Source: Nitrospiria bacterium (lineage in GTDB: Bacteria > Nitrospirota > Nitrospiria > Nitrospirales > NS-4). Taken from it: a stretch of 64,000 nucleotides of DNA. The position numbers and the translations under genes are program-made. This document shows positions 1 through 64,000 of this stretch, piece by piece. Under the pieces are notes generated by a model. That model ran no database searches. It saw only the letters and a program-made list of their open reading frames with translations, and was not told the origin of the DNA. Every line of letters starts with the position of its first letter. Positions within the stretch are counted from its first letter, which is position 1. The stretch is taken from positions 17,635 through 81,634 of the forward strand of contig JBGPTH010000004.1 in assembly GCA_041490525.1 (NCBI GenBank), given 5' to 3'.

Positions 1-1415
1 GGCTTGAACAGGCGGCCTTCTTGCGCCTCCAGCGTGAAGACCGGCATGAAGGCGATCGCGATCACGAGCAGCGAGGCGAAGATCGAAGGCCCGATCTCCT
101 TGGCGGAATCGATGAGCACTTGCGTCCGATCGCCGACGCTTCCGTTTCGCACCCATTCCTCCAGGCGATGGTGCGCGTTGTCCACTATGATGATGGCACC
201 ATCCACCATGTCTCCGATCGCGACGATGATGCCCCCGATGGACATGATGTTCATGCCGATCCCCATGAAGTACATCGGAATGAAGGCGAGCAGGACCGCC
301 AGGGGCAGCGTGAGGATCGGCAGGAGCGCGGAGCGGATGTGGAGAAGAAACCCGACGATCAGTACGCTGACGACGATCAGTTCTTCGGTCAGGTTCTCGT
401 TGGCCGTGGCGATAGACTCGCGGATGAGGTCGCTGCGATCATAGGTAGTCACGACCTTGACGCCCTTCGGCATCGAGGGCTCGATTTCCTTGAGCTTGGC
501 CTTGACCCGCTCGATGACCGTCATGGCGTTCTCCCCGAAACGCATAATGACGATCCCGCCGACCACCTCCCCCTGCCCGTCCAACTCCACCAACCCCCGC
601 CGCATGTCCGGGCCCAGCCGCACCGTCGCGACATCTCTTAATAATATCGGCGTCCCGTTCGGGTTTACGCCCACGGCGATCTTCTCGATATCGCCGACCG
701 ACTTGATATAGCCGCGCCCGCGGATCATGTACTCGATCCCGGAGAACTCCACGACCCGGCCGCCCACGTCGTTGTTGCTCATGCGGATCTTCTCGATGAT
801 CTCGGGGAGTGAGAGCCTGTAGGCCAGGACCTTCGTGGGGTCCAGGTTCACCTGATACTGGCGGACAAATCCGCCGACGCTCGCCACCTCGGCGACGCCC
901 TCGACGCTTCGCAGCCAGTAGCGGAGGTACCAGTCCTGGAACGAGCGCAGCGAGGCGAGATCCTGCTGCCCTGTTTCATCCACAAGGGCATACTGGAACA
1001 CCCAGCCCACCGCCGTGGCATCCGGTCCGAGTTGAGGCGTGACCCCCTCCGGCAGCCGACCGGAAAGCTGGTTCATGTATTCCAGCACGCGACTTCTGGC
1101 CCAGTAGATGTCGGTGCCATCCTTGAACAGGACATAGACGTAGGAGTAGCCGAAGTCCGAGAAGCCCCGAACCGCCGTGACTTTGGGGGCGGACAAGAGC
1201 GCGGTCACGATGGGATAGGTGATCTGGTCCTCCACGAGGTCTGGGGAGCGGCCCATCCAGGTCGTGTAGACGATCACCTGGGTGTCGGAGAGGTCCGGCA
1301 AGGCATCCACCGGCGTGTGCTTCATCGCCCATAGGCCCGCCGCGGCGAGGCCGAAGACGAACAGGAACACGATGAACCTGTTCCGGGCGCTAAACTCTAT
1401 GATCCGTCCGACCAT
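1..1415 (-). CDS. CusA/CzcA-family heavy-metal efflux RND pump, N-terminal 471 codons (3-prime end lies beyond the left window edge)
   Basis: Absent from the ORF track because it is open at the edge. Hand translation from ATG 1415: MVGRIIEFSARNRFIVFLFVFGLAAAGLWAMKHTPVDALPDLSDTQVIVYTTWMGRSP... This is colinear with the 1061-aa paralog at 4815-8000. Confidence 0.85.
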   Translation of the reverse strand, partial: MVGRIIEFSARNRFIVFLFVFGLAAAGLWAMKHTPVDALPDLSDTQVIVYTTWMGRSPDLVEDQITYPIVTALLSAPKVTAVRGFSDFGYSYVYVLFKDGTDIYWARSRVLEYMNQLSGRLPEGVTPQLGPDATAVGWVFQYALVDETGQQDLASLRSFQDWYLRYWLRSVEGVAEVASVGGFVRQYQVNLDPTKVLAYRLSLPEIIEKIRMSNNDVGGRVVEFSGIEYMIRGRGYIKSVGDIEKIAVGVNPNGTPILLRDVATVRLGPDMRRGLVELDGQGEVVGGIVIMRFGENAMTVIERVKAKLKEIEPSMPKGVKVVTTYDRSDLIRESIATANENLTEELIVVSVLIVGFLLHIRSALLPILTLPLAVLLAFIPMYFMGIGMNIMSIGGIIVAIGDMVDGAIIIVDNAHHRLEEWVRNGSVGDRTQVLIDSAKEIGPSIFASLLVIAIAFMPVFTLEAQEGRLFK

Positions 1416-1431
1416 TCCACGCTCTGTATGG

Positions 1432-1482
1432 CGTTAAACGTGAATCGTTATTCGTTCAACGTTTAACGATTCACGTTTAACG
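1432..1482. repeat. Perfect 18-bp inverted repeat in the adaptor-pump intergenic spacer
   Basis: CGTTAAACGTGAATCGTT (1432-1449) pairs with AACGATTCACGTTTAACG (1465-1482) across a 15-nt spacer. Direct repeat ACGTTTAACGAT occurs at 1459-1470 and 1473-1484. The segment is AT-rich within GC-rich DNA. Confidence 0.9.
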
Positions 1483-1486
1483 ATCA

Positions 1487-2728
1487 CTAGTGCTTCATGC
1501 CCTGCATGGCTCCGACCGCCGCCTTCAGTTGGCTCTCGGAATCAATCAAAAAGTTCGCCGACGTCACGATGTGATCGCCTTCTTTGAGTCCTTCCAGCAC
1601 CTCCACCCAATCACCGGCTTTGGCGCCGAGCTTCACGTTCCGCCATTCGAGCTTGCCGCCTCCATGGTGGATGAAGATCACCTGGCGCTCGCCTGATTCC
1701 AGGACCGCGTCCCGTGGGATAGCCAGCCGGGTGCCGAGCGGAATGGCCAATTCCACATTGGCATACATATCCGGCTTGAGGGTCTCGCTGGGGTTGTCCA
1801 ACTCGAACCGGACCTTGGCGGTCCGCGTCTGCGGATCGAGCGTGGGGTAGATGAATCCGACTCTGGCGGTGAGCACGGTCCGCGGGTCGTAGGAGAGCGT
1901 GACCGTGGCCTGTTGCCCGACCTTGATGAACGGCAGCTCGTACTCATAGATATCGGCCATGATCCAAATGCGGGAGAGGTCGGCGATCGTGTAGAGTTCA
2001 TCGCCGGGGTTCACATGGATCCCGGCCAGGGCCACCTTCTTGATGACGGTCCCCGTGATCGGCGAATGGATGGGAAGGGTCTTGAGCACCTTGCCGGTCC
2101 GCTCCAGATCACGGATGTGGTCCTCGGTGATGTCCCAGAGCTGGAGGCGTCGGCGCGTGACATCCAGCAAGGATTTCGCCCCTTCGGCCACCTCAGGGAA
2201 TTCGCTCCCGCCCAACGCTCTCCCGCCCTTCAAGGCCAGGAGATACTCTTCCTGTGTGGCCACCAACTCGGGACTGTAAATGGTGAACAGAATCTGACCC
2301 TTCTTGACGTGGTCCCCCGTTGCGCTGACCAGCAGCTTGTCGATCCAGCCCTCCAGCTTGATGTTGACGCGCGCCAGTCGACGCTCGTCTATCTCGACCC
2401 GTCCCACCGTCCGTATCGCCTTCGCCAAGGGCTGCTGTTTCACCAGATCGAACTTCACGCCGATCGTCTGGAGTCGCTCGGGGCTGATCGTGATGGTGTT
2501 CGGGCCTGAACCCATCGCCGGCGGAGCCGTGGCGGGGGCTTCCTTTAGCTGGTCGGAAGCCGCGTGGGACGGCTGCTGGTGGTCAGGCTTCGGCGCGGTG
2601 CCCGGCGGAGCCGTCAGCATCGGCGTGGTCCGATCCGGCGCGATTCGTCCCAGATAGGCGAAGACAGCGGCGGCCACCGCGATCAGCACGGCCCCGCCAA
2701 GGAGGACATGGCGCATCCGGGCCGTCAT
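1487..2728 (-). CDS. Efflux RND periplasmic adaptor (CusB/MFP family)
   Basis: 413-aa ORF with an N-terminal TM/signal segment and a barrel-sandwich hybrid plus beta-barrel pattern, similar to the core of the 8004-9734 paralog. It overlaps the upstream OMF gene by 4 nt. Confidence 0.85.
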   Translation of the reverse strand: MTARMRHVLLGGAVLIAVAAAVFAYLGRIAPDRTTPMLTAPPGTAPKPDHQQPSHAASDQLKEAPATAPPAMGSGPNTITISPERLQTIGVKFDLVKQQPLAKAIRTVGRVEIDERRLARVNIKLEGWIDKLLVSATGDHVKKGQILFTIYSPELVATQEEYLLALKGGRALGGSEFPEVAEGAKSLLDVTRRRLQLWDITEDHIRDLERTGKVLKTLPIHSPITGTVIKKVALAGIHVNPGDELYTIADLSRIWIMADIYEYELPFIKVGQQATVTLSYDPRTVLTARVGFIYPTLDPQTRTAKVRFELDNPSETLKPDMYANVELAIPLGTRLAIPRDAVLESGERQVIFIHHGGGKLEWRNVKLGAKAGDWVEVLEGLKEGDHIVTSANFLIDSESQLKAAVGAMQGMKH

Positions 2729-3993
2729 TTGAAACCTCCCACCGTCTCTTCCAGCCTTGCCAGCGCTTTTTCGTGCTCGACCATCTCCCCGTGCAATTCC
2801 AGTTCGCTCTCTTGCAAGGTGAGGAGGCTGTTCAGCAAGGTCAGAAAATCAACCTTGCCGACCGCGTAGCCCGCGAGCGCCGATTGGAGCGCCAAGCCGG
2901 CCTGCGGGATGATGGCGTTCTTGAGCAGCGCGATCAGCCGCTCCGCCCGCTGCGCCTGGACCACGTTGTCCTTGACGCGGAAGAGGAGAGATTGCCGGGT
3001 GGTTTCGAGGTCCTTCCGCGCTCCCTCCAGCGAGGAGAGCGCCCCTTCGACGCCGGCCCGCTGCTTGCGCGCAAAGTAGAGAGGAACCTTGATGCCCAGA
3101 AGGGCTTGGTAGCTGTTGCCCATGGGATCGCCCTGGAGCGGCGGCGCGGCCGAGAAGTTGAGGGAAAAGTCCGGGAAATAGTCCCGGCGGGCCAGCGCCA
3201 CCCCGGTGTCCCCGCGCTCCACACCTTTGATCTGGGCCTTCAGTTCCGGCGACTGTCGCTCGGCCAGCGCGCTCATTTCGGCGATCCCGGCCGGCAGCGC
3301 CGTGAGAATAATTTCGGCCGGCCTGCCGAGCGGAGCGGCCGGCGGGCGATTCAGGTGGCGATTGATCTCGGCATGCATGCTTTCACGCCGCTGGTCCAAC
3401 ACCGCCAGCCGATCCAGCACGCGCGAGAGTTCCACCTGGGCGCGGAAGACGTCCTGCTGCGCCACCTTTCCCACCGCATAGCGCGCCTTGGCGGTCTTTT
3501 CGAAATCCTGCAGAAGCCCTTTGTTCTTCTCCACGATCTCAAGGGCCTTATGGACGAGATGGAGATCGAAGTACGCCTCCTTCACGCGGGCCACGACCCG
3601 CAGGCCAACGGCCGCATAGTCCGCCTCCATCCGCTCCGCCTCCCGGCCGGCCAGCTCCTCCCGAAGCTGCAGCTTGCCGGGGAACGGGACTTCCTGCATC
3701 ACGCCGAAGATGGTAACCGGCTCGGAGGCCAGAGACCCTCGGCTCATGTAGCCGCCGGAGATCACAGGGTCCGGCAGCGTGCCTACCTGCGGCACGACGG
3801 CCTTGGCGGCCTCCCACCGTTGGCGGGCGGCCTTGATTTCGGGATTGTTTTGCGTGGCCTCCTGAACGAGCGCGCCGAGATCAAGGACCGTCTCCGCCGA
3901 CGCATGCTTCTCGGCAGCTCCGGCAAGCTCAGTCCAGCCACCAAGCACAACGAGGCCCAATACCACACATAGTCCACGTCTGAGCCGTTTCAT
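2725..3993 (-). CDS. TolC-family outer membrane efflux protein
   Basis: 422-aa ORF with signal peptide MKRLRRGLCVVLGLVVLGGWTELAGAA and two TolC-like repeats. Paralog of 9731-11023. GGGGGAGAGG Shine-Dalgarno before the ATG. Confidence 0.85.
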   Translation of the reverse strand: MKRLRRGLCVVLGLVVLGGWTELAGAAEKHASAETVLDLGALVQEATQNNPEIKAARQRWEAAKAVVPQVGTLPDPVISGGYMSRGSLASEPVTIFGVMQEVPFPGKLQLREELAGREAERMEADYAAVGLRVVARVKEAYFDLHLVHKALEIVEKNKGLLQDFEKTAKARYAVGKVAQQDVFRAQVELSRVLDRLAVLDQRRESMHAEINRHLNRPPAAPLGRPAEIILTALPAGIAEMSALAERQSPELKAQIKGVERGDTGVALARRDYFPDFSLNFSAAPPLQGDPMGNSYQALLGIKVPLYFARKQRAGVEGALSSLEGARKDLETTRQSLLFRVKDNVVQAQRAERLIALLKNAIIPQAGLALQSALAGYAVGKVDFLTLLNSLLTLQESELELHGEMVEHEKALARLEETVGGFK

Positions 3994-4040
3994 GAGGTCC
4001 TCTCCCCCTTCTTCAGATGGTGCAAGGGACGTTCCCGCTT

Positions 4041-4071
4041 TGACCTTCCACTCGCAGATGAGGTAAGGTCA
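4041..4071. promoter_or_regulatory. Inverted repeat TGACCTT-N17-AAGGTCA upstream of the OMF gene (candidate operator)
   Basis: Perfect 7-bp arms at 4041-4047 and 4065-4071, 48 nt upstream of ATG 3993. Confidence 0.3.
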
Positions 4072-4317
4072 TCCAACCCACTGATATTGCGCGGCAATCA
4101 TCTCATTCAAAACTCACGATCCAGGAAACCCTGGAGCGTTTCGCTACAGCGCCGGCACCCGGCGATGTAGCAAGTGTCGTCAGTCTCCGATCGACAGACC
4201 AACCGTCCCGAGTACGCATGGTGTCTTTCCTCCTGGAAACACGTGCATGGGGGACGGAGCGAGTACGTCCCCAGGACATGTTCCACACAACAAAATGTTG
4301 GGAAAAAGGAGAAGAGA

Positions 4318-4572
4318 CTAGCGGGCGCGAGGAGGGTGGAACTGACCCCGGACCAGTGGACGAGGCGGTGAAACCGGAATCATCAATGACGACCAGCCGA
4401 GCAAGGTCAGGAGAAAGACCACCCCGCCGATAGACTCCGGCCCCATACAGGTGGCGCAGGAAGCGGTAGCGCCATGGTGAAGATGGCCTGTGATGCCATG
4501 GCCAACCCCCATGAGCGGGACCATGCAGACCACCGAAAGGGCAAGCATGCTGATGAGGATCACTCGAACCAT
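4318..4572 (-). CDS. Small two-TM Cys/His-rich membrane protein (hypothetical), probably leaderless
   Basis: 84-aa ORF MVRVILISMLALSVVCMVPLMGVGHGITGHLHHGATASCATC... Shares the C(L/M)VPL(Y/M)G motif with the 118-aa ORF heading the second RND operon. A good sigma-70 promoter ends 5 nt before its ATG. Confidence 0.45.
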   Translation of the reverse strand: MVRVILISMLALSVVCMVPLMGVGHGITGHLHHGATASCATCMGPESIGGVVFLLTLLGWSSLMIPVSPPRPLVRGQFHPPRAR

Positions 4573-4577
4573 GGCTC

Positions 4578-4606
4578 ATTCTACGAGCGGCGCACGGCGT
4601 GGTCAA
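4578..4606 (-). promoter_or_regulatory. Sigma-70-type promoter TTGACC-N17-TAGAAT
   Basis: Read on the minus strand: -35 at 4606-4601, -10 at 4583-4578. The ATG at 4572 lies 5 nt after the -10 box, implying a leaderless mRNA. Confidence 0.45.
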
Positions 4607-4680
4607 CTGCTCTTCTCGATGATACGACGAAAGGACCGGGACCCGCCCCTGGCGGTCCATTGTTTCTGCCTCGTCGTTGA

Positions 4681-4818
4681 CTAGCGTTTCAATTGTTTCC
4701 CAATGACGATGACGAGCAAGACGATGACCAGAATCCCAACGAGCGTCCAGATAAAACCAGAAATTCCCATCCAGCCCATCATGCCGTCCATCATCCCGCC
4801 ACCCATTTGCATCATCAT
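4681..4818 (-). CDS. 45-aa Met/Gly-rich single-TM mini-protein
   Basis: Below the track threshold. Hand translation: MMMQMGGGMMDGMMGWMGISGFIWTLVGILVIVLLVIVIGKQLKR. Its ATG overlaps the RND pump TGA stop (ATGA, 4815-4818). Confidence 0.5.
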   Translation of the reverse strand: MMMQMGGGMMDGMMGWMGISGFIWTLVGILVIVLLVIVIGKQLKR

Positions 4819-7800
4819 GTCGAAGTCTCCTTTGATTGAAAGACCGACTTGTCTATCTGCCCTTTTCCATTACCGGCCTCAATGCTGACCCGCTGAAGTT
4901 GTTTAACCTCTCTCCACCGCCACAAGGCATAAAGGGCTGGTATCACGAGCAGGGTCAGAATCGTCGAGCTGACCATCCCGCCGATCATGGGGGCCGCAAT
5001 GCGCTTCATCACGTCGGCGCCCGTGCCCGTGGTCCACATGATCGGCAGCAGGCCGCCCATGATCGCGGCCACCGTCATCATCTTGGGCCGCACCCGTTGG
5101 ACCGCGCCTTCTAAAATGGATTCGCGCAGGTCCTGCGCCGTGGCCATCCGGCCTTCCCGCACGCGCCGCTCGTAAGCCTCGTCCAGATAGACCAACATGA
5201 CGACTCCGGTCTCGGCCGCCACGCCGGCCAGCGCGATGATCCCCACCCAGACTGCCACGCTCAGGTTGTAGCCCAGGTATTCCAGGTACCAGATTGCCCC
5301 AATCGCGGCAAAGGGGACGGACAGCAGCACGATCAGGGACTTAACCAGCGAGCGGAAGTTGAGATAGAGCAACAGCAAGATCAGACCGAGGGTCACGGGA
5401 ACCACCAGCTTCAACCGCTCCTCAGCCCGGACGAGATGCTCGTATTGCCCCGTCCAGCGCAGCGTATAGCCTGGCGGAAGCGTGACGCGCTCGCGGACCG
5501 CCCGCTGGGCGTCCTCGACGTAGCCGCGCAGGTCGCGCCCGCTGACCGCGATCGACACGAGACCGGATAGGGCCCCGCTCTCATCGGAGATCGACGGCGG
5601 CCCTTTGATGATGACGATCTCGGCGATTTGCCCCAGCGGAATCTGCGCGCCGCTCGGCGTGGGGATCAGCACGCGCTTGAGCCGATCCGGGTCGTCCCGC
5701 AATTCGCGCTTATAGCGGACATTCACCGGATACCGCTCGCGCCCTTCGACTGTTGTCGTCACGGTCTCCCCGCCGATTGCCGAGGTGATGACCGATTGCA
5801 CGTCGCCGACCGTCAGACCATAGCGGGCCGCCTCGCGTCGGTTCACGATCAGGTCCAGGTAGTACCCCTCGTTCAACCGCTCCGCAAAGGCGCTCCGCGT
5901 GCCGGGCACGCTCGCGAGCGCGCGTTCGATCTCCAAGCCGATGGCTTCAATCGTCTTGAGGTCCGGTCCCAGCACTTTGATTCCGACTGGACTCCGCACG
6001 CCGGTCGTGATCATCTCGGTCCGGGTCTGGATCGGCATCCACCAGATGTTCGGAAAGCCCGGAATGCGCAGGCGTGCGTCCATCTCGTCCAGCAGGCGGT
6101 CCCAGGTCATCCCTGGTCGCCATTGCGCCTCTGGCTTGAGGGACACCGTGATCTCGGCCATCCCGGTGAAGGCCGGGTCGGTCGCGGTCGGCGCCTTGCC
6201 CATTTTCCCGAACACCCGTTCCACTTCTGGGAACGTCGTCAGCAGCCGATCCTGAGTTTGCAAGACTTTGACGGCCTCGGTGATCGAGAGGCCGGGCACG
6301 GTAGTCGGCATGTAGAGAATCGTCCCTTCATTGAGGGGTGGCATGAACTCACCGCCGAGCCGCGTGAACACCGGCACCGTGAGTCCCACAGCGACCACCG
6401 CGAGCGCGAGCGTGAGCCAGCGGACGCGGAGCGCGCCCGATAGGATGGGCCGATAGAGTGTGAGCAGCAACCAGTTCAGCGGATTCCGCGTCTCCGCCCG
6501 GATGCGGCCGCGGATCAGAACGACCATTAAGACCGGCGCCAGCGTCACCGACAGCGCCGTCGCGAAGAGCATGGCGAAGGTTTTGGTGTAGGCGAGCGGC
6601 GCGAACAGGCGGCCCTCCTGGGCTTCCAGAGCGAAGATGGGCAGGAACGACACCGCGATCACCAGCAGCGAGAAGAACAATGGCCGCCCGACTTCTTTCG
6701 CAGCGACGATGATGGTCTCCGTGCGGTCTGCGGATGGCGATTGCTCCAGCCGCTTGTGGGCGTTCTCGACCATGACGATGGCCGCGTCCACCATGGCACC
6801 GATCGCGATGGCGATCCCGCCGAGCGACATGATGTTGGAAGTGACTTTGAGGTACGCCATCGGGATGAAGGCCAGGAGGACCGCCGCCGGCAGGATGAGG
6901 ATGGCCACCAGCGCGCTGCGCAGGTGAAAGAGGAACAGCAGCGCGACAAGACTCACGATGACGCTCTCCTCCACCAGCTTCTCGCGAAGCACGGCAATCG
7001 CCCGATGGATGAGGTCCGAGCGGTCATAGGTCGGGATGATGCGCACGCCCTTCGGCAGCGCCTGCTTGATCTCATCCAGCCGCACCTTCACCCGCTCGAT
7101 CACGGCCAGCGCGTTCTCGCCGGCCCGCATAATCACGATGCCGCCGACGGTCTGGCCCTTCCCGTCCAGCTCGGCGATGCCCCGCCGCTGGTCCGGGCCG
7201 ATTTGGACCCGGGCAATGTCCCGGACCAGGATGGGCGTGCCGCGCCGATCCGTGCCGACCGGGACCAGCTCGATGTCCTCGATCGAGCGCAGATAACCCC
7301 GTCCGCGGACGACATACTCGGTGCCAGCCATCTCCAGCACGCGGCCGCTCACTTCTGCGTTGCTGTTGCGGACCGCCTCGATGACGGTCTTAATCGGCAA
7401 CCGATAGGCCGCCAGCGTGTTGGGGTCCACCTCGATCTGATACTGCTTGACGAACCCGCCGATTGCCGCCACCTCGGCCACTCCGGGCACGCTTTCCAAC
7501 TGGTAGCGCAGGTACCAATCCTGCAGACTCCTGAGTTGCGCCAGGTCATGTGTGCCGGACTCGTCCACCAAGGCGTACTGATAGACCCACCCGACGCCGG
7601 TGGCGTCCGGGCCCAGGGTCGGAGAGACCCCCACCGGCAGTTTGCCGGTGAGCTTCTGCATGTACTCCAGCACACGACTCCTGGCCCAGTAGAGATCGGT
7701 CCGGTCTTCGAATATGACATACACGTAAGAGACGCCGTACTCCGACACCCCGCGCACGCGCTTGACTCTCGGGCCCGCCAGCATGGACGTGACGATCGGA

Positions 7801-8000
7801 TATGTGACCTGGTCCTCAATGAGCGTGGGGCTTCGGCCCGGCCACTCGGTGTAGATGATCACCTGAACATCGGAGAGGTCCGGAATGGCATCCAGCGGGA
7901 CCTCAAACACCGCCCACGCCCCCCAGGCGGCCAGCAACACCACAAACAGAATCACCAGGACGGGGTTCCGGGCGCTGTGTTCGATAAGGCGCGCGATCAT
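4815..8000 (-). CDS. CusA/CzcA-family heavy-metal efflux RND pump
   Basis: 1061-aa ORF with 12-TM RND architecture and a typical HME-RND N-terminus, MIARLIEHSARNPVLVILFVVLL... Confidence 0.9.
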   Translation of the reverse strand: MIARLIEHSARNPVLVILFVVLLAAWGAWAVFEVPLDAIPDLSDVQVIIYTEWPGRSPTLIEDQVTYPIVTSMLAGPRVKRVRGVSEYGVSYVYVIFEDRTDLYWARSRVLEYMQKLTGKLPVGVSPTLGPDATGVGWVYQYALVDESGTHDLAQLRSLQDWYLRYQLESVPGVAEVAAIGGFVKQYQIEVDPNTLAAYRLPIKTVIEAVRNSNAEVSGRVLEMAGTEYVVRGRGYLRSIEDIELVPVGTDRRGTPILVRDIARVQIGPDQRRGIAELDGKGQTVGGIVIMRAGENALAVIERVKVRLDEIKQALPKGVRIIPTYDRSDLIHRAIAVLREKLVEESVIVSLVALLFLFHLRSALVAILILPAAVLLAFIPMAYLKVTSNIMSLGGIAIAIGAMVDAAIVMVENAHKRLEQSPSADRTETIIVAAKEVGRPLFFSLLVIAVSFLPIFALEAQEGRLFAPLAYTKTFAMLFATALSVTLAPVLMVVLIRGRIRAETRNPLNWLLLTLYRPILSGALRVRWLTLALAVVAVGLTVPVFTRLGGEFMPPLNEGTILYMPTTVPGLSITEAVKVLQTQDRLLTTFPEVERVFGKMGKAPTATDPAFTGMAEITVSLKPEAQWRPGMTWDRLLDEMDARLRIPGFPNIWWMPIQTRTEMITTGVRSPVGIKVLGPDLKTIEAIGLEIERALASVPGTRSAFAERLNEGYYLDLIVNRREAARYGLTVGDVQSVITSAIGGETVTTTVEGRERYPVNVRYKRELRDDPDRLKRVLIPTPSGAQIPLGQIAEIVIIKGPPSISDESGALSGLVSIAVSGRDLRGYVEDAQRAVRERVTLPPGYTLRWTGQYEHLVRAEERLKLVVPVTLGLILLLLYLNFRSLVKSLIVLLSVPFAAIGAIWYLEYLGYNLSVAVWVGIIALAGVAAETGVVMLVYLDEAYERRVREGRMATAQDLRESILEGAVQRVRPKMMTVAAIMGGLLPIMWTTGTGADVMKRIAAPMIGGMVSSTILTLLVIPALYALWRWREVKQLQRVSIEAGNGKGQIDKSVFQSKETST

Positions 8001-8003
8001 GAA

Positions 8004-9734
8004 TCACATACCTCCGCCGGTCACCATCACACTGAATTTTTCATGCAGGGACGTGCCCCCGGGCGTGACCACATGGACCGTAACCTCCCAATTCCCAGCC
8101 ATCCCCAGCAGCGCTTTTCCTTCGTATATCCCGTCCTTCACGTGTGCAGCGGTCGATTTCGACTCGCTCATGCCGGGCATCGGCATGGTGTACATGAACA
8201 AGACCTGCCCATTCGTCACCGGTTTTCCCGCCTGGTCCGCTAGTTTCAATCGAAGCACCGTTTCGCCGGCCTTGGGCGTCTCGGGCACCGTCGTCAACGT
8301 GAGGGAGAGGCCCCCCACTTGTCTCGTCTCGGCCACAGCCTTGGCTGGAGCCGATGACATTCCTTTCATCCCCTCCATGTCACCTTTCGCACCCTCCCTC
8401 CCCGGTGGCGCCGAGACGCCCCCTTTTCCCATGTCCATGCCTTCCATTTTCTTCTCGTACGCGCCGCGCATCTGCCAGTCGGCCATGCCGAGCTGGCCCA
8501 TCATGGCCTGCATGCTGCCGGCCGAGGCGAGCTTGCTGTCAGCGTCGAGAAGGAAGTTGGCCGAGGTCACAACCCGATCTCCTTCTTTGATGCCCTCCAG
8601 CACTTCAACGCGATCCTGGCTCTTCCGGCCCAGCTTGACCGGCGTGGGTTCATAGATGCCTTGCCCCCGATCCAAGTACACGAGTTGGCGGAGGCCGGAG
8701 TCGAGCACCGCCTCCTTGGGAACGACCAACGTCTTTACAGCGTCGGTTCGCACCGTGACGGTCCCGAACATGCCCGGCTTCAACTTCAACGCCGGATTCG
8801 GCAGTTCCAATCGCACCCGCACCGTGCGGGCTTCCGCATTCAACGAGGGATAGATGTAGGAAACCTTGGCCCGAAAGGTGTCCCCGGGATAGGCCTCGAT
8901 CGTGACCGTGGCAGGTTGGTTGAGCTTCACCATCGCAATCTCCGACTCATAGATGTCGGCATGGACCCAGACCGTGGACAGGTCCGCCACCTCATACAGC
9001 GTGGTTCCAGGTTCCACATATTTCCCCGGCAAGGCCTCACGCTTGAGCACGATCCCGCTGGACGGGGCATAGACGGTCAGGACCGGCTCCGCTTTCCCAC
9101 GACGCTCCAGGACCGCAATCTGCTCATCGGTCAAATCCCAGAGATGAAGGCGCTCACGCGCGCTTGCCACGAGGGCGGCCGCCCCGTCTTTGGCATCGGC
9201 CAGCGGACTGGCGGCTAGTTGGGCTCTCGTCCTCAAGGCCACGAGGTACTCATCCTGCGTGGCCAGGAGGTCCGGCGAATAGAGCGTGAAAAGCGGCTCG
9301 CCCTTGCGCACCGGCCTGCCGACCGAGTTGACGAAGACCTCCTGGACCCACCCGGAGACTCTCAGATTGACCTGCGTGAGCCCTCGCTCGTCGTAGTCCA
9401 CGGTGCCGACCGTTCGGATCTCTTGCTCCAGATCAGCGAAGGCGGCCGGCGCGCTTCTGACGCCGATCAACTGCCGGGTCACGGCTGGAACGGCGACAGC
9501 GCCCTTCATGTCCATTTCCCGCATGGGCATCCCCTTCATGCCCTCTTTCTCACCCTCTCGCCCCGAGGGCGCCGAGACACCCTCCTTTCCCATGTGCATT
9601 CCTGACATGTCGCCCATCATCAGATTGGCCGCGAAGAATCCCCCGACAACTCCGGCAATTACGCCGGCTGCGGCCACACCCGCCAGCAAGGTTTTCCATC
9701 GAATATCGGATTTCATGGTTTGCTCCTCCTTCAC
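8004..9734 (-). CDS. Efflux RND adaptor with duplicated Met-rich cassettes and a C-terminal FixH/YtkA-like domain
   Basis: 576 aa with an MFP core. Met-rich cassette MGKEGVSAPSGREGEKEGMKGM near the N-terminus is repeated as MGKGGVSAPPGREGAKGDMEGMKGM after the core. The last ~105 aa look like an Ig-fold FixH/YtkA-like domain (call by eye). Confidence 0.8.
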   Translation of the reverse strand: MKEEQTMKSDIRWKTLLAGVAAAGVIAGVVGGFFAANLMMGDMSGMHMGKEGVSAPSGREGEKEGMKGMPMREMDMKGAVAVPAVTRQLIGVRSAPAAFADLEQEIRTVGTVDYDERGLTQVNLRVSGWVQEVFVNSVGRPVRKGEPLFTLYSPDLLATQDEYLVALRTRAQLAASPLADAKDGAAALVASARERLHLWDLTDEQIAVLERRGKAEPVLTVYAPSSGIVLKREALPGKYVEPGTTLYEVADLSTVWVHADIYESEIAMVKLNQPATVTIEAYPGDTFRAKVSYIYPSLNAEARTVRVRLELPNPALKLKPGMFGTVTVRTDAVKTLVVPKEAVLDSGLRQLVYLDRGQGIYEPTPVKLGRKSQDRVEVLEGIKEGDRVVTSANFLLDADSKLASAGSMQAMMGQLGMADWQMRGAYEKKMEGMDMGKGGVSAPPGREGAKGDMEGMKGMSSAPAKAVAETRQVGGLSLTLTTVPETPKAGETVLRLKLADQAGKPVTNGQVLFMYTMPMPGMSESKSTAAHVKDGIYEGKALLGMAGNWEVTVHVVTPGGTSLHEKFSVMVTGGGM

Positions 9735-11023
9735 GGCCTTCCTCCCAATTCCGTTCCGACCGCCCGTTCGAGCTCGGCCATCCGCTGCTCAAATGCAGTC
9801 AGGGCTCGGTAATAATCGAGCGTGAAGTCCTTGATCGCTCGCTCGGCATCAAGCAGAGTCAGGAACTCCACCTTGGCCGCTTTATAGCCCACTCTTGCGG
9901 ACTCCAACGTCTGTTGTGCCTGGGGAATCACGGTGGTCTTATAGAGCGTGACCATCTTCTCCGCCGCCTCGATCTTCGCCAGGAGATCCTTCACCTCAAA
10001 CATGATCTGGTTTTGCAGAACCTGGAAGGCCGCTTTCGCCGAGTCCTGGTTGGCCGCCGCCTCCCTAACTCCCGCGTCATATTTGGGCTTGGTCCAGAAG
10101 GCAAACGGGAGGCTCATGGTCAGCCCCGCCCCGAAGCCGTCCCGTGCTCCGAAGTTCTGGAACCGTTCCACCATCACGTTGAAATCCGGGTAATACTGTT
10201 TTTGCGCCAGCGCGGTGGCCGTTTGACTTCTGGCGATCTCAAGGTCTAAAGCCCGCAGCTCAGGCCGGTTCTGAATCACCATCTGCTGAGGGTCCTCCAG
10301 CGCCCGTTTCTCCCGAGGGCCAGCGGGCTCGGCAGGCTCTCCGAGGGGGGCCTGCGGGGGGCGATTCATGAGGATATTGAGTTTCCCCCTGGCGGTCTCC
10401 CGCTGCTGCTCCAGCACGGGGAACTGATTAAAGAGCTTCGAGACCTCCACGGTGGCTTTCAGCACGTCTACCTGCGCCCCCTTCCCCGCCCGAAACCGCG
10501 CGTTGGCGATGTCAAAGAACTCTTTCAAGAGAGCGATCTGCTGGTGATGCACCTCGATGGCCTTGTGGGCGAGGAACAACTCGTAATAGGCGGCCTTGAC
10601 CTGCGCGGCCACTTCACGCTCTTTGGCGAGGAGCATAGAGGCGGCCATCTCGGCCTCTTTGATCGCCAAGCCTTCTTTGAGACCCAGCTTGCCGGGATAG
10701 GGAAAGCGCTGCGACAAGCCGAAAATCGTATTGGCCGAGGCGTCGGGGTAGAGCCTATTGGGATAGTTGAACAGCTCGATCTTGAACTCGGGATCGTCCA
10801 GGGCTCGAGCTTGCGGAGCCCGCTCCTTGGCCGCCTGCCACCGATGGCGGGCCGCCTGGATCTCGGGATTCCGCTCGAGGGCCTCAGCGACGACGGCCTC
10901 AAGCCTAAGCGGATCCGACGAGGGCGCCGCTTGAGCGGGCATGAGTCCGCCCCAAAGACCTATTGCAAGAACCGCACTGCTGATGAACGCACGATGACCT
11001 CCGCACATGGTGCTGACCTCCAA
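9731..11023 (-). CDS. TolC-family outer membrane efflux protein
   Basis: 430-aa ORF with a signal peptide. Paralog of 2725-3993. Overlaps the adaptor gene by 4 nt. Confidence 0.85.
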   Translation of the reverse strand: MEVSTMCGGHRAFISSAVLAIGLWGGLMPAQAAPSSDPLRLEAVVAEALERNPEIQAARHRWQAAKERAPQARALDDPEFKIELFNYPNRLYPDASANTIFGLSQRFPYPGKLGLKEGLAIKEAEMAASMLLAKEREVAAQVKAAYYELFLAHKAIEVHHQQIALLKEFFDIANARFRAGKGAQVDVLKATVEVSKLFNQFPVLEQQRETARGKLNILMNRPPQAPLGEPAEPAGPREKRALEDPQQMVIQNRPELRALDLEIARSQTATALAQKQYYPDFNVMVERFQNFGARDGFGAGLTMSLPFAFWTKPKYDAGVREAAANQDSAKAAFQVLQNQIMFEVKDLLAKIEAAEKMVTLYKTTVIPQAQQTLESARVGYKAAKVEFLTLLDAERAIKDFTLDYYRALTAFEQRMAELERAVGTELGGRP

Positions 11024-11081
11024 AAAAAGAAGACACGGGTTCTCGGTGAGAACCTCAGGTACAGTCAGCTTGTGCGGAGGA

Positions 11082-11438
11082 TCAGATGCGGAGGATCGAG
11101 GTCAAAGAGAGTGGGTCGCGCTCAAGAAAGGGGGGACTTCCTAAGAGAGCATAATGATGAGATAGAACCGAATCCAGAATCGAACCCGAAACCTGCTCAC
11201 CCACAACCACCTGCGAGTGGCAATCAAGGAGCGGGTCGGCTGAAGAAAGAGTCTGGACGCCGATGGACTTGAAGGCGTCGCAGTGCTGGCGGGCAGGCTG
11301 CTCCTGCGGCATTGTGCAGTCACTCCCCTGCGCCACCTTTACCCCGCCATACAGCGGGACCAGGCAGGCGTACGCATTTAGCGCCAGGAGGAAGTAGATT
11401 ATCGCCAGAGTAGTGGCTATGAACGGAGGCCGCTTCAT
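11082..11438 (-). CDS. Small secreted/membrane Cys-containing protein (hypothetical), first gene of the second RND operon
   Basis: 118-aa ORF MKRPPFIATTLAIIYFLLALNAYACLVPLYGG... No Shine-Dalgarno. An extended -10 box lies 8 nt upstream. Confidence 0.5.
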   Translation of the reverse strand: MKRPPFIATTLAIIYFLLALNAYACLVPLYGGVKVAQGSDCTMPQEQPARQHCDAFKSIGVQTLSSADPLLDCHSQVVVGEQVSGSILDSVLSHHYALLGSPPFLERDPLSLTSILRI

Positions 11439-11446
11439 AATTTTAA

Positions 11447-11455
11447 ATCATACCA
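11447..11455 (-). promoter_or_regulatory. Extended -10 promoter element TGGTATGAT
   Basis: Minus-strand TGGTATGAT lies 8 nt before ATG 11438 with no Shine-Dalgarno between, giving a leaderless-type arrangement like that at 4578-4606. Confidence 0.35.
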
Positions 11456-11560
11456 CTAAAGCCCTCAATATACTATCTCTGCGGTTCACCGTTCCTTCGT
11501 GATCGAATCCTGCCGTGGTTCACACAAATCAGTGGGGGCTTGAGCTTCCCCCTTCGCTCC

Positions 11561-12004
11561 TCACGCGGCGGGGACCTCCATGACGTACGCTTCCCCCTTC
11601 ATTTGGGGGTGCAGGTCGCAGCGGAAGGAATACTTTCCGGGCCGCTGGTTGTTGAAGCGGATGACGAGCGTCTTGCCCGGTTCCACGTAGAATCCTTCCA
11701 CTCCCTTGCCGTACGCGGCGACTCCTTCGCCCTCACCCTGTACCATGATTCCCTGAAGCATGGCTGAGTAGAAGCCGTGCCGGACGATGTCCTGATTGCG
11801 CAGGATGATGACCGCCGGCAGCCCAGGCTGGATCATCGTAGGTTTGGCCACCTGGAACTCATAATCCCGCATGAGAATTTCAAGCCGTTGCTCCGGCAAG
11901 GCCTGCGCCGCGCTCTGGACGTCCACGCGGAGCGCCGCAAGGCTCCCCCCGACAAGCATCATGACGGCGAGTACCCGTGTCACTCCATATGCTCCGCTTT
12001 TCAT
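11561..12004 (-). CDS. Cupredoxin (type-1 copper, amicyanin/plastocyanin-like) with signal peptide
   Basis: C-terminal ligand loop FRCDLHPQMKG (Cys-x2-His-x2-Met) plus an upstream His (VRHGFY). I prefer ATG 12004 (GGGAGG Shine-Dalgarno, MKSGAYGVTRVLAVMMLVGG) over the track start at 12088, which would overlap the upstream gene. Confidence 0.7.
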   Translation of the reverse strand: MKSGAYGVTRVLAVMMLVGGSLAALRVDVQSAAQALPEQRLEILMRDYEFQVAKPTMIQPGLPAVIILRNQDIVRHGFYSAMLQGIMVQGEGEGVAAYGKGVEGFYVEPGKTLVIRFNNQRPGKYSFRCDLHPQMKGEAYVMEVPAA

Positions 12005-12033
12005 AGAACCTCCCTTCCAGTCTGAACGGTCCA

Positions 12034-12579
12034 TCAACCTTCTTCCCGTTCCCAGTTCACCCGCACCAGCTTGTCCCGGTGGGCCCAATGGTAACTGGTT
12101 TTGCCCTTAAACGCTCGCTCCATCTCCCGCCCCATCCGCTGGGCCAGCTTGGTATTCGTGGTGAACACGCGCAATTCCTTCCCGTCGTCCTCGATCTTCA
12201 TAATCCGCTCCAGGGGATTGACCTCCTGCGCCCGGGCCGCTTCGTTATGCAACAGGCCGAGGACATCGCGCCGGTGCTCGGGGAGGCCGGGCCACCGCAA
12301 CGTCAGGACTCCATCAGGATAGCGGTCATGGACCTTGACACACGCCGGGCAGATGACCGCTTTGGTCCGTTTCTGGGAGACCAATTTCACGGACGCCGGC
12401 TCGTCGAATCGCCACCGTTTTTTCTCATAGATCGCATGACACTCCTTACAGACGGCGGGACCCGGCTGGGCCCCCCGAACGGCATAAGGATCCGGCTGCT
12501 GGCCGGCCAGACGACGCGGGTTGGAGACAAGGCGTCTCCCCTGCTTCCCGGCCGCTTTCCCGGTTCGCTTTCTTGACAT
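12034..12579 (-). CDS. BCAM0308-family / NMD3-like zinc-ribbon protein
   Basis: 181 aa with CKEC...CPAC motifs. Clear paralog of 31974-32477 (shared DKYP.G.LTL...NEEARA...P..RIM.IE...). Family name is from memory. Confidence 0.6.
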   Translation of the reverse strand: MSRKRTGKAAGKQGRRLVSNPRRLAGQQPDPYAVRGAQPGPAVCKECHAIYEKKRWRFDEPASVKLVSQKRTKAVICPACVKVHDRYPDGVLTLRWPGLPEHRRDVLGLLHNEAARAQEVNPLERIMKIEDDGKELRVFTTNTKLAQRMGREMERAFKGKTSYHWAHRDKLVRVNWEREEG

Positions 12580-12613
12580 ATCTGGCCTCCTTCCTAATCT
12601 TCGTGCTGATCAA

Positions 12614-12629
12614 CGCAAAGGTAGTACCA
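12614..12629 (-). promoter_or_regulatory. Sigma-54 promoter TGGTACTACCTTTGCG
   Basis: GG-N10-GC spacing is exact. Followed by a 33-nt leader containing GGAAGGAGG and ATG 12579. Confidence 0.55.
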
Positions 12630-12712
12630 GGAGCCCTCCGAGGGCGGGCAAAAAATTTCAGACCTGAATCATACGGTTATTGGTAGAGCACGTCGAGCGG
12701 TGAGGCATTGGT

Positions 12713-12734
12713 GACGCCAATTGCCCCAGACCCG
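12713..12734. promoter_or_regulatory. Candidate upstream activator element (copy A)
   Basis: GACGCCAATTGCCCCAGACCCG. The 13-mer TGCCCCAGACCCG is identical to 53649-53661, and GCCAATTGCCCCA is identical to 62245-62257. Lies 93 nt upstream of the -24 element. Confidence 0.4.
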
Positions 12735-12884
12735 TTGAAAGATTTCGTCCCGAAATTCCTCAGCGGACACCGACGCCGGTTCAGATTAAATCAGGCGTGG
12801 GGCATACGGGCGGGATTGTACCAGAATTCAGGTGCCCGTTGTGTTGACACGGCAAGAAGTGAAGTCTAGTCTTAGCTTCCTGGA

Positions 12885-13235
12885 TTGCTGGGTAGAGAAA
12901 AGGTGTCTGGAACCGTCTTTCAAATGATCTTTATCATTGTGCTTTGGTTCTCTTTCTTCGGACTTGCGCCTACTCAGGCGGCTGATCGGGGCTCGGCGTT
13001 GCAGTCGCCGGAACAACCCCCAGGCCCTTCCCAAACGTACCGCTCAATCACGCTCCGCATGACCAAGGAAGAAGTCCACCGATTGATGGGAAAGCCGTCC
13101 CGGTCAACCGATACGCTGTGGCTCTATACGTATGCGGATGGGACGACCGTGGAGGTCATCTTCTCGAAGAAGAGGCGCGTGACCCAGGTTGTCCATTATA
13201 AGAAGCAGCAGCAGTTCCCTCCGAAAGGGAAGTAA
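12885..13235 (+). CDS. Small secreted protein, SmpA/OmlA (BamE)-like (hypothetical)
   Basis: 116-aa ORF with a hydrophobic N-terminus (MIFIIVLWFSFFGLAPTQAA if started at 12924) and MTKEEVHRLMGKP. TTGACA-N17-TAGTCT lies about 40 nt upstream. Confidence 0.5.
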   Translation: MLGREKVSGTVFQMIFIIVLWFSFFGLAPTQAADRGSALQSPEQPPGPSQTYRSITLRMTKEEVHRLMGKPSRSTDTLWLYTYADGTTVEVIFSKKRRVTQVVHYKKQQQFPPKGK

Positions 13236-13251
13236 CAGAAACCGCATTGGA

Positions 13252-14064
13252 TCAGAATCCGATCGACAGCCCGACAGTGCCGAACACCGCAGATCGGTCG
13301 GAAGGCCCGGCGAACTCGGTTCCTAGGCCCCCATCCAATACGATTCGCGAGCTGAACTGATGGCGAAGTCCCACCTCGATTCCGGTGGGATTGCGGCCCC
13401 CGCTGAGGTCCGACTGGCGGGTGAACACGTCCGCGATCAGCGTTTCTCGGAACCGCATGGGATATCCTAGCGGATAACTCACGCCCAAAGCCAGGCGGTA
13501 CAGTCCATCGCGCTCTCCTCCTCGAGCGGAGCCCACGACCGTGTACTCCACATTAAGATGCGTCCGCCAACGGCCGAATGAGCGCGTCAGAATGCCGGCC
13601 AGCGTGCCATCCACGCCCTTTGAGCGAACGCCGGTCGGAAACTCCAGGTCGAGCTTCACGGCCAGCGCCGGCAGACTGAGCGTCTCCGTGTTGAGGTTGT
13701 ACAGGACGCCGACACGCACGTCTCCGGACTTCTCGGCACCTTCCACCGAAGTCGGCTCCGTAACCAGGTCTCCGCCGATCTCAAGCTGCGTGTTATAGAA
13801 CGCTCCGTACAGCACTTGCGGCTGGAACACGAACCGGGTTCTCCCCTGCCGCCGGTCCACGAATCGGGCACCACCCTCCAGGCCAAACTCGCCCTTTGCT
13901 AAAGGATACGCATCCTCGATCCGGAGCGGGCGGTTCTTGTCGAGGTTGTCGTGATCAAGCGCCCAGGCTGGCGGGAGGCCCAGACAGAGAAGGAAGGTTA
14001 CAATACTGAGCAGGCAGCCTCGCATCAGGCATGCCAGCCTTTCATTGTTTCTCATGCCGGTCAT
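13252..14064 (-). CDS. Putative outer-membrane beta-barrel protein
   Basis: 270-aa ORF with a signal-like MRGCLLSIVTFLLCLGLPPAWA, alternating beta-strand pattern and terminal Phe (LSIGF). Start is uncertain (14064, 14055 or 14025). Confidence 0.5.
   Translation of the reverse strand: MTGMRNNERLACLMRGCLLSIVTFLLCLGLPPAWALDHDNLDKNRPLRIEDAYPLAKGEFGLEGGARFVDRRQGRTRFVFQPQVLYGAFYNTQLEIGGDLVTEPTSVEGAEKSGDVRVGVLYNLNTETLSLPALAVKLDLEFPTGVRSKGVDGTLAGILTRSFGRWRTHLNVEYTVVGSARGGERDGLYRLALGVSYPLGYPMRFRETLIADVFTRQSDLSGGRNPTGIEVGLRHQFSSRIVLDGGLGTEFAGPSDRSAVFGTVGLSIGF
14021..14036 (-). promoter_or_regulatory. Sigma-54-like 16-mer TGGCATGCCTGATGCG (anomalous position)
   Basis: Matches the promoters at 24840-24855 and 43003-43018 at 14 of 16 positions each, but overlaps candidate start ATG 14025 of the beta-barrel ORF. 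Confidence 0.3.
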
Positions 14065-15010
14065 GCTTCATTTCTTGTTTCTGCCCGATCATCGGATTCG
14101 TGGCGTCGGCGCTCTCGAGATAGTAGCTGTCCAGGATCCGGTAAATTTCCGCCCGCTTGGCTTCCCGGGTGGGGAATAGATCACTGACCAAAATGTCGCT
14201 GATGTTGTCGTGGAGCATGTGGAGGTTATCGAAGATGTTCGCGATCTCGGGATAGCGGGCCGCGAACTTCGGGCTCAATTCGGCCGTCAGGGGCATGAAG
14301 GTCCATTCCACCGGCGGCCGCTGGAGATATCCATGGTACATCATTAAGATAGGCCGCACGACCGTCCGCTTGGCTGCCAGGTCCGGAGCGGCTTGCAGCA
14401 CGTCATACACGGCGACTTGGAGGTAGTGATAGGCCCAGATGGTGGCGTTGAAGAGCGGGAACTTCCACCGGAAGGCCTTCGAATACGGAAACTGGTCGAG
14501 GCGGCGGTGGTCCAGTCGTTGAGCGGTAATCGCGTAGGGGCTCTGCCGGTAGAAGGCCAGGGCCTCCTGGAGCGCGGCGTTTTTGTCGGTGATGATGGCG
14601 GAGACGTAGATGTCGTACGTGGCGCGGTGCAGTGCATGCGCTTCATCGAAGGCGTTCTGCGCGCGCCAGGCCAGCTTCATGTAGGTGGGGGCGATCGCCT
14701 CTTCGTTCGGCGGAAGGACCGGTCTCGACGCAATGAACCGCAGGGTCTGCCCGCGCGCCTCCTCTTCGACGGCCGGGACGCTCTTGGCGCCGGTGACCAG
14801 CAAAGTCTCATAAAGATGCGAATGGCCGAAGTCCACGCCGTTGAACTCGATGTCGAGCTCGGGAAGATCGTCGCGAAGCGCGAAGTTCCAGACGGCCCGG
14901 TCATAAAACCGCTTGTCGCGCGGCTCGAATTGGGCTGGCACGATCGAAGCGGAAAGCGCCGCAAGAGCCAGCAGGAATATCAGAATAGCAAGCAAGCGAT
15001 CAGGCCGCAT
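14042..15010 (-). CDS. Secreted hypothetical protein
   Basis: 322-aa ORF with signal peptide MRPDRLLAILIFLLALAALSASIVPA. No family recognised. Confidence 0.5.
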   Translation of the reverse strand: MRPDRLLAILIFLLALAALSASIVPAQFEPRDKRFYDRAVWNFALRDDLPELDIEFNGVDFGHSHLYETLLVTGAKSVPAVEEEARGQTLRFIASRPVLPPNEEAIAPTYMKLAWRAQNAFDEAHALHRATYDIYVSAIITDKNAALQEALAFYRQSPYAITAQRLDHRRLDQFPYSKAFRWKFPLFNATIWAYHYLQVAVYDVLQAAPDLAAKRTVVRPILMMYHGYLQRPPVEWTFMPLTAELSPKFAARYPEIANIFDNLHMLHDNISDILVSDLFPTREAKRAEIYRILDSYYLESADATNPMIGQKQEMKHDRHEKQ

Positions 15011-15111
15011 GGCGCCTCACCTCTTTGGATTCCTGGACTGGATACCCTTACGTCTGTGGCTGACTGAACTGCCTCACTGAGGAAGGGAGTGCCGCCAGAC
15101 GGACAAAGACC

Positions 15112-15996
15112 CTACCGCCTGAACACCAGCACCGAACACGGGGCGTATTTGATGACGCCGTCGGAGACGCTGCCCATGAGGAATCGGGTGGTGCCGGAGA
15201 GCCCGCGGGAGCCGACGACGGCCAGATCGGCGCGCTCGGCCTCGGCCAGTTTCACGATCTCGTGGCTCGGATGTCCGTGCACAACCGCGGTGCTCACCTG
15301 AAAGCCAGCCTTTTCGATGCGCTCGGCAGCCTGCTTCGCGATCGTATGGGCCTCTTCGATGAACGGGGCCCGCACCCGGTCGAGAAGAGCCCCCTCCAGC
15401 GGCGGTTCCATCGAGGCCTCGATCGGGAGCGGAGGGACGACCGAAACGACCGTCAGGTGGGCCGCTTCCGGCAAGGGCATCTGAAGGAGAAACTCGAGGC
15501 CGGCCCGCGCGTCCTTGGAAGCATCCATGCCCACGACGATCCGTCTGAGCACCGGCACCCGCTTCTTGACCAGCAGCACCGGACAGCCGGCGTGCACCAC
15601 GACCTTGCGCGACACGCTGCCCAGCAGGAAGGCCCGGACATCCGTCAGCCCCCGCGAGCCCATCACGATCATGTCGGCTTTCAGCTTCGCCGCCGTCCGC
15701 ACGATGCTCTCGGCCGGGTGCCCGCGCACGAGGCGGCTGTCCACGGTTCCCCAAACAGGAGAGAGCGCGGCCTTCTCGCGCGCCAACACGGTCCGGCCGG
15801 TCTCCTCCGCCAGGCCCAGCGCCTGCCTCATGGCGTCCTCGGCCCCCTCCCCCGCTCCCCGGTGGGGCTTGTACTTGGCGGTGTCCACCATGTGCACGAG
15901 CACCAGCGCCGACCCCCGAGGAAAGGGCCAGCGCCGCAGCGCCTCCAGCGCCCACTTCGAATGCTTCGATCCGTCCACCGCGCAGAGGACCTTCAT
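15112..15996 (-). CDS. Universal stress protein, tandem Usp domains
   Basis: MKVLCAVDGSKHS... plus a second domain VVGMDASKDA... Both have G-x2-G-x9-G(S/T)V ATP-type motifs. ATG 15996 is preceded by AGGAGA. The track start is 16023. Confidence 0.85.
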   Translation of the reverse strand: MKVLCAVDGSKHSKWALEALRRWPFPRGSALVLVHMVDTAKYKPHRGAGEGAEDAMRQALGLAEETGRTVLAREKAALSPVWGTVDSRLVRGHPAESIVRTAAKLKADMIVMGSRGLTDVRAFLLGSVSRKVVVHAGCPVLLVKKRVPVLRRIVVGMDASKDARAGLEFLLQMPLPEAAHLTVVSVVPPLPIEASMEPPLEGALLDRVRAPFIEEAHTIAKQAAERIEKAGFQVSTAVVHGHPSHEIVKLAEAERADLAVVGSRGLSGTTRFLMGSVSDGVIKYAPCSVLVFRR

Positions 15997-16015
15997 GCCG
16001 GATGCTCTCCTGCCC

Positions 16016-17044
16016 TTAGTCACGCTCGTTCATGTAGGCCGCCGTCTCCTCCGGCACCGCGGTATTGATGAAGATGCCGGACCCGATCTCGAACCCCGCG
16101 ACGGTGGTCAGGCGAGGGATGATGCACAGATGCCAGAGGAAATAGGGCTTGTTCTCGTCCTCGATGGGGGCCGAGTGGACGACAAAGTTGTAGTCCGGGT
16201 CGTTGAGATGCCGAGAGATCTTTGAAAGGACAGCCGCGAGGACCCGGGCGAACCGCTTGGCCTCGTCCGTCGAAATCTGCCCGAAGGAGGGGACGTGGTG
16301 GGTCGGGGCGATCCAGGTCTCGAACGGCGAGCGCGAGGCGAAGGGATGGAAGGCGACGAACCCCTCCCCTTCAAAGACCACCCGCTCCTTCGCCTTCCGC
16401 TCCTCCTTCACCACGTCGCAATAGATGCACCCGCCGGTGTCGTCGTAGTACTGGGTGGCCACCGTGTATTGGGCGCGAAGGTGCTCCGGAACGATCGGCG
16501 TGCCGACGATCTGGGCGTGCGGATGCACGAGGGACGTCCCGGCCGCCTCCCCATAGTTCTTGAACAGGATGACGGCCTTCACGGAGGGGGCCTCACCGAG
16601 CGCCAGGTACCGGTCCCGGTACATGAGGACGGCTTCCTGCGCCTGGTGATCCGACAGGAGGGCGAACGGCAGGTTGTGCGCCGGGGTTTCGATGATGACC
16701 TCGTGCCGGCCGACGCCGGCCATCCGCCGGAAATAATGGTCGCCGCTGCGGTCACCGGAGGCCTCGGGAGCGAGCGCCGGGAACCGATTGGGGACCACCC
16801 GCACCCACCACCCGGGCGCGTTCGGGCTGCCGACCCGAAAGGCGGCCACTTCGGGCGGGGTCGATGCCTCGTTGCCGGGACAGAAGGGGCAAGACGGGTC
16901 GGAGGCCGGGCGCTCAGGAGGCTCTCTCCGGGACCGGAACTCGTCCGGTCGCCGGGCGCGATCCCGGGCAATGATCACCCACTCCTTCGTGAAGGGATTC
17001 TGGCGCAGTTCAGACATGGGCGGGCGGATTGTCTCACAGGGCAT
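16016..17044 (-). CDS. galT: Galactose-1-phosphate uridylyltransferase-family (GalT/HIT-like) nucleotidyltransferase
   Basis: CPFCPGNE zinc motif and HPHAQIV active-site HxHxQ motif. Start uncertain (17044 or 17017). Confidence 0.75.
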   Translation of the reverse strand: MPCETIRPPMSELRQNPFTKEWVIIARDRARRPDEFRSRREPPERPASDPSCPFCPGNEASTPPEVAAFRVGSPNAPGWWVRVVPNRFPALAPEASGDRSGDHYFRRMAGVGRHEVIIETPAHNLPFALLSDHQAQEAVLMYRDRYLALGEAPSVKAVILFKNYGEAAGTSLVHPHAQIVGTPIVPEHLRAQYTVATQYYDDTGGCIYCDVVKEERKAKERVVFEGEGFVAFHPFASRSPFETWIAPTHHVPSFGQISTDEAKRFARVLAAVLSKISRHLNDPDYNFVVHSAPIEDENKPYFLWHLCIIPRLTTVAGFEIGSGIFINTAVPEETAAYMNERD

Positions 17045-17129
17045 TCGGGAATGCCAGGCTCGCGCGAGGCGTCCCTTTCCATCGCAGGCTCAACAAGGGT
17101 AGAATACCGGAATTCTCGGAGCCTGGATC

Positions 17130-17783
17130 ATGCACGAACACTACCAGATCAATGTGTTGGCCAAGGAGGAATCGTGGCGTCTGTTTCGGATCATCGGCGA
17201 GTTCGTGGAGGGCTTCGACGCGCTGCCCAAAGTCCTTCCCGCCGTGACGATTTACGGAAGCTCCCGGGCCGACCCCGGCACGTGGGCCTATGCGACCGCC
17301 GAAAAGACCGCGCGCGCCCTGGCCCAGAAGGGCTTCTCGATCATCACGGGGGGCGGGCCCAGCGTAATGGAGGCGGCCAACAAGGGGGCCTTCGAGGGCG
17401 GGGGGAAGTCGGTTGGCCTGAACATCGACATTCCGGTGGAGCAGGTCTCGAACCGCTATACCACGCTCTCCCTGAAGTTCCACTACTTCTTCGTCCGGAA
17501 GGTCATGCTGGTCAAGTACGCGACCGCCTTCATCCTGTTCCCGGGGGGATTCGGGACGCTGGACGAGCTCTTCGAGATCGCCACCTTGATCCAGACCGAA
17601 AAGCTCCAACCCTTTCCGGTAATTCTAATGGGACGGTCGTACTGGAGTGGGCTCCTGGAATGGCTCCGGACCCAGGTGGTCGGCCACGAGTTTCTGGACC
17701 CGTCCAGTCTCGACCTGTTCACGATCACGGACGATGTCCAGGAGGTGGTGACCATCATCGAGAATTGTTGTCGCCCCACCTGA
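17130..17783 (+). CDS. LOG-family / TIGR00730 Rossmann-fold nucleotide-binding protein
   Basis: GGGPSVMEAANKGAFEGGG and PGGFGTLDELFE motifs. Confidence 0.8.
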   Translation: MHEHYQINVLAKEESWRLFRIIGEFVEGFDALPKVLPAVTIYGSSRADPGTWAYATAEKTARALAQKGFSIITGGGPSVMEAANKGAFEGGGKSVGLNIDIPVEQVSNRYTTLSLKFHYFFVRKVMLVKYATAFILFPGGFGTLDELFEIATLIQTEKLQPFPVILMGRSYWSGLLEWLRTQVVGHEFLDPSSLDLFTITDDVQEVVTIIENCCRPT

Positions 17784-17833
17784 ACGCTCTTCGAGGGTTG
17801 CGACGGAGAGAAGAGACGAGGGGTTCCAGTTAA

Positions 17834-19642
<1,809 letters not shown>

Positions 19643-19666
19643 CGAGAGCCGTCCGCAAGACCGCCC

Positions 19667-20209
19667 TCAGGAGATCACCGGCAGGGGGTTGACGGTCGTC
19701 GCCTGGGGCCCTTTTTCTCCCGGTTCGAGATTGAAGACCACTTCCACGCCGTCCTCCAGGGCCTCAAACGTCAGGCCGTGCAGCGCGTTCTTATGAAAGT
19801 ACACCTCCCCGCCCCCTTCCCTCAGGATGAACCCGTACCCCTCCTGAGGGAACAGCTTGCAGATCACCCCGCGCAGCGGCGGAACCGGCGGGGTCCGCAC
19901 CTCGGTCGTAGCGCGCTTCCCGCGGAACTTTTGCAACTCGATGTCCACCGACAGGAAGGCGGCGCGGATGGCCTCCTCGAAGGTCTTTTCCTCTTTCCTG
20001 GCCGTGATCGTGTGCCGGCCGGGCAGCGTCACCACCACCAGCGCTTCCGCCACCCGCCGGTCCTTCTTATGGTGCAGATTCTTCGTCAGGGTCACCCGCC
20101 CGTGGAGCAGGTCGTCATGGCCCGCCTGCAGGTCGGCCATCCTTTCCTCGACCTCCGTCTTCCATCTCGGCGTCATCGCCACATTCCGGCTCTCAATATG
20201 CAGTTCCAT
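19667..20209 (-). CDS. HPF/RaiA ribosome-hibernation domain fused to a cold-shock domain
   Basis: The N-terminal ~100 aa are RaiA-like (MELHIESRNVAMTPRWKTEVEERM...). The C-terminus is CSD-like (GYGFILREGGGEVYFHKNAL...GEKGPQATTV). Confidence 0.7.
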   Translation of the reverse strand: MELHIESRNVAMTPRWKTEVEERMADLQAGHDDLLHGRVTLTKNLHHKKDRRVAEALVVVTLPGRHTITARKEEKTFEEAIRAAFLSVDIELQKFRGKRATTEVRTPPVPPLRGVICKLFPQEGYGFILREGGGEVYFHKNALHGLTFEALEDGVEVVFNLEPGEKGPQATTVNPLPVIS

Positions 20210-20279
20210 CGCTCCTCCTCGGCCTCCCGTTGTTGAACTGGATGATCAGGATAAGTCCCCCAAGAGTCAACCCCCCGTC

Positions 20280-21377
20280 TCAGACCGCGATCGCCCAGCG
20301 GCCCTCGATGAAGCCCGCACAGTTCGGACAGCGTCCGGCGCTGAGCCGATTCTGCACCAATCCCACTCCGCGCCGCCGGATGACCCTGTCGCCGCAGAAC
20401 GGACAGACCGTGTCCTCACCGCCCTCCTCTTCCGGCGCATTGCCCACGTAAACGTACCTGAGTCCGGCTTCGCGCCCGATCTCGCGAGCGCGCCTCAGCG
20501 TGGCGAGCGGGGTCTCCTCGACGTCGGCCATCTTGTACGCCGGATAGAACCGGCTGAGGTGCCACGGCACGGATTCGCCGAGGTCCGTCCGGATGAAGGC
20601 CGCCATCTCCCGCAATTCCATTTCATCATCGTTCAGCCCGGGGATGATCAGCGTCGTCAATTCGATCCATACGCCCAGTTGCTTGTACAGCCGGATCGCC
20701 TCGAGGATCGGTTGCAGCCGGGCCCCGCAGACCCGCTTGTAAAAGCCGTCGCGAAAGGATTTGAGGTCGATGTTCGCCGCGTTCAGATAGGGAGCGATCT
20801 CGCGCAAGGGCGCCGGCGCGATGAATCCGTTGGTCACGAAGATATTGCCGAGGCCAGCCTCCGACGCCGCCCGGGCCGTGGCAAGGGCGAGCTCGAAAAA
20901 GATCGTCGGCTCGGTGTAGGTATAGGCGATGGAGGCCGCTCCCGAACGGGCCGCCTCCGCGACCAGCTCCGAGGGCATTACGCGCGTCCCCAACGCCGTC
21001 TCGTCTGGCTGGGCGGCCAGATCTGGACACACGACCTCGCCGGGATGATCGGAGGGCGGCTCCGGATGCCGCAGCTTGGGCCATTGGGAGATGAGCCAGT
21101 TCTGACAGAACAGGCAGCGCAAGTTACACCCCACCGTCGCGATCGAGTAGGCCCGGCTCCCCGGCAGGAAGTGGAACAGCGGCTTCTTCTCGACCGGGTC
21201 CACGTCGCAGGCGACCACCCGGTCGGCCACCAGCGTGTACAGCCGCCCGTCGTGGTTGACCCGCACCCCGCACGCCCCTCGATGGCCCGGCGCGATCTTA
21301 CAGTCGTGCGGGCACAGCGTGCAGAGCACGCGCCCATTCGGAAGACTCTCGTAATATAGCGCCGCCTGGAGATTCAT
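20280..21377 (-). CDS. AmmeMemoRadiSam-type radical SAM enzyme (AmrS-like)
   Basis: CNLRCLFCQNW radical-SAM cluster motif, N-terminal CTLCPHDC...GACGVR motif and DPVEKKPLFHFLPG. ATG 21377 follows GGGGAGGAGG. Confidence 0.8.
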   Translation of the reverse strand: MNLQAALYYESLPNGRVLCTLCPHDCKIAPGHRGACGVRVNHDGRLYTLVADRVVACDVDPVEKKPLFHFLPGSRAYSIATVGCNLRCLFCQNWLISQWPKLRHPEPPSDHPGEVVCPDLAAQPDETALGTRVMPSELVAEAARSGAASIAYTYTEPTIFFELALATARAASEAGLGNIFVTNGFIAPAPLREIAPYLNAANIDLKSFRDGFYKRVCGARLQPILEAIRLYKQLGVWIELTTLIIPGLNDDEMELREMAAFIRTDLGESVPWHLSRFYPAYKMADVEETPLATLRRAREIGREAGLRYVYVGNAPEEEGGEDTVCPFCGDRVIRRRGVGLVQNRLSAGRCPNCAGFIEGRWAIAV

Positions 21378-21447
21378 GTGCCTCCTCCCCAACCTGCCGC
21401 ACGGATCGATATGAGGATCGCCCCGGCCGTTCGAAGTTCCCTCAAGG

Positions 21448-21999
21448 TCACTTCCGACAGCGATAAGGGGTGAGCGCGCCGGACTGCGCTTCCCGCTCCA
21501 GATCCTCGATGGTCCGGTCCGTGAGCACCGAGGTTTCGCACGTCTCGGTGATCTCGGTGCCCGGACGCGCCTCCTCGTCCTGGTTCTTCACCAGCAGCCA
21601 CTGCCGGGGGCGGCCCTTCATCCGGATCAGGGAGAACCGGCCCTTGAGCCGCCGCCCGTGTAGGATGACATCCAGCTTGCCGGCATCCGCCATCGCCTCC
21701 GCGGCGGCGCCGGCCTTCTCCCCCGCCGCGGGCTCAAACCAGCCGGTGTCCCAAACCAGCACGGGCCCGGCTCCGTATTGGCTCTCTTCGATCACACCCT
21801 CGAAGTCGGCATACTCAAGGTCATGGTCCTCCACTGCCACCGCCAACCGTTTCACCGCCGGATCCAGGGACGGGCCCTTGGGAATCGTCCAGGACTTGAG
21901 GACGCCGCCGATCTCCAGCCGGAAATCATAATGCAGATGGGAGGCCTTGTGTTTCTGCACGTTGAAGATCGGCCGCCTGGCTCTGGGGGATCCGCCCAT
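21448..21999 (-). CDS. LigD-type 3-prime phosphoesterase (PE) domain protein, stand-alone
   Basis: QKHKASHLHYDFRLEIGGVLKSWTIPKGPSLDP is the hallmark of the LigD PE domain. No ligase or polymerase domain is attached. Confidence 0.8.
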   Translation of the reverse strand: MGGSPRARRPIFNVQKHKASHLHYDFRLEIGGVLKSWTIPKGPSLDPAVKRLAVAVEDHDLEYADFEGVIEESQYGAGPVLVWDTGWFEPAAGEKAGAAAEAMADAGKLDVILHGRRLKGRFSLIRMKGRPRQWLLVKNQDEEARPGTEITETCETSVLTDRTIEDLEREAQSGALTPYRCRK

Positions 22000-22032
22000 A
22001 CGCCCGCCTCGCTCCCTGATCCTCCGGAGGAC

Positions 22033-23241
22033 TCAACAGACTCCGTACTCGCCCCGCGCCAGCGCCTCGCAGAACGGCCCGATCTCGGCCAGCGCGTCCC
22101 GAACATGGCGGCGCACCGCCGGCTCCACCGTCTTCAGGCTGATGCCCCGACGCAAGGCTACCTCCACCGCCGCAAGCCGCGGCGAGGAGACCGGCCGGCC
22201 GATCTCGCTCGTGAGCCAGACCGTGACCTCCCGGAGCCCCCCGACCGTACGCAGGATCCGTTCCGCCAGGACCTGGGCCAGCACGGTGTAGATCTTCCCG
22301 ACGTGCGCGACCGGATTCTTGCCCGCGGCCGCCTCGGCGCTCGCCGGCCGCCCCAGCGAGATGACCCCGCACACCCGATTGCCCCGCCCCACCTCGCCGG
22401 AGTCCCCGGCCTCCGCCGACGTGCCGAGGAGCGAGAGATACATCCCCGCCACGCCGGCGCCCGGTCGGTCCAGCGTGTTCATGTGCACCCGCACGGTCAA
22501 GCCCGCCACGGCCTCTCCTTGCACAAAGCGCCGGATCGCCTCCTGCACCGCGGCCTTCCGTTCGAAGTAGGCTCTCTCCGACCGGATGGCCGAGGCCAGC
22601 AAGGGCATCGCGACGGTCACGGTCAGCGTGGGGCCGCTGCGGACCCCGAGCACCTTGACGTCCTCACCGGTCTCCGGAAACGCGGCCTTGAACGCTGCGC
22701 CGTTCAGAAACCGCTCCACGCCCAGCACGAGCCGCTCAGTCCGCGTCAGCGGCGCATAGCCGACCGCGGCGGAGGTATCGTTGGCCACCGGGACCTTCCG
22801 CCCGACCACGGACTGCAGCTCCGCCGACGCCGGCCTCAGCTCCACCTGACAGCGCAGGTGCTTCGCCGGGTCCACGTGCCGAAGGTGCGTCCGGAACCAG
22901 TCGTGCACCGCGCGCACGGCGACGTCCTTGACCGGCACGCGTTTCCGGCGCCATTCAAACGTCGCCCGGTCGCCGAGGACCAACCGCATCGGTTCAAGCA
23001 CGCGTCCCCCGCCCATCCGGCAATCCACCGCGCCCGCCACCAGCAGGCCTTTGTCCGCGTTAAAGTGGAGGACGCGGCCACAAATTTCCTGATAGGCCCG
23101 CGCCAGCCTGACCGCGACCTGCTCCATGACGGCGTCGCAGATCGTATCGGGGTGACCCAGACCCTTCCGTTCCACCACCTCGAGCGGCTGGGTCGCGATG
23201 GGACCGCGGGATGACTCCAGCACCTGGATCGAGGTGGTCAT
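22033..23241 (-). CDS. Archaeal-type S-adenosylmethionine synthetase (methionine adenosyltransferase)
   Basis: VERKGLGHPDTICDAVMEQV near the N-terminus and 402 aa length fit the archaeal MAT family. The true ATG 23241 forms an ATGA overlap with the upstream stop. The 86-aa N-terminal extension in the track is spurious. Confidence 0.7.
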   Translation of the reverse strand: MTTSIQVLESSRGPIATQPLEVVERKGLGHPDTICDAVMEQVAVRLARAYQEICGRVLHFNADKGLLVAGAVDCRMGGGRVLEPMRLVLGDRATFEWRRKRVPVKDVAVRAVHDWFRTHLRHVDPAKHLRCQVELRPASAELQSVVGRKVPVANDTSAAVGYAPLTRTERLVLGVERFLNGAAFKAAFPETGEDVKVLGVRSGPTLTVTVAMPLLASAIRSERAYFERKAAVQEAIRRFVQGEAVAGLTVRVHMNTLDRPGAGVAGMYLSLLGTSAEAGDSGEVGRGNRVCGVISLGRPASAEAAAGKNPVAHVGKIYTVLAQVLAERILRTVGGLREVTVWLTSEIGRPVSSPRLAAVEVALRRGISLKTVEPAVRRHVRDALAEIGPFCEALARGEYGVC

Positions 23242-24125
23242 CCGAACCCACCATGACCTTCTTGGTCTGGCTCCCGGTAGTACGCCGCGCACTCGGCTTC
23301 CCGGCCGCGGACAATGCGCTTGCCTTTCAGCGGGTCCTGCTGCGCGGTGATGACGGTGCACTGGTGCTCCCCGCGCCCGTCGTCGAAGTACAGGATTACC
23401 CAGTCGCGGGTCTTCCCCAATTGATGTGCCCGCGCCGTGTTCGAGAACAGCACCGTATAATGCCGCGACCCTCGCTGAGTGTGCAGGACCGGAAGCCACG
23501 CCTCGCCGGTCGGGTTAAACCGCCTCGGCGAGATCGTGCGAAGCGTTCCGGCCGCGGCCCTCTCCCGATATTCACGGTCCACTTCGAGCAGTTCGCCGAC
23601 CGAGGTCTCCAGGCCCGGCGCACGGGGCGCCGTCTCGCCGAATCGTCCCCGCACGCGCCCGAGCCGGCCCGCCAATGAATCGATGATGCCCGCCAGCCTC
23701 TTCTCTCCGATCCCGGCGATCTCAGAGAGCCGCCCATCGTGGGCGGCCGTCTCCAACTCCTCCAGCGTGTCGATGCCGAGATCGTGGTGCAGCCGCTTGG
23801 CCATGGCCTCGCCGATTCCCGGCACCGAGGCCAACAGCGTGACCGGGTCGGCCTCCCCCCGCAATCGGTCCAGCATGGGAAGCCGCCCCGTATTCACCAG
23901 ATCCCGGATCGACCGCGCGAGGCTTTCGCCGATCCCGGGCAATTGCTGGAGCCCTTCCATCCCCTCCGCGTTCAGGATGTCCGTCACCGGACGCTCCAGG
24001 CGATGCAAGGTCTCGCCGGCGCGGCGGTACGCCTGGACCCGAAAGGGGTTGGCCCCCTGCTCCTGGAGCAGGCGCGCCACCTCTTTCAGGCGCTGGGCGA
24101 TTTCGTCATTGAGCATCTCGGCCAT
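23238..24125 (-). CDS. Helix-hairpin-helix protein resembling the N-terminal (8-kDa/fingers) part of family-X DNA polymerases, without a catalytic domain
   Basis: LNDEIAQRLKEVARLLQEQGANPFRVQAYRRAGETL and repeated GIGE HhH motifs. The C-terminal half (RRFNPTGEAWLPVLHT...RIVRGREAEC) has unknown function. Start is 24125 (ATG) or 24155 (GTG). Confidence 0.6.
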   Translation of the reverse strand: MAEMLNDEIAQRLKEVARLLQEQGANPFRVQAYRRAGETLHRLERPVTDILNAEGMEGLQQLPGIGESLARSIRDLVNTGRLPMLDRLRGEADPVTLLASVPGIGEAMAKRLHHDLGIDTLEELETAAHDGRLSEIAGIGEKRLAGIIDSLAGRLGRVRGRFGETAPRAPGLETSVGELLEVDREYRERAAAGTLRTISPRRFNPTGEAWLPVLHTQRGSRHYTVLFSNTARAHQLGKTRDWVILYFDDGRGEHQCTVITAQQDPLKGKRIVRGREAECAAYYREPDQEGHGGFG

Positions 24126-24144
24126 GGTGGACCGGAGAATTGCG

Positions 24145-24825
24145 TCAGCAAGCACCTTCTGGCGATTTCCTCGGAAGATACTGACAAAACCACCGGCGTG
24201 CGTGATCCGCGACCTGCTCCAGCGTCCCAGGCTCTTCGAACAAGTGCGTGGCGCCGGGCACGATCACCAACTGTTTGTGACACGCGAGCAGGGCGAGGGC
24301 TTCCTCGTTCATCCGGATCACGGGCACATCCAGGCCGCCGACAATTAAAAGCGTCGGGGCCTTGACCCGAGGGAGATAGGGCGCGGCCAGATCGGGCCGG
24401 CCGCCGCGGGAGACGACCGCGGCCACGGAGGCAGGCGCGCGCCCCGCCGCCTGCAAGGCCGCGCCGGCTCCCGTGCTCGCTCCGAAATAGCCCAGCGGAA
24501 GGCCCTTTGTCGCCGGCTCCTGCGCAAGCCAGCCGGCGGCCGCCATCAAGCGATCCGCCAGCAGATCAATGTCGAAGACCTTGCGCCGGTCCTCGGCTTC
24601 GTCCTCCTCCAGGAGATCAAGCAGCAGCGTCGCCAACCCGCCCTCTTGAAGCGTGCGCGCCACGAACGTGTTGCGCGGACTCAGCCGGCCGCTGCCGCTC
24701 CCATGGGCGAACAGCACAATCCCCGCCGGTTTCGCCGGCAGACCGAGGATGCCCTGGAGCACGACCGGGCCCGCCGACACCTCGACCGGCCGCTCACTGC
24801 TCGTCCCTGGTTTCTCAGGTTTCAT
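24145..24825 (-). CDS. Dienelactone-hydrolase-like alpha/beta hydrolase
   Basis: 226 aa with IVLFAHGSGSGRLSPRN and a C-terminal GATHLFEEPG pattern. Confidence 0.65.
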   Translation of the reverse strand: MKPEKPGTSSERPVEVSAGPVVLQGILGLPAKPAGIVLFAHGSGSGRLSPRNTFVARTLQEGGLATLLLDLLEEDEAEDRRKVFDIDLLADRLMAAAGWLAQEPATKGLPLGYFGASTGAGAALQAAGRAPASVAAVVSRGGRPDLAAPYLPRVKAPTLLIVGGLDVPVIRMNEEALALLACHKQLVIVPGATHLFEEPGTLEQVADHARRWFCQYLPRKSPEGAC

Positions 24826-24839
24826 TGGGATTACACTTC

Positions 24840-24855
24840 TGCATCACGCATGCCA
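24840..24855 (-). promoter_or_regulatory. Sigma-54 promoter TGGCATGCGTGATGCA
   Basis: Exact GG-N10-GC spacing. Only 14 nt separate it from ATG 24825, implying a near-leaderless transcript. Confidence 0.55.
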
Positions 24856-25003
24856 TCTAATGGTTGCGGCTCATCCGGACCGATCAGGAGAGGGAGCACA
24901 AGGGAAATTCCCCCGCTTCCGTCAGCGAAGACAAGAAATCCCACGGGCATCACAACGAGAAAATGCCCTAAAATGCCACAACGGAAAGAATGAAAGTGTG
25001 GAG

Positions 25004-25714
25004 ATGGGACACAGTCATGAGAGAATGACTTCCGACCACATGGTACTCTGGCTTGTCCTCTTCCTGTCGCTCCTTCCACTGGGGTGCGCGGCCCCCGTTC
25101 GCGATCTGTGGCCGCCCACGCCGGGTGCGCCGTCCCGGACCATTTACGTCTCGCTCGATACGTGGCATGCCATGATCGCCTTTCCTCAAGCGGCGCTGCA
25201 AGAACCTCCTGCGTCTCCCCTCGAATCCCTCCCCCACCCCCCGATGAGCCGAGCGCCCCGGTTCGAAGAGTGGGGCTATGCCGAGCGCGACTGGTACCTC
25301 GAGGGCCGCCGGGGCATCACCGGCGTGGTCAGGGCGCTCTTCTGGCCGACGCCGGGCACGATCGAGATCGGGCTGCATGACGAGGTCTGGGCGGCCCGTA
25401 CGCCGCAGCCCCCCTCCGACCTTTTCACCTTTCGGCTGAGCGACGACGGCTATCGGCGCTTGCGCCGGCACCTGCGTGCCACGATCGCGGACCCCGCTCC
25501 CATCTTGGTCGCGGGGACCACCGCGTTCTTTGCCTCGCAGCGCTCGTACCATCTGTTCCATAACTGTCACCAATACGTGGCGGGAGCGCTCCGGGAGGCC
25601 GGACTGCCGCTCTCCACCTTCTTGGCGTTCAACCGGGCGAGCCTAGCCCTGCAGCTTCGCCGCGCAACACACATGGCGGAAGAAAATGAGGCGGCCGGTT
25701 CCGGGGCCCGATGA
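25004..25714 (+). CDS. TIGR02117/DUF2459-like lipoprotein (hypothetical)
   Basis: Lipobox LSLLPLGCAA and IYVSLDTWHAMIAF. Candidate starts are 25004, 25025 and 25040. The track ORF starting at 24653 is over-extended. Confidence 0.5.
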   Translation: MGHSHERMTSDHMVLWLVLFLSLLPLGCAAPVRDLWPPTPGAPSRTIYVSLDTWHAMIAFPQAALQEPPASPLESLPHPPMSRAPRFEEWGYAERDWYLEGRRGITGVVRALFWPTPGTIEIGLHDEVWAARTPQPPSDLFTFRLSDDGYRRLRRHLRATIADPAPILVAGTTAFFASQRSYHLFHNCHQYVAGALREAGLPLSTFLAFNRASLALQLRRATHMAEENEAAGSGAR

Positions 25715-25715
25715 C

Positions 25716-26780
25716 TCACCGGTCGGCGGGCCGAAAGCCGCTGCCGGTCACCGACAGAACGTGATCTTCGATCCGCACCTCCGCCCCCAGGAATTCCTTG
25801 GCGAGCCAGGCGCTGGTCTCCACATGCTCGGTGACGGAGGGAATTCGGAAGGAGCTCGCGCCTTCCGCCAGCGCGGCAAAGGGAATGATCTGGTCGGCGG
25901 CGAACCGGTCCAGCGTCGCTCCCGTCCGCAAGTCTTCCAGAAGGTGGTGGGCCACAAAGCGCCCGATGGCTTCAGACCGCCGTCCCCGCGCGCCTGCGCG
26001 GTCTGCGCCCAGGCGCGCCTTCCCGCTCAAATCGACGAACGCCGCCAGCGCCGCTCCCGGTTGCGCGGCGGTGGTGTCATATCGGACTTCAAAGTCGGCC
26101 CGATACCCGGCTCCCGCCAGCACTTCGTTCGCCGCCTCGGCCATGCGATGACTCACCCTCGCCTCCTCGAGCTGGGAGGCCAGCGCGATCCCCCAGACCC
26201 GTTCCACGGTTCCAGGCTCTTCCAGAACCAGGCTTTGCAGCCCCCGAAGGACGGGTTTCACGCTCAAGGAAAGAATGCCGCCGCCCTGCGGGACATAGCC
26301 GGGGCGCTTCATCTCCACCTCGGCCTCAAGACCCATTCTGACCAGCAGCGGCAGCATCACGTGTTGCAGGTAAAACACCGACGGCGCAAAGTCCTGAAAG
26401 AGCCCTCCCCGGAGTTCGGCTTGAATCGGTGAGGGCGCAAAGGCCAGCACCGGAAGAAGCGCCAAGCCCAGCATCGTGGTGGAGCCGGCGGAGCCGATAT
26501 CCCAGTGGTAATGCCGGCCCGCCTGCACGGACCCGGGACGGAAGATCAGTTCCTGCGAACCCTTGGCGAGCCCTTCGACCGTCCCGTCCACCAGTTGGCG
26601 AATGGCTTCGACGACCAGGACATGTTGCGCACGGAGGCCCGGCTTGGGGCGCCGAACGCGGGCCTTCACGATGTGGACCGCCCGGCCCGTCAGTGCGGAG
26701 AACATCACCGCCTGGCGGACAATGGTGCCGCTGCCGGAATACCGCGATCCGTCAATCTCGAGCATCGCTATCGTTACCAC
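25716..26780 (-). CDS. rtcA: RNA 3-prime-terminal phosphate cyclase
   Basis: MLEIDGSRYSGSGTIVRQAVMFSALTGRAVHIVKARVRRPKPGLRAQHV is a typical RtcA N-terminus, and the length fits. Confidence 0.8.
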   Translation of the reverse strand: MVTIAMLEIDGSRYSGSGTIVRQAVMFSALTGRAVHIVKARVRRPKPGLRAQHVLVVEAIRQLVDGTVEGLAKGSQELIFRPGSVQAGRHYHWDIGSAGSTTMLGLALLPVLAFAPSPIQAELRGGLFQDFAPSVFYLQHVMLPLLVRMGLEAEVEMKRPGYVPQGGGILSLSVKPVLRGLQSLVLEEPGTVERVWGIALASQLEEARVSHRMAEAANEVLAGAGYRADFEVRYDTTAAQPGAALAAFVDLSGKARLGADRAGARGRRSEAIGRFVAHHLLEDLRTGATLDRFAADQIIPFAALAEGASSFRIPSVTEHVETSAWLAKEFLGAEVRIEDHVLSVTGSGFRPADR

Positions 26781-26794
26781 TGCTCTGATGGATA

Positions 26795-27601
26795 TTATGG
26801 ACCCGGCGGGGACGTCGCCGGCGCCCGGCCCACGATCAGCACCCGGGGGCCCTCCTTCACCTCCAGCAGTCTTCTCTCTTCAGGAAGAGATCCAAGGACC
26901 CAGAGAAAGAGCGTCTTCGCGTCTTCCAGCACCGGATCCTTCGGATATCCATAGTAGCGTTTCTGCATGGCTTCGTCGGACAGCCCGATGCACCCGTGGG
27001 AGACCGGAGCGCCCGGAAGGTCCCGGCCGTGGATCCAGAAGGCGACTCCGCTCGGGCTGATGTGGAACCGAAGGGCGAAGTTCATGGGGTAGGGAATGTC
27101 CGTGTCCTTGATAAAATACAACGAGGAGCGGTGCTGTGGGTGAGCGGCGGTGATTCGGAATTCCCCTCTCGGGGTCTCATTTCCCGGCTCCCCCGTGGTG
27201 ATCGGGAGGGAGAACACCAGGCGACCGAACTCATAGGCGCCGAGGAACTGCTCCGACAGGTCCACCAGGATATATCTGGCCTCCGCGGACGGGATGACCC
27301 GGGGCATGGGCGAAAATTCCGAGATCGCGTCCAGGGACTCCGGAATCTTCAGGGAGACCCCGGGAGCGGCATGGCGCCGGTCGATGCGGTTGAACCGGGC
27401 CACGTCCCGCCATCGGTCCCCGAAACGGCCTTGCAGGGTTTCGCGTGCCCGGAGCCGCCTGCACTTCCACTCAATCTTCGCATCGCTGGGATAGTGCATC
27501 CGGCATGGCGAGGGATGCATCGGGGGATCGGCGCCCCACGAAGACCCCGGCGTGAACAGAACGAGCAGGATGACGAGAACCGGGCATCTCCCGAGAGGCA
27601 A
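26795..27601 (-). CDS. L,D-transpeptidase (YkuD domain) with signal peptide
   Basis: Catalytic motif HGRDLPGAPVSHGCIGL. Confidence 0.75.
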   Translation of the reverse strand: MPLGRCPVLVILLVLFTPGSSWGADPPMHPSPCRMHYPSDAKIEWKCRRLRARETLQGRFGDRWRDVARFNRIDRRHAAPGVSLKIPESLDAISEFSPMPRVIPSAEARYILVDLSEQFLGAYEFGRLVFSLPITTGEPGNETPRGEFRITAAHPQHRSSLYFIKDTDIPYPMNFALRFHISPSGVAFWIHGRDLPGAPVSHGCIGLSDEAMQKRYYGYPKDPVLEDAKTLFLWVLGSLPEERRLLEVKEGPRVLIVGRAPATSPPGP

Positions 27602-27742
27602 GCGTTCCCCCGATGGACCGTGTCGTCAGGAAGCTGATCGGAAACCCTTACGCCGTTCGGCGGGATGGCGAAACCTGGGCAACCGGAGCAGAAAGGCACG
27701 CGGGCTGGCTGGCCTGATGCCGGCCATCGGCCCGCGCCCGTA

Positions 27743-27994
27743 TTAGTTCATGTTTTCTTTCTTCTGTTTCTTGTGCGCCTTCTTTCTCTCTCGCTTCTTT
27801 TTCTTTTCGGGCTTGGCGTCCCCCTTCTTGCCTTCGTCCGCTTTCATTTCGCCGGCAGGAGGAGGAACTGCCGGAGATGCTGGAGCTGCCGGAGTAGCCG
27901 GAGCGGCCGGCGTCGCCGGCGCAGGCTGGGCCAAGGTCACGGTGCCGAAGGACAGGCCGAGTATCACGGCGAACACTGCTGCGAGAACTTTCAT
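27743..27994 (-). CDS. Small secreted Pro/Ala-repeat, Lys-rich protein (hypothetical)
   Basis: Signal peptide MKVLAAVFAVILGLSFGTVTLA, followed by PAPATPAAPATPAAPASPA repeats and a KKKKRERKKAHKKQKK tail. Confidence 0.5.
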   Translation of the reverse strand: MKVLAAVFAVILGLSFGTVTLAQPAPATPAAPATPAAPASPAVPPPAGEMKADEGKKGDAKPEKKKKRERKKAHKKQKKENMN

Positions 27995-28176
27995 TCAGGA
28001 TTCACCCCCTTTCTATCTCAAAAGCGCCTCTACCATGCCCAAAACTGCCCAGGAAAGCAACACTCGGGAAACAAAAATTGGTGACAAATGCGACAGGCCC
28101 GATCCATGTTCGGTTTCGCATTCTCGTAGGGGTGTGTTTTCTGGCCGGAAATCCCGCCGCCGTTCACTGGTCTCGC

Positions 28177-28192
28177 TGGTATCGACCTTGCA
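28177..28192 (+). promoter_or_regulatory. Sigma-54 promoter TGGTATCGACCTTGCA
   Basis: Exact spacing, 38 nt before ATG 28230, with a GAGGG Shine-Dalgarno in the leader. Confidence 0.55.
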
Positions 28193-28229
28193 GGATTTCA
28201 TCGAGCACTTCAATATCAAATGAGGGCCT

Positions 28230-28955
28230 ATGCGCGGCAAAGAAGAAGTCCTCAAGGAGGTTCGAGCGGCGTTTGAGCACGAGCCGCGGATAAAACTGCA
28301 CCGGTGTCCGGTCCACATGGACTTTACCGACGGCGTCCTGACCTTGGAAGGGGAACTGGAGAATATCGCCGCCAAGAAGCTGGCCATGGAACTGGCGATC
28401 GCCGTTCCCGGTGTCAGCGGGATCGTGGACCGCCTTCGGACGGCTCCGGCCGAGCGCATGGGCGATGGGGCCGTTCTCGATGCCGTGTGCGACGCGCTCC
28501 TTGAGGAACACGCCCTGCAGAACTGCACGATCAAAAGAAAGGCCAAGGGGAAGATGACCGTTGTCAGCGAGTCCCGCGCGGAGCCTCACGGCGTGATCGA
28601 GGTTTCCGTCAAGGACGGGGTCGTGCTCCTGGACGACCATGTCCCCAGCCTGTCCCAGAAGCGCCTGGCCGGAGTCCTAGCCTGGTGGGTCCCCGGAAGC
28701 CGCGACGTCATCAACGGCATGGAGGTGGTTCCCCCCGAGGAGGACAACGACGACGAGGTGACCGAGGCGGTACGGATGGTGTTGGAGAAGAACCGCTTCC
28801 TCAATGCGGATCAAATCCAGGTGACCACCCGGAACTTCGTGGTCACCTTGGAGGGAGTCGTCCGCACGGAGGCCCAGAAGGAGATGGCCGAATTCGATGC
28901 CTGGTACGTCTTTGCCGTGGACAAGGTCGTCAATAACCTCACGGTGCTGGAATAA
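28230..28955 (+). CDS. BON-domain protein (three BON repeats)
   Basis: Three repeats of the DGV(L/V)TLEG...A......VPGV..V.N.L pattern. Confidence 0.8.
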   Translation: MRGKEEVLKEVRAAFEHEPRIKLHRCPVHMDFTDGVLTLEGELENIAAKKLAMELAIAVPGVSGIVDRLRTAPAERMGDGAVLDAVCDALLEEHALQNCTIKRKAKGKMTVVSESRAEPHGVIEVSVKDGVVLLDDHVPSLSQKRLAGVLAWWVPGSRDVINGMEVVPPEEDNDDEVTEAVRMVLEKNRFLNADQIQVTTRNFVVTLEGVVRTEAQKEMAEFDAWYVFAVDKVVNNLTVLE

Positions 28956-29772
28956 CCGGCGATCTTCGATAGACCCGCATGTTCAGAGACCAGGGTTCCC
29001 ATCCCGCCGCTCCTTCGGGGAGGGACTCGAGGCTGCCGAGCACGAGCGCCCCTTCCGGAAGCAGCCTGTCAGAGATCTTCTGAAGCGTCGCGCGCTGCAA
29101 CTCGTCATCGAAATAGGTGAAGGCGAGATTGCGGCACAGGATCAGATGAAAGCGATCCTCCGGCGCGCTCTGCCTCACATCCTGCAGCAGAAAGTTCACC
29201 GGCTCCCGGTATTCGGGTTTCACGCAAAACCCGTCCGCCGAAGGGACGCACGCCTTCGCCAGCAGATCCCCCGGCAGCTCCTTGAGGCTGCTCGCCGGGT
29301 AGCAGCCTCGCTGGGCGCGCTCGATCGCCCGCGGGTCGGCATCCGTGGCCAGAATCCGAAGACAGAGGGACGGCCACCGCGGCGCAAGGACGAGCTTCCA
29401 GAGAATCGTCAGGGTATAGGGCTCCTCCCCGGACGCGCACCCGATGCTCCAGCCCCGCACCGCCTGTTCCCCTTTGGCGGACGCCGCCTGGGCGATCTGA
29501 GTCAGGACTTCCCGCTCCAGAAACTGAAAGACCCCTTTGTCCCGATAAAACCGGGAAATGGAAATCCAGCACAGCTCGTCCAGTATCTTCCATTCGGCCG
29601 GATGGGTGTCCAGGTAGGCCCGGTACTCGTCGGGGCCCGACAACTCCAGTTCCTTCAACCGACGGTCGATGCGCTTATAGACCTGCCGGCGAACCTTGCG
29701 AAACCCCGGCCATCGCAAATGCAGCCTCGGCAAGCACCACTGCAGCAGCTGAATCCCCTCGGAATCTTTCAT
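28939..29772 (-). CDS. CheR-type SAM-dependent methyltransferase
   Basis: ISRFYRDKGVFQFL, WSIGCASGEEPYTL and ILCRNLAFTYF motifs. No other chemotaxis genes are nearby. Confidence 0.75.
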   Translation of the reverse strand: MKDSEGIQLLQWCLPRLHLRWPGFRKVRRQVYKRIDRRLKELELSGPDEYRAYLDTHPAEWKILDELCWISISRFYRDKGVFQFLEREVLTQIAQAASAKGEQAVRGWSIGCASGEEPYTLTILWKLVLAPRWPSLCLRILATDADPRAIERAQRGCYPASSLKELPGDLLAKACVPSADGFCVKPEYREPVNFLLQDVRQSAPEDRFHLILCRNLAFTYFDDELQRATLQKISDRLLPEGALVLGSLESLPEGAAGWEPWSLNMRVYRRSPVIPAP

Positions 29773-29792
29773 CAGGGGAACGAAAAACGCCC

Positions 29793-30041
29793 CTATCCCG
29801 GCGGCCCGGCCGACGGGAACCGTTTCAGGCCAAGACGCCCGGCGATCTCGTGAAGCTTTTCATGAACCGATTCGTTGTTGTACTCATGGATATCGGACAA
29901 GGCGAAGGAGAAATCGGTCAAGGCGACGAGCCACTCTTTGTGGCTTTCGAGCGTTGAGGGCTTTGTCCGAGCCTGTTCAATCCGAAACGAGGCCTCTTTG
30001 AGCCGGGCCACGGCTTCCTCTAAATGCTTTGGCAGCGACAT
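29793..30041 (-). CDS. Hypothetical helical protein
   Basis: 82-aa ORF in an operon position between the protease and CheR genes. Confidence 0.4.
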   Translation of the reverse strand: MSLPKHLEEAVARLKEASFRIEQARTKPSTLESHKEWLVALTDFSFALSDIHEYNNESVHEKLHEIAGRLGLKRFPSAGPPG

Positions 30042-30147
30042 GGTATTCCTCCACTCTCGTCATCGGATGCTCACGGCTCCGCCAGCCGGCCCGTTTCCAG
30101 GAGCCTGCGGTAGGCCGCCGGTCTTCGCTCTGCCGCCTGACCCCGTT

Positions 30148-31068
30148 TCATGGGTTCCTCGCCTTCGCGGCGGCGGACAGCAGTTGCCTGACCCGAAACG
30201 CCGGCTCGATGACGCCGATGCCGATAAAGCTCGGCACAAAAATGGTCTCGGGCCGTTTCCTGCCTTTGAGCTGGACCTCCAGCTCTTTCCCGCCGACCGT
30301 GAGCGGAAGCTTTTGAATCCGGGCCTGCGACACGATTCCCAAGAAGGGCACCGCCCCGCCTCCCGCAAGGCTCCCGTGCCGATCTGGTCCGGATGGCAAC
30401 TGAAACACCGGGCCCCCGCTGTTGCCGGGGAACACATTGCTGTCGATTAAAAACACCGTTGACTCCGGTTTCGTCGGGGAGACCCACGACACGATGCCCT
30501 GCCGCACAATGGCTCGAGGCCAGAAGCTCGGCCCGACCGCGCCGGGATAGCCCAGCACGGCCACCGGCGCGCCCTCGTAAATCTCCCCGCCTTTGGCGAA
30601 GGCGCCCAACGTCACTCTGGGCACCTTGCCCAGGCCCGCCTGCTCCTTGGTGATGAGGAGAGGAAGACACGCCAGGTCAACCACCTCCTCCGGGTGGGAG
30701 AGCCAGCATCTCTTGCCCCCCTTTTTAAGGTCGATGCGAATGCCGAAATATTCATCCACCGGTTTCTCGTCAAACCAGGAGAAGCGGATTTGCAGGTCGG
30801 CGGGGTCCCATTTTTCGGCAGGATCCCGAAAGACGTGTTTTGCCGTGACCAACCACGGGGTATTGGTCGGGTCGTCCTGCAAGCCGAAGACCACCCCGGT
30901 CCCCACGACCACGAAGAGCTTCTTCTTAGCAATCCTCCCGCTCGGCCCCTTCACTCCCGCGCGATACAGATGACCGATCGCCACGGTGGCATCTCGCCAG
31001 ACATCGAGCCAGGTCCCCCTCTTCATATCGGCACTCGCCGCTTTCGCCCCAGACGGTCTACGGCTCAT
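30148..31068 (-). CDS. Trypsin-like (S1) serine protease
   Basis: GNSGGPVF active-site serine motif. Overlaps the upstream PH-domain gene by 4 nt. Confidence 0.7.
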   Translation of the reverse strand: MSRRPSGAKAASADMKRGTWLDVWRDATVAIGHLYRAGVKGPSGRIAKKKLFVVVGTGVVFGLQDDPTNTPWLVTAKHVFRDPAEKWDPADLQIRFSWFDEKPVDEYFGIRIDLKKGGKRCWLSHPEEVVDLACLPLLITKEQAGLGKVPRVTLGAFAKGGEIYEGAPVAVLGYPGAVGPSFWPRAIVRQGIVSWVSPTKPESTVFLIDSNVFPGNSGGPVFQLPSGPDRHGSLAGGGAVPFLGIVSQARIQKLPLTVGGKELEVQLKGRKRPETIFVPSFIGIGVIEPAFRVRQLLSAAAKARNP

Positions 31069-31544
31069 GACGGCGAGACTGGATCGGCGGCTCGAGCGCC
31101 CACCACCGGCCGCATCTCCTGAATCCGCCCCTTGACCGACTCCGGATCTTTGATCCCGCGCAACCGGAGGACTTTTTCCCCGCTGAGGCTGCGGATAACG
31201 ACGGTGCCGATTCCCAACAGCCCCGCGACTGGGCCTTGCCTGACGGTGATATTTTCAATATCATCGAGGGCGACTGCTTGGATCTCGCGGCCGGTGTACC
31301 CGTTGCTCACCACCACGCGGCTCGACGTGAGCGTGTACCCGGCCCACCGGCGAAGGAGAGCGGCGCATACGAGAAGCGCCGCCGCGCCGCCCACCCACCC
31401 CTCCCATCCGGCCAGATCGAACAGGAGATAGAGCAGGCCCCGAAAGCCGGTAAGCAGGCTGATGAGATACAGCCATGCGAACTGGCCCCAGGAGGGATAG
31501 GCCGTCCATACCACCGTCTCGTTGCTCTTGAAGGGTCCGGTCAT
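31065..31544 (-). CDS. Bacterial PH-domain (YdbS/DUF304-like) membrane protein
   Basis: Two TM helices followed by YTLTSSRVVVSNGYTGREIQAVALDDIENITVRQGPVAGLLGIGTVVI. Confidence 0.65.
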   Translation of the reverse strand: MTGPFKSNETVVWTAYPSWGQFAWLYLISLLTGFRGLLYLLFDLAGWEGWVGGAAALLVCAALLRRWAGYTLTSSRVVVSNGYTGREIQAVALDDIENITVRQGPVAGLLGIGTVVIRSLSGEKVLRLRGIKDPESVKGRIQEMRPVVGARAADPVSPS

Positions 31545-31597
31545 GATGGTGGCTCCGTGTGGCGATCTGCAGAACCGTAGCTCTGTCCCATTGCTTC

Positions 31598-31613
31598 AGC
31601 AAGGGCAATACCA
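31598..31613 (-). promoter_or_regulatory. Sigma-54 promoter TGGTATTGCCCTTGCT
   Basis: Exact spacing, 53 nt before ATG 31544. Divergent partner of the promoter at 31866-31881. Confidence 0.55.
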
Positions 31614-31865
31614 TCGGGGCCGGGAGATGGAACCGGTGGATTCCGTGGAAATCCAGGATATTGCGGCCGGAGGCCCGAATCTCAGGAAGGGGCAGGGGGA
31701 AATCCTGCTACAATCGCACCCTCCTTGATGTAGTGAAAAGCCACAGCGCCGGAGAGCCCGACCCTATCCCATCCCACGAAGCTCCGGACCAATCTCCAGA
31801 GGAACCTCCCGCCAGGTAACGTGATCTTTCAGGGACAGCACGCCAGAGGGCGACCGCGAGAGCCA

Positions 31866-31881
31866 TGGCATCGGTTTTGCG
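31866..31881 (+). promoter_or_regulatory. Sigma-54 promoter TGGCATCGGTTTTGCG
   Basis: Exact spacing, 92 nt before ATG 31974, with a GAGGAGGAG Shine-Dalgarno. Confidence 0.6.
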
Positions 31882-31973
31882 GTGATTTATTAATGAATCA
31901 ATTTTCGGAGCCAGGCAAGGAGGACCGACACGAACAGGATTCAGGATCTAGCCGCGTTTCCTGAGGAGGAGTT

Positions 31974-32477
31974 ATGACTGACAGCTCACGAGAGGCCCCC
32001 TTCGAGAAGTCCCAGCGCGACCGTACGGTGCAAGAGGAATACGAGCACGACGCCTATAAGTCCAGCGGCAAACTGCCGGAGCCAACCGTGTGTCCTAAAT
32101 GCAAGGCCTTGTTCCACAAAGGCCGGTGGACGTGGCAGTCCCACCCAGGCGAAGCGCACCAAGAGATGTGCCCGGCCTGCCATCGGACCCATGACAAATA
32201 CCCTGCCGGGTATCTTACGTTGAGCGGACCGTTTCTCAAAGAGCACAAGGACGAAGTCCTGAGCCTGGCTCGCAACGAGGAGGCGAGGGCCAAGGCAGAA
32301 CACCCGCTTCGCCGGATCATGACCATTGAGGAAAACAAGGAGGGCATTCTGATTTGCACGACCGATACGCACTTGCCACGACGGATCGGAGAAGCGATCA
32401 AACACGCTTTCCACGGCGAACTCCATTTCCGATATGCTGAAGATGAAAAGTTACTCCGTGTGGCCTGGAAAAGATAA
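31974..32477 (+). CDS. BCAM0308-family / NMD3-like zinc-ribbon protein (paralog 2)
   Basis: CPKC...CPAC motifs. Alignable by eye with 12034-12579. Confidence 0.6.
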   Translation: MTDSSREAPFEKSQRDRTVQEEYEHDAYKSSGKLPEPTVCPKCKALFHKGRWTWQSHPGEAHQEMCPACHRTHDKYPAGYLTLSGPFLKEHKDEVLSLARNEEARAKAEHPLRRIMTIEENKEGILICTTDTHLPRRIGEAIKHAFHGELHFRYAEDEKLLRVAWKR

Positions 32478-32500
32478 ATGCCCGCTATGCGTGAACCACC

Positions 32501-32848
32501 ATGCTGCCGATAGAAGAACTTCGCATGAAACTTCTCAAGCAACGACTGGCCATTTTCCGGGATGTGGCTCAGATCGAAGACGACCTACTGTGGCTGGAAA
32601 CGGATGTCGAGCCTGAAGCGGAGGAACGCGGGCAGGATGAAAACGTCATTCGCTTGCTGGCTCGGCTCGACGACCGGCAGAAGGCTGAAATCGAAGAGAT
32701 CGATCGGGCGCTGGGGAAGATTGCCAGGGGAGAATACGGCCGCTGCGAGGCCTGCGGGAAGCCCATATCTTGGTCCCGGCTGGAGGCGCTGCCCACGGCG
32801 GTCACCTGCCTCCCCTGTGGAGAAGCGCGCGAACAGACGCCGTCCTGA
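32501..32848 (+). CDS. DksA/TraR-family C4 zinc-finger protein
   Basis: C-terminal CEACGKPISWSRLEALPTAVTCLPC preceded by a coiled-coil. Confidence 0.75.
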   Translation: MLPIEELRMKLLKQRLAIFRDVAQIEDDLLWLETDVEPEAEERGQDENVIRLLARLDDRQKAEIEEIDRALGKIARGEYGRCEACGKPISWSRLEALPTAVTCLPCGEAREQTPS

Positions 32849-32872
32849 GCGATTCAGTGGATAGGTCCACAA

Positions 32873-33097
32873 GTGGCTCTTCGGGTGGAATGCTACGCGG
32901 GGTACCGGGGGGAGGAGATGCCCCGCGCGTTCTTTCTCGCAGACCGCCGGATCGAGGTGGCGGAAGTGCTCGACTCCTGGCTTGCCCCGGATCACCGCTA
33001 TTTCAAGATCCGGGGCGATGACGGCTGCCTCTACATCCTCCGGCACGACGTGATGTCCGGCGAGTGGGAAATGACACTGTTCGAGCAGCGGAGGTAG
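32873..33097 (+). CDS. Hypothetical 74-aa protein
   Basis: Third ORF of the operon, 24 nt after the DksA/TraR stop. Confidence 0.4.
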   Translation: MALRVECYAGYRGEEMPRAFFLADRRIEVAEVLDSWLAPDHRYFKIRGDDGCLYILRHDVMSGEWEMTLFEQRR

Positions 33098-33218
33098 TGC
33101 GCGCGGCGTTGCGATCTTCCTCCTCTTCCTCCGGCTCCTAAGCTGCGGGGACCTTCGGGATGATGCCCTCCCTCATGAGAGCCTGCGTCGCGTCGCGCCC
33201 GCTCCCGAATGCGGGAGG

Positions 33219-33530
33219 CTAGCCAAGCGAGCGCCAGGCACCGTCCTTCCAGACGTAGGTCTGACCTTTCGGATCGTCGACCGGACACTGGGCCAGAACC
33301 AATCGGCAGCCGGTTCGCTTATAGAGGTGTTCGGCCTTTTGCCCCATCAAGAGGGCCAGGCTCAGGGAGGGCACCGCCGCCCTCAGACGGACGGGCACGA
33401 TGATCTGCCCTTCGGGGCCGCGAACGATGTGATCGGAGTCCGCTTGGGGTTCAGCCTCGAACCGCTCCGCTTCCAGCAGACCCAGAAATTCCTTCACGGC
33501 CAGACGCTCGCCGGAATCCAGCGTATTCAT
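33219..33530 (-). CDS. Hypothetical 103-aa protein
   Basis: Its start overlaps the upstream Usp stop by 4 nt. Confidence 0.4.
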   Translation of the reverse strand: MNTLDSGERLAVKEFLGLLEAERFEAEPQADSDHIVRGPEGQIIVPVRLRAAVPSLSLALLMGQKAEHLYKRTGCRLVLAQCPVDDPKGQTYVWKDGAWRSLG

Positions 33531-34390
33531 CGGAAGATCAGCACCGGACGAGTGGCGCGATGCAGCACGGCATGCGCCACGCTGCCCATCAAGAACCTTG
33601 AGATTCCCCGGCGGGCGAGGGATCCCATCAGGATGAGATCCGCATCGGTCACCATCGCCTCATGGATGATCTCCACCGCCGGGAATCCGATTCTCGTCAC
33701 TCCCGCGGCGATATGCTGCATTGGCTTGAGCCGCGAGGCGACCTCCTCCACGAAGTGTCGGGCGCTTTGCAGAGCCTGGTTTTTCAGGGACTCGATTTCA
33801 GCGATGCCCGCCGACCACATCGGCTGGCCGAACGGCAGCACGGTCAGGACCGTCACATCAACCGGCTTCTTGAACGGCTTCGTGGCGAGGAACTTCACGG
33901 CCGCCTCGGCGTCTTCCGGCCCTTGCACCGCCAGGAGCACCCGGCGCAGGGACTGGAGGGGCGTGTTGACCACCAAGGTGGGACAGGGCGCATGAGTCAG
34001 CACCCGGTGAGACACGCTCCCCAGGACCAGCTCATGCACCGGACCTACCCCTCGCCTCCCCACCACAATCAGATCCACCCGTTCTTTCTCGGCGGTATTC
34101 AGGATCAGGGCGGCCGGCGAGCCGGTCTCGATCCGCTTGGACACCGAGCCGGCACTCCGCGGCAGGATCGAGGAGAGCCGGCTGAGGACGCGCTCCCCCT
34201 CCTCCCGCATCTGCCGCTCGACCTGGCCATAGAGATCGCGGGCGGCCTCCGGGACCATCGTCGGGTAGGCCGCCATCGGGACATCCAGGACATACAGCAC
34301 GATCAACTCTTCAGCCCGGGCCAGGTGCTCGAGCGCCCGCGCCGCTTCCGATGAGTGGTTTGAGCCGTCAATCGCCAGCAGAATTCGCAC
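33527..34390 (-). CDS. Universal stress protein, tandem Usp domains
   Basis: MRILLAIDGSNHSSEAARALEHL... Close paralog of 42111-42974. Confidence 0.85.
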   Translation of the reverse strand: MRILLAIDGSNHSSEAARALEHLARAEELIVLYVLDVPMAAYPTMVPEAARDLYGQVERQMREEGERVLSRLSSILPRSAGSVSKRIETGSPAALILNTAEKERVDLIVVGRRGVGPVHELVLGSVSHRVLTHAPCPTLVVNTPLQSLRRVLLAVQGPEDAEAAVKFLATKPFKKPVDVTVLTVLPFGQPMWSAGIAEIESLKNQALQSARHFVEEVASRLKPMQHIAAGVTRIGFPAVEIIHEAMVTDADLILMGSLARRGISRFLMGSVAHAVLHRATRPVLIFR

Positions 34391-34405
34391 CGGACGCTCC
34401 CCTTT

Positions 34406-34711
34406 TCACAACGCCTTCAGCCTCTTTGCCAGGTCGGTAAACCGGTCCCACGGCGTGACGAGCCAGGTCTCCGTGGTCGCATGGCCGAATAAGCGCACGA
34501 GCAAGCTCACTCTGGTCGCCGCATCGGCGTCCGGGGCCTCGAAAATGTCCAGGTAGTCGCAAGGGCCCAGGACCGCATAATTGGCCAGCCATTTGACCCC
34601 TGGACATTCCTGCTTGATCCGGTCCTCCACTTTTCTGTTCAACTCCATGAACGCCTCCGGTTTGGTGAGCGCCTCCGGAGAAAGTCTCGTCAACATCGCA
34701 TAGGTCGCCAT
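34406..34711 (-). CDS. GYD-domain protein
   Basis: MATYAMLTRLSPEAL...GPCDYLDIFEAPDADAA is the typical GYD family pattern. Confidence 0.7.
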   Translation of the reverse strand: MATYAMLTRLSPEALTKPEAFMELNRKVEDRIKQECPGVKWLANYAVLGPCDYLDIFEAPDADAATRVSLLVRLFGHATTETWLVTPWDRFTDLAKRLKAL

Positions 34712-34757
34712 GACACACCTCCCGTTGGTTTCCGCGCTCCCCAGGCCCTGTCGCGTC

Positions 34758-35219
34758 TTACTGAGCCGCCCGCTTGCCTGCGCTCAGAGGAGTCGGGTTC
34801 GTCCCTTCTCCGGAGGATTCCCCCAGGGCCTCCTCCACCATCCGGAGGAGCGCCGCCTCTTTATCCTGCGTGCAAAGGATCAGACAATGATAGGCCCCCG
34901 GACTGATGGCACGGGCGTTTCTCCCGATCGGCCAAGGAAACGGGTTCACGATGACCGGGATCTCCGGATACTTTTCGCGTAGCACAGACGTCAACTGCCT
35001 GCTTCCCATCCCGCGCAGGTGCTCTCCGATCACCACCGCATCAAACCGGACCTGCCGCAGGTATTGTAACCCCTGGTGAGACGAGGATACGGCCCGAACC
35101 TTGTATGGGCCCTCGGCGAGCGCGCGCTTCGTCCATTGACGCCGGAACTCATAATCGTCCACCACAAGGACATAGAAGGGGCTTTCCCTGCTTGAATGAT
35201 CGATCGGTGTCGGGACCAT
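34758..35219 (-). CDS. Stand-alone receiver-like domain, apparently lacking the phospho-acceptor Asp
   Basis: FYVLVVDDYEF...FDAVVIGEHLRGMG has Gly where the acceptor Asp is expected. I trimmed the track ORF (to 35552) because sigma-54 promoters at 35245-35260 and 35500-35515 lie inside its 5-prime part. Confidence 0.5.
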   Translation of the reverse strand: MVPTPIDHSSRESPFYVLVVDDYEFRRQWTKRALAEGPYKVRAVSSSHQGLQYLRQVRFDAVVIGEHLRGMGSRQLTSVLREKYPEIPVIVNPFPWPIGRNARAISPGAYHCLILCTQDKEAALLRMVEEALGESSGEGTNPTPLSAGKRAAQ

Positions 35220-35244
35220 CTCGTTCAGTTCCCCGATCATGCAG

Positions 35245-35260
35245 GGCAAAAGAAATGCCA
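35245..35260 (-). promoter_or_regulatory. Sigma-54 promoter TGGCATTTCTTTTGCC
   Basis: Exact spacing. Its first 15 nt are identical to the promoter at 37051-37066. Confidence 0.6.
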
Positions 35261-35499
35261 TCCATCCATCACAGTCGGGAGCACCGAAGAGGCCGATCTG
35301 CCAACTTGTTCCCGGGCAATTAGCGGGGATGGCCTCCAAGGGAGAGAAATTATGATGCGCTTTTCCCCAGGCAGGCCAGCTAGAATGTACTGAAACGCCA
35401 CAGAACGATTCGAAGCCGAGATCCCAGAGAATTAGCAAGAGAGGCGGCCCGACGGGATCTTCCTTTGACCACCTGCCTTTCTCGTCAGCCCCGATTCCA

Positions 35500-35515
35500 T
35501 GGCATTCCCCTTGCG
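35500..35515 (+). promoter_or_regulatory. Sigma-54 promoter TGGCATTCCCCTTGCG
   Basis: Exact spacing, 56 nt before ATG 35572, with a GGAAGGAGG Shine-Dalgarno. Confidence 0.6.
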
Positions 35516-35571
35516 TCGGCCAGGATACAAGGTAGGAACCATACCCATTCATTTTCGGAAGGAGGCGCAGG

Positions 35572-36000
35572 ATGAAAGTCCCTCAATTGAGTATGAAGGC
35601 GCGTGAGGTCATGAACCCGAGAGTCATGGCGGCGACCAGGCGGGCCGTCGGGCGGGATCTGGCGCTCCAGGTGCTTTCCGGCCAGTACAGCGGGCTTCCC
35701 GTGGTGGACGAGCGCGACGGGCAGGTGATCGGGATGGTGACCGAGTTTGATTTGCTGAAGGCGGTCCTGGAAGGAAAAGATTTGAACTCGATCAAGGCGG
35801 AAGACATCATGAACCCCGTCCCTTTATGTGTTAATGAAGACACCTCGGTTGAGGAGATCCTCAAGACGATGATCGACAACAACGTGATCCGGGTCCCGGT
35901 TGTCCGCAAAGGGAAGCTCGTGGGCGTGGTCGCCCGGGCCGACCTGCTGAGCCATCTGATCGACCCGGAATTCGTCCGATTCTACGGAGGATTGGCGTAG
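35572..36000 (+). CDS. CBS-domain pair protein
   Basis: Two CBS motifs (VMNPRVMAA...GLPVVDE; IMNPVPLCV...RVPVVRKGKLVGVV). Confidence 0.85.
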   Translation: MKVPQLSMKAREVMNPRVMAATRRAVGRDLALQVLSGQYSGLPVVDERDGQVIGMVTEFDLLKAVLEGKDLNSIKAEDIMNPVPLCVNEDTSVEEILKTMIDNNVIRVPVVRKGKLVGVVARADLLSHLIDPEFVRFYGGLA

Positions 36001-36004
36001 TCGC

Positions 36005-36515
36005 TCAATCTCCGTGTAGCATTGGGGCAAATCGCACCAGATTGGGTTTCTTGATTAAGGTACCCGAACGAATGGAAAAGCGAGTCCGCATGGAACGCGG
36101 GATGGCTCCGACCCCGCATTCGTCGTCAAGAGTCTCGGCCACAACGATGACATCCGGGTCTTTAAAATCAACCGAGGGAGTCTGACCCCGCACCATCAGG
36201 CGCTCACGAAGGGCTCCGTCCAGTTCTTGCTCCACATGCTGACTGTGAATCTCCCCCGCATGCCCGCGCCGCGAACCCGAAAGTTCGGTCGATCGGCACC
36301 AGCTTGGACAACGGATCGAGAAATCCGGGTTCCTCTTCTTCGTGCCGCCGCAGTTCCTCAAAAAAAGCTTCAGGCTCCTTCACCCGCCCGACCAGGACTC
36401 CCAGAAACCGGGTCCGTCGAAAATTCCCGAAGCGCCGCAACAGTCCCGCCAGACGGCGTTGTTCCATGTCCTTCGCCGTGGCGAGCACATTCCAGTTTTC
36501 AAGGCCCTTTACCAT
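36005..36515 (-). pseudogene. THUMP-like domain gene split by an apparent +1 frameshift near 36272
   Basis: Frame A reads MVKGLENWNVLATAKD...LSKLVPIDRTFGF up to ~36273. Frame B continues RRGHAGEIHSQHVEQELDGALRERL...VDFKDPDVIVVAETLDDECGVGAI. The span is 511 nt, which is 170 codons plus 1 nt. Confidence 0.4.
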
Positions 36516-36534
36516 GCCTTCTCCGGATATGCCA

Positions 36535-36996
36535 TTACCGCCCAAATCGGCCCATGACTTGGACTTCCGCCTGGATGTGCCCTTTGCAGGCCTCCAGGAC
36601 CTTGGCCTTGGTCGCCCGCGGCTTCAGATCCAGCAGGGTGTCCAGGGCGTAGAGCTTGAAGTAATACCGGTGGGGAGCGCCGGGTGGAGGGCATGGGCCT
36701 CCATATCCGACCCGCTTGAAATCGTTGAGGCCCTGCCGGGCGCCATTCGCTAACGTCTCCTGCGGCGGGACCCCTTCCTGAAGATCGCGCTGGCTCTCGG
36801 GCAGGTTGAAGAGGACCCAATGGACCCAGGTTCCCACAGGCGCGTCGGGGTCATCGGCAATCAAGGCGAAACTGCGTGTTCCGCGGGGCGGGTCCGTCCA
36901 CCGTAAAGCAGGCGAGAGATCGGCGCCCTCGCAGGTGTATTGTTTCGGAATGAGTCCTCCCTCCTTGAAGGCCTGACTGGTCAATTGGAAAGCCAT
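36535..36996 (-). CDS. YbhB/YbcL-family PEBP (Raf-kinase-inhibitor-like) protein
   Basis: FALIADDPDAP.GTWVHWV and GYGGPCPP.G.HRYYFKLYALD motifs. ATG 36996 follows GGAGGAA; the track start at 37035 is also possible. Confidence 0.8.
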   Translation of the reverse strand: MAFQLTSQAFKEGGLIPKQYTCEGADLSPALRWTDPPRGTRSFALIADDPDAPVGTWVHWVLFNLPESQRDLQEGVPPQETLANGARQGLNDFKRVGYGGPCPPPGAPHRYYFKLYALDTLLDLKPRATKAKVLEACKGHIQAEVQVMGRFGR

Positions 36997-37050
36997 GCGC
37001 ATTTCCTCCATTGATAGATGGATCGCAAGACTCATGGGAGTCGTATATGA

Positions 37051-37066
37051 CGCAAAAGAAATGCCA
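37051..37066 (-). promoter_or_regulatory. Sigma-54 promoter TGGCATTTCTTTTGCG
   Basis: Exact spacing, located in the 74-nt gap after the Mut7-C gene. Confidence 0.6.
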
Positions 37067-37109
37067 CGAAATGTCTACGGCCCCGCGACGGTCTCTCCCC
37101 TCCGTCCCC

Positions 37110-37706
37110 TTACTGGGTTCGCAGCCGCTCAAGCTGCGCGCGCAGATGGGCCCACTGGGTGCCGGGCCAGTAGACGTGCCCGCACCCGGCGCATCCTGCA
37201 AACCGGGTGTGCTGCTGAGCGACGAAGAGGGGCACCCGAGGGGCGGCTTCTTCGCGGGGGATTGGGGTGAGGAGCAGATTACACTCAGGGCAACGGCTGG
37301 GCGTCTCGGCGTCGAGATTCAAGCTGAGGTTCAGCTCCGTCCGGAGCTGGCGCAGTTGATCGAAGAGATGGTCGCTTTGGATCAGCGTATGACGGTCCCG
37401 GACGATCTTGCGCTTCGCCAGGTGCCCGTCTCGCGTGAGGAGCCATCGGTGTTCCTCCAACACGCGCTGAACGAGCACGTCATCCGGGATGATTTTCTCG
37501 TAGGCCGTGTCGTATCCCACAATCCGCAGCCAGCGGGCAAGCCTGCCGAGCATGACGTCCGCAAAAAAGGCGCTGGGCGGATTGAGCTGCAGGGAAGGAT
37601 CCCACGCGGGCCGGAGAGGCCCGCGTTCTAATCGACCCGATGGGGTACGAAATGGAAATTCATTTGTTGACCCATGCCCTGATTCTCCGGACTGGTTGGC
37701 TCCCAC
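37110..37706 (-). CDS. Mut7-C (DUF82) RNase-domain protein
   Basis: FFADVMLGRLARWLRIVGYD near the N-terminus and a C-terminal zinc ribbon CPECN...CAGCGHVYWPG. Start uncertain; the track start overlaps the upstream gene by 79 nt. Confidence 0.65.
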   Translation of the reverse strand: MGANQSGESGHGSTNEFPFRTPSGRLERGPLRPAWDPSLQLNPPSAFFADVMLGRLARWLRIVGYDTAYEKIIPDDVLVQRVLEEHRWLLTRDGHLAKRKIVRDRHTLIQSDHLFDQLRQLRTELNLSLNLDAETPSRCPECNLLLTPIPREEAAPRVPLFVAQQHTRFAGCAGCGHVYWPGTQWAHLRAQLERLRTQ

Positions 37707-38053
37707 GTGCCGACCGTGAAATTGCCGCCGACAAGGGCCGCCGCCAGCAGTTTTCCGAACTCGTCAAGGTTCCGGACCGGCTTGCTGTCGATCTCGGCGA
37801 TGACCGCATGGACTTTGATGCCGGCCAAATCCGCCAGGCTCTCCCCGATGATCTCGAACACGGCCACGCCCTCCGCCGATCGGAGATTCAACTCCTTGCG
37901 GATGTCCTCGGTCACCGGGCCCACGATCAACCCGAATTCCTCAGCCATGGCAATGGGATCCTTTGGCTTTTCCGACGGCACGGCTCCGTAAGCCGCCGTT
38001 AAGCTGACCACCACGGCCACCATCAAGCTGCCGATGATTCGAACAACCCTCAT
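37628..38053 (-). CDS. Secreted PDZ-like domain protein
   Basis: Signal peptide MRVVRIIGSLMVAVVVSLTAAYG plus GVAVFEIIGESLADLAGIKVHAVIAEIDSKPVRNLDEF. Confidence 0.5.
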   Translation of the reverse strand: MRVVRIIGSLMVAVVVSLTAAYGAVPSEKPKDPIAMAEEFGLIVGPVTEDIRKELNLRSAEGVAVFEIIGESLADLAGIKVHAVIAEIDSKPVRNLDEFGKLLAAALVGGNFTVGTWEPTSPENQGMGQQMNFHFVPHRVD

Positions 38054-38109
38054 ACGATTCTATCTGCCCCCTTCAATCAAAATCCCAACACATCCAGGAG
38101 CCTCATGTG

Positions 38110-38139
38110 TTTGGGGCTGTCCCTTCGGACAGCCCCAAA
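38110..38139. other. 13-bp perfect stem-loop TTTGGGGCTGTCC-CTTC-GGACAGCCCCAAA
   Basis: Lies 11 nt after the stop of the 48-aa ORF and 57 nt before the PDZ gene start. No clean U-run on either strand. Confidence 0.6.
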
Positions 38140-38149
38140 TCACTCTCTT

Positions 38150-38296
38150 TTAGGCCGCTTTCTTCTGGGGCTTGCCGGTGAAGTTCTGCACGACCGGAAC
38201 GGTCATGGGCTCGAAGGCCTTCAGGCTCGCTCCCAGCATCAACACACCCGCCACCAGTCCCGAGATAGCCAGAAACCCATCAATGACGGAATCCAT
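38150..38296 (-). CDS. 48-aa single-TM mini-protein (hypothetical)
   Basis: Hand translation: MDSVIDGFLAISGLVAGVLMLGASLKAFEPMTVPVVQNFTGKPQKKAA. A GAGGAGG Shine-Dalgarno lies 9 nt upstream of the ATG. Confidence 0.45.
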   Translation of the reverse strand: MDSVIDGFLAISGLVAGVLMLGASLKAFEPMTVPVVQNFTGKPQKKAA

Positions 38297-38652
38297 CTTC
38301 TATTCACCTCCTCATTCGCGTTGGGTAAGTAGTCTATAGAATTGAGCTGCTTGATAAGATAGCAGCCCCACATTAGGAGCAGATTAACAGCACATTAGAA
38401 TTGTCTTATTTCCGCGGAACTGAGCCGGAAAATCAGTTGAATTCGAAGAGGGTGGAGGGGGTCGTTCAGAGCTCTTTTGTTTACGGCGGAGATCGCGGAA
38501 AGATTTTAGGTTTCCCGGTCAGCCGGGCCTACACACCATCTCTGCACTTGACCCCCCTTTTGCTCCTACTGTGTCTCTTGTGGCCCCTCAACCCTCTATT
38601 TATAAAGTAGGTCCTGATCTCAGGTAGTCAAGACGCCTCCAGATCCCCTCCC

Positions 38653-38680
38653 TTGACCGAGGCCGCTGAGTGGCTAATAT
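38653..38680 (+). promoter_or_regulatory. Sigma-70-type promoter TTGACC-N16-TAATAT
   Basis: -35 at 38653-38658 and -10 at 38675-38680, in an AT-rich patch. Predicted TSS is about 38688. Confidence 0.4.
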
Positions 38681-38687
38681 ATTAATA

Positions 38688-39015
38688 GGGGGTGAGAGAA
38701 GGCCTGATGCAGGACGGCATCCTGATTTTGACTCGCTCTTGTGCCGAAAGGTGTCGGCCGTTGGTCCTGTTTCTGAGGAACAGGGCGCAAAGTGGGTTTC
38801 GGCCGGATGCCGCAAGGGTTGAGGTTCTGTGCCGGAAGCGGGATCGCTTCCGATGGTGCGTGCCTCGAACTCGATGCCAGTAGGCATGGCCGTAAATGCG
38901 AGCCCGATGAAGCCGAGGCACGGGGTGGCCTGAAAGAGCAGGAGGGTTACCCGGATCGGTTCCGGCTGGTAGACAGGACTGAGGCTCACACAAGAGCGAG
39001 CCGTTTTAATGTTTA
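38688..39015 (+). ncRNA. Candidate structured RNA (unclassified), about 0.3 kb; strand tentative
   Basis: ORF-free and visibly lower in G+C. A 12-bp closing helix (38732-38743 with 38989-39000) encloses at least five hairpins (details in findings). The 3-prime strand is followed by CCGTTTTAATGTTT. Confidence 0.35.
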
Positions 39016-39052
39016 GGCCCTGTTTTCGTCCCCCCTTATGGCGAGCCCCAAG

Positions 39053-39061
39053 TGTTATAAT
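39053..39061 (+). promoter_or_regulatory. Extended -10 element TGTTATAAT
   Basis: 12 nt before ATG 39074 with no Shine-Dalgarno between. Confidence 0.35.
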
Positions 39062-39073
39062 GATTTTTAAGCT

Positions 39074-40171
39074 ATGACGACCTCCAAGCTCAATACCGTC
39101 GTGCCCACGAAGTACTGGCACGCACTCGAAGACGGGCGCGTCCAGTGCGATCTCTGCCCCCGGTTCTGCAAGCTCCAGGAGGGGCAGCGGGGGATGTGTT
39201 TCGTGCGCGCCTGTGAAAACGGCCAGGTCGTTCTGACCACCTACGGGCGGTCCAGCGGCTTCTGCGTCGACCCGATCGAGAAAAAGCCGCTGAACCATTT
39301 TTTGCCGGGCACCCCGGTGCTGTCCTTCGGGACGGCCGGCTGCAACCTGGCGTGCAAGTTTTGCCAGAACTGGGACATCAGCAAATCCCGCGAGATTGAT
39401 ACGCTCGCCGATGAAGCCTCCCCCGAAGTGATCGCACGGGCGGCCCGCGATCTGGGGTGCCGGAGCGTGGCGTTTATTTACAATGATCCGGTCATCTTCC
39501 ACGAGTACGCGATCGACGTCGCCCAGGCCTGCCGTGAAGTCGGGGTGAAATCGGTGGCCGTGACGGCCGGGTACGTGTGCGAGGCACCGCGCGAGGAGTT
39601 TTACCGGTACATGGACGCCGCCAATGTGGACCTCAAGGGGTTCACCGAGCGATTTTACAAAGAGATGACCGCCAGCCACCTGCAAAATGTGCTGGATACG
39701 CTGGTATACCTCAAGCATCACACGAAGGTCTGGTTCGAGGTGACCACCCTGCTGATTCCCGGGGAAAACGACTCGGAACGGGAACTGGAGGAATTGACCC
39801 AGTGGATGGCGGAGCACCTCGGGCCGGATGTACCCCTGCACTTCACCGCCTTCCACCCTGACTGGAAAATGCTGGACAAGCCTCCGACCCCACCCGCCAC
39901 CCTCACCCTGGCGCGCCGCATCGCGATGAACAACGGGCTCCGCTACGTCTATACCGGCAACGTCCATGACGAGGAAGGGGGCAGCACCTACTGCCCGCAC
40001 TGCGGGAAGAAGCTCATCGGCCGCGACTGGTACGTGTTGACCGAGTGGAATCTGACAGCGGACGGCGGGTGCACGTTCTGCGGCGCGGAGTGCCCGGGGG
40101 TGTTCGAGGCCTCGCCCGGAAGCTGGGGGGCAAAGCGCCTGCCGGTCCGCCTCAGAGACTTCGCAAACTAA
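39074..40171 (+). CDS. AmmeMemoRadiSam-type radical SAM enzyme (AmrS-like), second copy
   Basis: CDLCPRFC...GMCFVR, DPIEKKPLNHFLPG and CNLACKFCQNW motifs. Paralog of 20280-21377. Confidence 0.8.
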   Translation: MTTSKLNTVVPTKYWHALEDGRVQCDLCPRFCKLQEGQRGMCFVRACENGQVVLTTYGRSSGFCVDPIEKKPLNHFLPGTPVLSFGTAGCNLACKFCQNWDISKSREIDTLADEASPEVIARAARDLGCRSVAFIYNDPVIFHEYAIDVAQACREVGVKSVAVTAGYVCEAPREEFYRYMDAANVDLKGFTERFYKEMTASHLQNVLDTLVYLKHHTKVWFEVTTLLIPGENDSERELEELTQWMAEHLGPDVPLHFTAFHPDWKMLDKPPTPPATLTLARRIAMNNGLRYVYTGNVHDEEGGSTYCPHCGKKLIGRDWYVLTEWNLTADGGCTFCGAECPGVFEASPGSWGAKRLPVRLRDFAN

Positions 40172-40202
40172 GTCGGTACGACTCCGAGCGCGGGGCTTTC
40201 GC

Positions 40203-41366
40203 CTACTCGACGCTCTGCAACGTCACGGTGACCTGCCGGCTCCGGCCCTCCCGCATCAACTCCATCATGACCTGATCGCCCACTTTGTGGCGGTCGAGGA
40301 CGCGGAGGAGGTCATCCACCACCTGAACCGGCTGCCCGTCGACTTTGGTAATCACATCGCCCAGCTCGATCCGGCCGCCCGTGATTTCTTTGGTGCCGCG
40401 TAACCCTGAACGGGCGGCCGCGCTGCCCGATGTGACGCGGCCCACGATGACGCCCTTCACGCCCCACCGTTCGGCGATCTCATCAGGAATCAGAGACACC
40501 CCGAGCCCGGGCCGGATGATCTTGCCGAATTTGATCAGTTGAGGAACGATCCGATTCACGGTATCGGCCGGCACCGCAAACCCGATGCCCGCGAAGGCCC
40601 CGCTGGGGCTCACGATCTGCGTGTTGACGCCGATGAGCCGCCCGAAGCTGTCCAGCAGCGGCCCCCCGGAATTCCCCGGATTGATGGCCGCGTCGGTCTG
40701 GATCACGCCGTCAATCGTCCGGTCCGTCATGGACTTGATCGTCCGCCCGAGGGCGCTGACCACCCCGGTGGTCAGCGTGTGATCCAGGCCGAAGGGATTG
40801 CCGATGGCCAGGACCTTCTGCCCCACCCGCAAGTCGTGGGAGCTGCCGATCTCCACCGGAACCAGTTTTTCCTTCGGGGCCCGAATCTGAATCACCGCGA
40901 GATCATGATCGGGGTCCACCCCCACCACGCGTGCCCGGTAGTCGGACCGGTCGCCGAGGACGACGTTGATCGTGTCGGCCCGGTAGAGGACGTGGAAGTT
41001 GGTGACGATATGGCCCTCCCGGTTCCAGATGAATCCGGACCCGGAGCCTTGCGGCACTTCGAAGAGGTTCAGGGAGAATAAGTCCCGCTGGATCGCGGTG
41101 TTCGTGATGAAGACCACCGAGCGCGTGGCCTTCTCGAACACCTCGATCGTCCCCCGCTCATCGGGACCCAAGGGCGAGGGCGCGGGCGAGAGAGGTCGTG
41201 GTTGCACTTCGGGGCCGGTATAGTCCGGCCCCAGCGGCCGGCCCCACTCCCCGCCGATCAAGGCGAGGGCGCCCACGGCCGTCAGGGTCAACAGCGGGAT
41301 AAGGATCACCCCTACCGATCGAACGAACTTCATGCCGGTCCAGTCGCGATGGGTCACAGTCGCCAC
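40203..41366 (-). CDS. HtrA/DegP-family serine protease (trypsin domain plus PDZ)
   Basis: GNSGGPLLD catalytic motif, HVLY..D His/Asp region, and a C-terminal PDZ (GVIVGRVTSGSAAARSGLRG). Confidence 0.85.
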   Translation of the reverse strand: MATVTHRDWTGMKFVRSVGVILIPLLTLTAVGALALIGGEWGRPLGPDYTGPEVQPRPLSPAPSPLGPDERGTIEVFEKATRSVVFITNTAIQRDLFSLNLFEVPQGSGSGFIWNREGHIVTNFHVLYRADTINVVLGDRSDYRARVVGVDPDHDLAVIQIRAPKEKLVPVEIGSSHDLRVGQKVLAIGNPFGLDHTLTTGVVSALGRTIKSMTDRTIDGVIQTDAAINPGNSGGPLLDSFGRLIGVNTQIVSPSGAFAGIGFAVPADTVNRIVPQLIKFGKIIRPGLGVSLIPDEIAERWGVKGVIVGRVTSGSAAARSGLRGTKEITGGRIELGDVITKVDGQPVQVVDDLLRVLDRHKVGDQVMMELMREGRSRQVTVTLQSVE

Positions 41367-41439
41367 CTCTGTAATTGTGATCGACTATAGCACAGGCGGC
41401 AGGCCGCCCCCTACCTCGGTCGGATCCATTCGCCTCTGG

Positions 41440-41862
41440 TCAGGCATCGGGATAGAGGTGTGTGCCCCCCTGCCCGGAAAAAGAGTCCAACGCCTTCTCC
41501 GGCGTGGTGATGATGACTTCGCGTCCGCCTCGCTCGAGAAAGTGGATTGCCGCCTCGATTTTCGGCCCCATGCTTCCCGGCGCGAAGTGGCCCTCGGCGA
41601 GATATCGTTTCGCCTCCGAGACCGACAGCGCGGGCAGATTCCGTTCGCTCGGGGACCCGAAGTGGAGTTTGACGTGCTCCACATCCGTGAGATCGAGAAT
41701 TTTCTCGGCCCCGATGGTCACGGCCAGCAGGCTGGACGCCAGGTCCTTGTCCACCACCGCCTCGACACCGACGAGCGTTCCGTCATCCGCCAAGGAAACC
41801 GGCACCCCACCGCCGCCCACCGCGACGACCACGACGCCCTCCTCAAAGAGCCGGTGGACCAC
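41440..41862 (-). pseudogene. Carbamate kinase, C-terminal ~140-aa fragment only
   Basis: [18 protein letters not shown]...[16 protein letters not shown]...GHFAPGSMGPKIEAAIHFLERGG matches the C-terminal half of carbamate kinases. The N-terminal ~170 aa are absent. Confidence 0.6.
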
Positions 41863-41870
41863 CGCTCGCT

Positions 41871-42101
41871 GACTCCGGCATGGCCGTACGCGTCGTATTC
41901 CCGCCGCTTGGCATCATCGGAGAGAACCGCGTACGCCTCGGCGATCTCCCTGAATTTTTCCGCGGCATCGGGGGCCTTGTTCCTATCGGGATGGTATGTG
42001 AGGGCCAGACGGCGGTAGGACTGCTTGATCTGGTCGCGCGTGGCAGAGCGCTCCACGCCCAGCACATCGTAGTAGTCACGCTTGCTCTGGGCGGTCGCCA
42101 C
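41871..42101 (-). pseudogene. DnaJ-type J-domain remnant (77 codons), running out of frame into the carbamate kinase fragment
   Basis: GTG start; [76 protein letters not shown] with HPD intact. This is followed by an Arg/Trp-rich nonsense tail to 41718. Confidence 0.55.
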
Positions 42102-42110
42102 GGGGTCACG

Positions 42111-42974
42111 TCACCGGAAGACCAGCATGGGACAGGGCGCTCGGTGCAGCACGGCGTGCGAGACGCTGCCGAGCAAGAACCGGGACGTTCCCCGAAGCCC
42201 GCGCGTCCCCAACATAATCAGATCAGGATCGGTCTTCGCCGCCTCCTGGAGAATCGCGTGCGCCGGAGCTTCCGTCCGGACCACAGCCGTCGCCCGGTAG
42301 CCGAGCGCAGTCAGGCGCGCGGCGACGTCGTCCACGAACCGCTGCGTGATCGTGACGAGTTCCTCCGCCAGCGACGCGGAGGCCGAGAATCCGGCAGGCC
42401 ACGCGGGGTGCGCGTAAGGCTCCGCGCTCAGGACCGTTACCTCGGGCGGCTCCTTGAAGGGCTTGGACGCGAGAAATCGAACAGCCGCTTCGGCGTCTTC
42501 CGGCCCTTGCAGGGGAAGCAATATATGGCGCAACGATCCCACCGCCCTATTCACGATCAACGTCGCGCAGGGAGCGTGCGAAATGACACGGTGAGACACG
42601 CTTCCCAGCAGGAGCTCCCGCACCGGGCCAAGGCCGCGTGCCCCCAGCACGATCAAGTCCGCCGTCACCTCCTCGGCGACGCTCAGAATCATCTCGGCCG
42701 GCTTGCCGAGGTCGAGGCGCTTGGAGACCCGACCCGTATGCGGCGGAAGGATCGCGGCGGTGAAATTGAGCACCCGCTCGCCCTCCTCCCGCAACCGCCG
42801 CTCGGTCGCTGCGGTGATCTCCAACGAGAGCTCCGGCATGACCCCCGGATAGGCCGGTCTGGGAACATCGACGGCGTGCAGGACAACCACGCGGTCGGGC
42901 GGCGCCAGGTGCTCAAGCGCCCGCGCCGCGAAGTACGCCTGATCGGACCCGTCAACTGCCAGGACGATTTTCAT
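42111..42974 (-). CDS. Universal stress protein, tandem Usp domains
   Basis: MKIVLAVDGSDQAYFAARALEHL... Paralog of 33527-34390. Confidence 0.85.
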   Translation of the reverse strand: MKIVLAVDGSDQAYFAARALEHLAPPDRVVVLHAVDVPRPAYPGVMPELSLEITAATERRLREEGERVLNFTAAILPPHTGRVSKRLDLGKPAEMILSVAEEVTADLIVLGARGLGPVRELLLGSVSHRVISHAPCATLIVNRAVGSLRHILLPLQGPEDAEAAVRFLASKPFKEPPEVTVLSAEPYAHPAWPAGFSASASLAEELVTITQRFVDDVAARLTALGYRATAVVRTEAPAHAILQEAAKTDPDLIMLGTRGLRGTSRFLLGSVSHAVLHRAPCPMLVFR

Positions 42975-43002
42975 GGGCCCCTCCTCCGATTGCTCCTAGA
43001 TG

Positions 43003-43018
43003 TGCATCATGCATGCCA
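43003..43018 (-). promoter_or_regulatory. Sigma-54 promoter TGGCATGCATGATGCA
   Basis: Exact spacing, 28 nt before ATG 42974, with a GGAGGAGG Shine-Dalgarno. Confidence 0.6.
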
Positions 43019-43217
43019 GCAAGAAGCGCCCGCAACTCGCGCTGCGACCGCACCTCTCAACCGCTGCCTGTGGCATCTCGCGCCAGTGCCGAAAGGCTGT
43101 GGCGTGGTCTTTCTCCCCATCCCCTGGTGGATTCTTACGGTCGCGCAGGCATCGCCGGCGGAATGATCAGACACGCACGCGGTAGTGGTCCCCGCCTCCG
43201 CTCTTCAAGTCCCCGCG

Positions 43218-43328
43218 TCAGTCCAGGCACATGCCTTCCAACTGGCGGAGCACTCGGTGGAACTCTTCGTTGCGCAGCATCAATTTGGCCGCTTCGTGGT
43301 CGTCTCTCAATGGCTCCATCGCTTTCAT
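43218..43328 (-). CDS. 36-aa hypothetical mini-protein
   Basis: MKAMEPLRDDHEAAKLMLRNEEFHRVLRQLEGMCLD. A TAAGGAGG Shine-Dalgarno overlaps the cytochrome stop codon. Confidence 0.3.
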   Translation of the reverse strand: MKAMEPLRDDHEAAKLMLRNEEFHRVLRQLEGMCLD

Positions 43329-43341
43329 GGTCAGCGCCTCC

Positions 43342-43704
43342 TTACTTCTGCAATGCCCGCACGTAAGCAAGCACGTGACGGCTCTCCTCTTCCGTGAGCG
43401 CAACCTTTCAGGCGCCCATGGCGGTACCGGGATGCCCGTGACGGATCGTCACAAGCAGCTCCGCGTCCGTTCTGCTCCGGGTTGCGAAGGCGCTCAAATC
43501 GGCCGGAGGCGGCTTGAGGAAGGGATAGCCGTCTCCCTTCCCTTTCGCGCCGTGGCACGCGAGGCAATGCTGCTCGTACACCGCTTTCCCCTTGGCCGTG
43601 ACCTCATCGCCCGGCTGCGCTGCCGTCAGCGCAGAACAGCCTGCGCCGAGACCCAACAGCATGACTTGAGCGAGCCGCAAAACGTTGCCGTTCCTGTCTC
43701 TCAT
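43342..43704 (-). pseudogene. Class I c-type cytochrome interrupted by an in-frame TGA (43408-43410)
   Basis: Signal peptide, CLACHG heme site and GTAMGA Met ligand come first, then TGA. The same frame continues KVALTEEESRHVLAYVRALQK to TAA at 43342. Confidence 0.55.
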
Positions 43705-43780
43705 GGGTGCGGGTCCTCCGAAACCCGACGATTCATTTCCCGTCCTGCGGCTGATTCATACGCTCCCTCTCGCCCTGGGG

Positions 43781-44320
43781 TCACGCGTCATGCTGCTCCC
43801 CGAAGGTTGCGCCTATCCAGTCCCCGACGAAATGCGTGATGGTGATCACCAGGAAGGCGATGAGCACGTGCTCGAGGATGACCGGCCACGGCTTCACGCG
43901 CTGCTCCCTGGCGATGTAAAAGCTGAGCGCGGCCAAGAGGAGCAACCCCCACACGACGCTCACGCCGATGGCGAGCGTCAGCGGAAGCGCCAGGACCGGC
44001 ACCACAAAGGTGAGGGCGAACACGAACTTAGCCAGGAACGTCGCACCCGTTGACTCCCACACCGCCAGGTTCGTATGCCGGTTCTGGGATTCCTGGGAAA
44101 TATGCATCCCGAGGGCGTCCGAGAAGGCGTCCGCCACCGCGATGGTCAGAACGCCGCCGATCACGGCCACCCTCGAATGCGTGCCGGAGTGCAACCCGAC
44201 GATCAGCCCCAGGGTCGTGATGATCCCGGAGGTGATCCCGAACGCCAGCCCGGTCTTAAATGAGCCTTTGATCATCCGCGGCCTCTTATTTGCGCGCCAG
44301 CTTCGCCGCGTCCGCCGCAT
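43781..44320 (-). CDS. VIT1/CCC1-family membrane protein (putative Fe/Mn transporter)
   Basis: GLAFGITSGIITTLGLIVGL and TIAVADAFSDALGMHISQES patterns. An alternative start (MIKGSF) lies at 44275. Confidence 0.55.
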   Translation of the reverse strand: MRRTRRSWRANKRPRMIKGSFKTGLAFGITSGIITTLGLIVGLHSGTHSRVAVIGGVLTIAVADAFSDALGMHISQESQNRHTNLAVWESTGATFLAKFVFALTFVVPVLALPLTLAIGVSVVWGLLLLAALSFYIAREQRVKPWPVILEHVLIAFLVITITHFVGDWIGATFGEQHDA

Positions 44321-44356
44321 CCACGACGGCGCCCACGTCCTTGGTCGAGTCCCTCC

Positions 44357-45589
44357 TCACTCATAGCGCAGCGCGTCGATTGGGTTGAGCCGCGACGCCT
44401 TGTTGGCCGGGTAGATGCCAAACACAATGCCGACCGCCACCGAAAAGCCGAAGGCAATCGCAGCAGCCTCTAGAGAGATGAAAATCGGCCACCCCGCGAA
44501 CTTGGTCATCAGATACGCACCCGCAATGCCGGCCGCCACCCCAATGATCCCTCCGGTCAGGCCGAGAATGATCGCCTCGCTAAGGAACTGCAGGAGGATA
44601 TGCCAGCGCTTGGCCCCCACGGCCATCCGGATGCCGATCTCGCGCGTTCGCTCCACGACCGATACGAACATGATGTTCATGATGCCGATGCCGCCGACCA
44701 GCAGCGAGATGGAGGCGATGCTGAGCAGCATCAGCATCATCGTGCGACTGGCACTGGCCGAGGCCTTCGCGACGTCCTCCATCGTCCGGATCGTGAAGTC
44801 GTCGTCCTGTTTCGGTTGGATACGATGGCGTGCCCTCAGCAACTCTTTGATGTCCTCCACCACCAGGGGGACTTGTTCCCGCCGCTCGGTCGCGATCAAG
44901 ACCGCGCCAACCGTCCCGAGGAACTTCGTGCCTAAAACCTTACGCTCGGCGGTCGAAAACGGGATGTAGACGACATCGTCCTGATCCTGGCCCTGCATGG
45001 TCTGCCCTTTCCGTGCGAGGATGCCAAGAACACGAAGCGGTACGCTCTTGATCCTAATCTGCGCTCCTACCACCTCTTCGCCTTGGTCGAACAGATTGTC
45101 GACAGCAGTTTTGCCGAGGACGGCCACCTTTGCCCCATGGTCTTCATCGGACTGCGTATAGAATGTCCCCAGGGCCATCGGCCAGTCGCGAATTGTCGGG
45201 AAAACGGGAGTCGTACCAATGACCACGGTGCTCCAATTCTTATTCTCGTGCACGACCTGAAGGACCGAGCGGGTCGCATAGGTGACAGCGGAGACGCCGG
45301 CGATCTTCCGCTCAATCTCTTTCGCGTCATCGACGGTCAGCGTCGAGACCCCGCCGGTCCCGGTCCGCACTCCGCCAACCGTCGTGGCCCCGGGGATCAC
45401 GACCATCACGTTCGTTCCGAGACTGGCGATCTGGGCCTGGACGAGCGCGCCGGCGCCCTGTCCAAGACTGACCATCGCAACCACCGCCCCCACGCCAATG
45501 ATCATGCCGAGCATGGTGAGTCCCGTCCGCAAGGGATTGCGCACCAAAATACGGAGCGCCAATTGAAAGGTCATCAGCAGGAAGTTCAC
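44357..45589 (-). CDS. ABC-transporter permease, MacB/FtsX type
   Basis: 410 aa: N-terminal TM helix, large periplasmic domain and a C-terminal FtsX 3-TM bundle. Confidence 0.8.
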   Translation of the reverse strand: MNFLLMTFQLALRILVRNPLRTGLTMLGMIIGVGAVVAMVSLGQGAGALVQAQIASLGTNVMVVIPGATTVGGVRTGTGGVSTLTVDDAKEIERKIAGVSAVTYATRSVLQVVHENKNWSTVVIGTTPVFPTIRDWPMALGTFYTQSDEDHGAKVAVLGKTAVDNLFDQGEEVVGAQIRIKSVPLRVLGILARKGQTMQGQDQDDVVYIPFSTAERKVLGTKFLGTVGAVLIATERREQVPLVVEDIKELLRARHRIQPKQDDDFTIRTMEDVAKASASASRTMMLMLLSIASISLLVGGIGIMNIMFVSVVERTREIGIRMAVGAKRWHILLQFLSEAIILGLTGGIIGVAAGIAGAYLMTKFAGWPIFISLEAAAIAFGFSVAVGIVFGIYPANKASRLNPIDALRYE

Positions 45590-45623
45590 GCGCGCACCTG
45601 TGGCTGCCCTACGAAAAAAGGAC

Positions 45624-46973
45624 TCATCGCATTGGCGGGCCTCCTCCGAATCCTGGAGGCAACGCTTTTTGTTCTTGCTCGCCCACCGTTTCGACGCCGA
45701 CGATCACCGCATCACCCTCGTGGATGTCCCCTCCCACGACCTCTGTAAACGCCGAGTCGACGATCCCGGCTTGGAACGTAATCGGACGCGGCATGCCTTT
45801 GTTGTCCAATTTCCACACGACCGCTTTCTGCCGTTCGATCGGAGCGCCGGGCAGCTTAAAGCGAGGGGCCGCGTTCGGGACACGGAGTACCTGATCCTTC
45901 CTCAGCGTGACGATTGAGACATTGGCTGTCATGCCGGGCTTGAGCTTGAGGGCACGGTTGTCCGCGCCGATCACGACGTCGTAGGTCACCACGTTCTGGA
46001 TGCTGATTGGCGCATTCCGCACTTGCACGACCGTCCCCTTGAACGGCTGATTCGGATAGGCGTCCACCGTGAACTCCGCGTCCTTGCCCTCGGCCACGCC
46101 GCCGATGTCCGACTCGCTCACGTTGGCGTCCACTTGCATATGAGTTAAGTCTTGAGCGATCAGAAAGAGCGTCGGGGCCTGGAGACTGGCTGCGACAGTT
46201 TGACCGACATCGACGTTCCTCGAGACGACGATTCCATCAACCGGGGAGTTGATCGTACAGTGCTTCAGGTCGAGTTTAGCAGAGTCCAGAACCGCCGCGG
46301 CCTGGTCCACTCCCGCAATGCTGAGATCGACCTGCGCGATGGCATCCCGGTAATTGGTCACCGCCAGATCGAGATCTGACTGCGCCACGAAATCCTGGCC
46401 GCGCAGCTCCACCATCCGGTCCATCTCAAGCTTCCGCTGCGCCAAATCCGTCCGGGCTTTGACGAGGTTGCTCTGGGCGGTTTTCAGGTTGGCGCGTGCC
46501 TGATCGACTTTCGCCTCGAACGGCTCTGGGTCAACCTGGGCAACCACCTGCCCCGCTTTTACGATCGAGTTGAAATCGGCGTAGAGTGCCTTGATGATGC
46601 CTGACACTTGACTCCCAACTTGCACCGTGATCACTGGATTGACCGTCCCCGTGGCTGTGACCACCGCACTGATGGGACCACGGTCCACGCGAACCGTCTT
46701 ATAGCGTTCCACGGGAGCGGCAGGCGTCAGCCAGTACCAGTAGGCGGCCCCGGCCAGCGCGGTCCCCACCACGAGGGCGGCCAGCGCCAGCCCGCGCCGG
46801 AAACGCCGGTGGGGACCCGGCTCAGGCACGGGCATCATCGCCGGAAGGTGGACCGGTCCCTCGATGACGACGGGCTCGGCAGGCCGAGCCGGGTCGGCAA
46901 TGTCGGCCCTACGCGCCTGAACCTCCGGAACCAGCTTGTCTTCCGTTTTGTGGCCGTTGCCGTCCGGCTTCAT
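45624..46973 (-). CDS. HlyD/MacA-type periplasmic adaptor
   Basis: 449 aa with a TM anchor, coiled-coil hairpin (QARANLKTAQSNLVKARTDLAQ) and beta-barrel region. Confidence 0.8.
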   Translation of the reverse strand: MKPDGNGHKTEDKLVPEVQARRADIADPARPAEPVVIEGPVHLPAMMPVPEPGPHRRFRRGLALAALVVGTALAGAAYWYWLTPAAPVERYKTVRVDRGPISAVVTATGTVNPVITVQVGSQVSGIIKALYADFNSIVKAGQVVAQVDPEPFEAKVDQARANLKTAQSNLVKARTDLAQRKLEMDRMVELRGQDFVAQSDLDLAVTNYRDAIAQVDLSIAGVDQAAAVLDSAKLDLKHCTINSPVDGIVVSRNVDVGQTVAASLQAPTLFLIAQDLTHMQVDANVSESDIGGVAEGKDAEFTVDAYPNQPFKGTVVQVRNAPISIQNVVTYDVVIGADNRALKLKPGMTANVSIVTLRKDQVLRVPNAAPRFKLPGAPIERQKAVVWKLDNKGMPRPITFQAGIVDSAFTEVVGGDIHEGDAVIVGVETVGEQEQKALPPGFGGGPPMR

Positions 46974-47009
46974 GGATCGGTTCCTCGTGAACCCAGGGTC
47001 GTCCCCACT

Positions 47010-47102
47010 CTAATGACACTCGGTGGGGCAGAATACGATGTACAGGAAGATCGCGATCCCGAGGAGGACCGCTCCGAGCAGAATCCATTGTGTTCGCGTC
47101 AT
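47010..47102 (-). CDS. 30-aa single-TM mini-protein ending CPTECH
   Basis: Hand translation: MTRTQWILLGAVLLGIAIFLYIVFCPTECH. A GGAGGG Shine-Dalgarno lies 5 nt upstream. Confidence 0.4.
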   Translation of the reverse strand: MTRTQWILLGAVLLGIAIFLYIVFCPTECH

Positions 47103-47170
47103 GGCGCCCTCCAGTCAAACCGGCTCAAGTCTTCTCAATCTCCAGGATCATCACCGCATCGTTCCGCTGG

Positions 47171-50008
47171 TCAGGAACGGCCGCGTGACAAGAACCTGGC
47201 CGTCACCAGCTTTCGAATCTCCTCGGCGAGCAGCAAGGCGGCCGCCCCGACTAGAAGCGGCCCCCACGCCCACCAAGGCAGCGGGCCGGTGCCGAGGACC
47301 AGATTGCCGAAGGGGGTGTACACGATCAGCGCCAGCAAGGTCAGTTCCACGGCGATTCCCCACAGGATGAACGGATTGGTCAGGAACCCGAGCCGGAAGG
47401 CCGACACCCGCTCGGATCGGCAGGCAAACACGTTGGCAACCTGGGCCACGACGATCGCGGCGAACGTGATGGTAGTGGCCTGCCGATACAGCGGATCGGT
47501 CCAGTCGAGGGGCGCCCCCCAGGTCCAACCCTGCGCGCGTAGGAACCAGAAGAAGGCCGCCATCGCGATCCCCGCCTCGATCAGCCCAAGGAAGGCGTAG
47601 GCCCGCAGGAGGAGCGAGAGGCTCAGGAGCCGTTCGGTCCGCGGGCGCGGGGGCAGGTCCATGATTCCCGCATGAGGCGCTTCCGCGCCCAAGGCCAGGG
47701 CCGGGACCATATCGGTCCCCAGATCCACCGCAAGGATCTGCGGCACCGTCAGCGGCAAGGGGATCGCGAAGAGCCCGTAGCCCAGGTACGGAACAATTTC
47801 GGGAACATTGCTGGACAGCACGTAGGTCACGAACTTGCGGATGTTGGCGTACACCGCACGCCCTTCTTCGATCGCGTTGACGATGGTGGCGAAATTGTCG
47901 TCCAGCAGGATCATGTCGGCGGTCTCCTTCGCCACATCGGTACCGGCCACCCCCATGGCGATCCCGATGTCGGCCTTCTGGAGCGCGGGGGCGTCGTTGA
48001 CTCCATCCCCGGTGACCGCCACGACCTCGCCCATATCCTTCAACACCGAGACGACCCGCATCTTGTGGCGCGGAGCCATCCGGGCGAAGACGGGCTCGGT
48101 GTTATTAGAACGCTGCTCATGACCCGTTGCATTTGAGGCAACGGGTACCCCGACCTCGCAGCTACGGAAGCCGCAGGCGCTAGCGGACGGCGCAAGCAAT
48201 CGGCGCAACTCCTCGTCGCTCATGCCGTCCAGTTGGGACCCTTCGAGCACTGCCCTGGAGTCGTCCGGCGACCCCTTCGCTTCCGGCGGCACCAGCCCGA
48301 TCTTGCGCGCGAGCGCCAGGGCAGTCAGCGGGTGATCCCCCGTGATCATGATGACCCGGACTCCGGCCTTTCGGCAGCGGGCCACCGCCTCGGGGACTTC
48401 CCGGTGCGGCGGGTCCATCATGGCCACGAGGCCGAGGAAGGTCAGATCCCGTTCCACCGCGTCGGGCCCCAGGTCCTGGGCGGCGCCGGTCTCGATCTCC
48501 CGCATGGCCACGGCGAGCACCCGGTAGGCCTGCTGGGCGAACGCGCGGCTCTGAGCGAGGATCGTGGTCCGCTCGCTGGGGGTCATCAGCGAGACATCCG
48601 CATGAACCCGGCTCCGGTTGCAGAGCGGGAGAAGAAACTCCGGCGCGCCTTTGACGAAGGCCACCAAGCGCCCTTCCATCCAATGGATCGTGCTCATCCG
48701 CTTGCGGTCTGCATCGAAGGGGAGTTCGCCCATCCTGGGAAAGTGGTCCCGGTCCATGGCCCCGTAGGCCTCGGCGAATTCGACGAGGGCAACTTCCGTG
48801 GGATCTCCCGTGAACGAGACCTGACCCGTTTGGCGCCGCACGCGCTTGGCATTGTTGCAGAGGGTGAGGCCCTGAAACAGGGGCTCCCACTGCTCCCGGT
48901 CGTACGCGCTGGGCTCTTTTCCATGCACGAGCAGGCGGCTCTCCCCCGCCTCAACTTCCACGCCATCCACGTAGAGACGGTCCACCCGCATCCGGTTCTC
49001 GGTGAGCGTGCCGGTTTTGTCCGTGCAGATCACGGTCGTGCAGCCCAGCGTCTCGACGGACGTCAACTGTTTGATGATCGCCTTGCGGCGGGCCATCCGC
49101 TGGCTGCCGACCGCGAGCGCCAAGGTCACCGTCGGCAGAAGCCCCTCCGGCACGTTGGCGACGATGATCCCCACCCCGAACACAAAACTGACCCAGACCC
49201 CCCGCCCCATGGACACGCCAATGAAGAAAAAGATGATTCCCATGACCGCCGCGAGGAGGGCGACGACATGCGTGACCGTCACGATCTCGCGCTGGAGCGG
49301 GCTAAGCCCCGACTCGACCGTGGCAGCCAGGTGCGCGATCTTCCCGAACTCGGTCCGCATCCCGGTCGCATAGACGACGGCCCGGCCGCGCCCGGACAGG
49401 ACCGTCGTGCCGGCAAAGACCAGGTTGGGAGCGTCGAGGGCATTCCCTGCGGTCACCGGCTCGGCCAGCCGGCGCTTCGGCTTGGCCTCCCCCGTCAGCG
49501 AGGAGTTGTCCACGCGCATCTGGATGGATTCGATCAGCCGCGCATCGGCCGGAACCTGTTCCCCTTCTTCGAGCAGGAGGAAATCCCCCGGCACCAGTTC
49601 CCGCCGCGGGACTTGAGTGGTATGGCCCGACCGGACCACCCACGCCGTGGCCGGCAGGAGCCGTCGCAGGGCCTGCACGGCCCGCTCCGCTTTGTATTCC
49701 TGAACGAAGGTGAAGAGGGCGTTGATCAGAATGACGCCCATGATCGCCCACCCCAGCGTGGCCATGCCCTCGCCGGGCTTCAGGGCTTCGGCGAGAAAGG
49801 ACAGGCCGGCGGCGATCCAGAGGAGGAGGGCCAGGAAGTGCGTGAACTGCCGTAGAAACCGCTTGGTGAGGGGAGGTCCCTTGACCTCCTGGAGGCTGTT
49901 GGGTCCATGCAGGAGGAGGCGCCGGCGCGCCTCCTCCTGCAAAAGGCCGTCCGGCGAGGTGCCGAGTTCCTTCAGGACCTCGCTGTCACGAAGGCGAAAG
50001 ATCTCCAT
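47171..50008 (-). CDS. Cation-transporting P-type ATPase (P2, Ca2+/CtpF-like)
   Basis: DKTGTLT phosphorylation site, TGD, GDGVNDAPAL hinge and 10-TM layout. Confidence 0.85.
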   Translation of the reverse strand: MEIFRLRDSEVLKELGTSPDGLLQEEARRRLLLHGPNSLQEVKGPPLTKRFLRQFTHFLALLLWIAAGLSFLAEALKPGEGMATLGWAIMGVILINALFTFVQEYKAERAVQALRRLLPATAWVVRSGHTTQVPRRELVPGDFLLLEEGEQVPADARLIESIQMRVDNSSLTGEAKPKRRLAEPVTAGNALDAPNLVFAGTTVLSGRGRAVVYATGMRTEFGKIAHLAATVESGLSPLQREIVTVTHVVALLAAVMGIIFFFIGVSMGRGVWVSFVFGVGIIVANVPEGLLPTVTLALAVGSQRMARRKAIIKQLTSVETLGCTTVICTDKTGTLTENRMRVDRLYVDGVEVEAGESRLLVHGKEPSAYDREQWEPLFQGLTLCNNAKRVRRQTGQVSFTGDPTEVALVEFAEAYGAMDRDHFPRMGELPFDADRKRMSTIHWMEGRLVAFVKGAPEFLLPLCNRSRVHADVSLMTPSERTTILAQSRAFAQQAYRVLAVAMREIETGAAQDLGPDAVERDLTFLGLVAMMDPPHREVPEAVARCRKAGVRVIMITGDHPLTALALARKIGLVPPEAKGSPDDSRAVLEGSQLDGMSDEELRRLLAPSASACGFRSCEVGVPVASNATGHEQRSNNTEPVFARMAPRHKMRVVSVLKDMGEVVAVTGDGVNDAPALQKADIGIAMGVAGTDVAKETADMILLDDNFATIVNAIEEGRAVYANIRKFVTYVLSSNVPEIVPYLGYGLFAIPLPLTVPQILAVDLGTDMVPALALGAEAPHAGIMDLPPRPRTERLLSLSLLLRAYAFLGLIEAGIAMAAFFWFLRAQGWTWGAPLDWTDPLYRQATTITFAAIVVAQVANVFACRSERVSAFRLGFLTNPFILWGIAVELTLLALIVYTPFGNLVLGTGPLPWWAWGPLLVGAAALLLAEEIRKLVTARFLSRGRS

Positions 50009-50075
50009 CAGCGTAGACCCTCACCTGTCGTGCGCGCGACCGAGGGCGGACCGGCACTCACACCCAAGAGACCTG

Positions 50076-50339
50076 TCACCGGCTGCGAAATTTATCTTCC
50101 AGGCGTCGTCCCTTTGCAGCCTGCCGGAGGCCGTTCTTCTTGCGGCGTTCCTCCACGAGGATCCGTTCCGCCATGAACCAATCCTCCTGATCCCGCCCAT
50201 GCCCGCCGCCACGTTGCAGATATAACTCGTACGCCAGCCGCGCCACTTGTTCCGGAGCAACCGCCGGTTTGGGGGGCTTCGGCTTGGGGGGCTTCACCGC
50301 TTTCGCCTTAGGTTTTTTGCCCGGCATCTCGCGCCTCAC
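50076..50339 (-). CDS. DUF2934-domain protein
   Basis: QVARLAYELYLQRGGGHGRDQEDWFMAERIL preceded by a Lys/Pro-rich N-terminus. Confidence 0.6.
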   Translation of the reverse strand: MRREMPGKKPKAKAVKPPKPKPPKPAVAPEQVARLAYELYLQRGGGHGRDQEDWFMAERILVEERRKKNGLRQAAKGRRLEDKFRSR

Positions 50340-51270
50340 CTCCGGACCGGGATTGATATTTGGGGCTCTTTACCGTGAACACCGGGCAGGCGGCATGCCT
50401 CACGACGTATTCGGCCACGCTGCCGAGCGCCAGCCTCTTCAGACCGCCGCGCCCGTGGGTCCCCATCACAATGGCATCGGCCGCTCTCCCCGCCTCGCCC
50501 CTGGCCTGGGTCAGGATCACCCCGGCCGGCGCACCCATTTCGACGACACTCTCGGCTGCGACGCCGTCGGCCTTCAACACCGACACCAGCTCCTGCAGCC
50601 GCTCGCGAACCCGCGCCTGCAGGGCCTTCTCATCGCTTACATGCATCAGGCTGAAGTCCAGGGGATACGCCGCCGGCTCCATGGCGTGCACCAGTCGGAT
50701 GCCCGCGCCGAGCCGTTTGGCGAGCAAGGCGGCATACTCGAAGGCCTCCTGCGCGAACTCCGAGAAGTCCATGGGCACCAGCAAGCGGTCCACCCGCACC
50801 CCGCCCGGACTCTCCATGCGCTCCTCCGCCTTCGTGACCCGCACCGTCAGGACCGGACAGGGGGCCTCCCGCACCACCTGTTCCGCCGTGCTGCCCAGGA
50901 GCAGGCGATCCCAGCCGGTCCGCCCATGCGTCCCCAGCACCACCAGGATGGCCCCCGTCTTCCCCGCGACTTCCGAGATACGGACCGCGGAGACTCCGTA
51001 TTCTTGCATGGGCTCAGGCCGGAGTCCGGCCTCCTCCGCCACACGGACCAGGCGTCCCAGTTCAAGCTTGGACTCGTTCTGAAGGCGCTCCAGATAGAGG
51101 GTGTTGACCGGGAACTCCCGGTCCAGCCCCGGCGGCCCTTCCAGCACATTCAGAATGACCACACGGGCATCGAGCGCCGACGCGAACCTGGCCGCATAGG
51201 CATACGCCCGTTGCGCGGGTGTCGAGAAATCGGTCGCGAGCAGAATCCGTGTGTCTCCCCGTGTCGTCAT
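50308..51270 (-). CDS. Universal stress protein, tandem Usp domains
   Basis: MTTRGDTRILLATDFSTPAQRAY... ATG 51270 avoids overlap with the upstream gene; the track start is 51402. Confidence 0.85.
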   Translation of the reverse strand: MTTRGDTRILLATDFSTPAQRAYAYAARFASALDARVVILNVLEGPPGLDREFPVNTLYLERLQNESKLELGRLVRVAEEAGLRPEPMQEYGVSAVRISEVAGKTGAILVVLGTHGRTGWDRLLLGSTAEQVVREAPCPVLTVRVTKAEERMESPGGVRVDRLLVPMDFSEFAQEAFEYAALLAKRLGAGIRLVHAMEPAAYPLDFSLMHVSDEKALQARVRERLQELVSVLKADGVAAESVVEMGAPAGVILTQARGEAGRAADAIVMGTHGRGGLKRLALGSVAEYVVRHAACPVFTVKSPKYQSRSGGEARDAGQKT

Positions 51271-51287
51271 CGCCCTCGCCGGGCTTA

Positions 51288-51491
51288 TTAACCCAGCCCT
51301 CCCTTTTCGATCTTTCGCTTCTCGGCCAGGGCCTCCGCCTGCACCGTGATCTTGCAGTGTTCGCAGATGGTCTCCGGGCCCGGCTTGCCGCAGATCAGGC
51401 AATTATGCCGCTCTTCAAACGGCCGGTCCTCCTTGTCCGTCTGCTCCTTCTTCACCTTATTCTTATTCGGCTTCTTAATTGGCGCGGCCAT
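51288..51491 (-). CDS. Small zinc-ribbon protein
   Basis: 67 aa with CLICG...CEHC and a Lys-rich N-terminus. Confidence 0.5.
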   Translation of the reverse strand: MAAPIKKPNKNKVKKEQTDKEDRPFEERHNCLICGKPGPETICEHCKITVQAEALAEKRKIEKGGLG

Positions 51492-51554
51492 GGTGTCTCC
51501 TCCTCCCTTACCATCCGGTCTGCTTTGTGCGCCCCCGTATGTCCACCGGCTGAT

Positions 51555-52085
51555 TCATGCGCGAGCCCCCCCGCGTGCGGTCGACCTCCTCTCCGCTCCC
51601 AGTCCCTTGAGCGGCACACAGAGGACGGGACAGGGAGAGGCCCGCACCACCTTCTCCGCGGTGCTGCCGAAGAAGATCTTCTCCACCTCGCCCGTCCGGC
51701 CCCCATAAGTCCCAATCACGATGAGGTCCACCTTCTCGGTCCGGGCCTGGCGCATAATCTCCGTGAAGGGGGCACCCTCGGCGATGGTCCGCCGCGTCCT
51801 CACCCCTTTCTCGGACTCCATGAGCCCCCTGAAGGAGAGCCGGACCCGGTGGCGGATTTTCTTGATCTGGCCCGCGGGAAGCGGAACCCCGAGCTGCTCC
51901 ACCGCCGCGAGCATCCGCGTGTCCACCACGTAGAGCAGACGGAGTTCGGCGTCGTATCGACGGGCGACCGACAGGGCCATACGGTAGGCCTCCAGCGAGC
52001 AGGGCGAGAAGTCGATGGGAACCAGGATGGTCGCGATCTCCGCGGAGGACTTCGCAATCGCCGGGTTCAGGGTCGGCTTGGCCAT
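51555..52085 (-). CDS. Universal stress protein, single Usp domain
   Basis: ILVPIDFSPCSLEAYRMALS...IGTYGGRTGEVEKIFFGSTAEKVVR. Confidence 0.85.
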   Translation of the reverse strand: MAKPTLNPAIAKSSAEIATILVPIDFSPCSLEAYRMALSVARRYDAELRLLYVVDTRMLAAVEQLGVPLPAGQIKKIRHRVRLSFRGLMESEKGVRTRRTIAEGAPFTEIMRQARTEKVDLIVIGTYGGRTGEVEKIFFGSTAEKVVRASPCPVLCVPLKGLGAERRSTARGGARA

Positions 52086-52097
52086 TCCGGCTCCTCA

Positions 52098-52985
52098 TTA
52101 ATCATTCAGGCCTCTCACTTTTACGACCAGCACCGCGCTCGGCGCTTTGTGGACCACCGCATGCGACACGCTCCCGAGGAAGAGGCGCTTGAGCCCGGCC
52201 AGGCCCCGCGACCCCACGACCACCAGATCCATCTTGCGTTCCTCGGCCAACCGCGCAAGCGTTTTGCCGGGATCCCCCACCAGGACCTCCGCGGTGGAAG
52301 TGAACCGGTCCGACGGAAGCTGGCGCCGGACCTTCTCGACCAGTTCCGCGGCCGCTGTTTTCACCATCGTCATGAATCGCTCGGCCCCGGACCCCGGCTC
52401 CTGCATGGCGGCCGGCTGCTCCGGCCAGACCGTCACAATGGTCAGCTCCACCTTGTCCCGGAACAATCCTCTCCCCAGGAAATCGGCCGCGCGATCCGCT
52501 TCGTCCGACCCATCATACGCCAGCAGGACCTTGCGCAGCTTGTCGAGCGGCCGCTTGACCAGGAGCACCGGGCACGAAGCCTGGCTCGCGACTTTGTAGG
52601 AGACCCCGCCCACAAACCATTCCTGCAAGGTGTCCAGCCCGCGCGATCCCAGCACCAGGAGATCGGGATGATGTCTCGCGGTCGCCTCGAGGATTGTTTC
52701 GGCGGGACGACCGACCTCGACCTCCGTCTCGACCCGGCGAGGCTCGAACGGCAAGGCCGCCTTGACTTCATTCAACAACAGATGGCCGGCTTTCGTCAGG
52801 AGATCCTGCATCCGCACATAATAGTCCGGCGGGATGAGCGGGGGCATCGAGGGATGTTGGTAGCGCGCCACGTCCACCACATGGAGCAGGCGCAGGTGGT
52901 CCGGGGGCGCGAACTGGGACAGGGCGGAGGCCGCCACCCGGGCGGACGTCGAATCGTCAACGGCAAACAGGACGCGCACGGCCAC
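52098..52985 (-). CDS. Universal stress protein, tandem Usp domains
   Basis: VLFAVDDSTSARVAA... and LLAYDGSDEADRAA... domains. Confidence 0.85.
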   Translation of the reverse strand: MAVRVLFAVDDSTSARVAASALSQFAPPDHLRLLHVVDVARYQHPSMPPLIPPDYYVRMQDLLTKAGHLLLNEVKAALPFEPRRVETEVEVGRPAETILEATARHHPDLLVLGSRGLDTLQEWFVGGVSYKVASQASCPVLLVKRPLDKLRKVLLAYDGSDEADRAADFLGRGLFRDKVELTIVTVWPEQPAAMQEPGSGAERFMTMVKTAAAELVEKVRRQLPSDRFTSTAEVLVGDPGKTLARLAEERKMDLVVVGSRGLAGLKRLFLGSVSHAVVHKAPSAVLVVKVRGLND

Positions 52986-53006
52986 TCCTCTCCTTCCGCC
53001 CGACGC

Positions 53007-53462
53007 TCACGCGACTTTGATCTCGACGCTCTTGGGCTTCGCCTTCTCGGACTTCGGCAGACGCACCCTCAGCACCCCGTCCTTGAACTCCGCGGTCACC
53101 TTGGAGGGATCGGCGTCATCCGGCAGGGTGAAGCTGCGCGCGTAGCGCCCGTAGGCGCGCTCGATGCGGTGGTACTTCTTGCCCTTCTCCTCTTTCTCGA
53201 ACTTCCGCTCCCCGGAGACCGTCAGGACGTCCTCCTCGACCGACACCTTGACGTCCTCTCTCCTGACTTCGGGCAGTTCGGCCTTGATGAGGTACTCCTT
53301 CTCGTCCTCCACGATATCCACCAGCGGCGCCCATTCGGCCACAGTCATGGCCTCTTCCTTCTCGCTGTCCTTGCGGAGCGGGGCGCGGCCGTACATCATG
53401 GACAGCCGCTTGTTCAGTTCATCCAGCTCCTTGAACGGATCCCACCTCGTGATGGCATTCAT
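53007..53462 (-). CDS. Hsp20/alpha-crystallin small heat-shock protein
   Basis: MNAITRWDPFKELDELNKRL... and AELPEVRREDVKVSVEEDVLTVSGERK. ATG 53462 follows AAGGAGG; the track start at 53582 is over-extended. Confidence 0.9.
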   Translation of the reverse strand: MNAITRWDPFKELDELNKRLSMMYGRAPLRKDSEKEEAMTVAEWAPLVDIVEDEKEYLIKAELPEVRREDVKVSVEEDVLTVSGERKFEKEEKGKKYHRIERAYGRYARSFTLPDDADPSKVTAEFKDGVLRVRLPKSEKAKPKSVEIKVA

Positions 53463-53531
53463 AGCGTATCCTCCTTTGTGATGATAGCTTTTTTGAGTCC
53501 GTTGGCCAAATTCCCTCTCCCTACTGGACCA

Positions 53532-53547
53532 CGCAAGAGAAATGCCA
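53532..53547 (-). promoter_or_regulatory. Sigma-54 promoter TGGCATTTCTCTTGCG
   Basis: Exact spacing, 69 nt before ATG 53462. Confidence 0.65.
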
Positions 53548-53639
53548 CCACGTTCCCCCGCCGCCGGCGCCGGAACCATCAAGAAATGAGGCGGTTAGAG
53601 GAAGGTCTATGGGGATAGCCGGAAGGGGGCGATCACGTT

Positions 53640-53661
53640 GGCGCACCCTGCCCCAGACCCG
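53640..53661. promoter_or_regulatory. Candidate upstream activator element (copy H)
   Basis: GGCGCACCCTGCCCCAGACCCG. The 13-mer TGCCCCAGACCCG is identical to 12722-12734. Lies 102 nt upstream of the -24 element. Confidence 0.4.
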
Positions 53662-53699
53662 CTTCCTGGACCGTCCTGAAATGCCACAGCCCTCCGCCC

Positions 53700-56219
53700 T
53701 CACCATTTCACCAGGCGGTAAAACGCCTGCTTGGCTCCCTCCGCCGCCAGCGCATACAGCACGATGATGCCAGCCAGGACCGCCAGGAAGAGAACCGGAA
53801 GGGGCGCAAATCCCAGGACGCCCTTCAGAGGAGTGAAGGGCAGAACGAGCGTCACGACCCCGACCAGGAGGGTGGACAGCCACAGCCACGTTCCCGGCCT
53901 GCTCCGGTAGAAGGGCCTTCGGCTCCGGATCACCAGCACGATCACCGAGGCGGAAATCACCGATTCCAGAAACCAGCCGGTCCGGAATTGCTCCGGGGAC
54001 GCCTTGAGAAGAAACAACAGCACGCCGAACGTCAGGTAGTCAAACACCGAGCTCACGAACCCGAACGTGAGCATGAACTTGCGGATGAAGGCGATATCCC
54101 ACCGCCGGGGCTGATCGACCATCTCGCGGTCCACGCTGTCGGTGGCGATCGTCATCTCCGGGATATCGGTCAGCAAATTGGTCAATAGGATTTGCTTGGG
54201 CAGCAGCGGCAGAAACGGCAGGAAGAGGGACGCGCCGGCCATGCTGAACATGTTGCCAAAGTTGGCGCTGGTCGCCATGAAGACGTACTTCAAGGTATTG
54301 GCGAACGTCGTTCTCCCTTCCTGGACCCCTTGTACCAGGACGCCGAGGTCTTTTTCCAGCAGGACGATGTCCGCAGCCTCTTTGGCCACATCCACGGCGC
54401 TGTCGACGGAAATCCCGACGTCGGCGGCATGCAGGGCGGAGGCGTCGTTGATACCGTCCCCGCCGTACCCGACCACATTGCCGGCCTTCCTCAGCGCGAG
54501 AATGATCCGCTCTTTCTGGTTGGGCTCGACCTCTGCGAAGACATTGACCTCATTCACCCGATTGAGCAGGGCCTCGTCGCTCATCAGGCGCAGATCCGAC
54601 CCGGTAAGCACCGCCGGAGTCGCCAGTCCCACCTGCTCGCTCACGTGGGCCGCGACCAGGCGGTTATCGCCGGTGATGATCTTGAGCGACACGCCGAGGC
54701 GCTTGAGATCGCCGATGGTCTCCGCGATGCCCGGCTTGGGCGGATCGGCGAACACCAGGAAACCCAGAAATGTCATGCCCGTCTCATCATGCTTGGAGAT
54801 GCGGGCGGCGGTCTCGATGTCCCGATACGCGATGCCCAGAGTGCGGAAGCCCCGGCTGCTCAAGTCCTGTACTCGTTGCTGGATCTGGTCGCGCACGGCG
54901 GCGATCTCCACGCGGCCGTCCCCCGGCATCTCCGCGGCGGTGCAGACTTCGAGCACATTCGGCAACGCCCCCTTGGTCACCATCAGGCGCGCCTCGCCGT
55001 TAGAGACCAGGACGGACAGGCGCTTTCGGACGAAATCGTACGGCTCCTCATCCAGCTTTCGCCAGGCGGAGACCTCGAACGCGCGATGCGTGCGGATCGC
55101 TTCGTCGATCGGGTTCAGGAACCCCGTCTCAAAGCGCGCGTTGAGATACGCGTAGAACAACACCTTGTCGCTGGCGGCCCCCGTCACGTCGAGCGCGGCG
55201 TGCACGTGCACGACCCCCTCGGTCAAGGTGCCCGTCTTATCGGAGCAGAACACGTTCATGCTGCCGAAGTTTTCAATGGACGCCAGGCGCTTGACGATCA
55301 CGCCACGGGCCGCCATGCGCTTGGCGCCGTGGGCCAGGTTGATGCTGATGATCGCCGGGAGCAGCTGCGGCGTGAGGCCGACCGCGAGCGCGAGAGAGAA
55401 GAGGAAGGCCTCCAGCACCGGGCGGGCCAACGCGACGTTGATCACGAAGACGGCGATGACCAGGACGAGCGTGACCTCCATAAGGAGGTACCCGAACTGC
55501 CGGACGCCTCGTTCGAACTCCGTTTCCGGAGGCCTGAATTTCAGCCGTTCGGCGACTTTCCCAAATTCGGTCTCCCTGCCCGTGCGAACGACCAGAGCCG
55601 TTGCCGCCCCGCTGATCACATGCGTGCCCATAAACAGGCTGTTCGTGCGCAGGCCGAGCGGGGTCTCGGCATTCAGCATCCCGGTGGTCTTCTCGACAGG
55701 ATAGGTTTCGCCGGTCATGGCCGCTTCATCCACGAAGAGGTCCTTGGATTCCAGGACCAGGCAATCGCCTGGAACCTTGTCGCCCGCTTTGAGGCAGACC
55801 ACGTCGCCGGGCACGAGGTCTTCGACAGGAATCTCCATCTGACTGCCGTCGCGCCACACGTCCGCTTTGATCTTGACGATCGCGAGCAACCGGGCGACCG
55901 CATCGGCGGCGCCCCGTTCCTGCCAGAATCCCAGTAACGCGCTGGCGAAGATGATCGTCAGGATGATGAGAGCGTCGGTGGGATCGCGCAGAAAGAACGA
56001 CAACCCCGCGGCGGCGAGGAGGACGAGAATGATCGGACTTTTGAATTGTGCCAGCAGGAGCACCAGGACGTGGTGTTCCTTCTCCGGCTTCAGCCGATTG
56101 GGGCCGTACAGGCTCAGACGCTGACGGGCTTCGTCGGAGGTCAGCCCCTGCGGGGTCGCGTGTAGGCAGCCGAGCAAGTCGGCGGCAGGGAGGCTCCAAA
56201 AGGCCGGCGGCTGGGTCAT
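53700..56219 (-). CDS. mgtA: Magnesium-translocating (MgtA-like) P-type ATPase
   Basis: 839 aa with an N-terminus typical of MgtA (GLTSDEARQRLSLYGPNRL), DKTGTLT and GDGINDASAL. Its ATG overlaps the ACP stop (ATGA). Confidence 0.7.
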   Translation of the reverse strand: MTQPPAFWSLPAADLLGCLHATPQGLTSDEARQRLSLYGPNRLKPEKEHHVLVLLLAQFKSPIILVLLAAAGLSFFLRDPTDALIILTIIFASALLGFWQERGAADAVARLLAIVKIKADVWRDGSQMEIPVEDLVPGDVVCLKAGDKVPGDCLVLESKDLFVDEAAMTGETYPVEKTTGMLNAETPLGLRTNSLFMGTHVISGAATALVVRTGRETEFGKVAERLKFRPPETEFERGVRQFGYLLMEVTLVLVIAVFVINVALARPVLEAFLFSLALAVGLTPQLLPAIISINLAHGAKRMAARGVIVKRLASIENFGSMNVFCSDKTGTLTEGVVHVHAALDVTGAASDKVLFYAYLNARFETGFLNPIDEAIRTHRAFEVSAWRKLDEEPYDFVRKRLSVLVSNGEARLMVTKGALPNVLEVCTAAEMPGDGRVEIAAVRDQIQQRVQDLSSRGFRTLGIAYRDIETAARISKHDETGMTFLGFLVFADPPKPGIAETIGDLKRLGVSLKIITGDNRLVAAHVSEQVGLATPAVLTGSDLRLMSDEALLNRVNEVNVFAEVEPNQKERIILALRKAGNVVGYGGDGINDASALHAADVGISVDSAVDVAKEAADIVLLEKDLGVLVQGVQEGRTTFANTLKYVFMATSANFGNMFSMAGASLFLPFLPLLPKQILLTNLLTDIPEMTIATDSVDREMVDQPRRWDIAFIRKFMLTFGFVSSVFDYLTFGVLLFLLKASPEQFRTGWFLESVISASVIVLVIRSRRPFYRSRPGTWLWLSTLLVGVVTLVLPFTPLKGVLGFAPLPVLFLAVLAGIIVLYALAAEGAKQAFYRLVKW

Positions 56220-56470
56220 CCTCGCGCAGCCAGATACTCGACGCAGCCGTTCAGGGTGGCCATCTTCGGATAGTCGGCCTCGGGGATCTCCACGTGCAGC
56301 GCCTCGTGCACGGCGATCACGAAGTTCAGAAAGTCCATCGAGTCGATGTCCAGTTGGTCGCGGAAACTCACGTCCGGCTTAATCCGGGTGAGGTTCGCCT
56401 CCGGCGCGATCTCGCCGAGGATGCGGAGCACGGTGCTCCTGATCTCGTCGGTCGTGAGCTTCGGCGTCAC
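56216..56470 (-). CDS. Acyl carrier protein (stand-alone)
   Basis: 84 aa read from a GTG that overlaps the E2 stop (GTGA): [62 protein letters not shown], with a DSM phosphopantetheine site. In the track it is hidden inside a 269-aa over-extended ORF. Confidence 0.7.
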
Positions 56471-57690
56471 AGCCGACCCGGCTCCTGCAGCAGGCGGTCC
56501 ACGGCCGCGAGAAACAGCCCGCCGCGATGGCCGTCGGTGACCCGATGGTCGGCCGACAAGGTGGCGGTCAGCACGGACCGCGGGACGATCTGCTTGTCCA
56601 CGACCCAGGGACGCTCGACCATCTTGCCGAAGCCGACGATCGCGACCTGCGGCGGATAGATGACGGCATAGACCGACTCGACGCCCTGCTCGCCGAGACT
56701 GGTCACGGTGATGGTCGGGTCGGACAACTCGGAGCTCCGCAAGCCGCCGGCGCGAGCGCGCGTCACGAGATCCCGGAAGTTTCGCATGAGGTCGTCCAGT
56801 CTTTGGCCGTCGGTGTCGTGCAGGGCAGGCGCCACGAGACCTCCGGACCGCAAGGAAATCGCCACGCCGACGTGAATGGCGTCGCTTCGCACCACGTCGT
56901 TCCCTTTCCACCGCGCGTTCAGCTCGGGCACCTCCCGCAGGGCCAGGGCCACCGCCTTGAGAAGCAGGACACCGTAGAGCAGGCGATCCTTCGTGGGACG
57001 CTTGAGGTTTTCTTCTGTAAGCCAAGCCAATGCCTTGCTCATATCGATAGTGGTGCTCACATAGTAATGGGGGATCTCCCGCTTGGAGCGGGCCATGGCG
57101 GCCGCGATGGCCTGCCGCATGCGAAGCAGGCGATCGTCCGCTTCGCCGGCTCGTGGCACGGGGCTAGGGGCTATAGGTGGTTCTCGTTCTCCACCTCTCG
57201 CCTCTTGCCTCGTGCCTCGTGCCTCCGCGACGCGCAAGACATCGTCGCGGCTGATCCCGCCGCCGGGACCAGTGCCCTTCACGAGGATGAGATCAACCCC
57301 CAGCTCGGCCGCCAGTTGCTTCGCCGAAGGTGAGACGCGGAGACGCCCAGGTTCGGTGACAGGAGCCTGTGGTGTCGGTGACACGGGTGCAACGGCAGGT
57401 TGAGGCGGCGCCCCTGCGACCGGCGGCGCCGGCTTTGGTTCCGCGCTCGGCTTGCCTTCCTCGCGGATAATGGCCAGCGCGGTGCCGACCGGCACCTTCG
57501 TCATCGGCTCGACGAGCGTCTTCTCCAAGAGACCGGTCATGAAACTTTCAATCTCGATGATACCCTTGTCGGTCTCCACCTCCGCGATGATGTCACCCTT
57601 CTTCACGGCCTCGCCTGGCTTCTTCAGCCAGGCGACCAGGGTGCCGGCCTCCATGTCCGCCCCGAGGGAGGGCATGACGAATTCAGCCAT
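56467..57690 (-). CDS. 2-oxoacid dehydrogenase E2 (dihydrolipoamide acyltransferase)
   Basis: Lipoyl domain ([14 protein letters not shown]), E3/E1-binding domain ([15 protein letters not shown]) and catalytic DHRVTDG. Confidence 0.85.
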
Positions 57691-58660
57691 GCAGCATCTC
57701 TTGCACGGTCTTCACGATGGCGGCTGCCTGGGGCAACGCCGCGTCCTCCAGATGCTTCGGGTAGGGCATCGGCACTTCGGCGCTGCACACGCGCGCCACG
57801 GGGGCATCGAGGTCGTAGAAGGCGCCTTCCATGATCCGCGCGCTGATCTCCGCCGCAAAGCTGCCCGTGCGCCAGGCCTCGTCCACGATCACGGCCCGAT
57901 GGGTCTTCCCCACGGAGGCCAGGATCGTCGGCGTATCCAACGGCCGGAGCACGCGGAGATCGATGACCTCGGCCTCGATCCCGGAGGAGGCAAGCTGGTC
58001 GGCGGCTTCCAGCGTCTTCCACAGCGACCCCCCGAACGTGATCAGGGTGACATCGGTGCCCGGCCGGCGCACCGCCGCCGTTTTGATGTCCACGGGGCCG
58101 GCATTGTCATCCAGTTCCCCTTCCATGGGATAGAGCATGGCGTGCTCAAAGATGAAGACCGGGTCCGGCTCGCGGAGCGCGGTCAGCAGCATCCCCTTCG
58201 CGTCGGCCAGCGTCGCGGGGGTGACCACCTTGATTCCGGGAATGTGCGCATACCAGCCCTCCAGGCTGTGGGAATGCTGCGCCGCGACCTGGCGCCCCGC
58301 GCCCGTGGCCATGCGGACGATGAGCGGCACGCTGAACTGGCCGCCGGACATGTGCCGGATGGCGGCCGCATTGTTGACGATTTGGTCCAGGGCCAGCAGG
58401 CTGAAGTTCACCGTCATCACCTCGACGATCGGCCGCATCCCGCCGAGCGCCGCGCCGATGCCGGCCCCGACGAAGGTGGACTCCGACAGCGGCGTGTCGC
58501 GCACCCGCTCGGGCCCGAACTCTTCCAGGAGCCCGTGGCTGCACGCGTAGCTGCCGCCGTAGCGGCCGACGTCCTCCCCCATGAGGAAGACGCGCGGGTC
58601 GCTCGTGAGCGCCTCCCGAAGCCCGGCCCGCACCGCCTCGCGGTACTTCATCTTGATCAT
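57683..58660 (-). CDS. 2-oxoacid (pyruvate/acetoin-type) dehydrogenase E1 beta subunit
   Basis: [30 protein letters not shown] is a typical E1-beta N-terminus. Confidence 0.85.
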
Positions 58661-59646
58661 GGCGTGTACACGTCCCTGGTCAGCTCCTCGACGGGCTCCC
58701 AGGGGCCGGCTTCCGCGAAGGCGACCGCGTCCGCGATCTCCGCGTCCACGGCCGCTTCGATCGTGGCCCGATCCGCATCCTTGAGGAGGCCGTCCTCGCG
58801 AAGCCGCTCTTCAAACGTCACGATCGGATCGCGCTTCTTCCACTGCTCGACCTCCTCCTTGTTCCGGTAGAGTTCCGGGTCGTACATCGAATGGGCGCGG
58901 AACCGGTAGGTCCGGAATTCAATCAGGTACGGCCGCATCTCCCCTCGGACGATCTCTACGGCCCGTCGCGTGGCGTCCTCGACCGCGAGCACATCCATGC
59001 CGTCCACCGCCTCGCCCGGCACGCCGTCGCCTTTCGCCTTGAGCGTGATGTCGGTCTGGGCCTGGTGCCGGGCCAGGGCCGTCCCCATCGCGTACAGGTT
59101 GTTCTCGCAGAGAAAGAGCACGGGCAGCTTCCAGAGTGCGGCGAGATTGAGCGATTCGTGAAACTCCCCCTCCGCCACCGCGCCGTCGCCGAAGAAGCAG
59201 GCGGTCACGCGCGCCCGCCCCTGGAGCTTGTCGGCGAGGGCCAGGCCGACCGCGACCGGCAGGCCCCCGCCCACGATCGCCAGGCCGCCGTAAAAGCGCC
59301 GCGCGGCGTCGAAGAAATGCATGGACCCCCCGCGCCCGCGGCTGCAGCCGTTGGCCTTCCCGTACAGTTCCGCCATCAGCGGCCCTGCCGGCGTCCCCCG
59401 CACGAGCGAGTGCCCGTGCTCGCGATAGGTAGCGACGATGGCGTCATCCGGCGTGAGCGCCTGGATCGCGCCGACCGCCACGGCTTCTTCGCCTATGTAT
59501 AAATGTAGGAACCCGCGGATCTTCCCGGCGCTGTACAACTCCACCGACTTCTCCTCGAAGCGGCGGATGCGCAACATCTCATGAAACAGCTTGATCCCAT
59601 GCGCGCGATCCAGAGGCGGCTGGCCCGCTTCCACGAAGCAGTCCAT
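58657..59646 (-). CDS. 2-oxoacid dehydrogenase E1 alpha subunit (TPP-binding)
   Basis: LRIRRFEEK...[11 protein letters not shown] and GDGA..EG.FHE.LN.A TPP motif. Confidence 0.85.
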
Positions 59647-61440
59647 TCAACTTCCCTCCAACGTCGACGTGTCCCCCTCGGGCAGCCCAAGTTCACGGGC
59701 CTTGAGCAACCGCCGCATGATCTTCCCGCTCCGGGTCCTGGGCAGGGTCGCCAGGAACTCGATCTCCTTCGGCGCGACCACCGCGCCGAGCCTGGTCCGG
59801 GCAAATCCCAACAACTCGCGCCGCAGCTCGGGGGTCGCCTCGTACCCGTCCTTGAGCGAGACGAACGCCTTGACCACCTCCAGCGCCACCGGGTCGGGCT
59901 TTCCGATCACGCCAGCCTCGGCCACCGCCTTGTGCTCCATCAACACGCTCTCGACCTCAAACGGCCCGATCAGATGCCCGGAGGTCTTGATCACGTCGTC
60001 CGTGCGCCCGACGAACCAGAAGTACCCGTCCTTGTCCCGCTTGGCGAGATCGCCGGTGAGATACCAGCCGCCGAGGAAGCATTTCTGGTAGCGCTCCGGC
60101 TCGTTCCAGTAGCCCCGGAACATGGACGGCCATCCGGGCTTGAGCGCCAGCTCGCCCTGGACGTCGGCCTCCACGATTTCTTCGACCCCGCCGTCGGCGG
60201 TCTTCCGCACGACCGCCGCCTCAATTCCCGGCAGGGGCCGGCCCATCGACCCGGGCCGGATATCCATGGCGGCGTAGTTGGCGATCATGATCCCCCCCGT
60301 CTCGGTCTGCCACCAATTATCGTGGAACGGGAGCCCGAATGCCCGCTGGCCCCAAACGACGGCTTCGGGGTTGAGGGGCTCGCCGACGCTGGCAAGGAAG
60401 CGGAGCGTGCGGAGGTCGTATTTATGGATGGGGTCGAGGCCTGTCTTCATCATCATGCGGATGGCGGTCGGCGCGGTGTACCAGACGGAGACGCGTTGGT
60501 CCTGGAGGATGCGGTACCAGCGCTCGGCGTCGAAGTCGGCTTCATCCACAATGCTGGTGATCCCGTTCGTCAAGGGGGCGATGACGCCGTACGAGGTGCC
60601 GGTCACCCAGCCCGGATCGGCCGTGCACCAGAAGACATCGTCCTTGTGCAGGTCCAGAGCGAGCTTGCCCGTGATGTGGTGGGCAACGACTGCCTGGTGG
60701 ACGTGGACTGCGCCTTTGGGCGTGCCGGTGGTCCCGCTGGTGAAGTGCAGCAGCGCCCTGTCTTCCGGAGCGGTCGGCCCGATCGTGAACCGGTCGGACG
60801 CTTGCTCCATCAGCCGAAGATAGTCGCGCGTGCCGGCCACATCGGTCGGCTGGTGATCGTCCCCGACGAGGAGGACATGCTCAAGGTCGGGCAAGGAGGC
60901 GCGCAGCCCCTCCACCTTGCGATGGTAGAGCGACTCCGTCGTAACGAGGACCTTGGCCTGGCCGATCGTCATCCGTGCGCGGATGGGCTCGGGCCCGAAG
61001 GCCGAGAACAGGGGGCAGAAGACGCTCCGGTGTTTCAGCGTCCCGAGGGCGGCGATATAGAGCTCGGGAATCCGGCCCGCCAGGGCATACACCCGATCCC
61101 CGGGGGCCACGCCCAGCCCGTGCAGCACGTTGGCAAAGCGGTTCGTGAGGTCCCGAAGCGAGGCATAGGTGTAGTCCCGGACCTCGCCGGTCTTGCCAAG
61201 CCACCGCAGCGCGAGGTGGTCCCGGCGGGCGTGCGCCGCGTGACGATCAACCGCCTCATGGGCGATATTGAGCCCCTTTTCGCCCGGAAGGCCGTCCAGT
61301 TCGCGGCGGGCGCGGTCCCAGGAAAAGGCCGCGCGGACCTGGCCGTAGTCGTGGAGATTCGGGATGACCGCCCCCCAGTCCCGCCGTGATTTTATGATCG
61401 TCTCCCAGCCCATCGTGTGAGCTGTCTCCGGATGAATCAT
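59647..61440 (-). CDS. AMP-forming acetyl-CoA synthetase-like ligase (AcsA type)
   Basis: 597 aa with an AMP-binding signature ([12 protein letters not shown]), a C-terminal SGKIMRR and an AcsA-like N-terminus ([10 protein letters not shown]). Its stop abuts the E1-alpha start with no gap. Confidence 0.8.
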
Positions 61441-62105
61441 CCGCGTGCGGGCTTGTCCCGCCCGCGCAAGGCCGCAGCGGCCTCCTTCAGGTATCGGACG
61501 ACGGTCGCATCATCCACCTGCCTGAAATCCGCATAGTGATTGCCGACGGCGAAGAACGGGTCCGGCGTCTCGAGGACGACCACCTCATCCACGGTCTTTC
61601 CGACCAGGCGAATCGTATCAGGGGGGGCCACCGGGATCCCCGCCACCAGGCGTTTCACGTGAAGCTGCCGGAGCGCCTCGGCCGACGCCAGGAACGTGGC
61701 CCCCGTGGCGATCCCGTCATCGACCAGCAACACCGTTCGTGCAGTCAGGTCCGGCAAGGGTCGCCCGCCCCGGTACAGGACTTGCCGCCTGACGATCTCT
61801 TCCTGTAAGGCCCGCCGGGCTTGTTCCACATACTCGGCGGGAATCATGTACGCCTCGATCGCGTCCCGATTGAGATGGATCGACCCGGTCTCGGCCACCG
61901 CGCCGAGGGCGAATTCCGGATTGTCCGGAGCCCCCAGTTTGCGCGTGATGAATACATCCAGAGGGAGGCCCAGGGCCAGGCTCAGCGTATAGCCTACCGC
62001 CACCCCGCCCCGGGGCAAGGCCAGGATGAGGGCCGTCGGATCATTCCGATAAGCGCTCAACCGCTTTGCCAGCAGCCGGCCTGCTTCTTCGCGATCTTGA
62101 AACAT
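61437..62105 (-). CDS. Phosphoribosyltransferase-family protein
   Basis: [16 protein letters not shown]...ILALPRGGV and [17 protein letters not shown] motif. ATG 62105 is chosen because the track start at 62138 lies inside the sigma-54 promoter. Confidence 0.75.
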
Positions 62106-62133
62106 CGGCGCTCCGCGTTCAGGTTCCTGTTTG

Positions 62134-62149
62134 AGCAAGGCCAGTGCCA
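62134..62149 (-). promoter_or_regulatory. Sigma-54 promoter TGGCACTGGCCTTGCT
   Basis: The best consensus match in the window (TGGCAC-N5-TTGCT), 28 nt before ATG 62105. Confidence 0.7.
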
Positions 62150-62241
62150 GAGGGCCCTTCCAATTCGGTCCCCAATCCTATATTGTTTCAACCGGTTAAC
62201 GAGGAGCCATTCAAGAGGAAGACTAACGTGAACGGCAGCCT

Positions 62242-62263
62242 GTTGCCAATTGCCCCAAGAGGG
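62242..62263. promoter_or_regulatory. Candidate upstream activator element (copy B)
   Basis: GTTGCCAATTGCCCCAAGAGGG shares GCCAATTGCCCCA with 12716-12728. Lies 102 nt upstream of the -24 element. Confidence 0.35.
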
Positions 62264-62399
62264 TTATAGCATAGCGCCCCGAAAATCCCCATTGGGTGCG
62301 GCGGCCAAACCGGCGCCGATGAGCAATGCGCACTTAAATAAAGGGTATTTGCCGCGCGTATAGGTTTTGCATAATCCCATCCATCCAGAAGGGAACGTG

Positions 62400-64000
62400 A
62401 TGCCACCTCCTGAGAAATTCAAACTTCCCGTCGACATGCTGGCGCCCGTCGTCGAACCGGCCCGCCTGGGTTTTTCGACCACCGGCGAACTGGCACCGCT
62501 GGACGAAACGATCGGGCAGGCCCGCGCCGTGGAGGCGTTGGAGTTCGGCCTGCGCATGGAAAGCGTGGGCTTCAACATCTACGTATCGGGACCGGTCGGG
62601 GCCGGCAAGACGACCCTCGTGCGGGAGATGGTGAAGCGGCTGGCCCTCTCGGCCCCCCCGCCTCCCGACTGGTGCTACGTCAACAACTTTCTGGATCAGG
62701 CCCGGCCCTGTTGCCTCTCGTTCCCGGCGGGCCAGGGCCGGCAGTTCCAACAGGCGATGGCCACGCTGATTCAGGGCCTGCGCCGCGACATCCCGAAGAC
62801 CTTCGAGGGCACCAAGTACCTCGAGGCAAAGGCGGGGATCGTCGAGGACATCGAGGGAAAAAAGAAGGCGCTCTTCAAGGAGCTGACCGAGCTGGGCCGC
62901 CTCCAGGGGTTCGGCTTTGAGGAGACCCCGTTCGGGTTCACCATGTTTGCCCTGCGCGGCGGCCGGCCCTTGAAGGGGTCCGACCTGGAGCGGCTCTCCG
63001 AGAGGGAGAAGGCGGAGATCCTGGAGCGGAAGAAAGCCCTGGGGGGGGAGATCCTGGACTTCAAGGTTCGCCTCCATGCCCTGGACCACGAAGGCGAGAA
63101 CCGCCTCCGCGACATGGATCGTCAATGGGTGGAGAACGTGCTGGAGGGCCGGATCGAGACGCTGCGGCGGTCCTATCAGGGCCAGCCCGAGGCTCTGGCC
63201 TATCTGGATCGGGTCCATGAAGATATCGTCTCCACGTACAAGGACTTCCTTCCGCGCGAAGCGCCGGCCCTGCCGATCCCGGGCCTGGAATCGCTGAGCC
63301 GCCCGCCCGAGCTGACGCGGTATCAAGTAAACCTGATCGTCGAACACGCGGAGGGCGCCGGGGCCCCGGTGGTGGAAGAGTCGCATCCCACCTACGCGAA
63401 CCTGATCGGGAAGATCGAGCGCAAGGCCCACCTGGGGGTGGTGTTCACGGACTTCACCGAAATCAAGGCCGGCGCCATCCTCCAAGCCAGCGGCGGCTAT
63501 CTAATCCTGAACGCCCTGGATTTGCTCCGCCAGCCTTTCGCGTGGGACGCCCTCAAGCGCGCGATCAAGACGCGGGCGGTCAAGATCGAAGATCCGGGCG
63601 AGTTCTTCGGCTTTTCGACGACCGGCCTCAAGCCGCAGCCGGTTCCCGTGAACGTCAAGGTGATCATGGTCGGCTCGCCGATTTTGTATAACCTGCTCCA
63701 GGCCTACGAGGAGGACTTTCAGAAGATCTTCAAAGTGAAGGCCGACTTCGACCAGGAGGTGAACCGCGACGAGAACCAGGACAGACTCTACGCCCGGTTC
63801 GTGGCCCGGATCTGCCGGGACGAGGGGCTGCCGCACTTCGATGCCGAGGCCGTCGCGGACTTGATCGCCTACGGCACCCGCCTGGCTGAACGACACGATC
63901 GGCTGTCGCTGCGGTTCAGCCTGGTGAGCGACGTGGTCCGGGAAGCGGCGTTCTGGGCGCACGGGGCTGGGCGCACGCTGGTGTCGCGGGCCGATGTGGA
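62400..64000 (+). CDS. Lon-related AAA+ ATP-dependent protease, N-terminal ~533 codons (continues past the right edge)
   Basis: Absent from the ORF track because it is open at the edge. Hand translation from ATG 62400: MPPPEKFKLPVDMLAPVVEPARLGFSTTGELAPLDETIGQARAVEALEFGLRMESVGFNIYVSGPVGAGKTTLV... (Walker A), later GGYLILNALDLL (Walker B-like). Confidence 0.7.
   Translation, partial: MPPPEKFKLPVDMLAPVVEPARLGFSTTGELAPLDETIGQARAVEALEFGLRMESVGFNIYVSGPVGAGKTTLVREMVKRLALSAPPPPDWCYVNNFLDQARPCCLSFPAGQGRQFQQAMATLIQGLRRDIPKTFEGTKYLEAKAGIVEDIEGKKKALFKELTELGRLQGFGFEETPFGFTMFALRGGRPLKGSDLERLSEREKAEILERKKALGGEILDFKVRLHALDHEGENRLRDMDRQWVENVLEGRIETLRRSYQGQPEALAYLDRVHEDIVSTYKDFLPREAPALPIPGLESLSRPPELTRYQVNLIVEHAEGAGAPVVEESHPTYANLIGKIERKAHLGVVFTDFTEIKAGAILQASGGYLILNALDLLRQPFAWDALKRAIKTRAVKIEDPGEFFGFSTTGLKPQPVPVNVKVIMVGSPILYNLLQAYEEDFQKIFKVKADFDQEVNRDENQDRLYARFVARICRDEGLPHFDAEAVADLIAYGTRLAERHDRLSLRFSLVSDVVREAAFWAHGAGRTLVSRADV

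Follow-up and report, generated by a model that had tools for sequence, protein, structure and literature searches.

A probable co-regulated, sigma-54-associated stress or growth-arrest gene cluster of Nitrospirota with protein families also found in lxa and DosR

Gene content

The window analysed here, a stretch of 64,000 nucleotides, lies on a metagenomic contig whose host has its closest relatives among the Nitrospirota and, judged by these similarities, most likely belongs to the family Nitrospiraceae. It holds a chromosomal gene cluster of ~50 kb, from about 11.6 kb to past 64 kb, in which almost every gene has its nearest homologue in Nitrospirota (60-85% identity). An earlier note had called this region an island, a label that we abandoned since it bears no mark of mobility: there was no tRNA, integrase or transposase gene in the region and no compositional break across it. 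Operons were delimited by tight gene spacing and gene identities were taken from Pfam and NCBIfam, which recovered each gene class listed in the note at or near where it had been placed, including six Usp genes with 11 domains (five tandem genes with two Pfam stretches each and one single).

62364..64000, +, LonB/LonC-like AAA+ protease, truncated at the window border (the longer contig gives 802 aa, including a Lon_C domain)
Seven-gene operon, 53700..62105, - (gaps of 1-24 nt or overlaps of 4-8 nt):
61437-62105, -, PRTase
59647-61413, -, acetate-CoA ligase (NF003313, 931 bits)
58657-59646, -, PDH-type E1 alpha
57683-58660, -, PDH-type E1 beta
56467-57690, -, PDH-type E2
56216-56470, -, ACP-like protein, 84 aa
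53700-56219, -, MgtA-type P-type ATPase (TIGR01524, 800 bits)
Unit 47171..53462:
53007-53462, -, Hsp20
52098-52985, -, tandem Usp
51555-52085, -, single-domain Usp
51288-51491, -, zinc-ribbon-like ORF, 67 aa
50308 to 51402 or ~51270, -, tandem Usp
47171-50008, -, type II P-type ATPase
Group 43408..46973:
45624-46973, -, HlyD-type adaptor
44357-45589, -, MacB-type permease without ATPase domain
43781-44275, -, VIT1-like protein
43408-43704, -, c-type cytochrome
Unit 40203..42974:
42111-42974, -, tandem Usp
41718-42101, -, J-domain ORF
41440-41862, -, amino-acid-kinase C-terminal fragment
40203-41357, -, HtrA-type protease with PDZ domain
39074..40171, +, AmmeMemoRadiSam-type radical SAM enzyme (TIGR04337, 659 bits)
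Group 36005..38053:
37628-38053, -, PDZ-like protein, 141 aa
37110-~37580, -, Mut7-C RNase
36535-37011, -, PEBP
36005-36515, -, 103-aa ORF and THUMP-like fragment
35572-36000, +, CBS-pair protein
Unit 33219..35260:
34758-~35219, -, single-domain response regulator
34406-34711, -, GYD protein
33527-34390, -, tandem Usp
33219-33530, -, 103-aa ORF
Unit 31866..33097:
31974-32477, +, BCAM0308-family protein 2 (NF040826, 218.2 bits, cutoff 100)
32501-32848, +, DksA/TraR zinc-finger protein
32873-33097, +, 74-aa ORF
Unit 28939..31613:
31065-31544, -, bPH_2 protein
30148-31026, -, trypsin-like protease
29793-30041, -, 82-aa ORF
28939-29772, -, CheR-type methyltransferase
28230-28955, +, triple-BON protein
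Group 25025..27994:
27743-27994, -, 83-aa ORF
26795-27499, -, YkuD L,D-transpeptidase
25716-26765, -, RNA 3'-phosphate cyclase RtcA
25025-25714, +, DUF2459 protein
Six-gene operon, 19667..24825, -:
24145-24825, -, DLH-like hydrolase (weak, above cutoff: 27.4 versus 21 bits)
23238-24125, -, PolX-like HhH protein
22033-23241, -, archaeal-type methionine adenosyltransferase
21448-21999, -, LigD 3'-phosphoesterase
20280-21377, -, AmmeMemoRadiSam-like radical SAM protein
19667-20209, -, HPF-CSD fusion
Group 13252..19642:
17834-19642, +, FtsH paralogue, after the LOG-family protein
17130-17783, +, LOG-family protein, divergent from the GalT/HIT unit
16016-17017, -, GalT/HIT-family protein
15112 to 16023 or 15998, -, tandem Usp
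14042-15010, -, 322-aa protein, no family given
13252-14064, -, MetA-like outer-membrane protein
Unit 11561..12762:
12034-12579, -, BCAM0308-family protein 1 (NF040826, 139.6 bits, cutoff 100)
11561-12004, -, cupredoxin-like protein

No PDH E3 gene lies beside those for E1 alpha, E1 beta and E2 (56467-59646). The HPF protein, with an S30AE domain above the Pfam cutoff and a cold-shock domain fused at its C-terminus, aligned over its full length to the solved ribosome hibernation promoting factor 9t0z (E 5e-13). The AF2 model of BCAM0308-family protein 2 (pLDDT 83) resembles Nmd3, and all of the top six PDB fold matches were Nmd3 on pre-60S particles. The segment 38445..38597 (- strand) scored 34.1 bits (E 2e-5) against the Rfam model RF00013, for which the gathering score is 46.4, and its predicted fold has a large bubble with a closing stem; it is probably a divergent 6S (SsrS) RNA.

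Predicted sigma-54 promoters and upstream boxes

We searched for -24/-12 sigma-54 cores with a simple consensus score (threshold >=19) and compared the counts with those in shuffled sequence; all promoters are thus predicted by motif. Since 11 high-scoring cores were observed against 1.8 +/- 1.5 in shuffles, a 6-fold excess, and 10 of them preceded a start codon in the same orientation by 15-93 nt (binomial P = 7e-11), their clustering is not due to chance. The high-scoring cores were confined to 24.8-62.1 kb, with a twelfth, weaker core at 12.6 kb, and neither the initial 12 kb of the window nor the adjoining flanks of 8-10 kb contained any. One high-scoring site (47334-47349) was intragenic. 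The promoters proposed in the note ahead of the PRTase and the hydrolase were both recovered, with cores TGGCACTGGCCTTGCT and TGGCATGCGTGATGCA.

62134..62149, -, core TGGCACTGGCCTTGCT, 29 nt upstream of the PRTase start
62240-62257, -, activator-type box A TGGGGCAATTGGCAACAG, upstream in the PRTase promoter
62274-62291, -, activator-type box B' TGGGGATTTTCGGGGCGC, upstream in the PRTase promoter
53532..53547, -, core TGGCATTTCTCTTGCG, 70 nt upstream of Hsp20
53673-53688, -, box TGTGGCATTTCAGGAC, upstream in the Hsp20 promoter
within 53650..53688, -, degenerate box TCTGGGGCAGGGTGCGCC, upstream in the Hsp20 promoter
43003..43018, -, core TGGCATGCATGATGCA, 29 nt upstream of Usp 42111-42974
43069-43086, -, box B', promoter of the same Usp
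37051..37066, -, core TGGCATTTCTTTTGCG, 40 nt upstream of PEBP
35500..35515, +, core TGGCATTCCCCTTGCG, ahead of the CBS-pair protein
35385..35402, -, shared box TGTGGCGTTTCAGTAC, divergent response regulator/CBS intergenic region
35245..35260, -, core TGGCATTTCTTTTGCC, ahead of the response regulator
31866..31881, +, core TGGCATCGGTTTTGCG, ahead of BCAM0308-family protein 2
31730..31745, -, shared box TGTGGCTTTTCACTAC, divergent bPH/BCAM0308-2 region
31598..31613, -, core TGGTATTGCCCTTGCT, ahead of the bPH_2 protein
28177..28192, +, core TGGTATCGACCTTGCA, ahead of the triple-BON protein
28085-28096 and 28141-28158, box-like sites, triple-BON promoter
24840..24855, -, core TGGCATGCGTGATGCA, ahead of the DLH-like hydrolase operon
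24935-24946 and 24963-24980, -, upstream boxes, hydrolase promoter
12614..12629, -, weaker core TGGTACTACCTTTGCG, ahead of BCAM0308-family protein 1
12711-12728 and 12745-12762, -, box A and box B', BCAM0308-family protein 1 promoter

There was no strong core in the group 13252..19642, which includes the GalT-Usp-OMP and LOG-FtsH genes, none for the YkuD-RtcA group (25025..27994), and no recognisable core for the ATPase at 47-50 kb, the radical SAM gene at 39074 or the Lon-like protease.

Most of the sigma-54 promoters had common upstream boxes. Boxes of the CTGTGGCATTTC type gave 14 matches at <=2 mismatches against 4.7 expected, 8 of which fell in seven promoter-upstream intergenic regions, and box B' matched seven promoter regions within the window.

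Conservation in other Nitrospirota

In other Nitrospirota, 17 loci have the Hsp20(-PRTase-BCAM0308) operon behind a sigma-54 core accompanied by conserved boxes A and B, and the Hsp20 promoter of the window occupies the orthologous position. The box A consensus from these Hsp20 promoters matched the PRTase promoter region of the window with 0 mismatches, where 0.17 hits are expected by chance at <=3 mismatches. Box order and orientation in the window differed from those in other Nitrospirota, and the 16-mer box used initially had no match at <=2 mismatches in the other genomes. The density of sigma-54-like sites was about 3-fold higher at Nitrospirota BCAM0308 loci than at proteobacterial ones. 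No bEBP gene (GAFTGA motif) or rpoN was present in the window, its flanks or the Nitrospirota loci; sigma-54-dependent regulators are already known for the NXR operons of Nitrospira (PMC7522533).

Interpretation

The sigma-54 promoters and boxes, conserved across Nitrospirota, together with the absence of FNR and DosR elements, point to a co-regulated stress or growth-arrest cluster that is not an orthologue of lxa or DosR. We favour, with a probability of roughly 0.6, the reading that at least 11 sigma-54 units, probably under one bEBP, jointly form a growth-arrest survival programme. Judged from motifs, at least eleven transcription units would be read by sigma-54 RNA polymerase and probably switched on together by a single bEBP with its gene at another genomic location. 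This protein would bind, about 50-130 bp ahead of every -24/-12 core, shared boxes of the TGnGGnnTTTCGGGnC / TGRGGYAWTTGGCAACAG type. The HPF-CSD protein, the Nmd3-like BCAM0308 proteins, the DksA-type zinc finger and possibly the 6S RNA would silence and protect translation; Hsp20, the J-domain protein and the FtsH, LonC and HtrA-type proteases would hold or degrade damaged proteins; and RtcA, the LigD 3'-phosphoesterase, the PolX-like protein and the Mut7-C RNase may heal broken RNA and DNA ends. The 11 Usp domains, the CBS protein and the PRTase with the DLH hydrolase may sense or bind nucleotides, the two P-type ATPases, MacB/HlyD and VIT1 may maintain ion homeostasis, and Acs with PDH E1/E2 would supply acetyl-CoA.

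By analogy with lxa and DosR, and from low-oxygen proteomics of Nitrospira marina, the trigger would be energy or oxygen limitation, and hypoxia is plausible. In that organism two tandem-size UspA proteins were up 263-fold and 5.7-fold at low O2, a CBS protein and an adjacent NtrC-family (sigma-54-dependent) response regulator were each up 4-fold, and Hsp20 proteins showed no induction (PMC8115632 supplement).

A response to ion, metal or envelope stress instead of dormancy or hypoxia, with sigma-54 units serving cation balance and quality control in the periplasm, and Usp and Hsp20 as generic passengers, is unlikely, although several genes point that way. Two CusCBA/Czc-type RND sets (1-11,023) adjoin the cluster, the BCAM0308-1 unit is transcribed toward them, the sequence directly left of the window adds a third P-type ATPase and a cytochrome c, and the cluster itself encodes MgtA-type and type II P-type ATPases, VIT1, cupredoxin-like, MacB/HlyD, HtrA, YkuD and BON proteins. 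However, the RND genes have neither sigma-54 cores nor boxes, the core conserved in other Nitrospirota consists of Hsp20-PRTase-BCAM0308 with Usp and Acs-PDH and does not include the metal genes, and the hibernation, RNA-repair and cytosolic protease genes fit poorly with a purely envelope or metal role.

That the cluster is a true lxa orthologue, horizontally acquired and controlled by an FNR/Anr-type regulator, is largely refuted. Both BCAM0308-family paralogues reported in the note passed the NCBI lxa_BCAM0308 equivalog model (NF040826), a cluster resembling lxa on an Azospirillum plasmid includes a Crp/Fnr regulator, and Usp (six here), Hsp20, PEBP, a LOG-type 'lysine decarboxylase', cytochrome c, a MacB/HlyD (ABC) transporter and cation ATPases fall into gene categories shared with lxa (Table 4, PMC3721108). 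Against this, BCAM0308 and Hsp20 have relatives of just 34-50% identity in Burkholderia and Azospirillum, below the Nitrospirota homologues, the Burkholderia stagnalis locus has only BCAM0308 and FtsH in common with the window, and the marks of acquisition sought above are missing. An Anr/FNR-type TGA-N6-TCA motif drives lxa, which encodes CRP/FNR regulators, whereas the window has sigma-54 cores instead: no promoter region held a good FNR box, the single match at <=1 mismatch sits in a coding region, and the window has no FNR-type or CRP/FNR regulator gene.

Accidental co-location, with the sigma-54-like strings arising by chance in a GC-rich genome, is refuted statistically by the excess and placement of the sites, the conservation of promoter and boxes across 17 genomes and the exact match of the cross-genome box consensus to the window, despite the simple scoring scheme, the units that lack sites and the intragenic site.

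Comparison with the lxa locus and the DosR regulon

The resemblance proposed in the note to two loci tied to survival at low oxygen, lxa of Burkholderia and DosR of Mycobacterium, was real as an overlap of protein families and did not extend to membership or orthology. On the DosR side, one tandem Usp of the window aligned over its full length to Rv2623 (E 2e-10) and the CBS protein to Rv2626c (E 4e-11). The DosR regulon also includes Rv0571c, a putative PRTase-hydrolase fusion. DosR boxes were not in excess (3 hits versus 5.9 expected), and the window contains no DosR/DosS-type gene and none of the metabolic hallmarks of lxa and DosR, such as nitroreductase, class II RNR, ribokinase/PfkB, PHA synthesis, AckA/Pta, ADH, NarK2/NarX and Tgs1.

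Conversely, much of the cluster is unmatched in the published gene lists of lxa and DosR, including RtcA, the LigD 3'-phosphoesterase, the PolX-like protein, the archaeal-type MAT, two radical-SAM enzymes, FtsH, LonC, HtrA, CheR, the DksA-type zinc finger, the Mut7-C RNase and Acs-PDH. The cluster thus shares protein families with both lxa and DosR, is an orthologue of neither, and differs from them in its regulatory wiring.

Gene content of the cluster

Genes were called by codon-position G+C and cross-checked against public gene calls, and every candidate was scanned with Pfam and NCBIfam. The G+C content of the window is 58-69%. All of the gene classes listed in the earlier note, which had described positions 12034-64000 as a 52-kb island, were recovered in these scans, including six Usp genes, five of them tandem and one single-domain (11 domains), that are paralogues of one another according to an all-against-all BLASTP search. 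The Hsp20 protein matches the HSP20 Pfam model with an E-value of 2e-28. One of the two P-type ATPases is of the MgtA type (TIGR01524, 800 bits) and the other is a type II enzyme that scores under every subfamily cutoff. The 2-oxoacid dehydrogenase set consists of PDH-type E1 alpha, E1 beta and E2 genes followed by an ACP-like ORF of 84 aa; no E3 was found with this set in the Pfam and NCBIfam scans of the window.

The scans also added genes that the note had not listed: an FtsH paralogue, a LOG-family protein and a GalT/HIT protein; RtcA, a LigD 3'-phosphoesterase (LigD-PE) and a PolX-like helix-hairpin-helix protein, whose match to PolX is confined to the N-terminal 150 residues; an archaeal-type methionine adenosyltransferase (MAT) and two AmmeMemoRadiSam-type radical-SAM enzymes; a CheR methyltransferase, two trypsin/HtrA-type proteases, a bPH_2 protein and a DksA/TraR zinc finger; a PEBP, a Mut7-C RNase, a single-domain response regulator and a J-domain ORF; and MacB/HlyD, VIT1 and a c-type cytochrome.

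Features discussed in the text (window positions)
1-11438 (-): two RND efflux sets in tandem
12034-12579 (-): BCAM0308-1
17834-19642: FtsH paralogue
19667-20209 (-): hibernation factor (HPF-CSD)
20280-21377 (-): radical-SAM enzyme
24145-24825 (-): dienelactone-hydrolase-like (DLH) hydrolase
31974-32477 (+): BCAM0308-2
36005-36545 (-): two overlapping ORFs in different frames, downstream of the PEBP gene
37110-37706 (-): Mut7-C RNase domain
38445-38597 (-): 6S-like match
38690-39000 (+): non-coding segment with a stable predicted fold
39074-40171 (+): radical-SAM enzyme
41440-41862 (-): ORF with the C-terminal half of an amino-acid kinase fold only
41718-42101 (-): J-domain ORF, uncalled
44357-46973 (-): HlyD adaptor and MacB-type permease
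61437-62105 (-): phosphoribosyltransferase (PRTase)

The two radical-SAM paralogues are 42% identical and score 342 (20280-21377) and 659 bits (39074-40171) against TIGR04337; no AMMECR1 or Memo partner gene occurs anywhere in the window. The HlyD adaptor and the permease, which corresponds to the permease half of MacB only, are separated by 35 nt, and there is no ABC ATPase gene with this pair. In Azospirillum, the corresponding pair is interrupted by a separate ATPase gene. The uncalled ORF contains a clear DnaJ J-domain (E = 1.8e-27) and overlaps the kinase-like ORF by 145 nt in another frame, which reflects either a frameshift or a gene remnant. At 37047-37706 the public call is a 194-aa ORF on the plus strand without a domain; this call is probably on the wrong strand, since the Mut7-C RNase domain (E = 1.9e-39) is encoded on the opposite one. 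One of the two overlapping ORFs downstream of the PEBP gene is 56% identical to a Nitrospira locus and weakly matches THUMP (E = 2.7e-6), and the two together may be a frameshifted gene.

We found no sign of mobility: the composition gives none, the window contains neither a tRNA gene nor any Rfam family at gathering score, and integrase and transposase domains are absent from it. We therefore prefer the word cluster to island. On the left it adjoins the two paralogous CusCBA/Czc-type RND efflux sets, the components of which are 61%, 46% and 37% identical; still further left, in the locus that extends beyond the window (L093), are a third P-type ATPase and another c-type cytochrome. To the right of the Lon-like gene the genes are unrelated.

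Predicted sigma-54 promoters and upstream boxes

A consensus scan of the window for the sigma-54 core TGGCAC-N5-TTGC at no more than one mismatch gave nine matches. We also used a weighted score in which the GG and GC dinucleotides were obligatory, with a threshold of 19 and first-order Markov shuffles as background. Eleven sites scored at least 19 in the window, as compared with 1.8 +/- 1.5 in the shuffles, and 10 of the 11 are followed, 15-93 nt downstream, by a start codon in the same orientation, a placement for which 7.6% of the strand positions qualify (binomial P = 7e-11). These ten precede the genes for the DLH hydrolase, BON, bPH_2, BCAM0308-2, the response regulator, CBS, PEBP, the Usp at 42111, Hsp20 and PRTase, so that the earlier claim of a separate predicted sigma-54 promoter for each of the PRTase and hydrolase genes was borne out. 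BCAM0308-1 is preceded by a weaker site (score 18).

No site scoring 19 or more was found in the RND region (1-12 kb) or in flanks of 8-10 kb past both window ends, and GalT-Usp-OMP, LOG-FtsH, YkuD-RtcA, the radical-SAM gene at 39074 and Lon have no recognisable core. A site at 14021-14036 (score 18.5) was rejected because its -12 element overlaps the sole plausible start codon, and a site at 47334-47349 lies inside an ATPase gene and is doubtful. Judging from gene spacing, the predicted promoters head operons.

Operons predicted from gene spacing
DLH hydrolase, PolX-like, MAT, LigD-PE, radical SAM, HPF-CSD
PRTase, Acs, E1 alpha, E1 beta, E2, ACP-like, MgtA
Hsp20, Usp, Usp, small zinc-ribbon ORF, Usp; possibly on into the second ATPase
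Response regulator, GYD, Usp, 103-aa ORF
BCAM0308-2, DksA-type zinc finger, 74-aa ORF
bPH_2, protease, 82-aa ORF, CheR

For putative activator boxes, we searched exhaustively for 12-mers in the segments 30-200 nt upstream of the cores. Boxes of the CTGTGGCATTTC type were present in 9 of the 11 promoter regions, corresponding to 7 independent intergenic regions, mostly about 110-127 nt upstream of the -24 element, and matched 14 times across the window where 4.7 matches were expected. A second box, TGGGGCAATTGGC, is found as an exact copy in both the PRTase and the BCAM0308-1 regions. The 16-mer box obtained first, TGTGGCNTTTCASNAC, was discarded, being essentially absent from 82 other loci at up to two mismatches.

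The relation of the boxes to other genomes was seen only after alignment of the Hsp20 upstream regions. The alignment covered the regions upstream of the sigma-54 core before Hsp20 in 17 Nitrospirota loci and contained two conserved blocks, box A (TGRGGYAWTTGGCAACAG) and box B (reverse complement TGnGGnnTTTCGGGnCAG), plus a CTAAC block about 50 nt upstream. The consensus of box A, built without the PRTase region of the window, matches that region at 62240-62257 with 0 mismatches, where 0.17 matches would be expected at up to three mismatches, and it also matches 12711-12728. Box B' matches seven of the sigma-54 upstream regions in the window. Sigma-54-like cores are about 3 times denser in Nitrospirota loci with BCAM0308 than in proteobacterial ones. 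Boxes A and B are a phylogenetic footprint of a putative enhancer-type site. Neither a bEBP (AAA+, GAFTGA motif) nor rpoN was present in the window, in the Nitrospirota loci or in 8-10 kb of sequence to either side of the window; among the fetched loci, a GAFTGA-type bEBP was encoded in two proteobacterial loci only.

BCAM0308 proteins, the hibernation factor and candidate RNAs

Both BCAM0308 zinc-ribbon proteins pass the cutoff of 100 for the NF040826 lxa_BCAM0308 equivalog model, with 218.2 and 139.6 bits, and four Cys are invariant. BCAM0308-2 matches the NMD3 Pfam family (E = 7.7e-8, 32.6 bits, cutoff 24.9) and BCAM0308-1 falls just under that cutoff. When an AlphaFold model (pLDDT 83) was searched with Foldseek, the six best PDB fold matches were all to yeast Nmd3 on the pre-60S particle, at a weak level of similarity (E = 1.4e-3, TM 0.45). 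The fold match agrees with the Pfam match, and we regard the predicted likeness to NMD3 as only a lead. The family occurs in at least 583 GTDB species representatives, and within 10 kb of BCAM0308 there is an Hsp20 gene in 31 of 82 loci and a PRTase gene in 27 of 82. In Burkholderia stagnalis (locus L007, 20001-22358) the BCAM0308 homologue is directly followed by an FtsH paralogue with 51% identity to that of the window; such a gene order suggests that the two may form a functional pair.

The hibernation factor matches S30AE (PF02482) with 38.6 bits against a cutoff of 23.7, scores below the cutoff of TIGR00741 (21.6 against 40.9) and aligns over its full length to a solved 183-aa ribosome hibernation promoting factor (9t0z_9, E = 5e-13). 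It has a cold-shock domain where long HPF proteins usually have the dimerisation domain, and this HPF-CSD architecture is found near BCAM0308 in seven other loci.

A 770-nt non-coding gap within the stress cluster contains a match to 6S/SsrS RNA (RF00013) of 34.1 bits, under the gathering cutoff of 46.4 (E = 2e-5), that spans model positions 59-134 only. Its MFE fold has a closing stem and a large internal bubble, a 6S-like outline, but z = 0, and no match was obtained in three other Nitrospira loci. The non-coding segment upstream of the plus-strand AmmeMemoRadiSam gene folds better than 100 of 100 shuffles (z = -3.6) with no Rfam match, and it may be a leader or a riboswitch-like element of a new type.

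Related loci in Nitrospirota

When every window protein was compared by tblastn with 80 loci collected by way of the BCAM0308 family, the best and most syntenic matches came from Nitrospiraceae and Nitrospira MAGs. The identities to these MAGs are 78-85% for the acetate-CoA ligase, 81-85% for E1 beta, 59-77% for Hsp20 and 54-69% for the PRTase, and the best 120 organism-named database relatives of the hydrolase are all from Nitrospirae/Nitrospirota. In a megablast search of plasmid records only the FtsH gene was matched (72-78%, in Burkholderia and Ralstonia), and hence there is no close annotated relative among these records. Exact matches of the proteins are on metagenomic contigs, namely JGI 3300053057 Ga0534150_0000182, a 130-kb contig of sample 3300052991, and contigs of the MAGs GCA_041498675.1 and GCA_041493045.1. 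Going by the best matches, we regard the organism as a member of the Nitrospirota, probably of the Nitrospiraceae.

The closest true relatives are thus the clusters with Hsp20-PRTase-BCAM0308, Acs-PDH and Usp-cytochrome c genes in Nitrospiraceae MAGs (L027, L039, L043, L045, L056, L074 and others), which have the same sigma-54 core and boxes A and B upstream of Hsp20. There, a single sigma-54 promoter precedes genes for a small SPGC...TWNQVF protein, Hsp20, PRTase and BCAM0308, whereas the window lacks the small protein, its PRTase gene has moved to the head of the Acs-PDH-MgtA operon and its BCAM0308 gene is duplicated, with a promoter of its own for each copy. The window shows one predicted promoter-plus-enhancer module that has spread over many operons, at least 11 units, in this organism.

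The small protein (65-87 aa, SPGC...CP(D/G)L(T/S)WNQVF..(L/V)DR(L/M)SR) is conserved in twelve Nitrospirota loci (L025, L027, L043, L060, L064, L065, L070, L075, L076, L077, L080 and L084), where its gene comes first after the sigma-54 promoter and precedes Hsp20. Other small proteins encoded behind sigma-54 sites in these Nitrospirota loci were judged by eye to be dodecin-like and YtxH-like.

A proposed growth-arrest programme

The comparisons reveal a set of operons that have in common a predicted sigma-54 promoter and putative enhancer boxes, both of them conserved across a phylum. We propose that a single bEBP, answering a growth-arrest signal, would activate these operons together. Their products would silence and protect ribosomes (HPF-CSD, the NMD3-like BCAM0308 proteins, the DksA-type factor and perhaps the 6S-like RNA), hold or remove damaged proteins (Hsp20, the J-domain protein, FtsH, LonC and HtrA), heal RNA and DNA ends (RtcA, LigD-PE, the PolX-like protein and Mut7-C), maintain ion gradients (the two P-type ATPases, MacB/HlyD and VIT1) and supply acetyl-CoA (Acs and PDH).

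In Nitrospira marina Nb-295, low O2 raised the levels of two tandem-size UspA proteins, one by 263-fold and the other by 5.7-fold. A CBS protein rose 4-fold, as did an NtrC-family, sigma-54-dependent response regulator encoded beside the most induced Usp, and the Hsp20 proteins did not change (Bayer et al. 2021, PMC8115632). The window likewise encodes tandem Usp and CBS proteins; the clusters induced in N. marina include genes such as those for POR and hydrogenase, and the study gives no promoter analysis (PMC8115632). By analogy, a link of the cluster to oxygen is plausible. Sigma-54-dependent regulators have already been noted at the NXR operons of Nitrospira (PMC7522533). We found no publication describing this cluster or its promoters.

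Taken to its full extent, the reading is that Nitrospirota, and perhaps many lithoautotrophs of oxic-anoxic interfaces, would possess a programme of translation shutdown and repair triggered through sigma-54 and a bEBP, with BCAM0308 as its signature NMD3-like factor docking on the large subunit, alongside HPF-CSD, the 6S-like RNA, the DksA-type zinc finger and the RtcA/LigD-PE/PolX-like end-healing set; we give this a probability of roughly one in five. If true, the lxa and DosR-type loci would be lineage-specific rewirings, by FNR, DosR or sigma-54, of one ancient dormancy toolkit.

Members of Nitrospira are the main nitrite oxidisers of soils, waters and wastewater plants and face frequent interruptions in the supply of O2 and substrate. 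How they outlast such gaps is poorly understood, and the locus offers a concrete, testable regulon with a promoter type, conserved activator boxes and a compact effector list. The BCAM0308 family gains the specific hypothesis of an NMD3-like protein acting on ribosomes, and it is mainly this hypothesis and the conserved sigma-54 enhancer module that make the locus of interest.

Comparison with known systems

We compared the window with lxa, the low-oxygen-activated locus of Burkholderia cenocepacia, and with the DosR dormancy regulon of Mycobacterium tuberculosis. The material for the comparison was the lxa gene table as published, the model from NCBIfam, chains of DosR-regulon proteins from the PDB, and the loci of B. 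stagnalis and Azospirillum. The region itself is a confirmed observation and its interpretation as lxa-like or DosR-like is partly supported, the regulatory logic being different from both.

The lxa locus (BCAM0275a-BCAM0323, strain J2315) is about 50 kb in size and contains six Usp genes, Hsp20, two PEBPs, a 'lysine decarboxylase' and cytochrome c551/552 (Sass et al. 2013, PMC3721108), as well as ABC/OMP transport genes, a cation ATPase and response regulators (PMC3721108). In common with the window are thus six Usp, Hsp20, PEBP, the LOG-type 'lysine decarboxylase', a c-type cytochrome, an ABC/HlyD/OMP transporter, a cation P-type ATPase and the response regulator classes, and both are multi-operon clusters of about 50 kb with a common promoter motif, a predicted one in the window, and with co-regulation, likewise predicted for the window. 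HPF-CSD, the RtcA/LigD-PE/PolX-like set, archaeal MAT, the radical-SAM enzymes, LonC, HtrA, CBS, GYD, BON and Acs-PDH are outside the published lxa table. Conversely, lxa has genes for PHA synthesis, AckA (acetate kinase) and Pta, ADH, class II RNR, ribokinase, nitroreductase and a sulphate transporter (PMC3721108), none of which was detected with Pfam in any window ORF.

The lxa locus is associated with an Anr/FNR-type TGA-N6-TCA motif and with CRP/FNR regulators (PMC3721108), whereas the window promoters are of the sigma-54 type with bEBP-style boxes. Pfam found no CRP/FNR domain in any window ORF, and the single FNR box (TTGAT-N4-ATCAA, up to one mismatch) in the window is inside a gene, with none at promoters. 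Looser FNR-like palindromes (up to two mismatches) are three-fold over-represented, 35 against 11.2 expected, and are mostly intragenic rather than at promoters. The B. stagnalis locus has only BCAM0308 and the adjacent FtsH paralogue in common with the window, and a B. cenocepacia replicon in the plasmid collection gave no BCAM0308 match. The resemblance to lxa holds for gene families and for BCAM0308 membership; it probably does not extend to orthologue status, and the regulation differs.

An lxa-like cluster on plasmid p05 of Azospirillum sp. TSH58 (NZ_CP022369.1) has eight genes in common with the window. Among what the two share, the identities are 48% for the MgtA-type ATPase, 38% for the HlyD adaptor, 40% for the MacB permease, 46% for the PRTase, 34% for Hsp20 and 50% for BCAM0308, and the shared genes also include those for an acyl-CoA ligase, c-type cytochromes and two Usp proteins. 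Unlike the window cluster it is plasmid-borne, contains a Crp/Fnr regulator, a histidine kinase, PpsA, PncB and PRPP synthetase, and has no sigma-54 enrichment. The picture is that of a shared toolkit under different regulators in different lineages.

Likeness to the DosR regulon is seen in the tandem Usp, which aligns over its full length to Rv2623 (2jax/3cis, E = 2e-10), in the CBS pair, which does so to Rv2626c (1xkf/1y5h, E = 4e-11), and in the alpha-crystallin/Hsp20, the type II cation P-type ATPase (compare CtpF) and the HPF-like factor. Both also have a gene for RNA repair, RtcB (Rv2631) in the DosR regulon and RtcA in the window. The PRTase belongs to the TT1426 family (E = 3e-35). The annotation of Rv0571c is that of a PRTase, with a length of at least 339 aa, DLH-only homologues carry the JGI name 'putative phosphoribosyl transferase', and in four loci from other taxa the DLH gene lies next to the one for PRTase, so that a PRTase-hydrolase link of the Rv0571c type is supported only indirectly.

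No DosR, DosS or DosT is encoded in the window, where the sole regulator is the single receiver-domain protein, with no histidine kinase and no LuxR-type HTH. The DosR box (GGGAC-N4-GTCCC core, up to one mismatch) has 3 matches against 5.9 expected, none of them in promoter regions, and nitroreductases, NarK2/NarX, NrdZ, Tgs1, FdxA and PfkB are absent from the window ORFs according to Pfam. DosR is a NarL-type activator of sigma-70 promoters and its regulon is scattered in M. tuberculosis, in contrast to the single cluster of the window with sigma-54 and a putative bEBP. What remains of the proposed resemblance is similarity at the family level, probably not orthology, and it may reflect convergent recruitment.

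The rtcBA RNA-repair operon of E. coli is RtcR/sigma-54-dependent. As in that operon, the RNA 3'-phosphate cyclase gene of the window stands in a sigma-54 stress context; unlike it, the window RtcA gene follows a YkuD transpeptidase gene, lacks a detectable sigma-54 core of its own and is without RtcB and RtcR. The recurrence of the lxa/DosR gene toolkit in a distant phylum under another sigma factor supports the idea of a widely shared dormancy toolkit with interchangeable wiring.

Follow-up and report, generated by a model that had tools for sequence, protein, structure and literature searches.

Predicted sigma-54 promoters, most with a common family of upstream boxes, head eleven operons of an lxa-like stress island in a Nitrospirota bacterium

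Eleven operons in a stress-gene island of a Nitrospirota bacterium are headed by sigma-54-type −24/−12 elements (Table 1). The DNA, a metagenome contig or MAG, is closest to Nitrospiraceae. We consider it likely, with a probability of about 0.72, that these are genuine RpoN promoters heading an lxa-like stress island and driven through upstream boxes by one activator encoded elsewhere. The sigma-54 promoter reading of the sites is supported and passes each test applied. The window (the whole stretch of DNA that was analysed) spans 64,000 nucleotides, for which an earlier sequence-only reading had listed eleven 16-mers; all were found at the coordinates and on the strands it gave, and its gene annotations were correct by Pfam and NCBIfam. 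The eleven operons hold about 45 genes, and the island set includes six Usp, Hsp20, an HPF-CSD ribosome-hibernation fusion, two BCAM0308-family proteins, acs, pyruvate dehydrogenase and P-type ATPases, among others. Both BCAM0308 paralogs lie above the NCBIfam lxa_BCAM0308 equivalog cut-off. We found no prior description of such a sigma-54-wired island in the literature.

Table 1. Predicted promoter elements and upstream boxes in the window. Promoters are named by the coordinate of their first letter; box distances are measured ahead of the promoter.
Feature	Position	Strand	Sequence	Genes or remarks
Tentative twelfth unit	4021..4184	-	GGGAACGTCCCTTGCA	weak −24/−12 element 4036-4021, 28 nt ahead of ATG of OEP-MFP-RND efflux operon; boxes 4132-4150 and 4166-4184, starts 34 nt apart, scores 20.1 and 10.5
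Promoter 12629	12614..12629	-	TGGTACTACCTTTGCG	BCAM0308-family gene (12034-12579; NCBIfam NF040826), cupredoxin
Boxes for 12629	12710..12762	-	TGAGGAATTTCGGGACGAA; TGGGGCAATTGGCGTCACC	box 1 12762-12744, box 2 12728-12710; starts 34 nt apart, 99-133 nt ahead of TGG; nhmmer E = 0.016; scores 16.6 and 18.3
Twelfth match	14036-14022	-	TGGCATGCCTGATGC	within signal-peptide coding region of ORF 13252-14064; probably not a promoter
Promoter 24855	24840..24855	-	TGGCATGCGTGATGCA	hydrolase, HhH, SAM synthetase, LigD-PE, radical SAM, HPF-CSD (24825 to 19667; Pfam)
Box for 24855	24962..24980	-	TGTGGCATTTTAGGGCATT	125 nt ahead; score 14.3
Box for 28177	28077..28095	-	TGTCGCATTTGTCACCAAT	82-100 nt ahead; score 12.2
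Promoter 28177	28177..28192	+	TGGTATCGACCTTGCA	BON-domain gene 28230-28955
Promoter 31613	31598..31613	-	TGGTATTGCCCTTGCT	bacterial PH protein, S1 protease, 82-aa protein, CheR
Box for 31613(-) and 31866(+)	31727..31745	-	TGTGGCTTTTCACTACATC	common to divergent pair; score 11.4
Promoter 31866	31866..31881	+	TGGCATCGGTTTTGCG	second BCAM0308-family gene, DksA/TraR zinc-finger gene
Promoter 35260	35245..35260	-	TGGCATTTCTTTTGCC	stand-alone receiver, GYD, Usp, 103-aa protein
Boxes for 35260(-) and 35500(+)	35351..35402	-	TGTGGCGTTTCAGTACATT; TGGGGAAAAGCGCATCATA	common to divergent pair; box 1 35402-35384, box 2 35369-35351; starts 33 nt apart; scores 15.5 and 8.5
Promoter 35500	35500..35515	+	TGGCATTCCCCTTGCG	CBS-pair gene 35572-36000
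Promoter 37066	37051..37066	-	TGGCATTTCTTTTGCG	PEBP gene, THUMP-like gene; without upstream box
Promoter 43018	43003..43018	-	TGGCATGCATGATGCA	tandem Usp gene; probably also amino-acid kinase fragment and HtrA
Box for 43018	43069..43087	+	TGTGGCATCTCGCGCCAGT	51-69 nt ahead, closer than elsewhere; score 15.8
Promoter 53547	53532..53547	-	TGGCATTTCTCTTGCG	Hsp20, three Usp, DUF2934, P-type ATPase; possibly MFP, MacB, VIT1, cytochrome c
Boxes for 53547	53637..53688	-	TGTGGCATTTCAGGACGGT; TGGGGCAGGGTGCGCCAAC	box 1 53688-53670, box 2 53655-53637; starts 33 nt apart
Promoter 62149	62134..62149	-	TGGCACTGGCCTTGCT	PRTase, acs, PDH E1 alpha, E1 beta, E2, ACP, P-type ATPase
Boxes for 62149	62239..62291	-	TGGGGATTTTCGGGGCGCT; TGGGGCAATTGGCAACAGG	box 1 62291-62273, box 2 62257-62239; starts 34 nt apart

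The pattern TGGYAYNNNNNWTGC (TGGYAY-N5-WTGC) has 12 matches in the 64 kb, against 0.59 expected as the mean of dinucleotide-preserving shuffles; the shuffle maximum was three matches, and none of 100 shuffles reached 12. Of the 12 matches, 11 lie within the intergenic 12.9% of the window. All eleven intergenic matches face the adjacent downstream gene, and the distance from GC to start codon is 15-93 nt. Transcription would be expected to start about 12 nt past the GC. At promoter 24855 the annotated ATG lies just 15 nt past the GC, giving a leader of about 4 nt if used, and the start codon at 35260 is ambiguous. Shine-Dalgarno sequences, described earlier as usually strong, are clear at most sites but weak or absent at 24841, 31599, 35246 and 62135. 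The twelfth match was missing from the earlier list. The pattern did not recur in the flanking DNA that was scanned, which covered 10 kb on the left side and 5.6 kb on the right. A position weight matrix trained on 19 sites, from other genomes only, ranked all 11 sites within its top 13 hits on both strands of the window.

All but one of the eleven promoters are preceded, at 50-145 bp from the −24 element, by a 19-bp box (TGrGGnrTTTsGGnnCAG) or a pair of them. Where boxes are paired, at four window promoters and the 4.1-kb candidate, their starts are 33-34 bp apart, or about three helical turns. The half-site matrix found no box at promoter 37066 (37052). Of its 13 top window hits, ten precede sigma-54 sites by 50-145 nt; several box 2 sequences receive low scores. 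A profile built from foreign sequences had its best window matches at 62258-62234, 12728-12766, 53673-53692 and 24964-24984, all upstream of listed promoters, and box 2 of promoter 62149 is the window's best match to the Nitrospiraceae profile (E = 0.001; score 24.8). Both divergent pairs reported earlier (31613/31866 and 35260/35500) were recovered, with −24 elements separated by 252 nt and 239 nt, respectively. The unit at 4036-4021, outside the range covered before, is tentative because its −24 hexamer is non-canonical. Judged from sequence, the arrangement of promoter plus boxes is an NtrC-like enhancer layout, and the box distances are those at which an enhancer-binding protein would be expected to act.

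The recurrence of one box family at ten promoters makes it probable that a single activator turns on the whole island together. Sigma-54 holoenzyme would sit on the sites as a closed complex, silent until remodelled by an AAA+ enhancer-binding protein. This activator would bind the one or two predicted boxes at ten of the eleven promoters, a single central box set would serve both promoters at each divergent pair, and ATP-driven activation would switch on the island as a whole. The activator gene is likely located outside the window and its immediate flanks. As the sequence-only reading had stated, the window encodes no enhancer-binding protein: neither GAFTGA nor a sigma-54 activator domain occurs there, and an activator gene is equally absent from its flanks (10 kb on the left, 5.6 kb on the right); rpoN was also sought in these three regions and not found. 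Relatives suggest that the host organism has sigma-54. In support of the promoter reading, sigma-54-dependent regulators have been reported in Nitrospira genomes, at the nxr loci and fleR (PMC6606698).

The arrangement is conserved among relatives. Fifteen Nitrospiraceae loci had an hsp20 ortholog whose upstream sequence could be used, and in 14 of them TGGCAY-N6-(A/C/G)TGCA occurs 75-570 nt ahead of that gene, with a chance expectation of about 2% per locus. At least 14 Nitrospiraceae genomes, Ca. Nitrospira bockiana among them, have a −24/−12 element before the hsp20 ortholog. Thirteen foreign promoters have a composite element 111-137 nt upstream of the −24, consisting of X (TGAGGTAATTGGCAACAG), about 14 nt, and Y (CTGaCCCGAAAcGCCCCAaC). 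X and the reverse complement of Y belong to one box family, and the enhancer-like upstream layout is kept in the Nitrospiraceae genomes with the hsp20 promoter. In a closer relative, the hsp20 upstream region is 87% identical to the window, with 0/71 changes in box 1, box 2 and the −30 to +1 block and 44/197 elsewhere; both 53547 boxes are 100% conserved, and their flanks diverge. In a more distant relative (67% identity), 10.8 kb contain three such sites, each of them intergenic; an X box precedes one by 105 nt, and two make up a divergent pair with a box between them. Across 59 non-Nitrospirota homologous loci, the motif occurs at background frequency only.

The sites could be sigma-54 promoters whose subsets answer to several enhancer-binding proteins or regulators, each for a different signal, which we consider unlikely. 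Proposed subsets would be promoters with X-type boxes (12629, 62149), those with TGTGGC-type boxes (24855, 31613/31866, 35260/35500, 53547) and those of the GATGCA core sub-family (24855, 43018). The promoter cores do sort into sub-families; the boxes are not uniform in sequence (TGGGGCAATTGGC versus TGTGGCnTTTCAG) or in distance (51 to 142 nt), and promoter 37066 is without one. Several sigma-54 regulators are also reported for Nitrospira genomes (PMC6606698). Against such a division, both box types co-occur at single promoters (12629, 62149 and 53547) and at foreign hsp20 promoters. The two types are moreover related, X resembling the reverse complement of Y, and one half-site matrix recovered both.

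Far less probable is that the 16-mers are operators of a dimeric transcription factor next to sigma-70 or ECF-type promoters, their −24/−12 likeness being coincidental. A GCAT-N5-ATGC palindrome is indeed formed by three window sites (24855, 43018 and the intragenic 14036) and by many foreign hsp20 sites, the homologous Burkholderia island is under an FNR-like operator (PMC3721108), and sigma-54 of the host is deduced from relatives only. Yet eight of the 11 window sites have TTGC at −12 and are not palindromes, the invariant GG has no symmetric partner, and positions 6 and 12 do not covary across 15 foreign sites. The foreign hsp20 sites have a variable spacer between fixed TGGCA and TGCA, which fits a sigma-54 pattern and not a palindromic operator. 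The sites also lie at promoter distance from the start codons and are strictly co-oriented with the genes, an orientation that a symmetric operator does not need, and they are preceded at about 100-140 bp by a second, separate element that is itself conserved. No sigma-70-like consensus was found in the sigma-54 gaps between 24 and 44 kb.

Some cores are near-identical, with those of 35260 and 37066 agreeing at 15/15 positions. In pairwise promoter comparison, similarity did not reach beyond the 15-19 nt motifs; longer repeats thus play no part, and the promoter duplication suggested by the sequence-only reading is not supported. An origin of the sites by chance, compositional bias or repeat or mobile copies without regulatory role, to which such near-identity might point, is effectively refuted by the shuffles, the placement of the sites, this limit at the motif edges and conservation across genomes that share no alignable flanking DNA, alongside the background frequency outside Nitrospirota and the lack of matches in the window flanks.

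How far the sigma-54 promoters unite the island is a matter of degree. The common box family at ten promoters favours the one regulon proposed earlier, but promoter 37066 stands apart. Likewise, eleven operons have a site, but wiring "almost entirely" to sigma-54 overstates the case, as about five to six of the island's transcription units are without a site: LOG-FtsH, GalT-Usp-unknown-OMP, YkuD-RtcA, PDZ-Mut7C, radical SAM 39074 and ORF 12885. The island is therefore not one regulon in the strict sense, with the motif missing from about a third of its transcription units, including FtsH and one Usp operon.

An enhancer-binding protein acting from tandem upstream sites is typical of NtrC/glnAp2- and NifA-type sigma-54 regulons, and the divergent Klebsiella nifJ-nifH promoters share one site. 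The island resembles these in its GG-N10-GC core, multi-operon extent, common central sites at divergent pairs and paired predicted activator sites that lie roughly 100-140 bp ahead of the promoter, spaced by about three helical turns. Its box matches neither the NtrC site (TGCACC-N5-GGTGCA) nor the NifA site (TGT-N10-ACA), although some boxes read TGT-N11-ACA. Its output is a Usp/Hsp20/HPF stress set instead of nitrogen metabolism, and no activator gene lies nearby. In Enterobacteria, PspF-psp and RtcR-rtcBA also use sigma-54 to keep stress or repair genes tightly shut as long as no AAA+ activator acts on them, but each is a single operon with an adjacent activator gene, whereas the island spreads over eleven operons with no activator gene beside them. 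The window's rtcA homolog (25716-26780) is without a sigma-54 site. The hypoxia-induced DosR (DevR) regulon of Mycobacterium tuberculosis comprises about 48 genes and shares with the island many Usp, an alpha-crystallin (hspX) and one recurring motif, which is promoter-proximal. DosR is a NarL-type response regulator at sigma-70-family promoters; unlike the reading proposed here, it involves no sigma-54, ATP-dependent activator or distal enhancer.

The island is a homolog of the Burkholderia low-oxygen-activated (lxa) locus, BCAM0275a-BCAM0323 of Burkholderia cenocepacia J2315, which low oxygen induces 2- to >240-fold (Sass et al. 2013, PMC3721108). Both are multi-operon sets of about 50 genes with the BCAM0308 equivalog, multiple Usp, alpha-crystallin/Hsp20, an FtsH-type protease, acetate and 2-oxoacid metabolism and cation ATPases, and each is joined into a regulon by a single short motif that recurs in the majority of its intergenic gaps (17 points in lxa). 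The hosts differ, the present one being an uncultured relative of nitrite-oxidising Nitrospira. The motifs differ as well: that of lxa is an FNR/Anr-like inverted repeat, TGA-N6-TCA (PMC3721108), implying a CRP/FNR-family activator at sigma-70 promoters, in contrast to a −24/−12 promoter with a distal enhancer. The FNR-like motif was absent upstream of the eleven sites, and a stricter FNR box was not enriched in any homologous locus. By analogy with the lxa locus and the low-oxygen proteome of Nitrospira marina, the inducing signal may be oxygen or energy limitation, and a dormancy or hypoxia label for the island is tentative. Under low oxygen, the two annotated Hsp20 proteins of N. marina, whose orthology to the island hsp20 is not established, are unchanged, and Usp proteins and neighbouring clusters rise (PMC8115632).

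The sequence-only reading placed eleven sigma-54 promoters in the window, at 12629, 24855, 28177, 31613, 31866, 35260, 35500, 37066, 43018, 53547 and 62149, and each 16-mer was found exactly where it had been placed. The consensus used for this promoter class was TGGCAC-N5-TTGCW, with GG at -24, GC at -12 and exactly 10 nt between them. All eleven sites match TGGYAY-N5-WTGC with exact GG-N10-GC spacing. Over the 64 kb of the window, the degenerate pattern TGGYAYNNNNNWTGC was matched 12 times, whereas dinucleotide-preserving shuffles averaged 0.59 matches and never exceeded 3. On the curated gene map, where intergenic DNA makes up 12.9 % of the window, 11 of the 12 matches fall between genes, in line with the non-coding placement first proposed. 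Each of the eleven is co-oriented with the adjacent downstream gene, and 15-93 nt separate its GC from the start codon. Transcription would be expected to start about 12 nt past the GC, which at 24855 leaves a leader of only about 4 nt before the annotated ATG; in the 35260 operon, it is ambiguous which start codon the receiver gene uses.

A position weight matrix trained on 19 sites, all from other genomes, placed the eleven sites (12.0-16.8 bits) within the top 13 positions of the window when both strands were scanned, and the nine best positions belonged exclusively to them. The foreign-site matrix revealed no further strong -24/-12 sites elsewhere in the window, and no TGGYAYNNNNNWTGC-type pattern was present in the 10 kb to its left or the 5.6 kb to its right. 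From 24 to 44 kb, seven gaps contain sigma-54 sites, and a simple scan for the sigma-70 consensus found none in them. Downstream of the twelfth pattern match, which shares the GATGC sub-family with 24855 and 43018, no start codon is usable. This match could reflect chance or sigma-54 binding inside a gene, and is best treated as intragenic chance or a non-promoter site.

Exact protein matches put the window on a 130.6-kb JGI metagenome contig (3300052991, Ga0534154_0000052) and on contigs of the NCBI MAG GCA_041498675.1; four of its ORFs had no exact entry, probably owing to the choice of start codon. Among 80 homologous loci fetched from species-representative genomes for comparison with the window, those of Nitrospiraceae MAGs showed the highest synteny and similarity, with amino-acid identities of 79-83 % for acs and 81-85 % for E1 beta. 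Judged by this similarity, as the window contains no marker gene, the host is probably an uncultured member of the Nitrospirota close to Nitrospiraceae. Upstream of the hsp20 ortholog, 14 of the 15 Nitrospiraceae loci with upstream sequence carry TGGCA(C/T)-N6-(A/C/G)TGCA, an element expected by chance about 0.02 times per locus; one of the carriers is Ca. Nitrospira bockiana. The element is located 75-150 nt upstream, or about 350-570 nt where a small ORF intervenes. This ORF of 68-98 aa, conserved between the sigma-54 promoter and hsp20 in several Nitrospiraceae genomes, has the motif ...SPGC..E(D/E)...CPDL(S/T)W(D/N)QVF.E(L/V)DRLSR.G.... and no homolog in the window (tblastn).

These foreign hsp20 elements also bear on whether the sites might be operators. 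Three GATGCA-type sites form GCAT-N5-ATGC palindromes, as an operator could, but across the foreign elements TGGCA and TGCA are fixed, the spacer is free and no covariation links positions 6 and 12. This argues for a sigma-54 promoter rather than a symmetric operator, to which we assign a small probability. Promoter duplication, proposed in the sequence-only reading as a source of the sub-families, was rejected, as all-against-all BLAST of the promoter regions returned only motifs of 13-19 nt and the likeness ends at the motif edges.

Across all 80 loci, the pattern matched 37 times in 1.18 Mb, and many of these matches are the Nitrospiraceae hsp20 sites. The homologous islands of Thiobacillus, Sulfuricella and other Proteobacteria carry it at background frequency only, which makes the wiring lineage-specific. 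Among close relatives the island is modular. One strain has an MgtE channel after the ACP gene, in place of the window's P-type ATPase; in another, the Usp gene of the 43018 promoter is followed by an insertion of DnaJ and an unknown gene, and the promoter region is still 99 % identical.

Thirteen foreign promoters share a composite element 111-137 nt upstream of their -24 elements, consisting of X (TGAGGTAATTGGCAACAG), about 14 nt, and Y (CTGaCCCGAAAcGCCCCAaC). X is one variant of a 19-bp box, TGrGGnrTTTsGGnnCAG, and Y read on the opposite strand is another. When a box profile built from foreign sequences only was run on the window, its best matches were all upstream of members of the eleven sites. 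With a half-site matrix, 10 of the 13 top matches in the whole window sit 50-145 nt upstream of sigma-54 sites. At least one box is found in that range at 10 of the 11 promoters, the one at 43018 being only 51 nt away, and the box family recurs at orthologous promoters elsewhere. No upstream box was found at promoter 37066. At 12629, 35260, 53547 and 62149 the boxes are paired; the starts within a pair are separated by 33-34 nt, or about three helical turns, and the proximal box begins 99-109 nt before the TGG of the -24 element. In both divergent promoter pairs (31613/31866 and 35260/35500), one central box set is common to the two promoters. Activator sites of the sigma-54 class are expected roughly 80-150 bp upstream; the box family agrees with this, and we predict that the boxes are activator sites. 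Together, boxes and promoters match the classical NtrC/NifA-type architecture.

Two comparisons with relatives extend this layout. Contig L089 (ENA), from a closer relative, is 87 % identical to the window in the region upstream of hsp20; none of the 71 positions in box 1, box 2 and the 31-nt -24/-12 block differ, against 44 of the 197 remaining positions. The PRTase and Usp upstream regions, at 97-99 % identity to close relatives, are too similar for such footprinting. A more distant relative (locus L081), at 67 % protein identity, carries three such sites within 10.8 kb, and all of them are intergenic. An X box lies 105 nt upstream of one, and the other two are divergent around a central box.

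Between boxes and promoters, a search for IHF sites returned only two one-mismatch matches, at 12615 and 62135. A conserved 'TAAC' precedes the TGG by about 50 nt at 12629, 31866, 53547 and 62149, and occurs between boxes and promoter in most foreign hsp20 promoters as well. At two window promoters it belongs to a one-mismatch IHF-like site; the spacing of IHF is generally not fitted. One nearly palindromic, high-scoring box lies upstream of no promoter, between the CBS and THUMP-like genes, where their 3' ends converge.

The box matrix also detected a pair of strong boxes near 4 kb, 96-130 nt upstream of a weak -24/-12 element that keeps the GG-N10-GC spacing and has a perfect -12 and a poor -24 hexamer. 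Two Cus/Czc-type RND efflux operons are located left of 12.6 kb. Judged from its motifs, the unit at 4021-4184 is a tentative twelfth member of the regulon, beyond the range covered by the sequence-only reading.

Coordinates of features in the window and in related loci (L-numbers denote loci of relatives)
Feature	Position	Strand	Remark
Weak -24/-12 element GGGAACGTCCCTTGCA	4036-4021	-	28 nt before ATG of OEP-MFP-RND metal-efflux operon
Box pair	4132-4150 and 4166-4184	-	Strong boxes, starts 34 nt apart
Twelfth pattern match TGGCATGCCTGATGC	14036-14022	-	Inside signal-peptide coding sequence, ORF 13252-14064
Best foreign-profile box matches	62258-62234 (E = 0.001), 12728-12766, 53673-53692, 24964-24984		
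Box TGGGGCAAATCGCACCAGA	36023-36041		
HPF-cold-shock fusion	19667-20209	-	24855 operon
SAM synthetase	22033-23499	-	24855 operon
RtcA (RNA 3'-phosphate cyclase) homolog	25716-26780	-	In island; without sigma-54 site, without RtcR
Stand-alone receiver-domain protein	34758-35219	-	Encoded in sigma-54 operon
Units without -24/-12 element			LOG-FtsH; GalT-Usp-unknown-OMP; YkuD-RtcA; PDZ-Mut7C; radical SAM at 39074; ORF 12885
Apparently non-coding stretch	38060-39070		About 1 kb
Hairpin terminator	38109-38140		14-bp stem
Sigma-70-like consensus	38653-38680		Upstream of radical SAM gene
Small ORF before hsp20	L024 about 7820-8080		
Small ORF before hsp20	L020 about 14280-14480		
Small ORF before hsp20	L088 8920-9216		
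Modular segments of island	L089 10199-11143; L091 2144-4596		

Pfam and NCBIfam upheld the earlier gene calls. The island encodes two BCAM0308-family paralogs, scoring 218 and 140 bits against an equivalog cut-off of 100 for NF040826 ('lxa_BCAM0308'), together with six Usp (mostly tandem), Hsp20, an FtsH-type protease and a LOG protein. It further contains an archaeal-type SAM synthetase, LigD phosphoesterase, RtcA, BON, CBS, PEBP, GYD and DksA/TraR proteins, acs with pyruvate dehydrogenase E1/E2 and ACP, and two P-type ATPases. The functions suggested by this gene content are hibernation of ribosomes, chaperoning, and the use of acetate or pyruvate. Two genes of the 24855 operon are unusual, namely HPF fused to a cold-shock domain and the archaeal-type S-adenosylmethionine synthetase (PF01941). 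In E. coli, rtcBA is a classic sigma-54/RtcR operon; the features of the RtcA homolog in the island are given in the table.

The earlier statement that the window encodes no enhancer-binding protein held, with GAFTGA and ESELFGH motifs absent from all six frames. Neither the 10 kb on the left of the window nor the 5.6 kb on its right yielded an activator gene, and rpoN was found neither in these flanks nor in the window. A six-frame motif search detected a GAFTGA/ESELFGH-type gene within 10 kb in only 2 of 87 fetched loci, suggesting that the activator is generally encoded elsewhere. The stand-alone receiver has its best NCBIfam matches, all weak, to the receivers of NtrC, GlrR and NtrX, which are enhancer-binding proteins. 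It could be a phospho-sink or partner of the activator; feedback by the receiver or by the DksA/TraR protein is speculation. Sigma-54 regulators have been reported in related Nitrospira (PMC6606698), and the Nitrospira literature outside subscription journals discusses them only for nxr loci and flagella.

What the analysis shows is the motifs, their geometry and their conservation. In addition to the consensus match, five independent lines, namely the foreign matrix, the hsp20 elements, the boxes, the L089 footprint and the L081 sites, support the sigma-54 interpretation put forward initially. The eleven sites are likely sigma-54 promoters, and from the same observations we infer sigma-54 dependence and the start sites. 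In the mechanism that we propose, sigma-54 holoenzyme would occupy the eleven -24/-12 elements as a stable, transcriptionally silent closed complex. An AAA+ enhancer-binding protein would assemble on the boxes and reach the holoenzyme through DNA looping, and its ATP hydrolysis would drive open complex formation, switching on about 45 genes together. One activator probably controls most of the eleven promoters. As a whole, single activator included, we consider this the best explanation, with a probability of roughly 0.6. The claim that the promoters tie the island into one regulon stood in part: every promoter except 37066 has a box, but five to six of the island's units lack a -24/-12 element.

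The closest known counterpart is the low-oxygen-activated (lxa) locus of Burkholderia cenocepacia, which carries the FNR/Anr-like motif TGA-N6-TCA at 17 intergenic points (Sass et al., PMC3721108) and responds to low oxygen with an induction of 2- to more than 240-fold (PMC3721108). The window has the same gene repertoire, with the BCAM0308 marker clustered with Usp, Hsp20 and an FtsH-type protease, and the same logic of one motif in every gap. However, an FNR-like operator with sigma-70 promoters is used there, and -24/-12 elements here. In the 160 nt preceding each of the eleven sites, TGA-N6-TCA was absent. The strict FNR box TTGAY-N4-RTCAA had 11 matches in 1.18 Mb of homologous loci, just two of them upstream of BCAM0308 homologs. 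The contrast between FNR and sigma-54 is drawn from the Burkholderia paper only (PMC3721108), and was not demonstrable for Thiobacillus or Sulfuricella. In N. marina under low oxygen, Usp were among the most strongly increased proteins, one by about 263-fold, and that proteome study could only note Usp adjoining induced clusters (PMC8115632). Considering the lxa induction, the N. marina Usp increase and the gene content, the inducing signal would be oxygen or energy limitation. The Usp clusters induced by low oxygen in N. marina lend indirect support to a possible low-oxygen induction of the island and a role in anoxic survival.

Other systems resemble parts of this design. NtrC/NifA-type sigma-54 regulons have the same promoter and enhancer design, but their boxes and their output differ. 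In mycobacteria, a NarL-type regulator controls the DosR regulon, whose output (Usp, alpha-crystallin) is similar. PspF and RtcR also govern sigma-54 stress systems, but with a single operon and an adjacent activator. The sequence-only reading knew of no Usp/Hsp20/HPF set wired to sigma-54, and our literature searches, which lay outside subscription journals, likewise gave no description of such an island or of the box motif. What appears to be new is thus a sigma-54 and enhancer-binding-protein regulon or, equally, an lxa-type island that has come under another sigma factor. The sigma-54/enhancer design is itself textbook standard, and the surprise for a specialist is moderate. Still, the regulon is large and conserved across an ecologically important lineage. 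Nitrite oxidisers of the Nitrospira type are central to the nitrogen cycle and to wastewater treatment, and routinely meet oxygen fluctuations. The model supplies a promoter class, a predicted list of about 45 genes and an enhancer motif as bait for the activator. It also presents a useful case of regulon rewiring, in which the transcription machinery that serves homologous stress islands differs entirely between phyla.

More tentatively, Nitrospiraceae and their relatives might share a lineage-wide, sigma-54-gated stress or dormancy regulon, in which one enhancer-binding protein on paired boxes is the master switch for surviving oxygen or energy deprivation. The window's lineage would then have extended this switch from an ancestral hsp20 operon to at least 11 operons; we hold this somewhat less probable than its opposite. 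If true, it would be a third, mechanistically distinct solution beside DosR in mycobacteria and Anr/FNR in the Burkholderia lxa locus. Obligately aerobic nitrite oxidisers would then possess a switch that requires ATP hydrolysis and has zero basal expression.

Rfam and tRNA scans of the whole window returned no match, including any Rfam family for the apparently non-coding stretch near 38 kb, which has a lower GC content. This stretch contains a hairpin terminator and, further on, the sole good sigma-70-like consensus in the intergenic DNA scanned between 24 and 44 kb.

Follow-up and report, generated by a model that had tools for sequence, protein, structure and literature searches.

The identical 13-mers found upstream of three sigma-54 promoters in a 64,000-nt stretch of DNA (here called the window) from an uncultured Nitrospiraceae bacterium are very probably part of the promoter-proximal copy of a bipartite enhancer (UAS). 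We predict with good confidence that nearly every sigma-54 promoter of a ~60-kb stress island is served by this UAS, and its conserved two-site sequence is most likely bound by a putative sigma-54 activator. The initial annotation had proposed a UAS consisting of a single 13-mer element; the UAS reading is supported, and the element is a pair of 19-bp pseudo-palindromes. Observed directly were the sequence, position, pairing, and conservation of these sites and the fact that they accompany sigma-54 promoters.

Repeated 13-mers and the paired 19-bp unit

Both repeats reported initially are exact. The 13-mer TGCCCCAGACCCG occurs at 12722-12734 and 53649-53661, with no third mismatch-free position, and GCCAATTGCCCCA occurs at 12716-12728 and 62245-62257. 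All copies lie on the plus strand and the three promoters on the minus strand, so that the copies have one orientation relative to their promoters, as had been claimed. The offsets given for the cores (93, 102, and 102 nt upstream of the promoters at 12614-12629, 53532-53547, and 62134-62149, respectively) were likewise correct.

That exact 13-mers at matching offsets would be unlikely by chance was confirmed by simulation. When 13 random non-overlapping 140-nt regions were drawn from the same window, 2 of 20,000 trials gave two pairs sharing at least a 13-mer at matching offsets (p ~1e-4). A chance match in a GC-rich genome could draw on two observations: single 13-mer repeats do arise between random regions (probability of at least one, ~0.07 in the same simulation), and the 7-mer core TGGGGCA is not enriched across the window (12 seen versus 13.8 expected), which indicates that position is what matters. 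The simulated rarity of two offset-matched pairs and all of the cross-genome tests described below point the other way, leaving chance a negligible probability, refuted as far as sequence analysis can refute it.

The 13-mers fall within the left half of a 19-bp pseudo-palindromic unit with the consensus CTGkGGCrTTTCrGGACAG, the ends of which (CTGT/ACAG) form TGT-N11-ACA (also TG-N13-CA). The consensus first proposed thus captured real shared sequence and covers only part of the site; the CGGGT flank common to sites 1 and 2 lies outside the conserved element. Among 58 distinct sites, positions 1 to 3 (CTG) are complementary to positions 17 to 19 (CAG), both nearly invariant, and G6/C7 pair with G13/C14 as an inner dyad. 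Some sites are perfect 7-5-7 palindromes (e.g., CTGTCGCAATCTGCGACAG), and the unit centers come in two types, TTTCGGG and ATTGGCA.

All three sites noted earlier are promoter-proximal copies, each with a distal partner, previously missed, 33 to 34 nt further upstream. The features at these promoters are as follows (bits refer to matrix scores; negative numbers are left edges relative to the TGG of the -24 element).

12614..12629, minus strand: sigma-54 promoter 1, TGGTACtacctTTGC / TGGTACTACCTTTGCG
12667..12679, plus strand: IHF-like site AATCATACGGTTA, in a conserved A/T-rich block between the UAS and promoter 1
12711..12729, minus strand: proximal UAS of promoter 1 (earlier site 1), CTGGGGCAATTGGCGTCAC; 19.6 bits with a relatives-only matrix
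12745..12763, minus strand: distal UAS of promoter 1, previously missed, CTGAGGAATTTCGGGACGA; 19.0 bits; -134; 34 nt from the proximal site
53532..53547, minus strand: sigma-54 promoter 2, TGGCATttctcTTGC / TGGCATTTCTCTTGCG
53638..53656, minus strand: degenerate proximal UAS of promoter 2 (earlier site 2), CTGGGGCAGGGTGCGCCAA; -109; <5.5 bits
53671..53689, minus strand: distal UAS of promoter 2, previously missed, CTGTGGCATTTCAGGACGG; -142; 33 nt from the proximal site
62134..62149, minus strand: sigma-54 promoter 3, TGGCACtggccTTGC / TGGCACTGGCCTTGCT
62240..62258, minus strand: proximal UAS of promoter 3 (earlier site 3), TTGGGGCAATTGGCAACAG; -109; 21-26 bits with relatives-only matrices
62274..62292, minus strand: distal UAS of promoter 3, previously missed, ATGGGGATTTTCGGGGCGC; -143; 34 nt from the proximal site; 7.1 bits

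The left edges of the units lie at ~-145/-134 (distal) and ~-111/-100 (proximal), that of the proximal UAS of promoter 1 being 100 nt upstream of the promoter TGG. The distal UAS of promoter 2 is the top match of the whole window (21.5 bits), and its degenerate proximal partner agrees with the motif in the left half and the terminal CA. Promoter 1 drives a 181-aa zinc-ribbon-like protein, a cupredoxin, and a Cus/Czc-type RND efflux operon; promoter 2 drives Hsp20, three Usp genes, a 67-aa membrane protein, and a DUF2934 protein; and promoter 3 drives a phosphoribosyltransferase, an AMP-forming ligase, 2-oxoacid dehydrogenase E1/E2 subunits, a carrier protein, and a P-type ATPase. An IHF-like match was found at only one further promoter (4021-4036) and is therefore not a general feature.

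Sites across the window and its relatives

The strict promoter pattern TGGYAY-N5-TTGC occurs nine times in the window (0.32 expected). With a matrix built from relatives only (Nitrospiraceae contigs), all 10 best distinct window matches fell in zones 40 to 210 nt upstream of sigma-54 promoters, which make up 2.9% of the window; column-permuted matrices placed at most 3 of their 10 top matches there (300 trials). The relatives-only matrices recovered the earlier sites and sites at eight further sigma-54 promoters of the window, and the number of promoters sharing the element, put at three to five in the initial annotation, is now at least 11. The additional features are listed below.

4021-4036, minus strand: weak sigma-54 promoter GGGAACgtcccTTGCA, driving a second czc-type efflux operon
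4131..4183, minus strand: site pair CTGGAGCGTTTCGCTACAG (4131-4149; 20.4 bits; -113) and ATGTAGCAAGTGTCGTCAG (4165-4183; 9.4 bits; -147), 34 nt apart
24840-24855, minus strand: promoter TGGCATgcgtgATGCA, driving a dienelactone-hydrolase-like gene; not previously listed and located via the next match
24963..24981, minus strand: site TTGTGGCATTTTAGGGCAT, at -126 of promoter 24840-24855; 16.7 bits
28078..28096, minus strand: site CTGTCGCATTTGTCACCAA, at -99 of promoter 28177-28192 (plus strand; BON-domain protein operon), with a weak partner at 28045-28063, 33 nt away
31728..31746, minus strand: site CTGTGGCTTTTCACTACAT, common to divergent promoters 31598-31613 (minus strand, at -133) and 31866-31881 (plus strand, at -138)
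35352..35403, minus strand: site pair CTGTGGCGTTTCAGTACAT (35385-35403; 20.9 bits) and CTGGGGAAAAGCGCATCAT (35352-35370; 8.7 bits), 33 nt apart, common to divergent promoters 35245-35260 (minus strand; receiver, GYD, and Usp genes) and 35500-35515 (plus strand; CBS gene)
43003-43018, minus strand: promoter TGGCATgcatgATGCA, driving a tandem-Usp gene
43068..43086, plus strand: site CTGTGGCATCTCGCGCCAG, at -68 of promoter 43003-43018; 17.6 bits

The unit occurs in forward and reverse orientation, and one UAS is common to each divergent pair (31598/31866 and 35245/35500). The genes at the 31598/31866 pair encode a bPH protein and a trypsin-like protease on one side and NMD3-like zinc-ribbon and DksA/TraR proteins on the other. 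At 9 of the 11 window promoters with a recognizable site, left edges lie at -100 to -147, the other two having single sites at -99 and -68. Pair spacing of 33 to 34 nt is found at sites 1, 2, and 3 and at the promoters at 4036, 35260, and 28177. The matrix scan of the window found no site at the sigma-54-like promoters 37051-37066 and 14021-14036. Two weaker look-alikes had also been proposed: the one at 35363-35375 belongs to the weak second site at 35352-35370 (8.7 bits only), while that at 43113-43127 was unsupported, the real site of its promoter being 43068-43086.

Similar placement was seen in other genomes. In a 1.15-Mb set of Nitrospiraceae and Verrucomicrobiota contigs, 22 of the 30 top matches of a window-only matrix adjoined sigma-54 promoters, at -131 to -148 or -98 to -115. 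An independent 505-kb metagenome set, which holds only 20 promoter-pattern matches in its entirety, gave 15 of 19 matches next to sigma-54 promoters. Enrichment upstream of other sigma-54 promoters, the absence of which would have refuted a UAS according to the initial annotation, was thus found in each scan (10/10, 22/30, and 15/19). At strict sigma-54 promoters of the relatives (n = 92), at least one site was present at 53 and two sites at 35 (33 to 34 nt apart in 32 of these 35), counts that overstate the independent events because many of these promoters are orthologs of one another. The distal unit was forward in 28 of 31 cases and the proximal unit reverse in 33 of 35; most relatives have convergent pairs, and window sites 1 to 3 are direct repeats.

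Given that the unit centers differ (TTTCGGG versus ATTGGCA), two different proteins could be involved, one activator per unit type, with the promoter integrating two signals, possibly via the two bEBPs of the candidate locus described below. Nearly every promoter of the relatives pairs one unit of each type in fixed order and orientation, as do window sites 1 to 3, and the candidate locus does encode two bEBPs. Both types, however, have the same invariant ends and length, intermediates between them occur (e.g., CTGTGGCATTTGGCAACAG in contig L013), and several promoters have a single recognizable site. We consider two activators rather unlikely and retain a single activator at both units as the preferred reading.

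Conservation in orthologous intergenic regions, also raised in the initial annotation, was found as well: the sites are kept and the spacers have diverged. In ortholog L023, where promoter 1 itself is nearly identical, the proximal UAS is kept as CTGTCGCAATTGTCCTCAC and the distal UAS as ATGGGGTGTTTCGGGGCGA, again 34 nt apart, and the A/T-rich block AACCGTwTGATTCAGGTyyGAAATTTT is conserved. The distal site of promoter 3 (ATGGGGATTTTCGGGGCGC) closely resembles the same L023 distal site. The distal UAS of promoter 2 aligns with an invariant CTGnGG..TTT....AC block of five orthologous Hsp20 promoters, and the degenerate site-2 copy sits where those promoters have their proximal site. The site of the tandem-Usp promoter, at -68 in the window, is found as CTGTGGCAACTCGCGCCAT at -69 in the L023 ortholog.

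The island holds paralogs (Usp, P-type ATPases, two czc operons, and two NMD3-like genes). Duplication of such genes could have carried their promoter regions with it, and the similarity could be a by-product of this, or of a repeat or mobile cassette, without binding function. The upstream regions, however, align with one another only at the 19-mers and the -24/-12 elements, the genes downstream are not related, and the sites are maintained, between diverged spacers, across genomes whose Hsp20 proteins are only 60 to 77% identical. An origin by copying is therefore very improbable.

Candidate activator, proposed mechanism, and predicted regulon

Enrichment and ortholog conservation both favor the UAS proposed initially, and from them we infer binding by a bEBP. 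Each unit would be bound by a dimer of one bEBP via its C-terminal Fis-type helix-turn-helix, and the two dimers would nucleate an active AAA+ oligomer. DNA looping would then carry this oligomer to the closed sigma-54 holoenzyme complex, where ATP hydrolysis would open the promoter. IHF may aid looping, at the two efflux promoters only.

No bEBP gene was found in the window or in ~10 kb on each side. As candidate regulator of these promoters we favor a locus that is conserved in Nitrospira and itself carries the site pairs. Its genes encode two bEBPs (a receiver-type one of ~459 aa and a second of ~460 aa), a multi-PAS histidine kinase, and a stand-alone receiver. The site pairs are conserved in four distinct copies of the locus, on Nitrospira contigs (L181 repeats L180 and was counted once). 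In L180, the neighbors of this locus include regulon-type promoters; in L060, an Hsp20 gene is found at a distance of 3.3 kb.

The sites could instead be operators of a non-bEBP regulator (a repressor, anti-activator, or architectural protein), the true activator binding elsewhere or acting from solution. In the relatives, a sigma-70-like promoter (TTGACC-N18-TAGCCT) directly adjoins the site pair that precedes the receiver-type bEBP gene, no clear sigma-54 promoter accompanies the pair in front of the second bEBP operon, and no convincing sigma-54 promoter was found after the site pairs of these loci; the motif can thus work outside a sigma-54 context. However, NtrC-type activators also bind sigma-70 promoters of their own operons (glnA/glnL), so these two cases do not count against a bEBP. 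Sites that are fixed at -100 to -148 of -24/-12 promoters, paired at a distance of about three helical turns, dyad-symmetric, and shared between divergent promoters make up a classic enhancer layout. A non-bEBP operator is accordingly unlikely, and activation by a bEBP remains the preferred reading.

The genes behind these promoters make up a dormancy-like stress set (Hsp20, Usp, CBS, BON, PRTase, and P-type ATPases) and two metal-efflux operons. With the element at at least 11 promoters, one signal would co-induce three groups: the dormancy-like set (Hsp20, five Usp genes, CBS, BON, PEBP, and dienelactone hydrolase), the phosphoribosyltransferase-led operon with ligase, dehydrogenase subunits, and P-type ATPase, and the two RND metal-efflux operons. 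Tentatively, and with more doubt than confidence, we propose that sigma-54 and one PAS-kinase-controlled activator system (the conserved two-bEBP locus) could be the master switch of a Nitrospira dormancy-like general stress regulon of more than 10 operons, including metal efflux, read via a lineage-specific bipartite TGT-N11-ACA enhancer.

Nitrospira are the main nitrite oxidizers of soils, waters, and wastewater plants and are hard to grow, and to our knowledge almost nothing is known of how their stress survival is regulated. With the 19-bp motif and its strict two-site layout, a large sigma-54 regulon (Hsp20, Usp, CBS, BON, phosphoribosyltransferase, P-type ATPases, and metal efflux) becomes directly accessible to computation, and the 19-mer can serve as a DNA probe in the search for the activator and its signal. 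These results suggest that sigma-54 may fill the role in this phylum that RpoS, SigB, or DosR fill elsewhere.

Comparison with known systems

A bEBP UAS is a well-known kind of element, to which the Nitrospira motif probably belongs. In the E. coli glnAp2 NtrC enhancer, a sigma-54 promoter is preceded by two strong sites for NtrC dimers, spaced by about three helical turns. The Nitrospira element resembles this enhancer in having two dyad-symmetric 17- to 19-bp sites ~32 to 34 bp apart and >100 bp upstream of a -24/-12 promoter, and in its presumed role of nucleating an activator oligomer that loops to the promoter. Only this layout is shared: the consensus derived here does not fit an NtrC site (TGCACC-N5-GGTGCA for NtrC versus CTGTnGC-N5-GCnACAG for Nitrospira), and the genes concern stress, dormancy-like functions, and metal efflux rather than nitrogen assimilation.

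The NifA UAS is TGT-N10-ACA upstream of nif promoters. It shares with the Nitrospira element invariant TGT/ACA ends, a variable center, and position-dependent location upstream of sigma-54 promoters, whereas the latter has a conserved center (GGCrTTTCrGG) and pairs 33 to 34 bp apart. The spacing is N11, not N10, in all aligned sites, which excludes identity with the NifA UAS; the window genes include no nif genes. Two surveys of sigma-54 regulons (PMC12316311 and PMC3162934) contain no Nitrospira analysis, UAS motif, or paired-site architecture.

In gene content there is overlap with the DosR/DevR regulon. DosR is a NarL-type regulator that binds Dev boxes and acts at sigma-70-type promoters, close to -35. 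Two of the proteins compared here are Rv2626c, which we take to be a CBS-domain protein, and Rv1997, presumably a P-type ATPase. The DosR regulon of Mycobacterium tuberculosis includes several Usp, HspX (Hsp20 family), Rv2626c, Rv1997, and a putative phosphoribosyltransferase, Rv0571c (PMC5309233). A hallmark of DosR architecture is the presence of two or more tandem regulator boxes at each promoter (PMC3177182). The overlap in gene content is a likeness of function and not of membership, which is ruled out by the -24/-12 promoters and the sites 100 to 150 nt upstream; unlike the DosR regulon, the Nitrospira set also includes two RND metal-efflux operons. If the master-switch reading is true, Nitrospira would have a system equivalent in function to mycobacterial DosRST that relies on wholly different transcription machinery.

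Shared 13-mers and the paired 19-bp unit

The window contains nine matches to the strict sigma-54 pattern TGGYAY-N5-TTGC, compared with 0.32 expected, and is thus unusually rich in sigma-54 promoters. The initial annotation reported two 13-mers shared among the regions upstream of three of its minus-strand promoters, i.e., TGCCCCAGACCCG (12722-12734 and 53649-53661) and GCCAATTGCCCCA (12716-12728 and 62245-62257). Both positions of each were exact, as were the claimed offsets of 93, 102, and 102 nt upstream (minus-strand reading) of promoters 1, 2, and 3, respectively. The 7-mer core TGGGGCA was not enriched across the window (12 seen; 13.8 expected), and isolated 13-mer repeats were not rare when random parts of the window were compared. 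When nonoverlapping real-sequence regions were drawn in place of the dozen promoter-upstream regions, two 13-mer-sharing pairs with matching offsets arose in 2 of 20,000 draws; it is these two offset-matched pairs, not the single repeats, that are improbable.

Sigma-54 promoters 1 to 3 and their 19-bp units
12614-12629, minus strand, promoter 1 (Cus/Czc-type RND efflux), TGGTACtacctTTGC
12711-12729, site 1 unit, CTGGGGCAATTGGCGTCAC
12745-12763, site 1 distal partner, CTGAGGAATTTCGGGACGA
53532-53547, minus strand, promoter 2 (Hsp20), TGGCATttctcTTGC
53638-53656, site 2 unit (degenerate), CTGGGGCAGGGTGCGCCAA
53671-53689, site 2 distal partner (top score of the entire window), CTGTGGCATTTCAGGACGG
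62134-62149, minus strand, promoter 3 (phosphoribosyltransferase), TGGCACtggccTTGC
62240-62258, site 3 unit, TTGGGGCAATTGGCAACAG
62274-62292, site 3 distal partner, ATGGGGATTTTCGGGGCGC

Across 80 related genome loci, the DNA upstream of sigma-54 promoters contained recurrent 19-mers (e.g., CTGAGGTATTTGGCAACAG and CTGTCCCGAAACGCCACAG). The consensus of 58 distinct sites was CTGkGGCrTTTCrGGACAG, with T2, G3, G6, T10, C17, and A18 nearly invariant. Given that positions 1 to 3 are complementary to positions 17 to 19, the unit is a pseudo-palindrome, CTGTnGC-N5-GCnACAG or TGT-N11-ACA. The consensus originally proposed described a real element, of which it covered just the left half and center; the CGGGT extension of the 13-mer common to sites 1 and 2 falls outside the unit and is unconserved elsewhere. 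Each of the three sites also has a second unit in the same orientation 33 to 34 nt farther upstream, which had been missed. Equal pairing and spacing were found at promoters 4021-4036, 35245-35260/35500-35515, and 28177-28192, while a possible second site at 43097-43115 was dropped because it lies 29 nt from its neighbor. At both divergent promoter pairs of the window, one upstream activating sequence (UAS) is common to the two promoters. Regarding site 3, parent-contig gene calls place an 802-aa LonC-type protease on the plus strand (approximately 62400 to beyond 64000, continuing past the end of the window) and divergent to the phosphoribosyltransferase promoter, so that the site lies inside a 295-bp divergent intergenic region. 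The long minus-strand ORFs at 62334-63485 and 63501-63962 appear spurious.

Several other motif-like or promoter-like sequences were noted. A third stretch, (G)CCCGTATGCCCCA(C) (12798-12811, minus strand), lies upstream of promoter 1 at a distance of approximately 170 to 183 nt; it is similar to the proximal units of related loci L026 and L047, which are in reverse orientation (CCCGAAATGCCCCAC), and its matrix score is below threshold. An orphan near-palindromic copy, TTGGGGCAAATCGCACCAG (36022-36040; 14.3 bits on one strand and 12.7 bits on the other), is located just past the stop codon of the CBS gene, where it overlaps a THUMP-like ORF of the minus strand at its 3' end; neither strand has a sigma-54 promoter within range. 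Two good minus-strand sigma-54-like promoters, 37051-37066 (TGGCATttcttTTGCG; preceding the PEBP gene) and 14021-14036 (TGGCATgcctgATGCG), have coding DNA upstream, and no UAS unit was recognizable there within 210 nt. Another activator or remote sites may serve them, or 14021-14036 may be a chance match.

Association with sigma-54 promoters and conservation in relatives

When both strands of the window were scanned with a matrix built from relatives only, all of the 10 best distinct matches were 40 to 210 nt upstream of sigma-54 promoters (zones representing 2.9% of the window), with some circularity in this count, in that promoters 24840-24855 and 4021-4036 (weak) were recognized only via a matrix match. 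Despite this added circularity, we regard the two promoters as a successful prediction by the matrix. Column-permuted matrices placed at most 3 of their 10 best matches in the zones (300 trials). The enrichment anticipated for a UAS was also observed beyond the window: with a window-only matrix, 22 of the 30 best matches in 1.15 Mb of related loci adjoined a sigma-54 promoter, with forward sites at -131 to -148 and reverse sites at -98 to -115 (counted from the TGG of the -24 element). The 80 metagenome loci carrying the phosphoribosyltransferase gene, fetched by an unrelated query, provided an independent test set (505 kb; 20 promoter-pattern matches in total), in which 15 of 19 matches of at least 14 bits were at these same distances. 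In an early check using the plain consensus, 10 of 16 matches adjoined promoters, compared with 0.25 of 33 for shuffled motifs.

Among 92 strict sigma-54 promoters in relatives, 53 had at least one site and 35 had two, spaced 33 to 34 nt apart in 32 cases; strict sigma-54 promoters were present at 28 of 42 site pairs (1.7 Mb). Site positions in relatives fell into two registers approximately 11 nt apart in a helical phasing check. Because many of these promoters are orthologs, the Rayleigh p-values are inflated, and we make no phasing claim.

Conservation in orthologous intergenic DNA was confirmed for site 1, as the corresponding region of a Nitrospirales MAG (L023) keeps both units and the 34-nt spacing. 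The alignment also retains an A/T-rich block with an IHF-like match, promoter 1, and the ribosome-binding site, while the spacers diverge. When six Hsp20 promoters were aligned, the distal unit and the promoter were the only invariant blocks, and the Usp promoter 43003-43018 has a site at -68, compared with -69 in its L023 ortholog. Phosphoribosyltransferase orthologs could not be used to footprint site 3, as the position of the gene behind Hsp20 and a 67-aa membrane protein in the 80 metagenome loci leaves it with no promoter of its own. Footprinting among very close strains (16 contigs with identical Hsp20) was uninformative, their intergenic DNA being nearly identical.

The usual pair in relatives is convergent, with a forward distal unit (ATTTGGCAAC type) and a reverse proximal unit (TTTCGGG type), whereas in L023 and at window sites 1 to 3 both units are forward and the unit types are swapped. 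In several relatives, the first gene behind the sigma-54 promoter, before Hsp20, encodes a protein of approximately 70 to 80 aa with the conserved motif CP(D/E)LTWNQVF...D.LSR.G (L011, 6978-7200; L053, 5462 onward; L180, 11976-12215); the window lacks it, and Hsp20 is directly behind the promoter there. Seven Verrucomicrobiota loci (L031, L033, L045, L048, L059, L065, and L068) were without the Nitrospira motif. Their Hsp20 leaders (approximately 100 nt) share GGCGGA and, after 20 to 30 nt, (T)CCGCC; GAAAGG and the start codon come next. Base pairing within this pattern could enclose the ribosome-binding site in an RNA hairpin of the kind seen in RNA thermometers.

Controlled genes and a candidate regulator locus

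The window matched several contigs from MAGs and a 130-kb metagenome contig from JGI; by Hsp20 (≤76 to 78% identity), the closest genomes were Nitrospira, Nitrospiraceae, and Nitrospirales MAGs. The genes behind sigma-54 promoters encode Hsp20 followed by three Usp proteins; two more tandem-Usp proteins; CBS, BON, PEBP, and dienelactone-hydrolase-like proteins; a bPH protein together with a trypsin-like protease; and two NMD3-like zinc-ribbon proteins, one of which has a DksA/TraR protein behind it. Also behind such promoters are a receiver-GYD-Usp operon, two Cus/Czc-type RND efflux operons, and a phosphoribosyltransferase operon that includes an AMP-forming ligase, 2-oxoacid dehydrogenase subunits, and a P-type ATPase. 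The window also carries, in a bacterial genome, an archaeal-type S-adenosylmethionine synthetase gene (22033-23499, minus strand; PF01941, E = 5e-140) that adjoins a radical-SAM gene (20280-21392).

No gene for a bacterial enhancer-binding protein (bEBP) was detected in the window or approximately 10 kb on each side by GAFTGA and Walker motifs, by phmmer with a bEBP AAA+ domain, or among the called genes; phmmer was included because a GAFTGA regular expression alone misses GAFTDA-type proteins. A candidate locus is known from related Nitrospira contigs. In L060, a near-perfect palindrome pair (33 nt apart) is located in the DNA that separates a PAS histidine kinase gene from a receiver-plus-bEBP operon, whose bEBP is highly conserved in Nitrospira (many clusters, 82 to 93% identity). 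The full arrangement, also found in three further contigs, consists of a receiver-type bEBP (approximately 459 aa), a multi-PAS histidine kinase, a gap of approximately 400 nt, a stand-alone receiver, and a bEBP of approximately 460 aa whose N-terminal region has no assignment. No NCBIfam equivalog reached its cutoff for the proteins of this locus. The site pair in the gap is kept in each of the four distinct contigs (L181 being a repeat of L180). All four also keep a second pair (TTGGGGCGTTCCTCCCCAA and CTGTGGCCTTTCGCGCCAG) in front of the first bEBP; this pair immediately precedes a sigma-70-like TTGACC-N18-TAGCCT. Behind the locus in Nitrospira sp. CG24E, sigma-54 promoters with sites precede FtsH and a small protein found ahead of Hsp20 in other genomes; in L060, Hsp20 is 3.3 kb away. 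These conserved site pairs and the nearby regulon-type promoters and Hsp20 point to autoregulation by the putative cognate activator, which we consider a lead.

In the four genomes, no convincing sigma-54 promoter was found behind the site pairs of the locus; TGGTTAG...CTGCA, considered as one, matched in just two. The bEBPs of L028, L052, and L081 were rejected as the cognate activator, having no site pairs nearby; the N terminus of the L028 protein is not orthologous to that of the L060 bEBP. The stand-alone receiver of the window (34758-35171) is unrelated to that of the candidate locus. Approximately 120 nt downstream of the gap site pair is a strongly conserved block, GGCTTGCAyGGGTTrTGCAT (TGCA-N7-TGCA; L060, 4589-4609; columns ~190 to 212 of alignment A3 for L178, L179, and L180). 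It fits neither the sigma-54 consensus nor a clear sigma-70 promoter consensus and may be bound by the locus's other regulator. Nitrospira intergenic regions also contain heptad-like repeats (GGTCTGTCTGGTC/GACCAGACAGACC type) arranged as long inverted repeats (L060, 4680-4750; L179, 5431-5520; L180, 12770-12830; L104 to L106, just upstream of the phosphoribosyltransferase gene). These vary between genomes, are unrelated to the UAS, and could be hairpin or REP-like elements.

Proposed mechanism and comparison with known systems

Textbook bEBP enhancers consist of paired dyad sites upstream of -24/-12 promoters. Given that the window element comprises dyad sites, two per promoter, 100 to 150 nt upstream of -24/-12 elements and usable by divergent promoters, its layout suggests that it is probably an enhancer for a bEBP. 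The protein would bind the units, assemble into an oligomer, and contact the promoter by DNA looping. The pair spacing corresponds to approximately three helical turns, and flexible orientation with strict spacing fits independent dimer sites. The same combination is compatible with two different proteins, one per unit type, which may instead bind the two types. An IHF site was dismissed as a general feature, as a WATCAA-N4-TTR-like match at -50 is confined to the two efflux promoters.

The element is of a known kind (i.e., a bEBP UAS) and not categorically new. Its two-site architecture is similar to that of the NtrC enhancer at glnAp2; the sequence differs, the window units lacking TGCACC. 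The NifA UAS has the same TGT...ACA ends with a spacing of N10, compared with N11 here. Our literature search yielded no description of the motif or of any Nitrospira sigma-54 stress regulon. Sigma-54 regulon surveys mention Usp and small heat shock genes in other phyla and contain nothing on Nitrospira or on the 19-bp motif (PMC12316311, PMC3162934). The motif can serve for regulon prediction and regulator finding in an important, poorly tractable group. Regarding gene content, the mycobacterial DosR regulon includes HspX, Rv2626c, and Rv1997 along with several Usp proteins and the phosphoribosyltransferase Rv0571c (PMC5309233). The gene set of the window, its efflux systems excepted, resembles this regulon, whereas the promoters and the regulator class differ.
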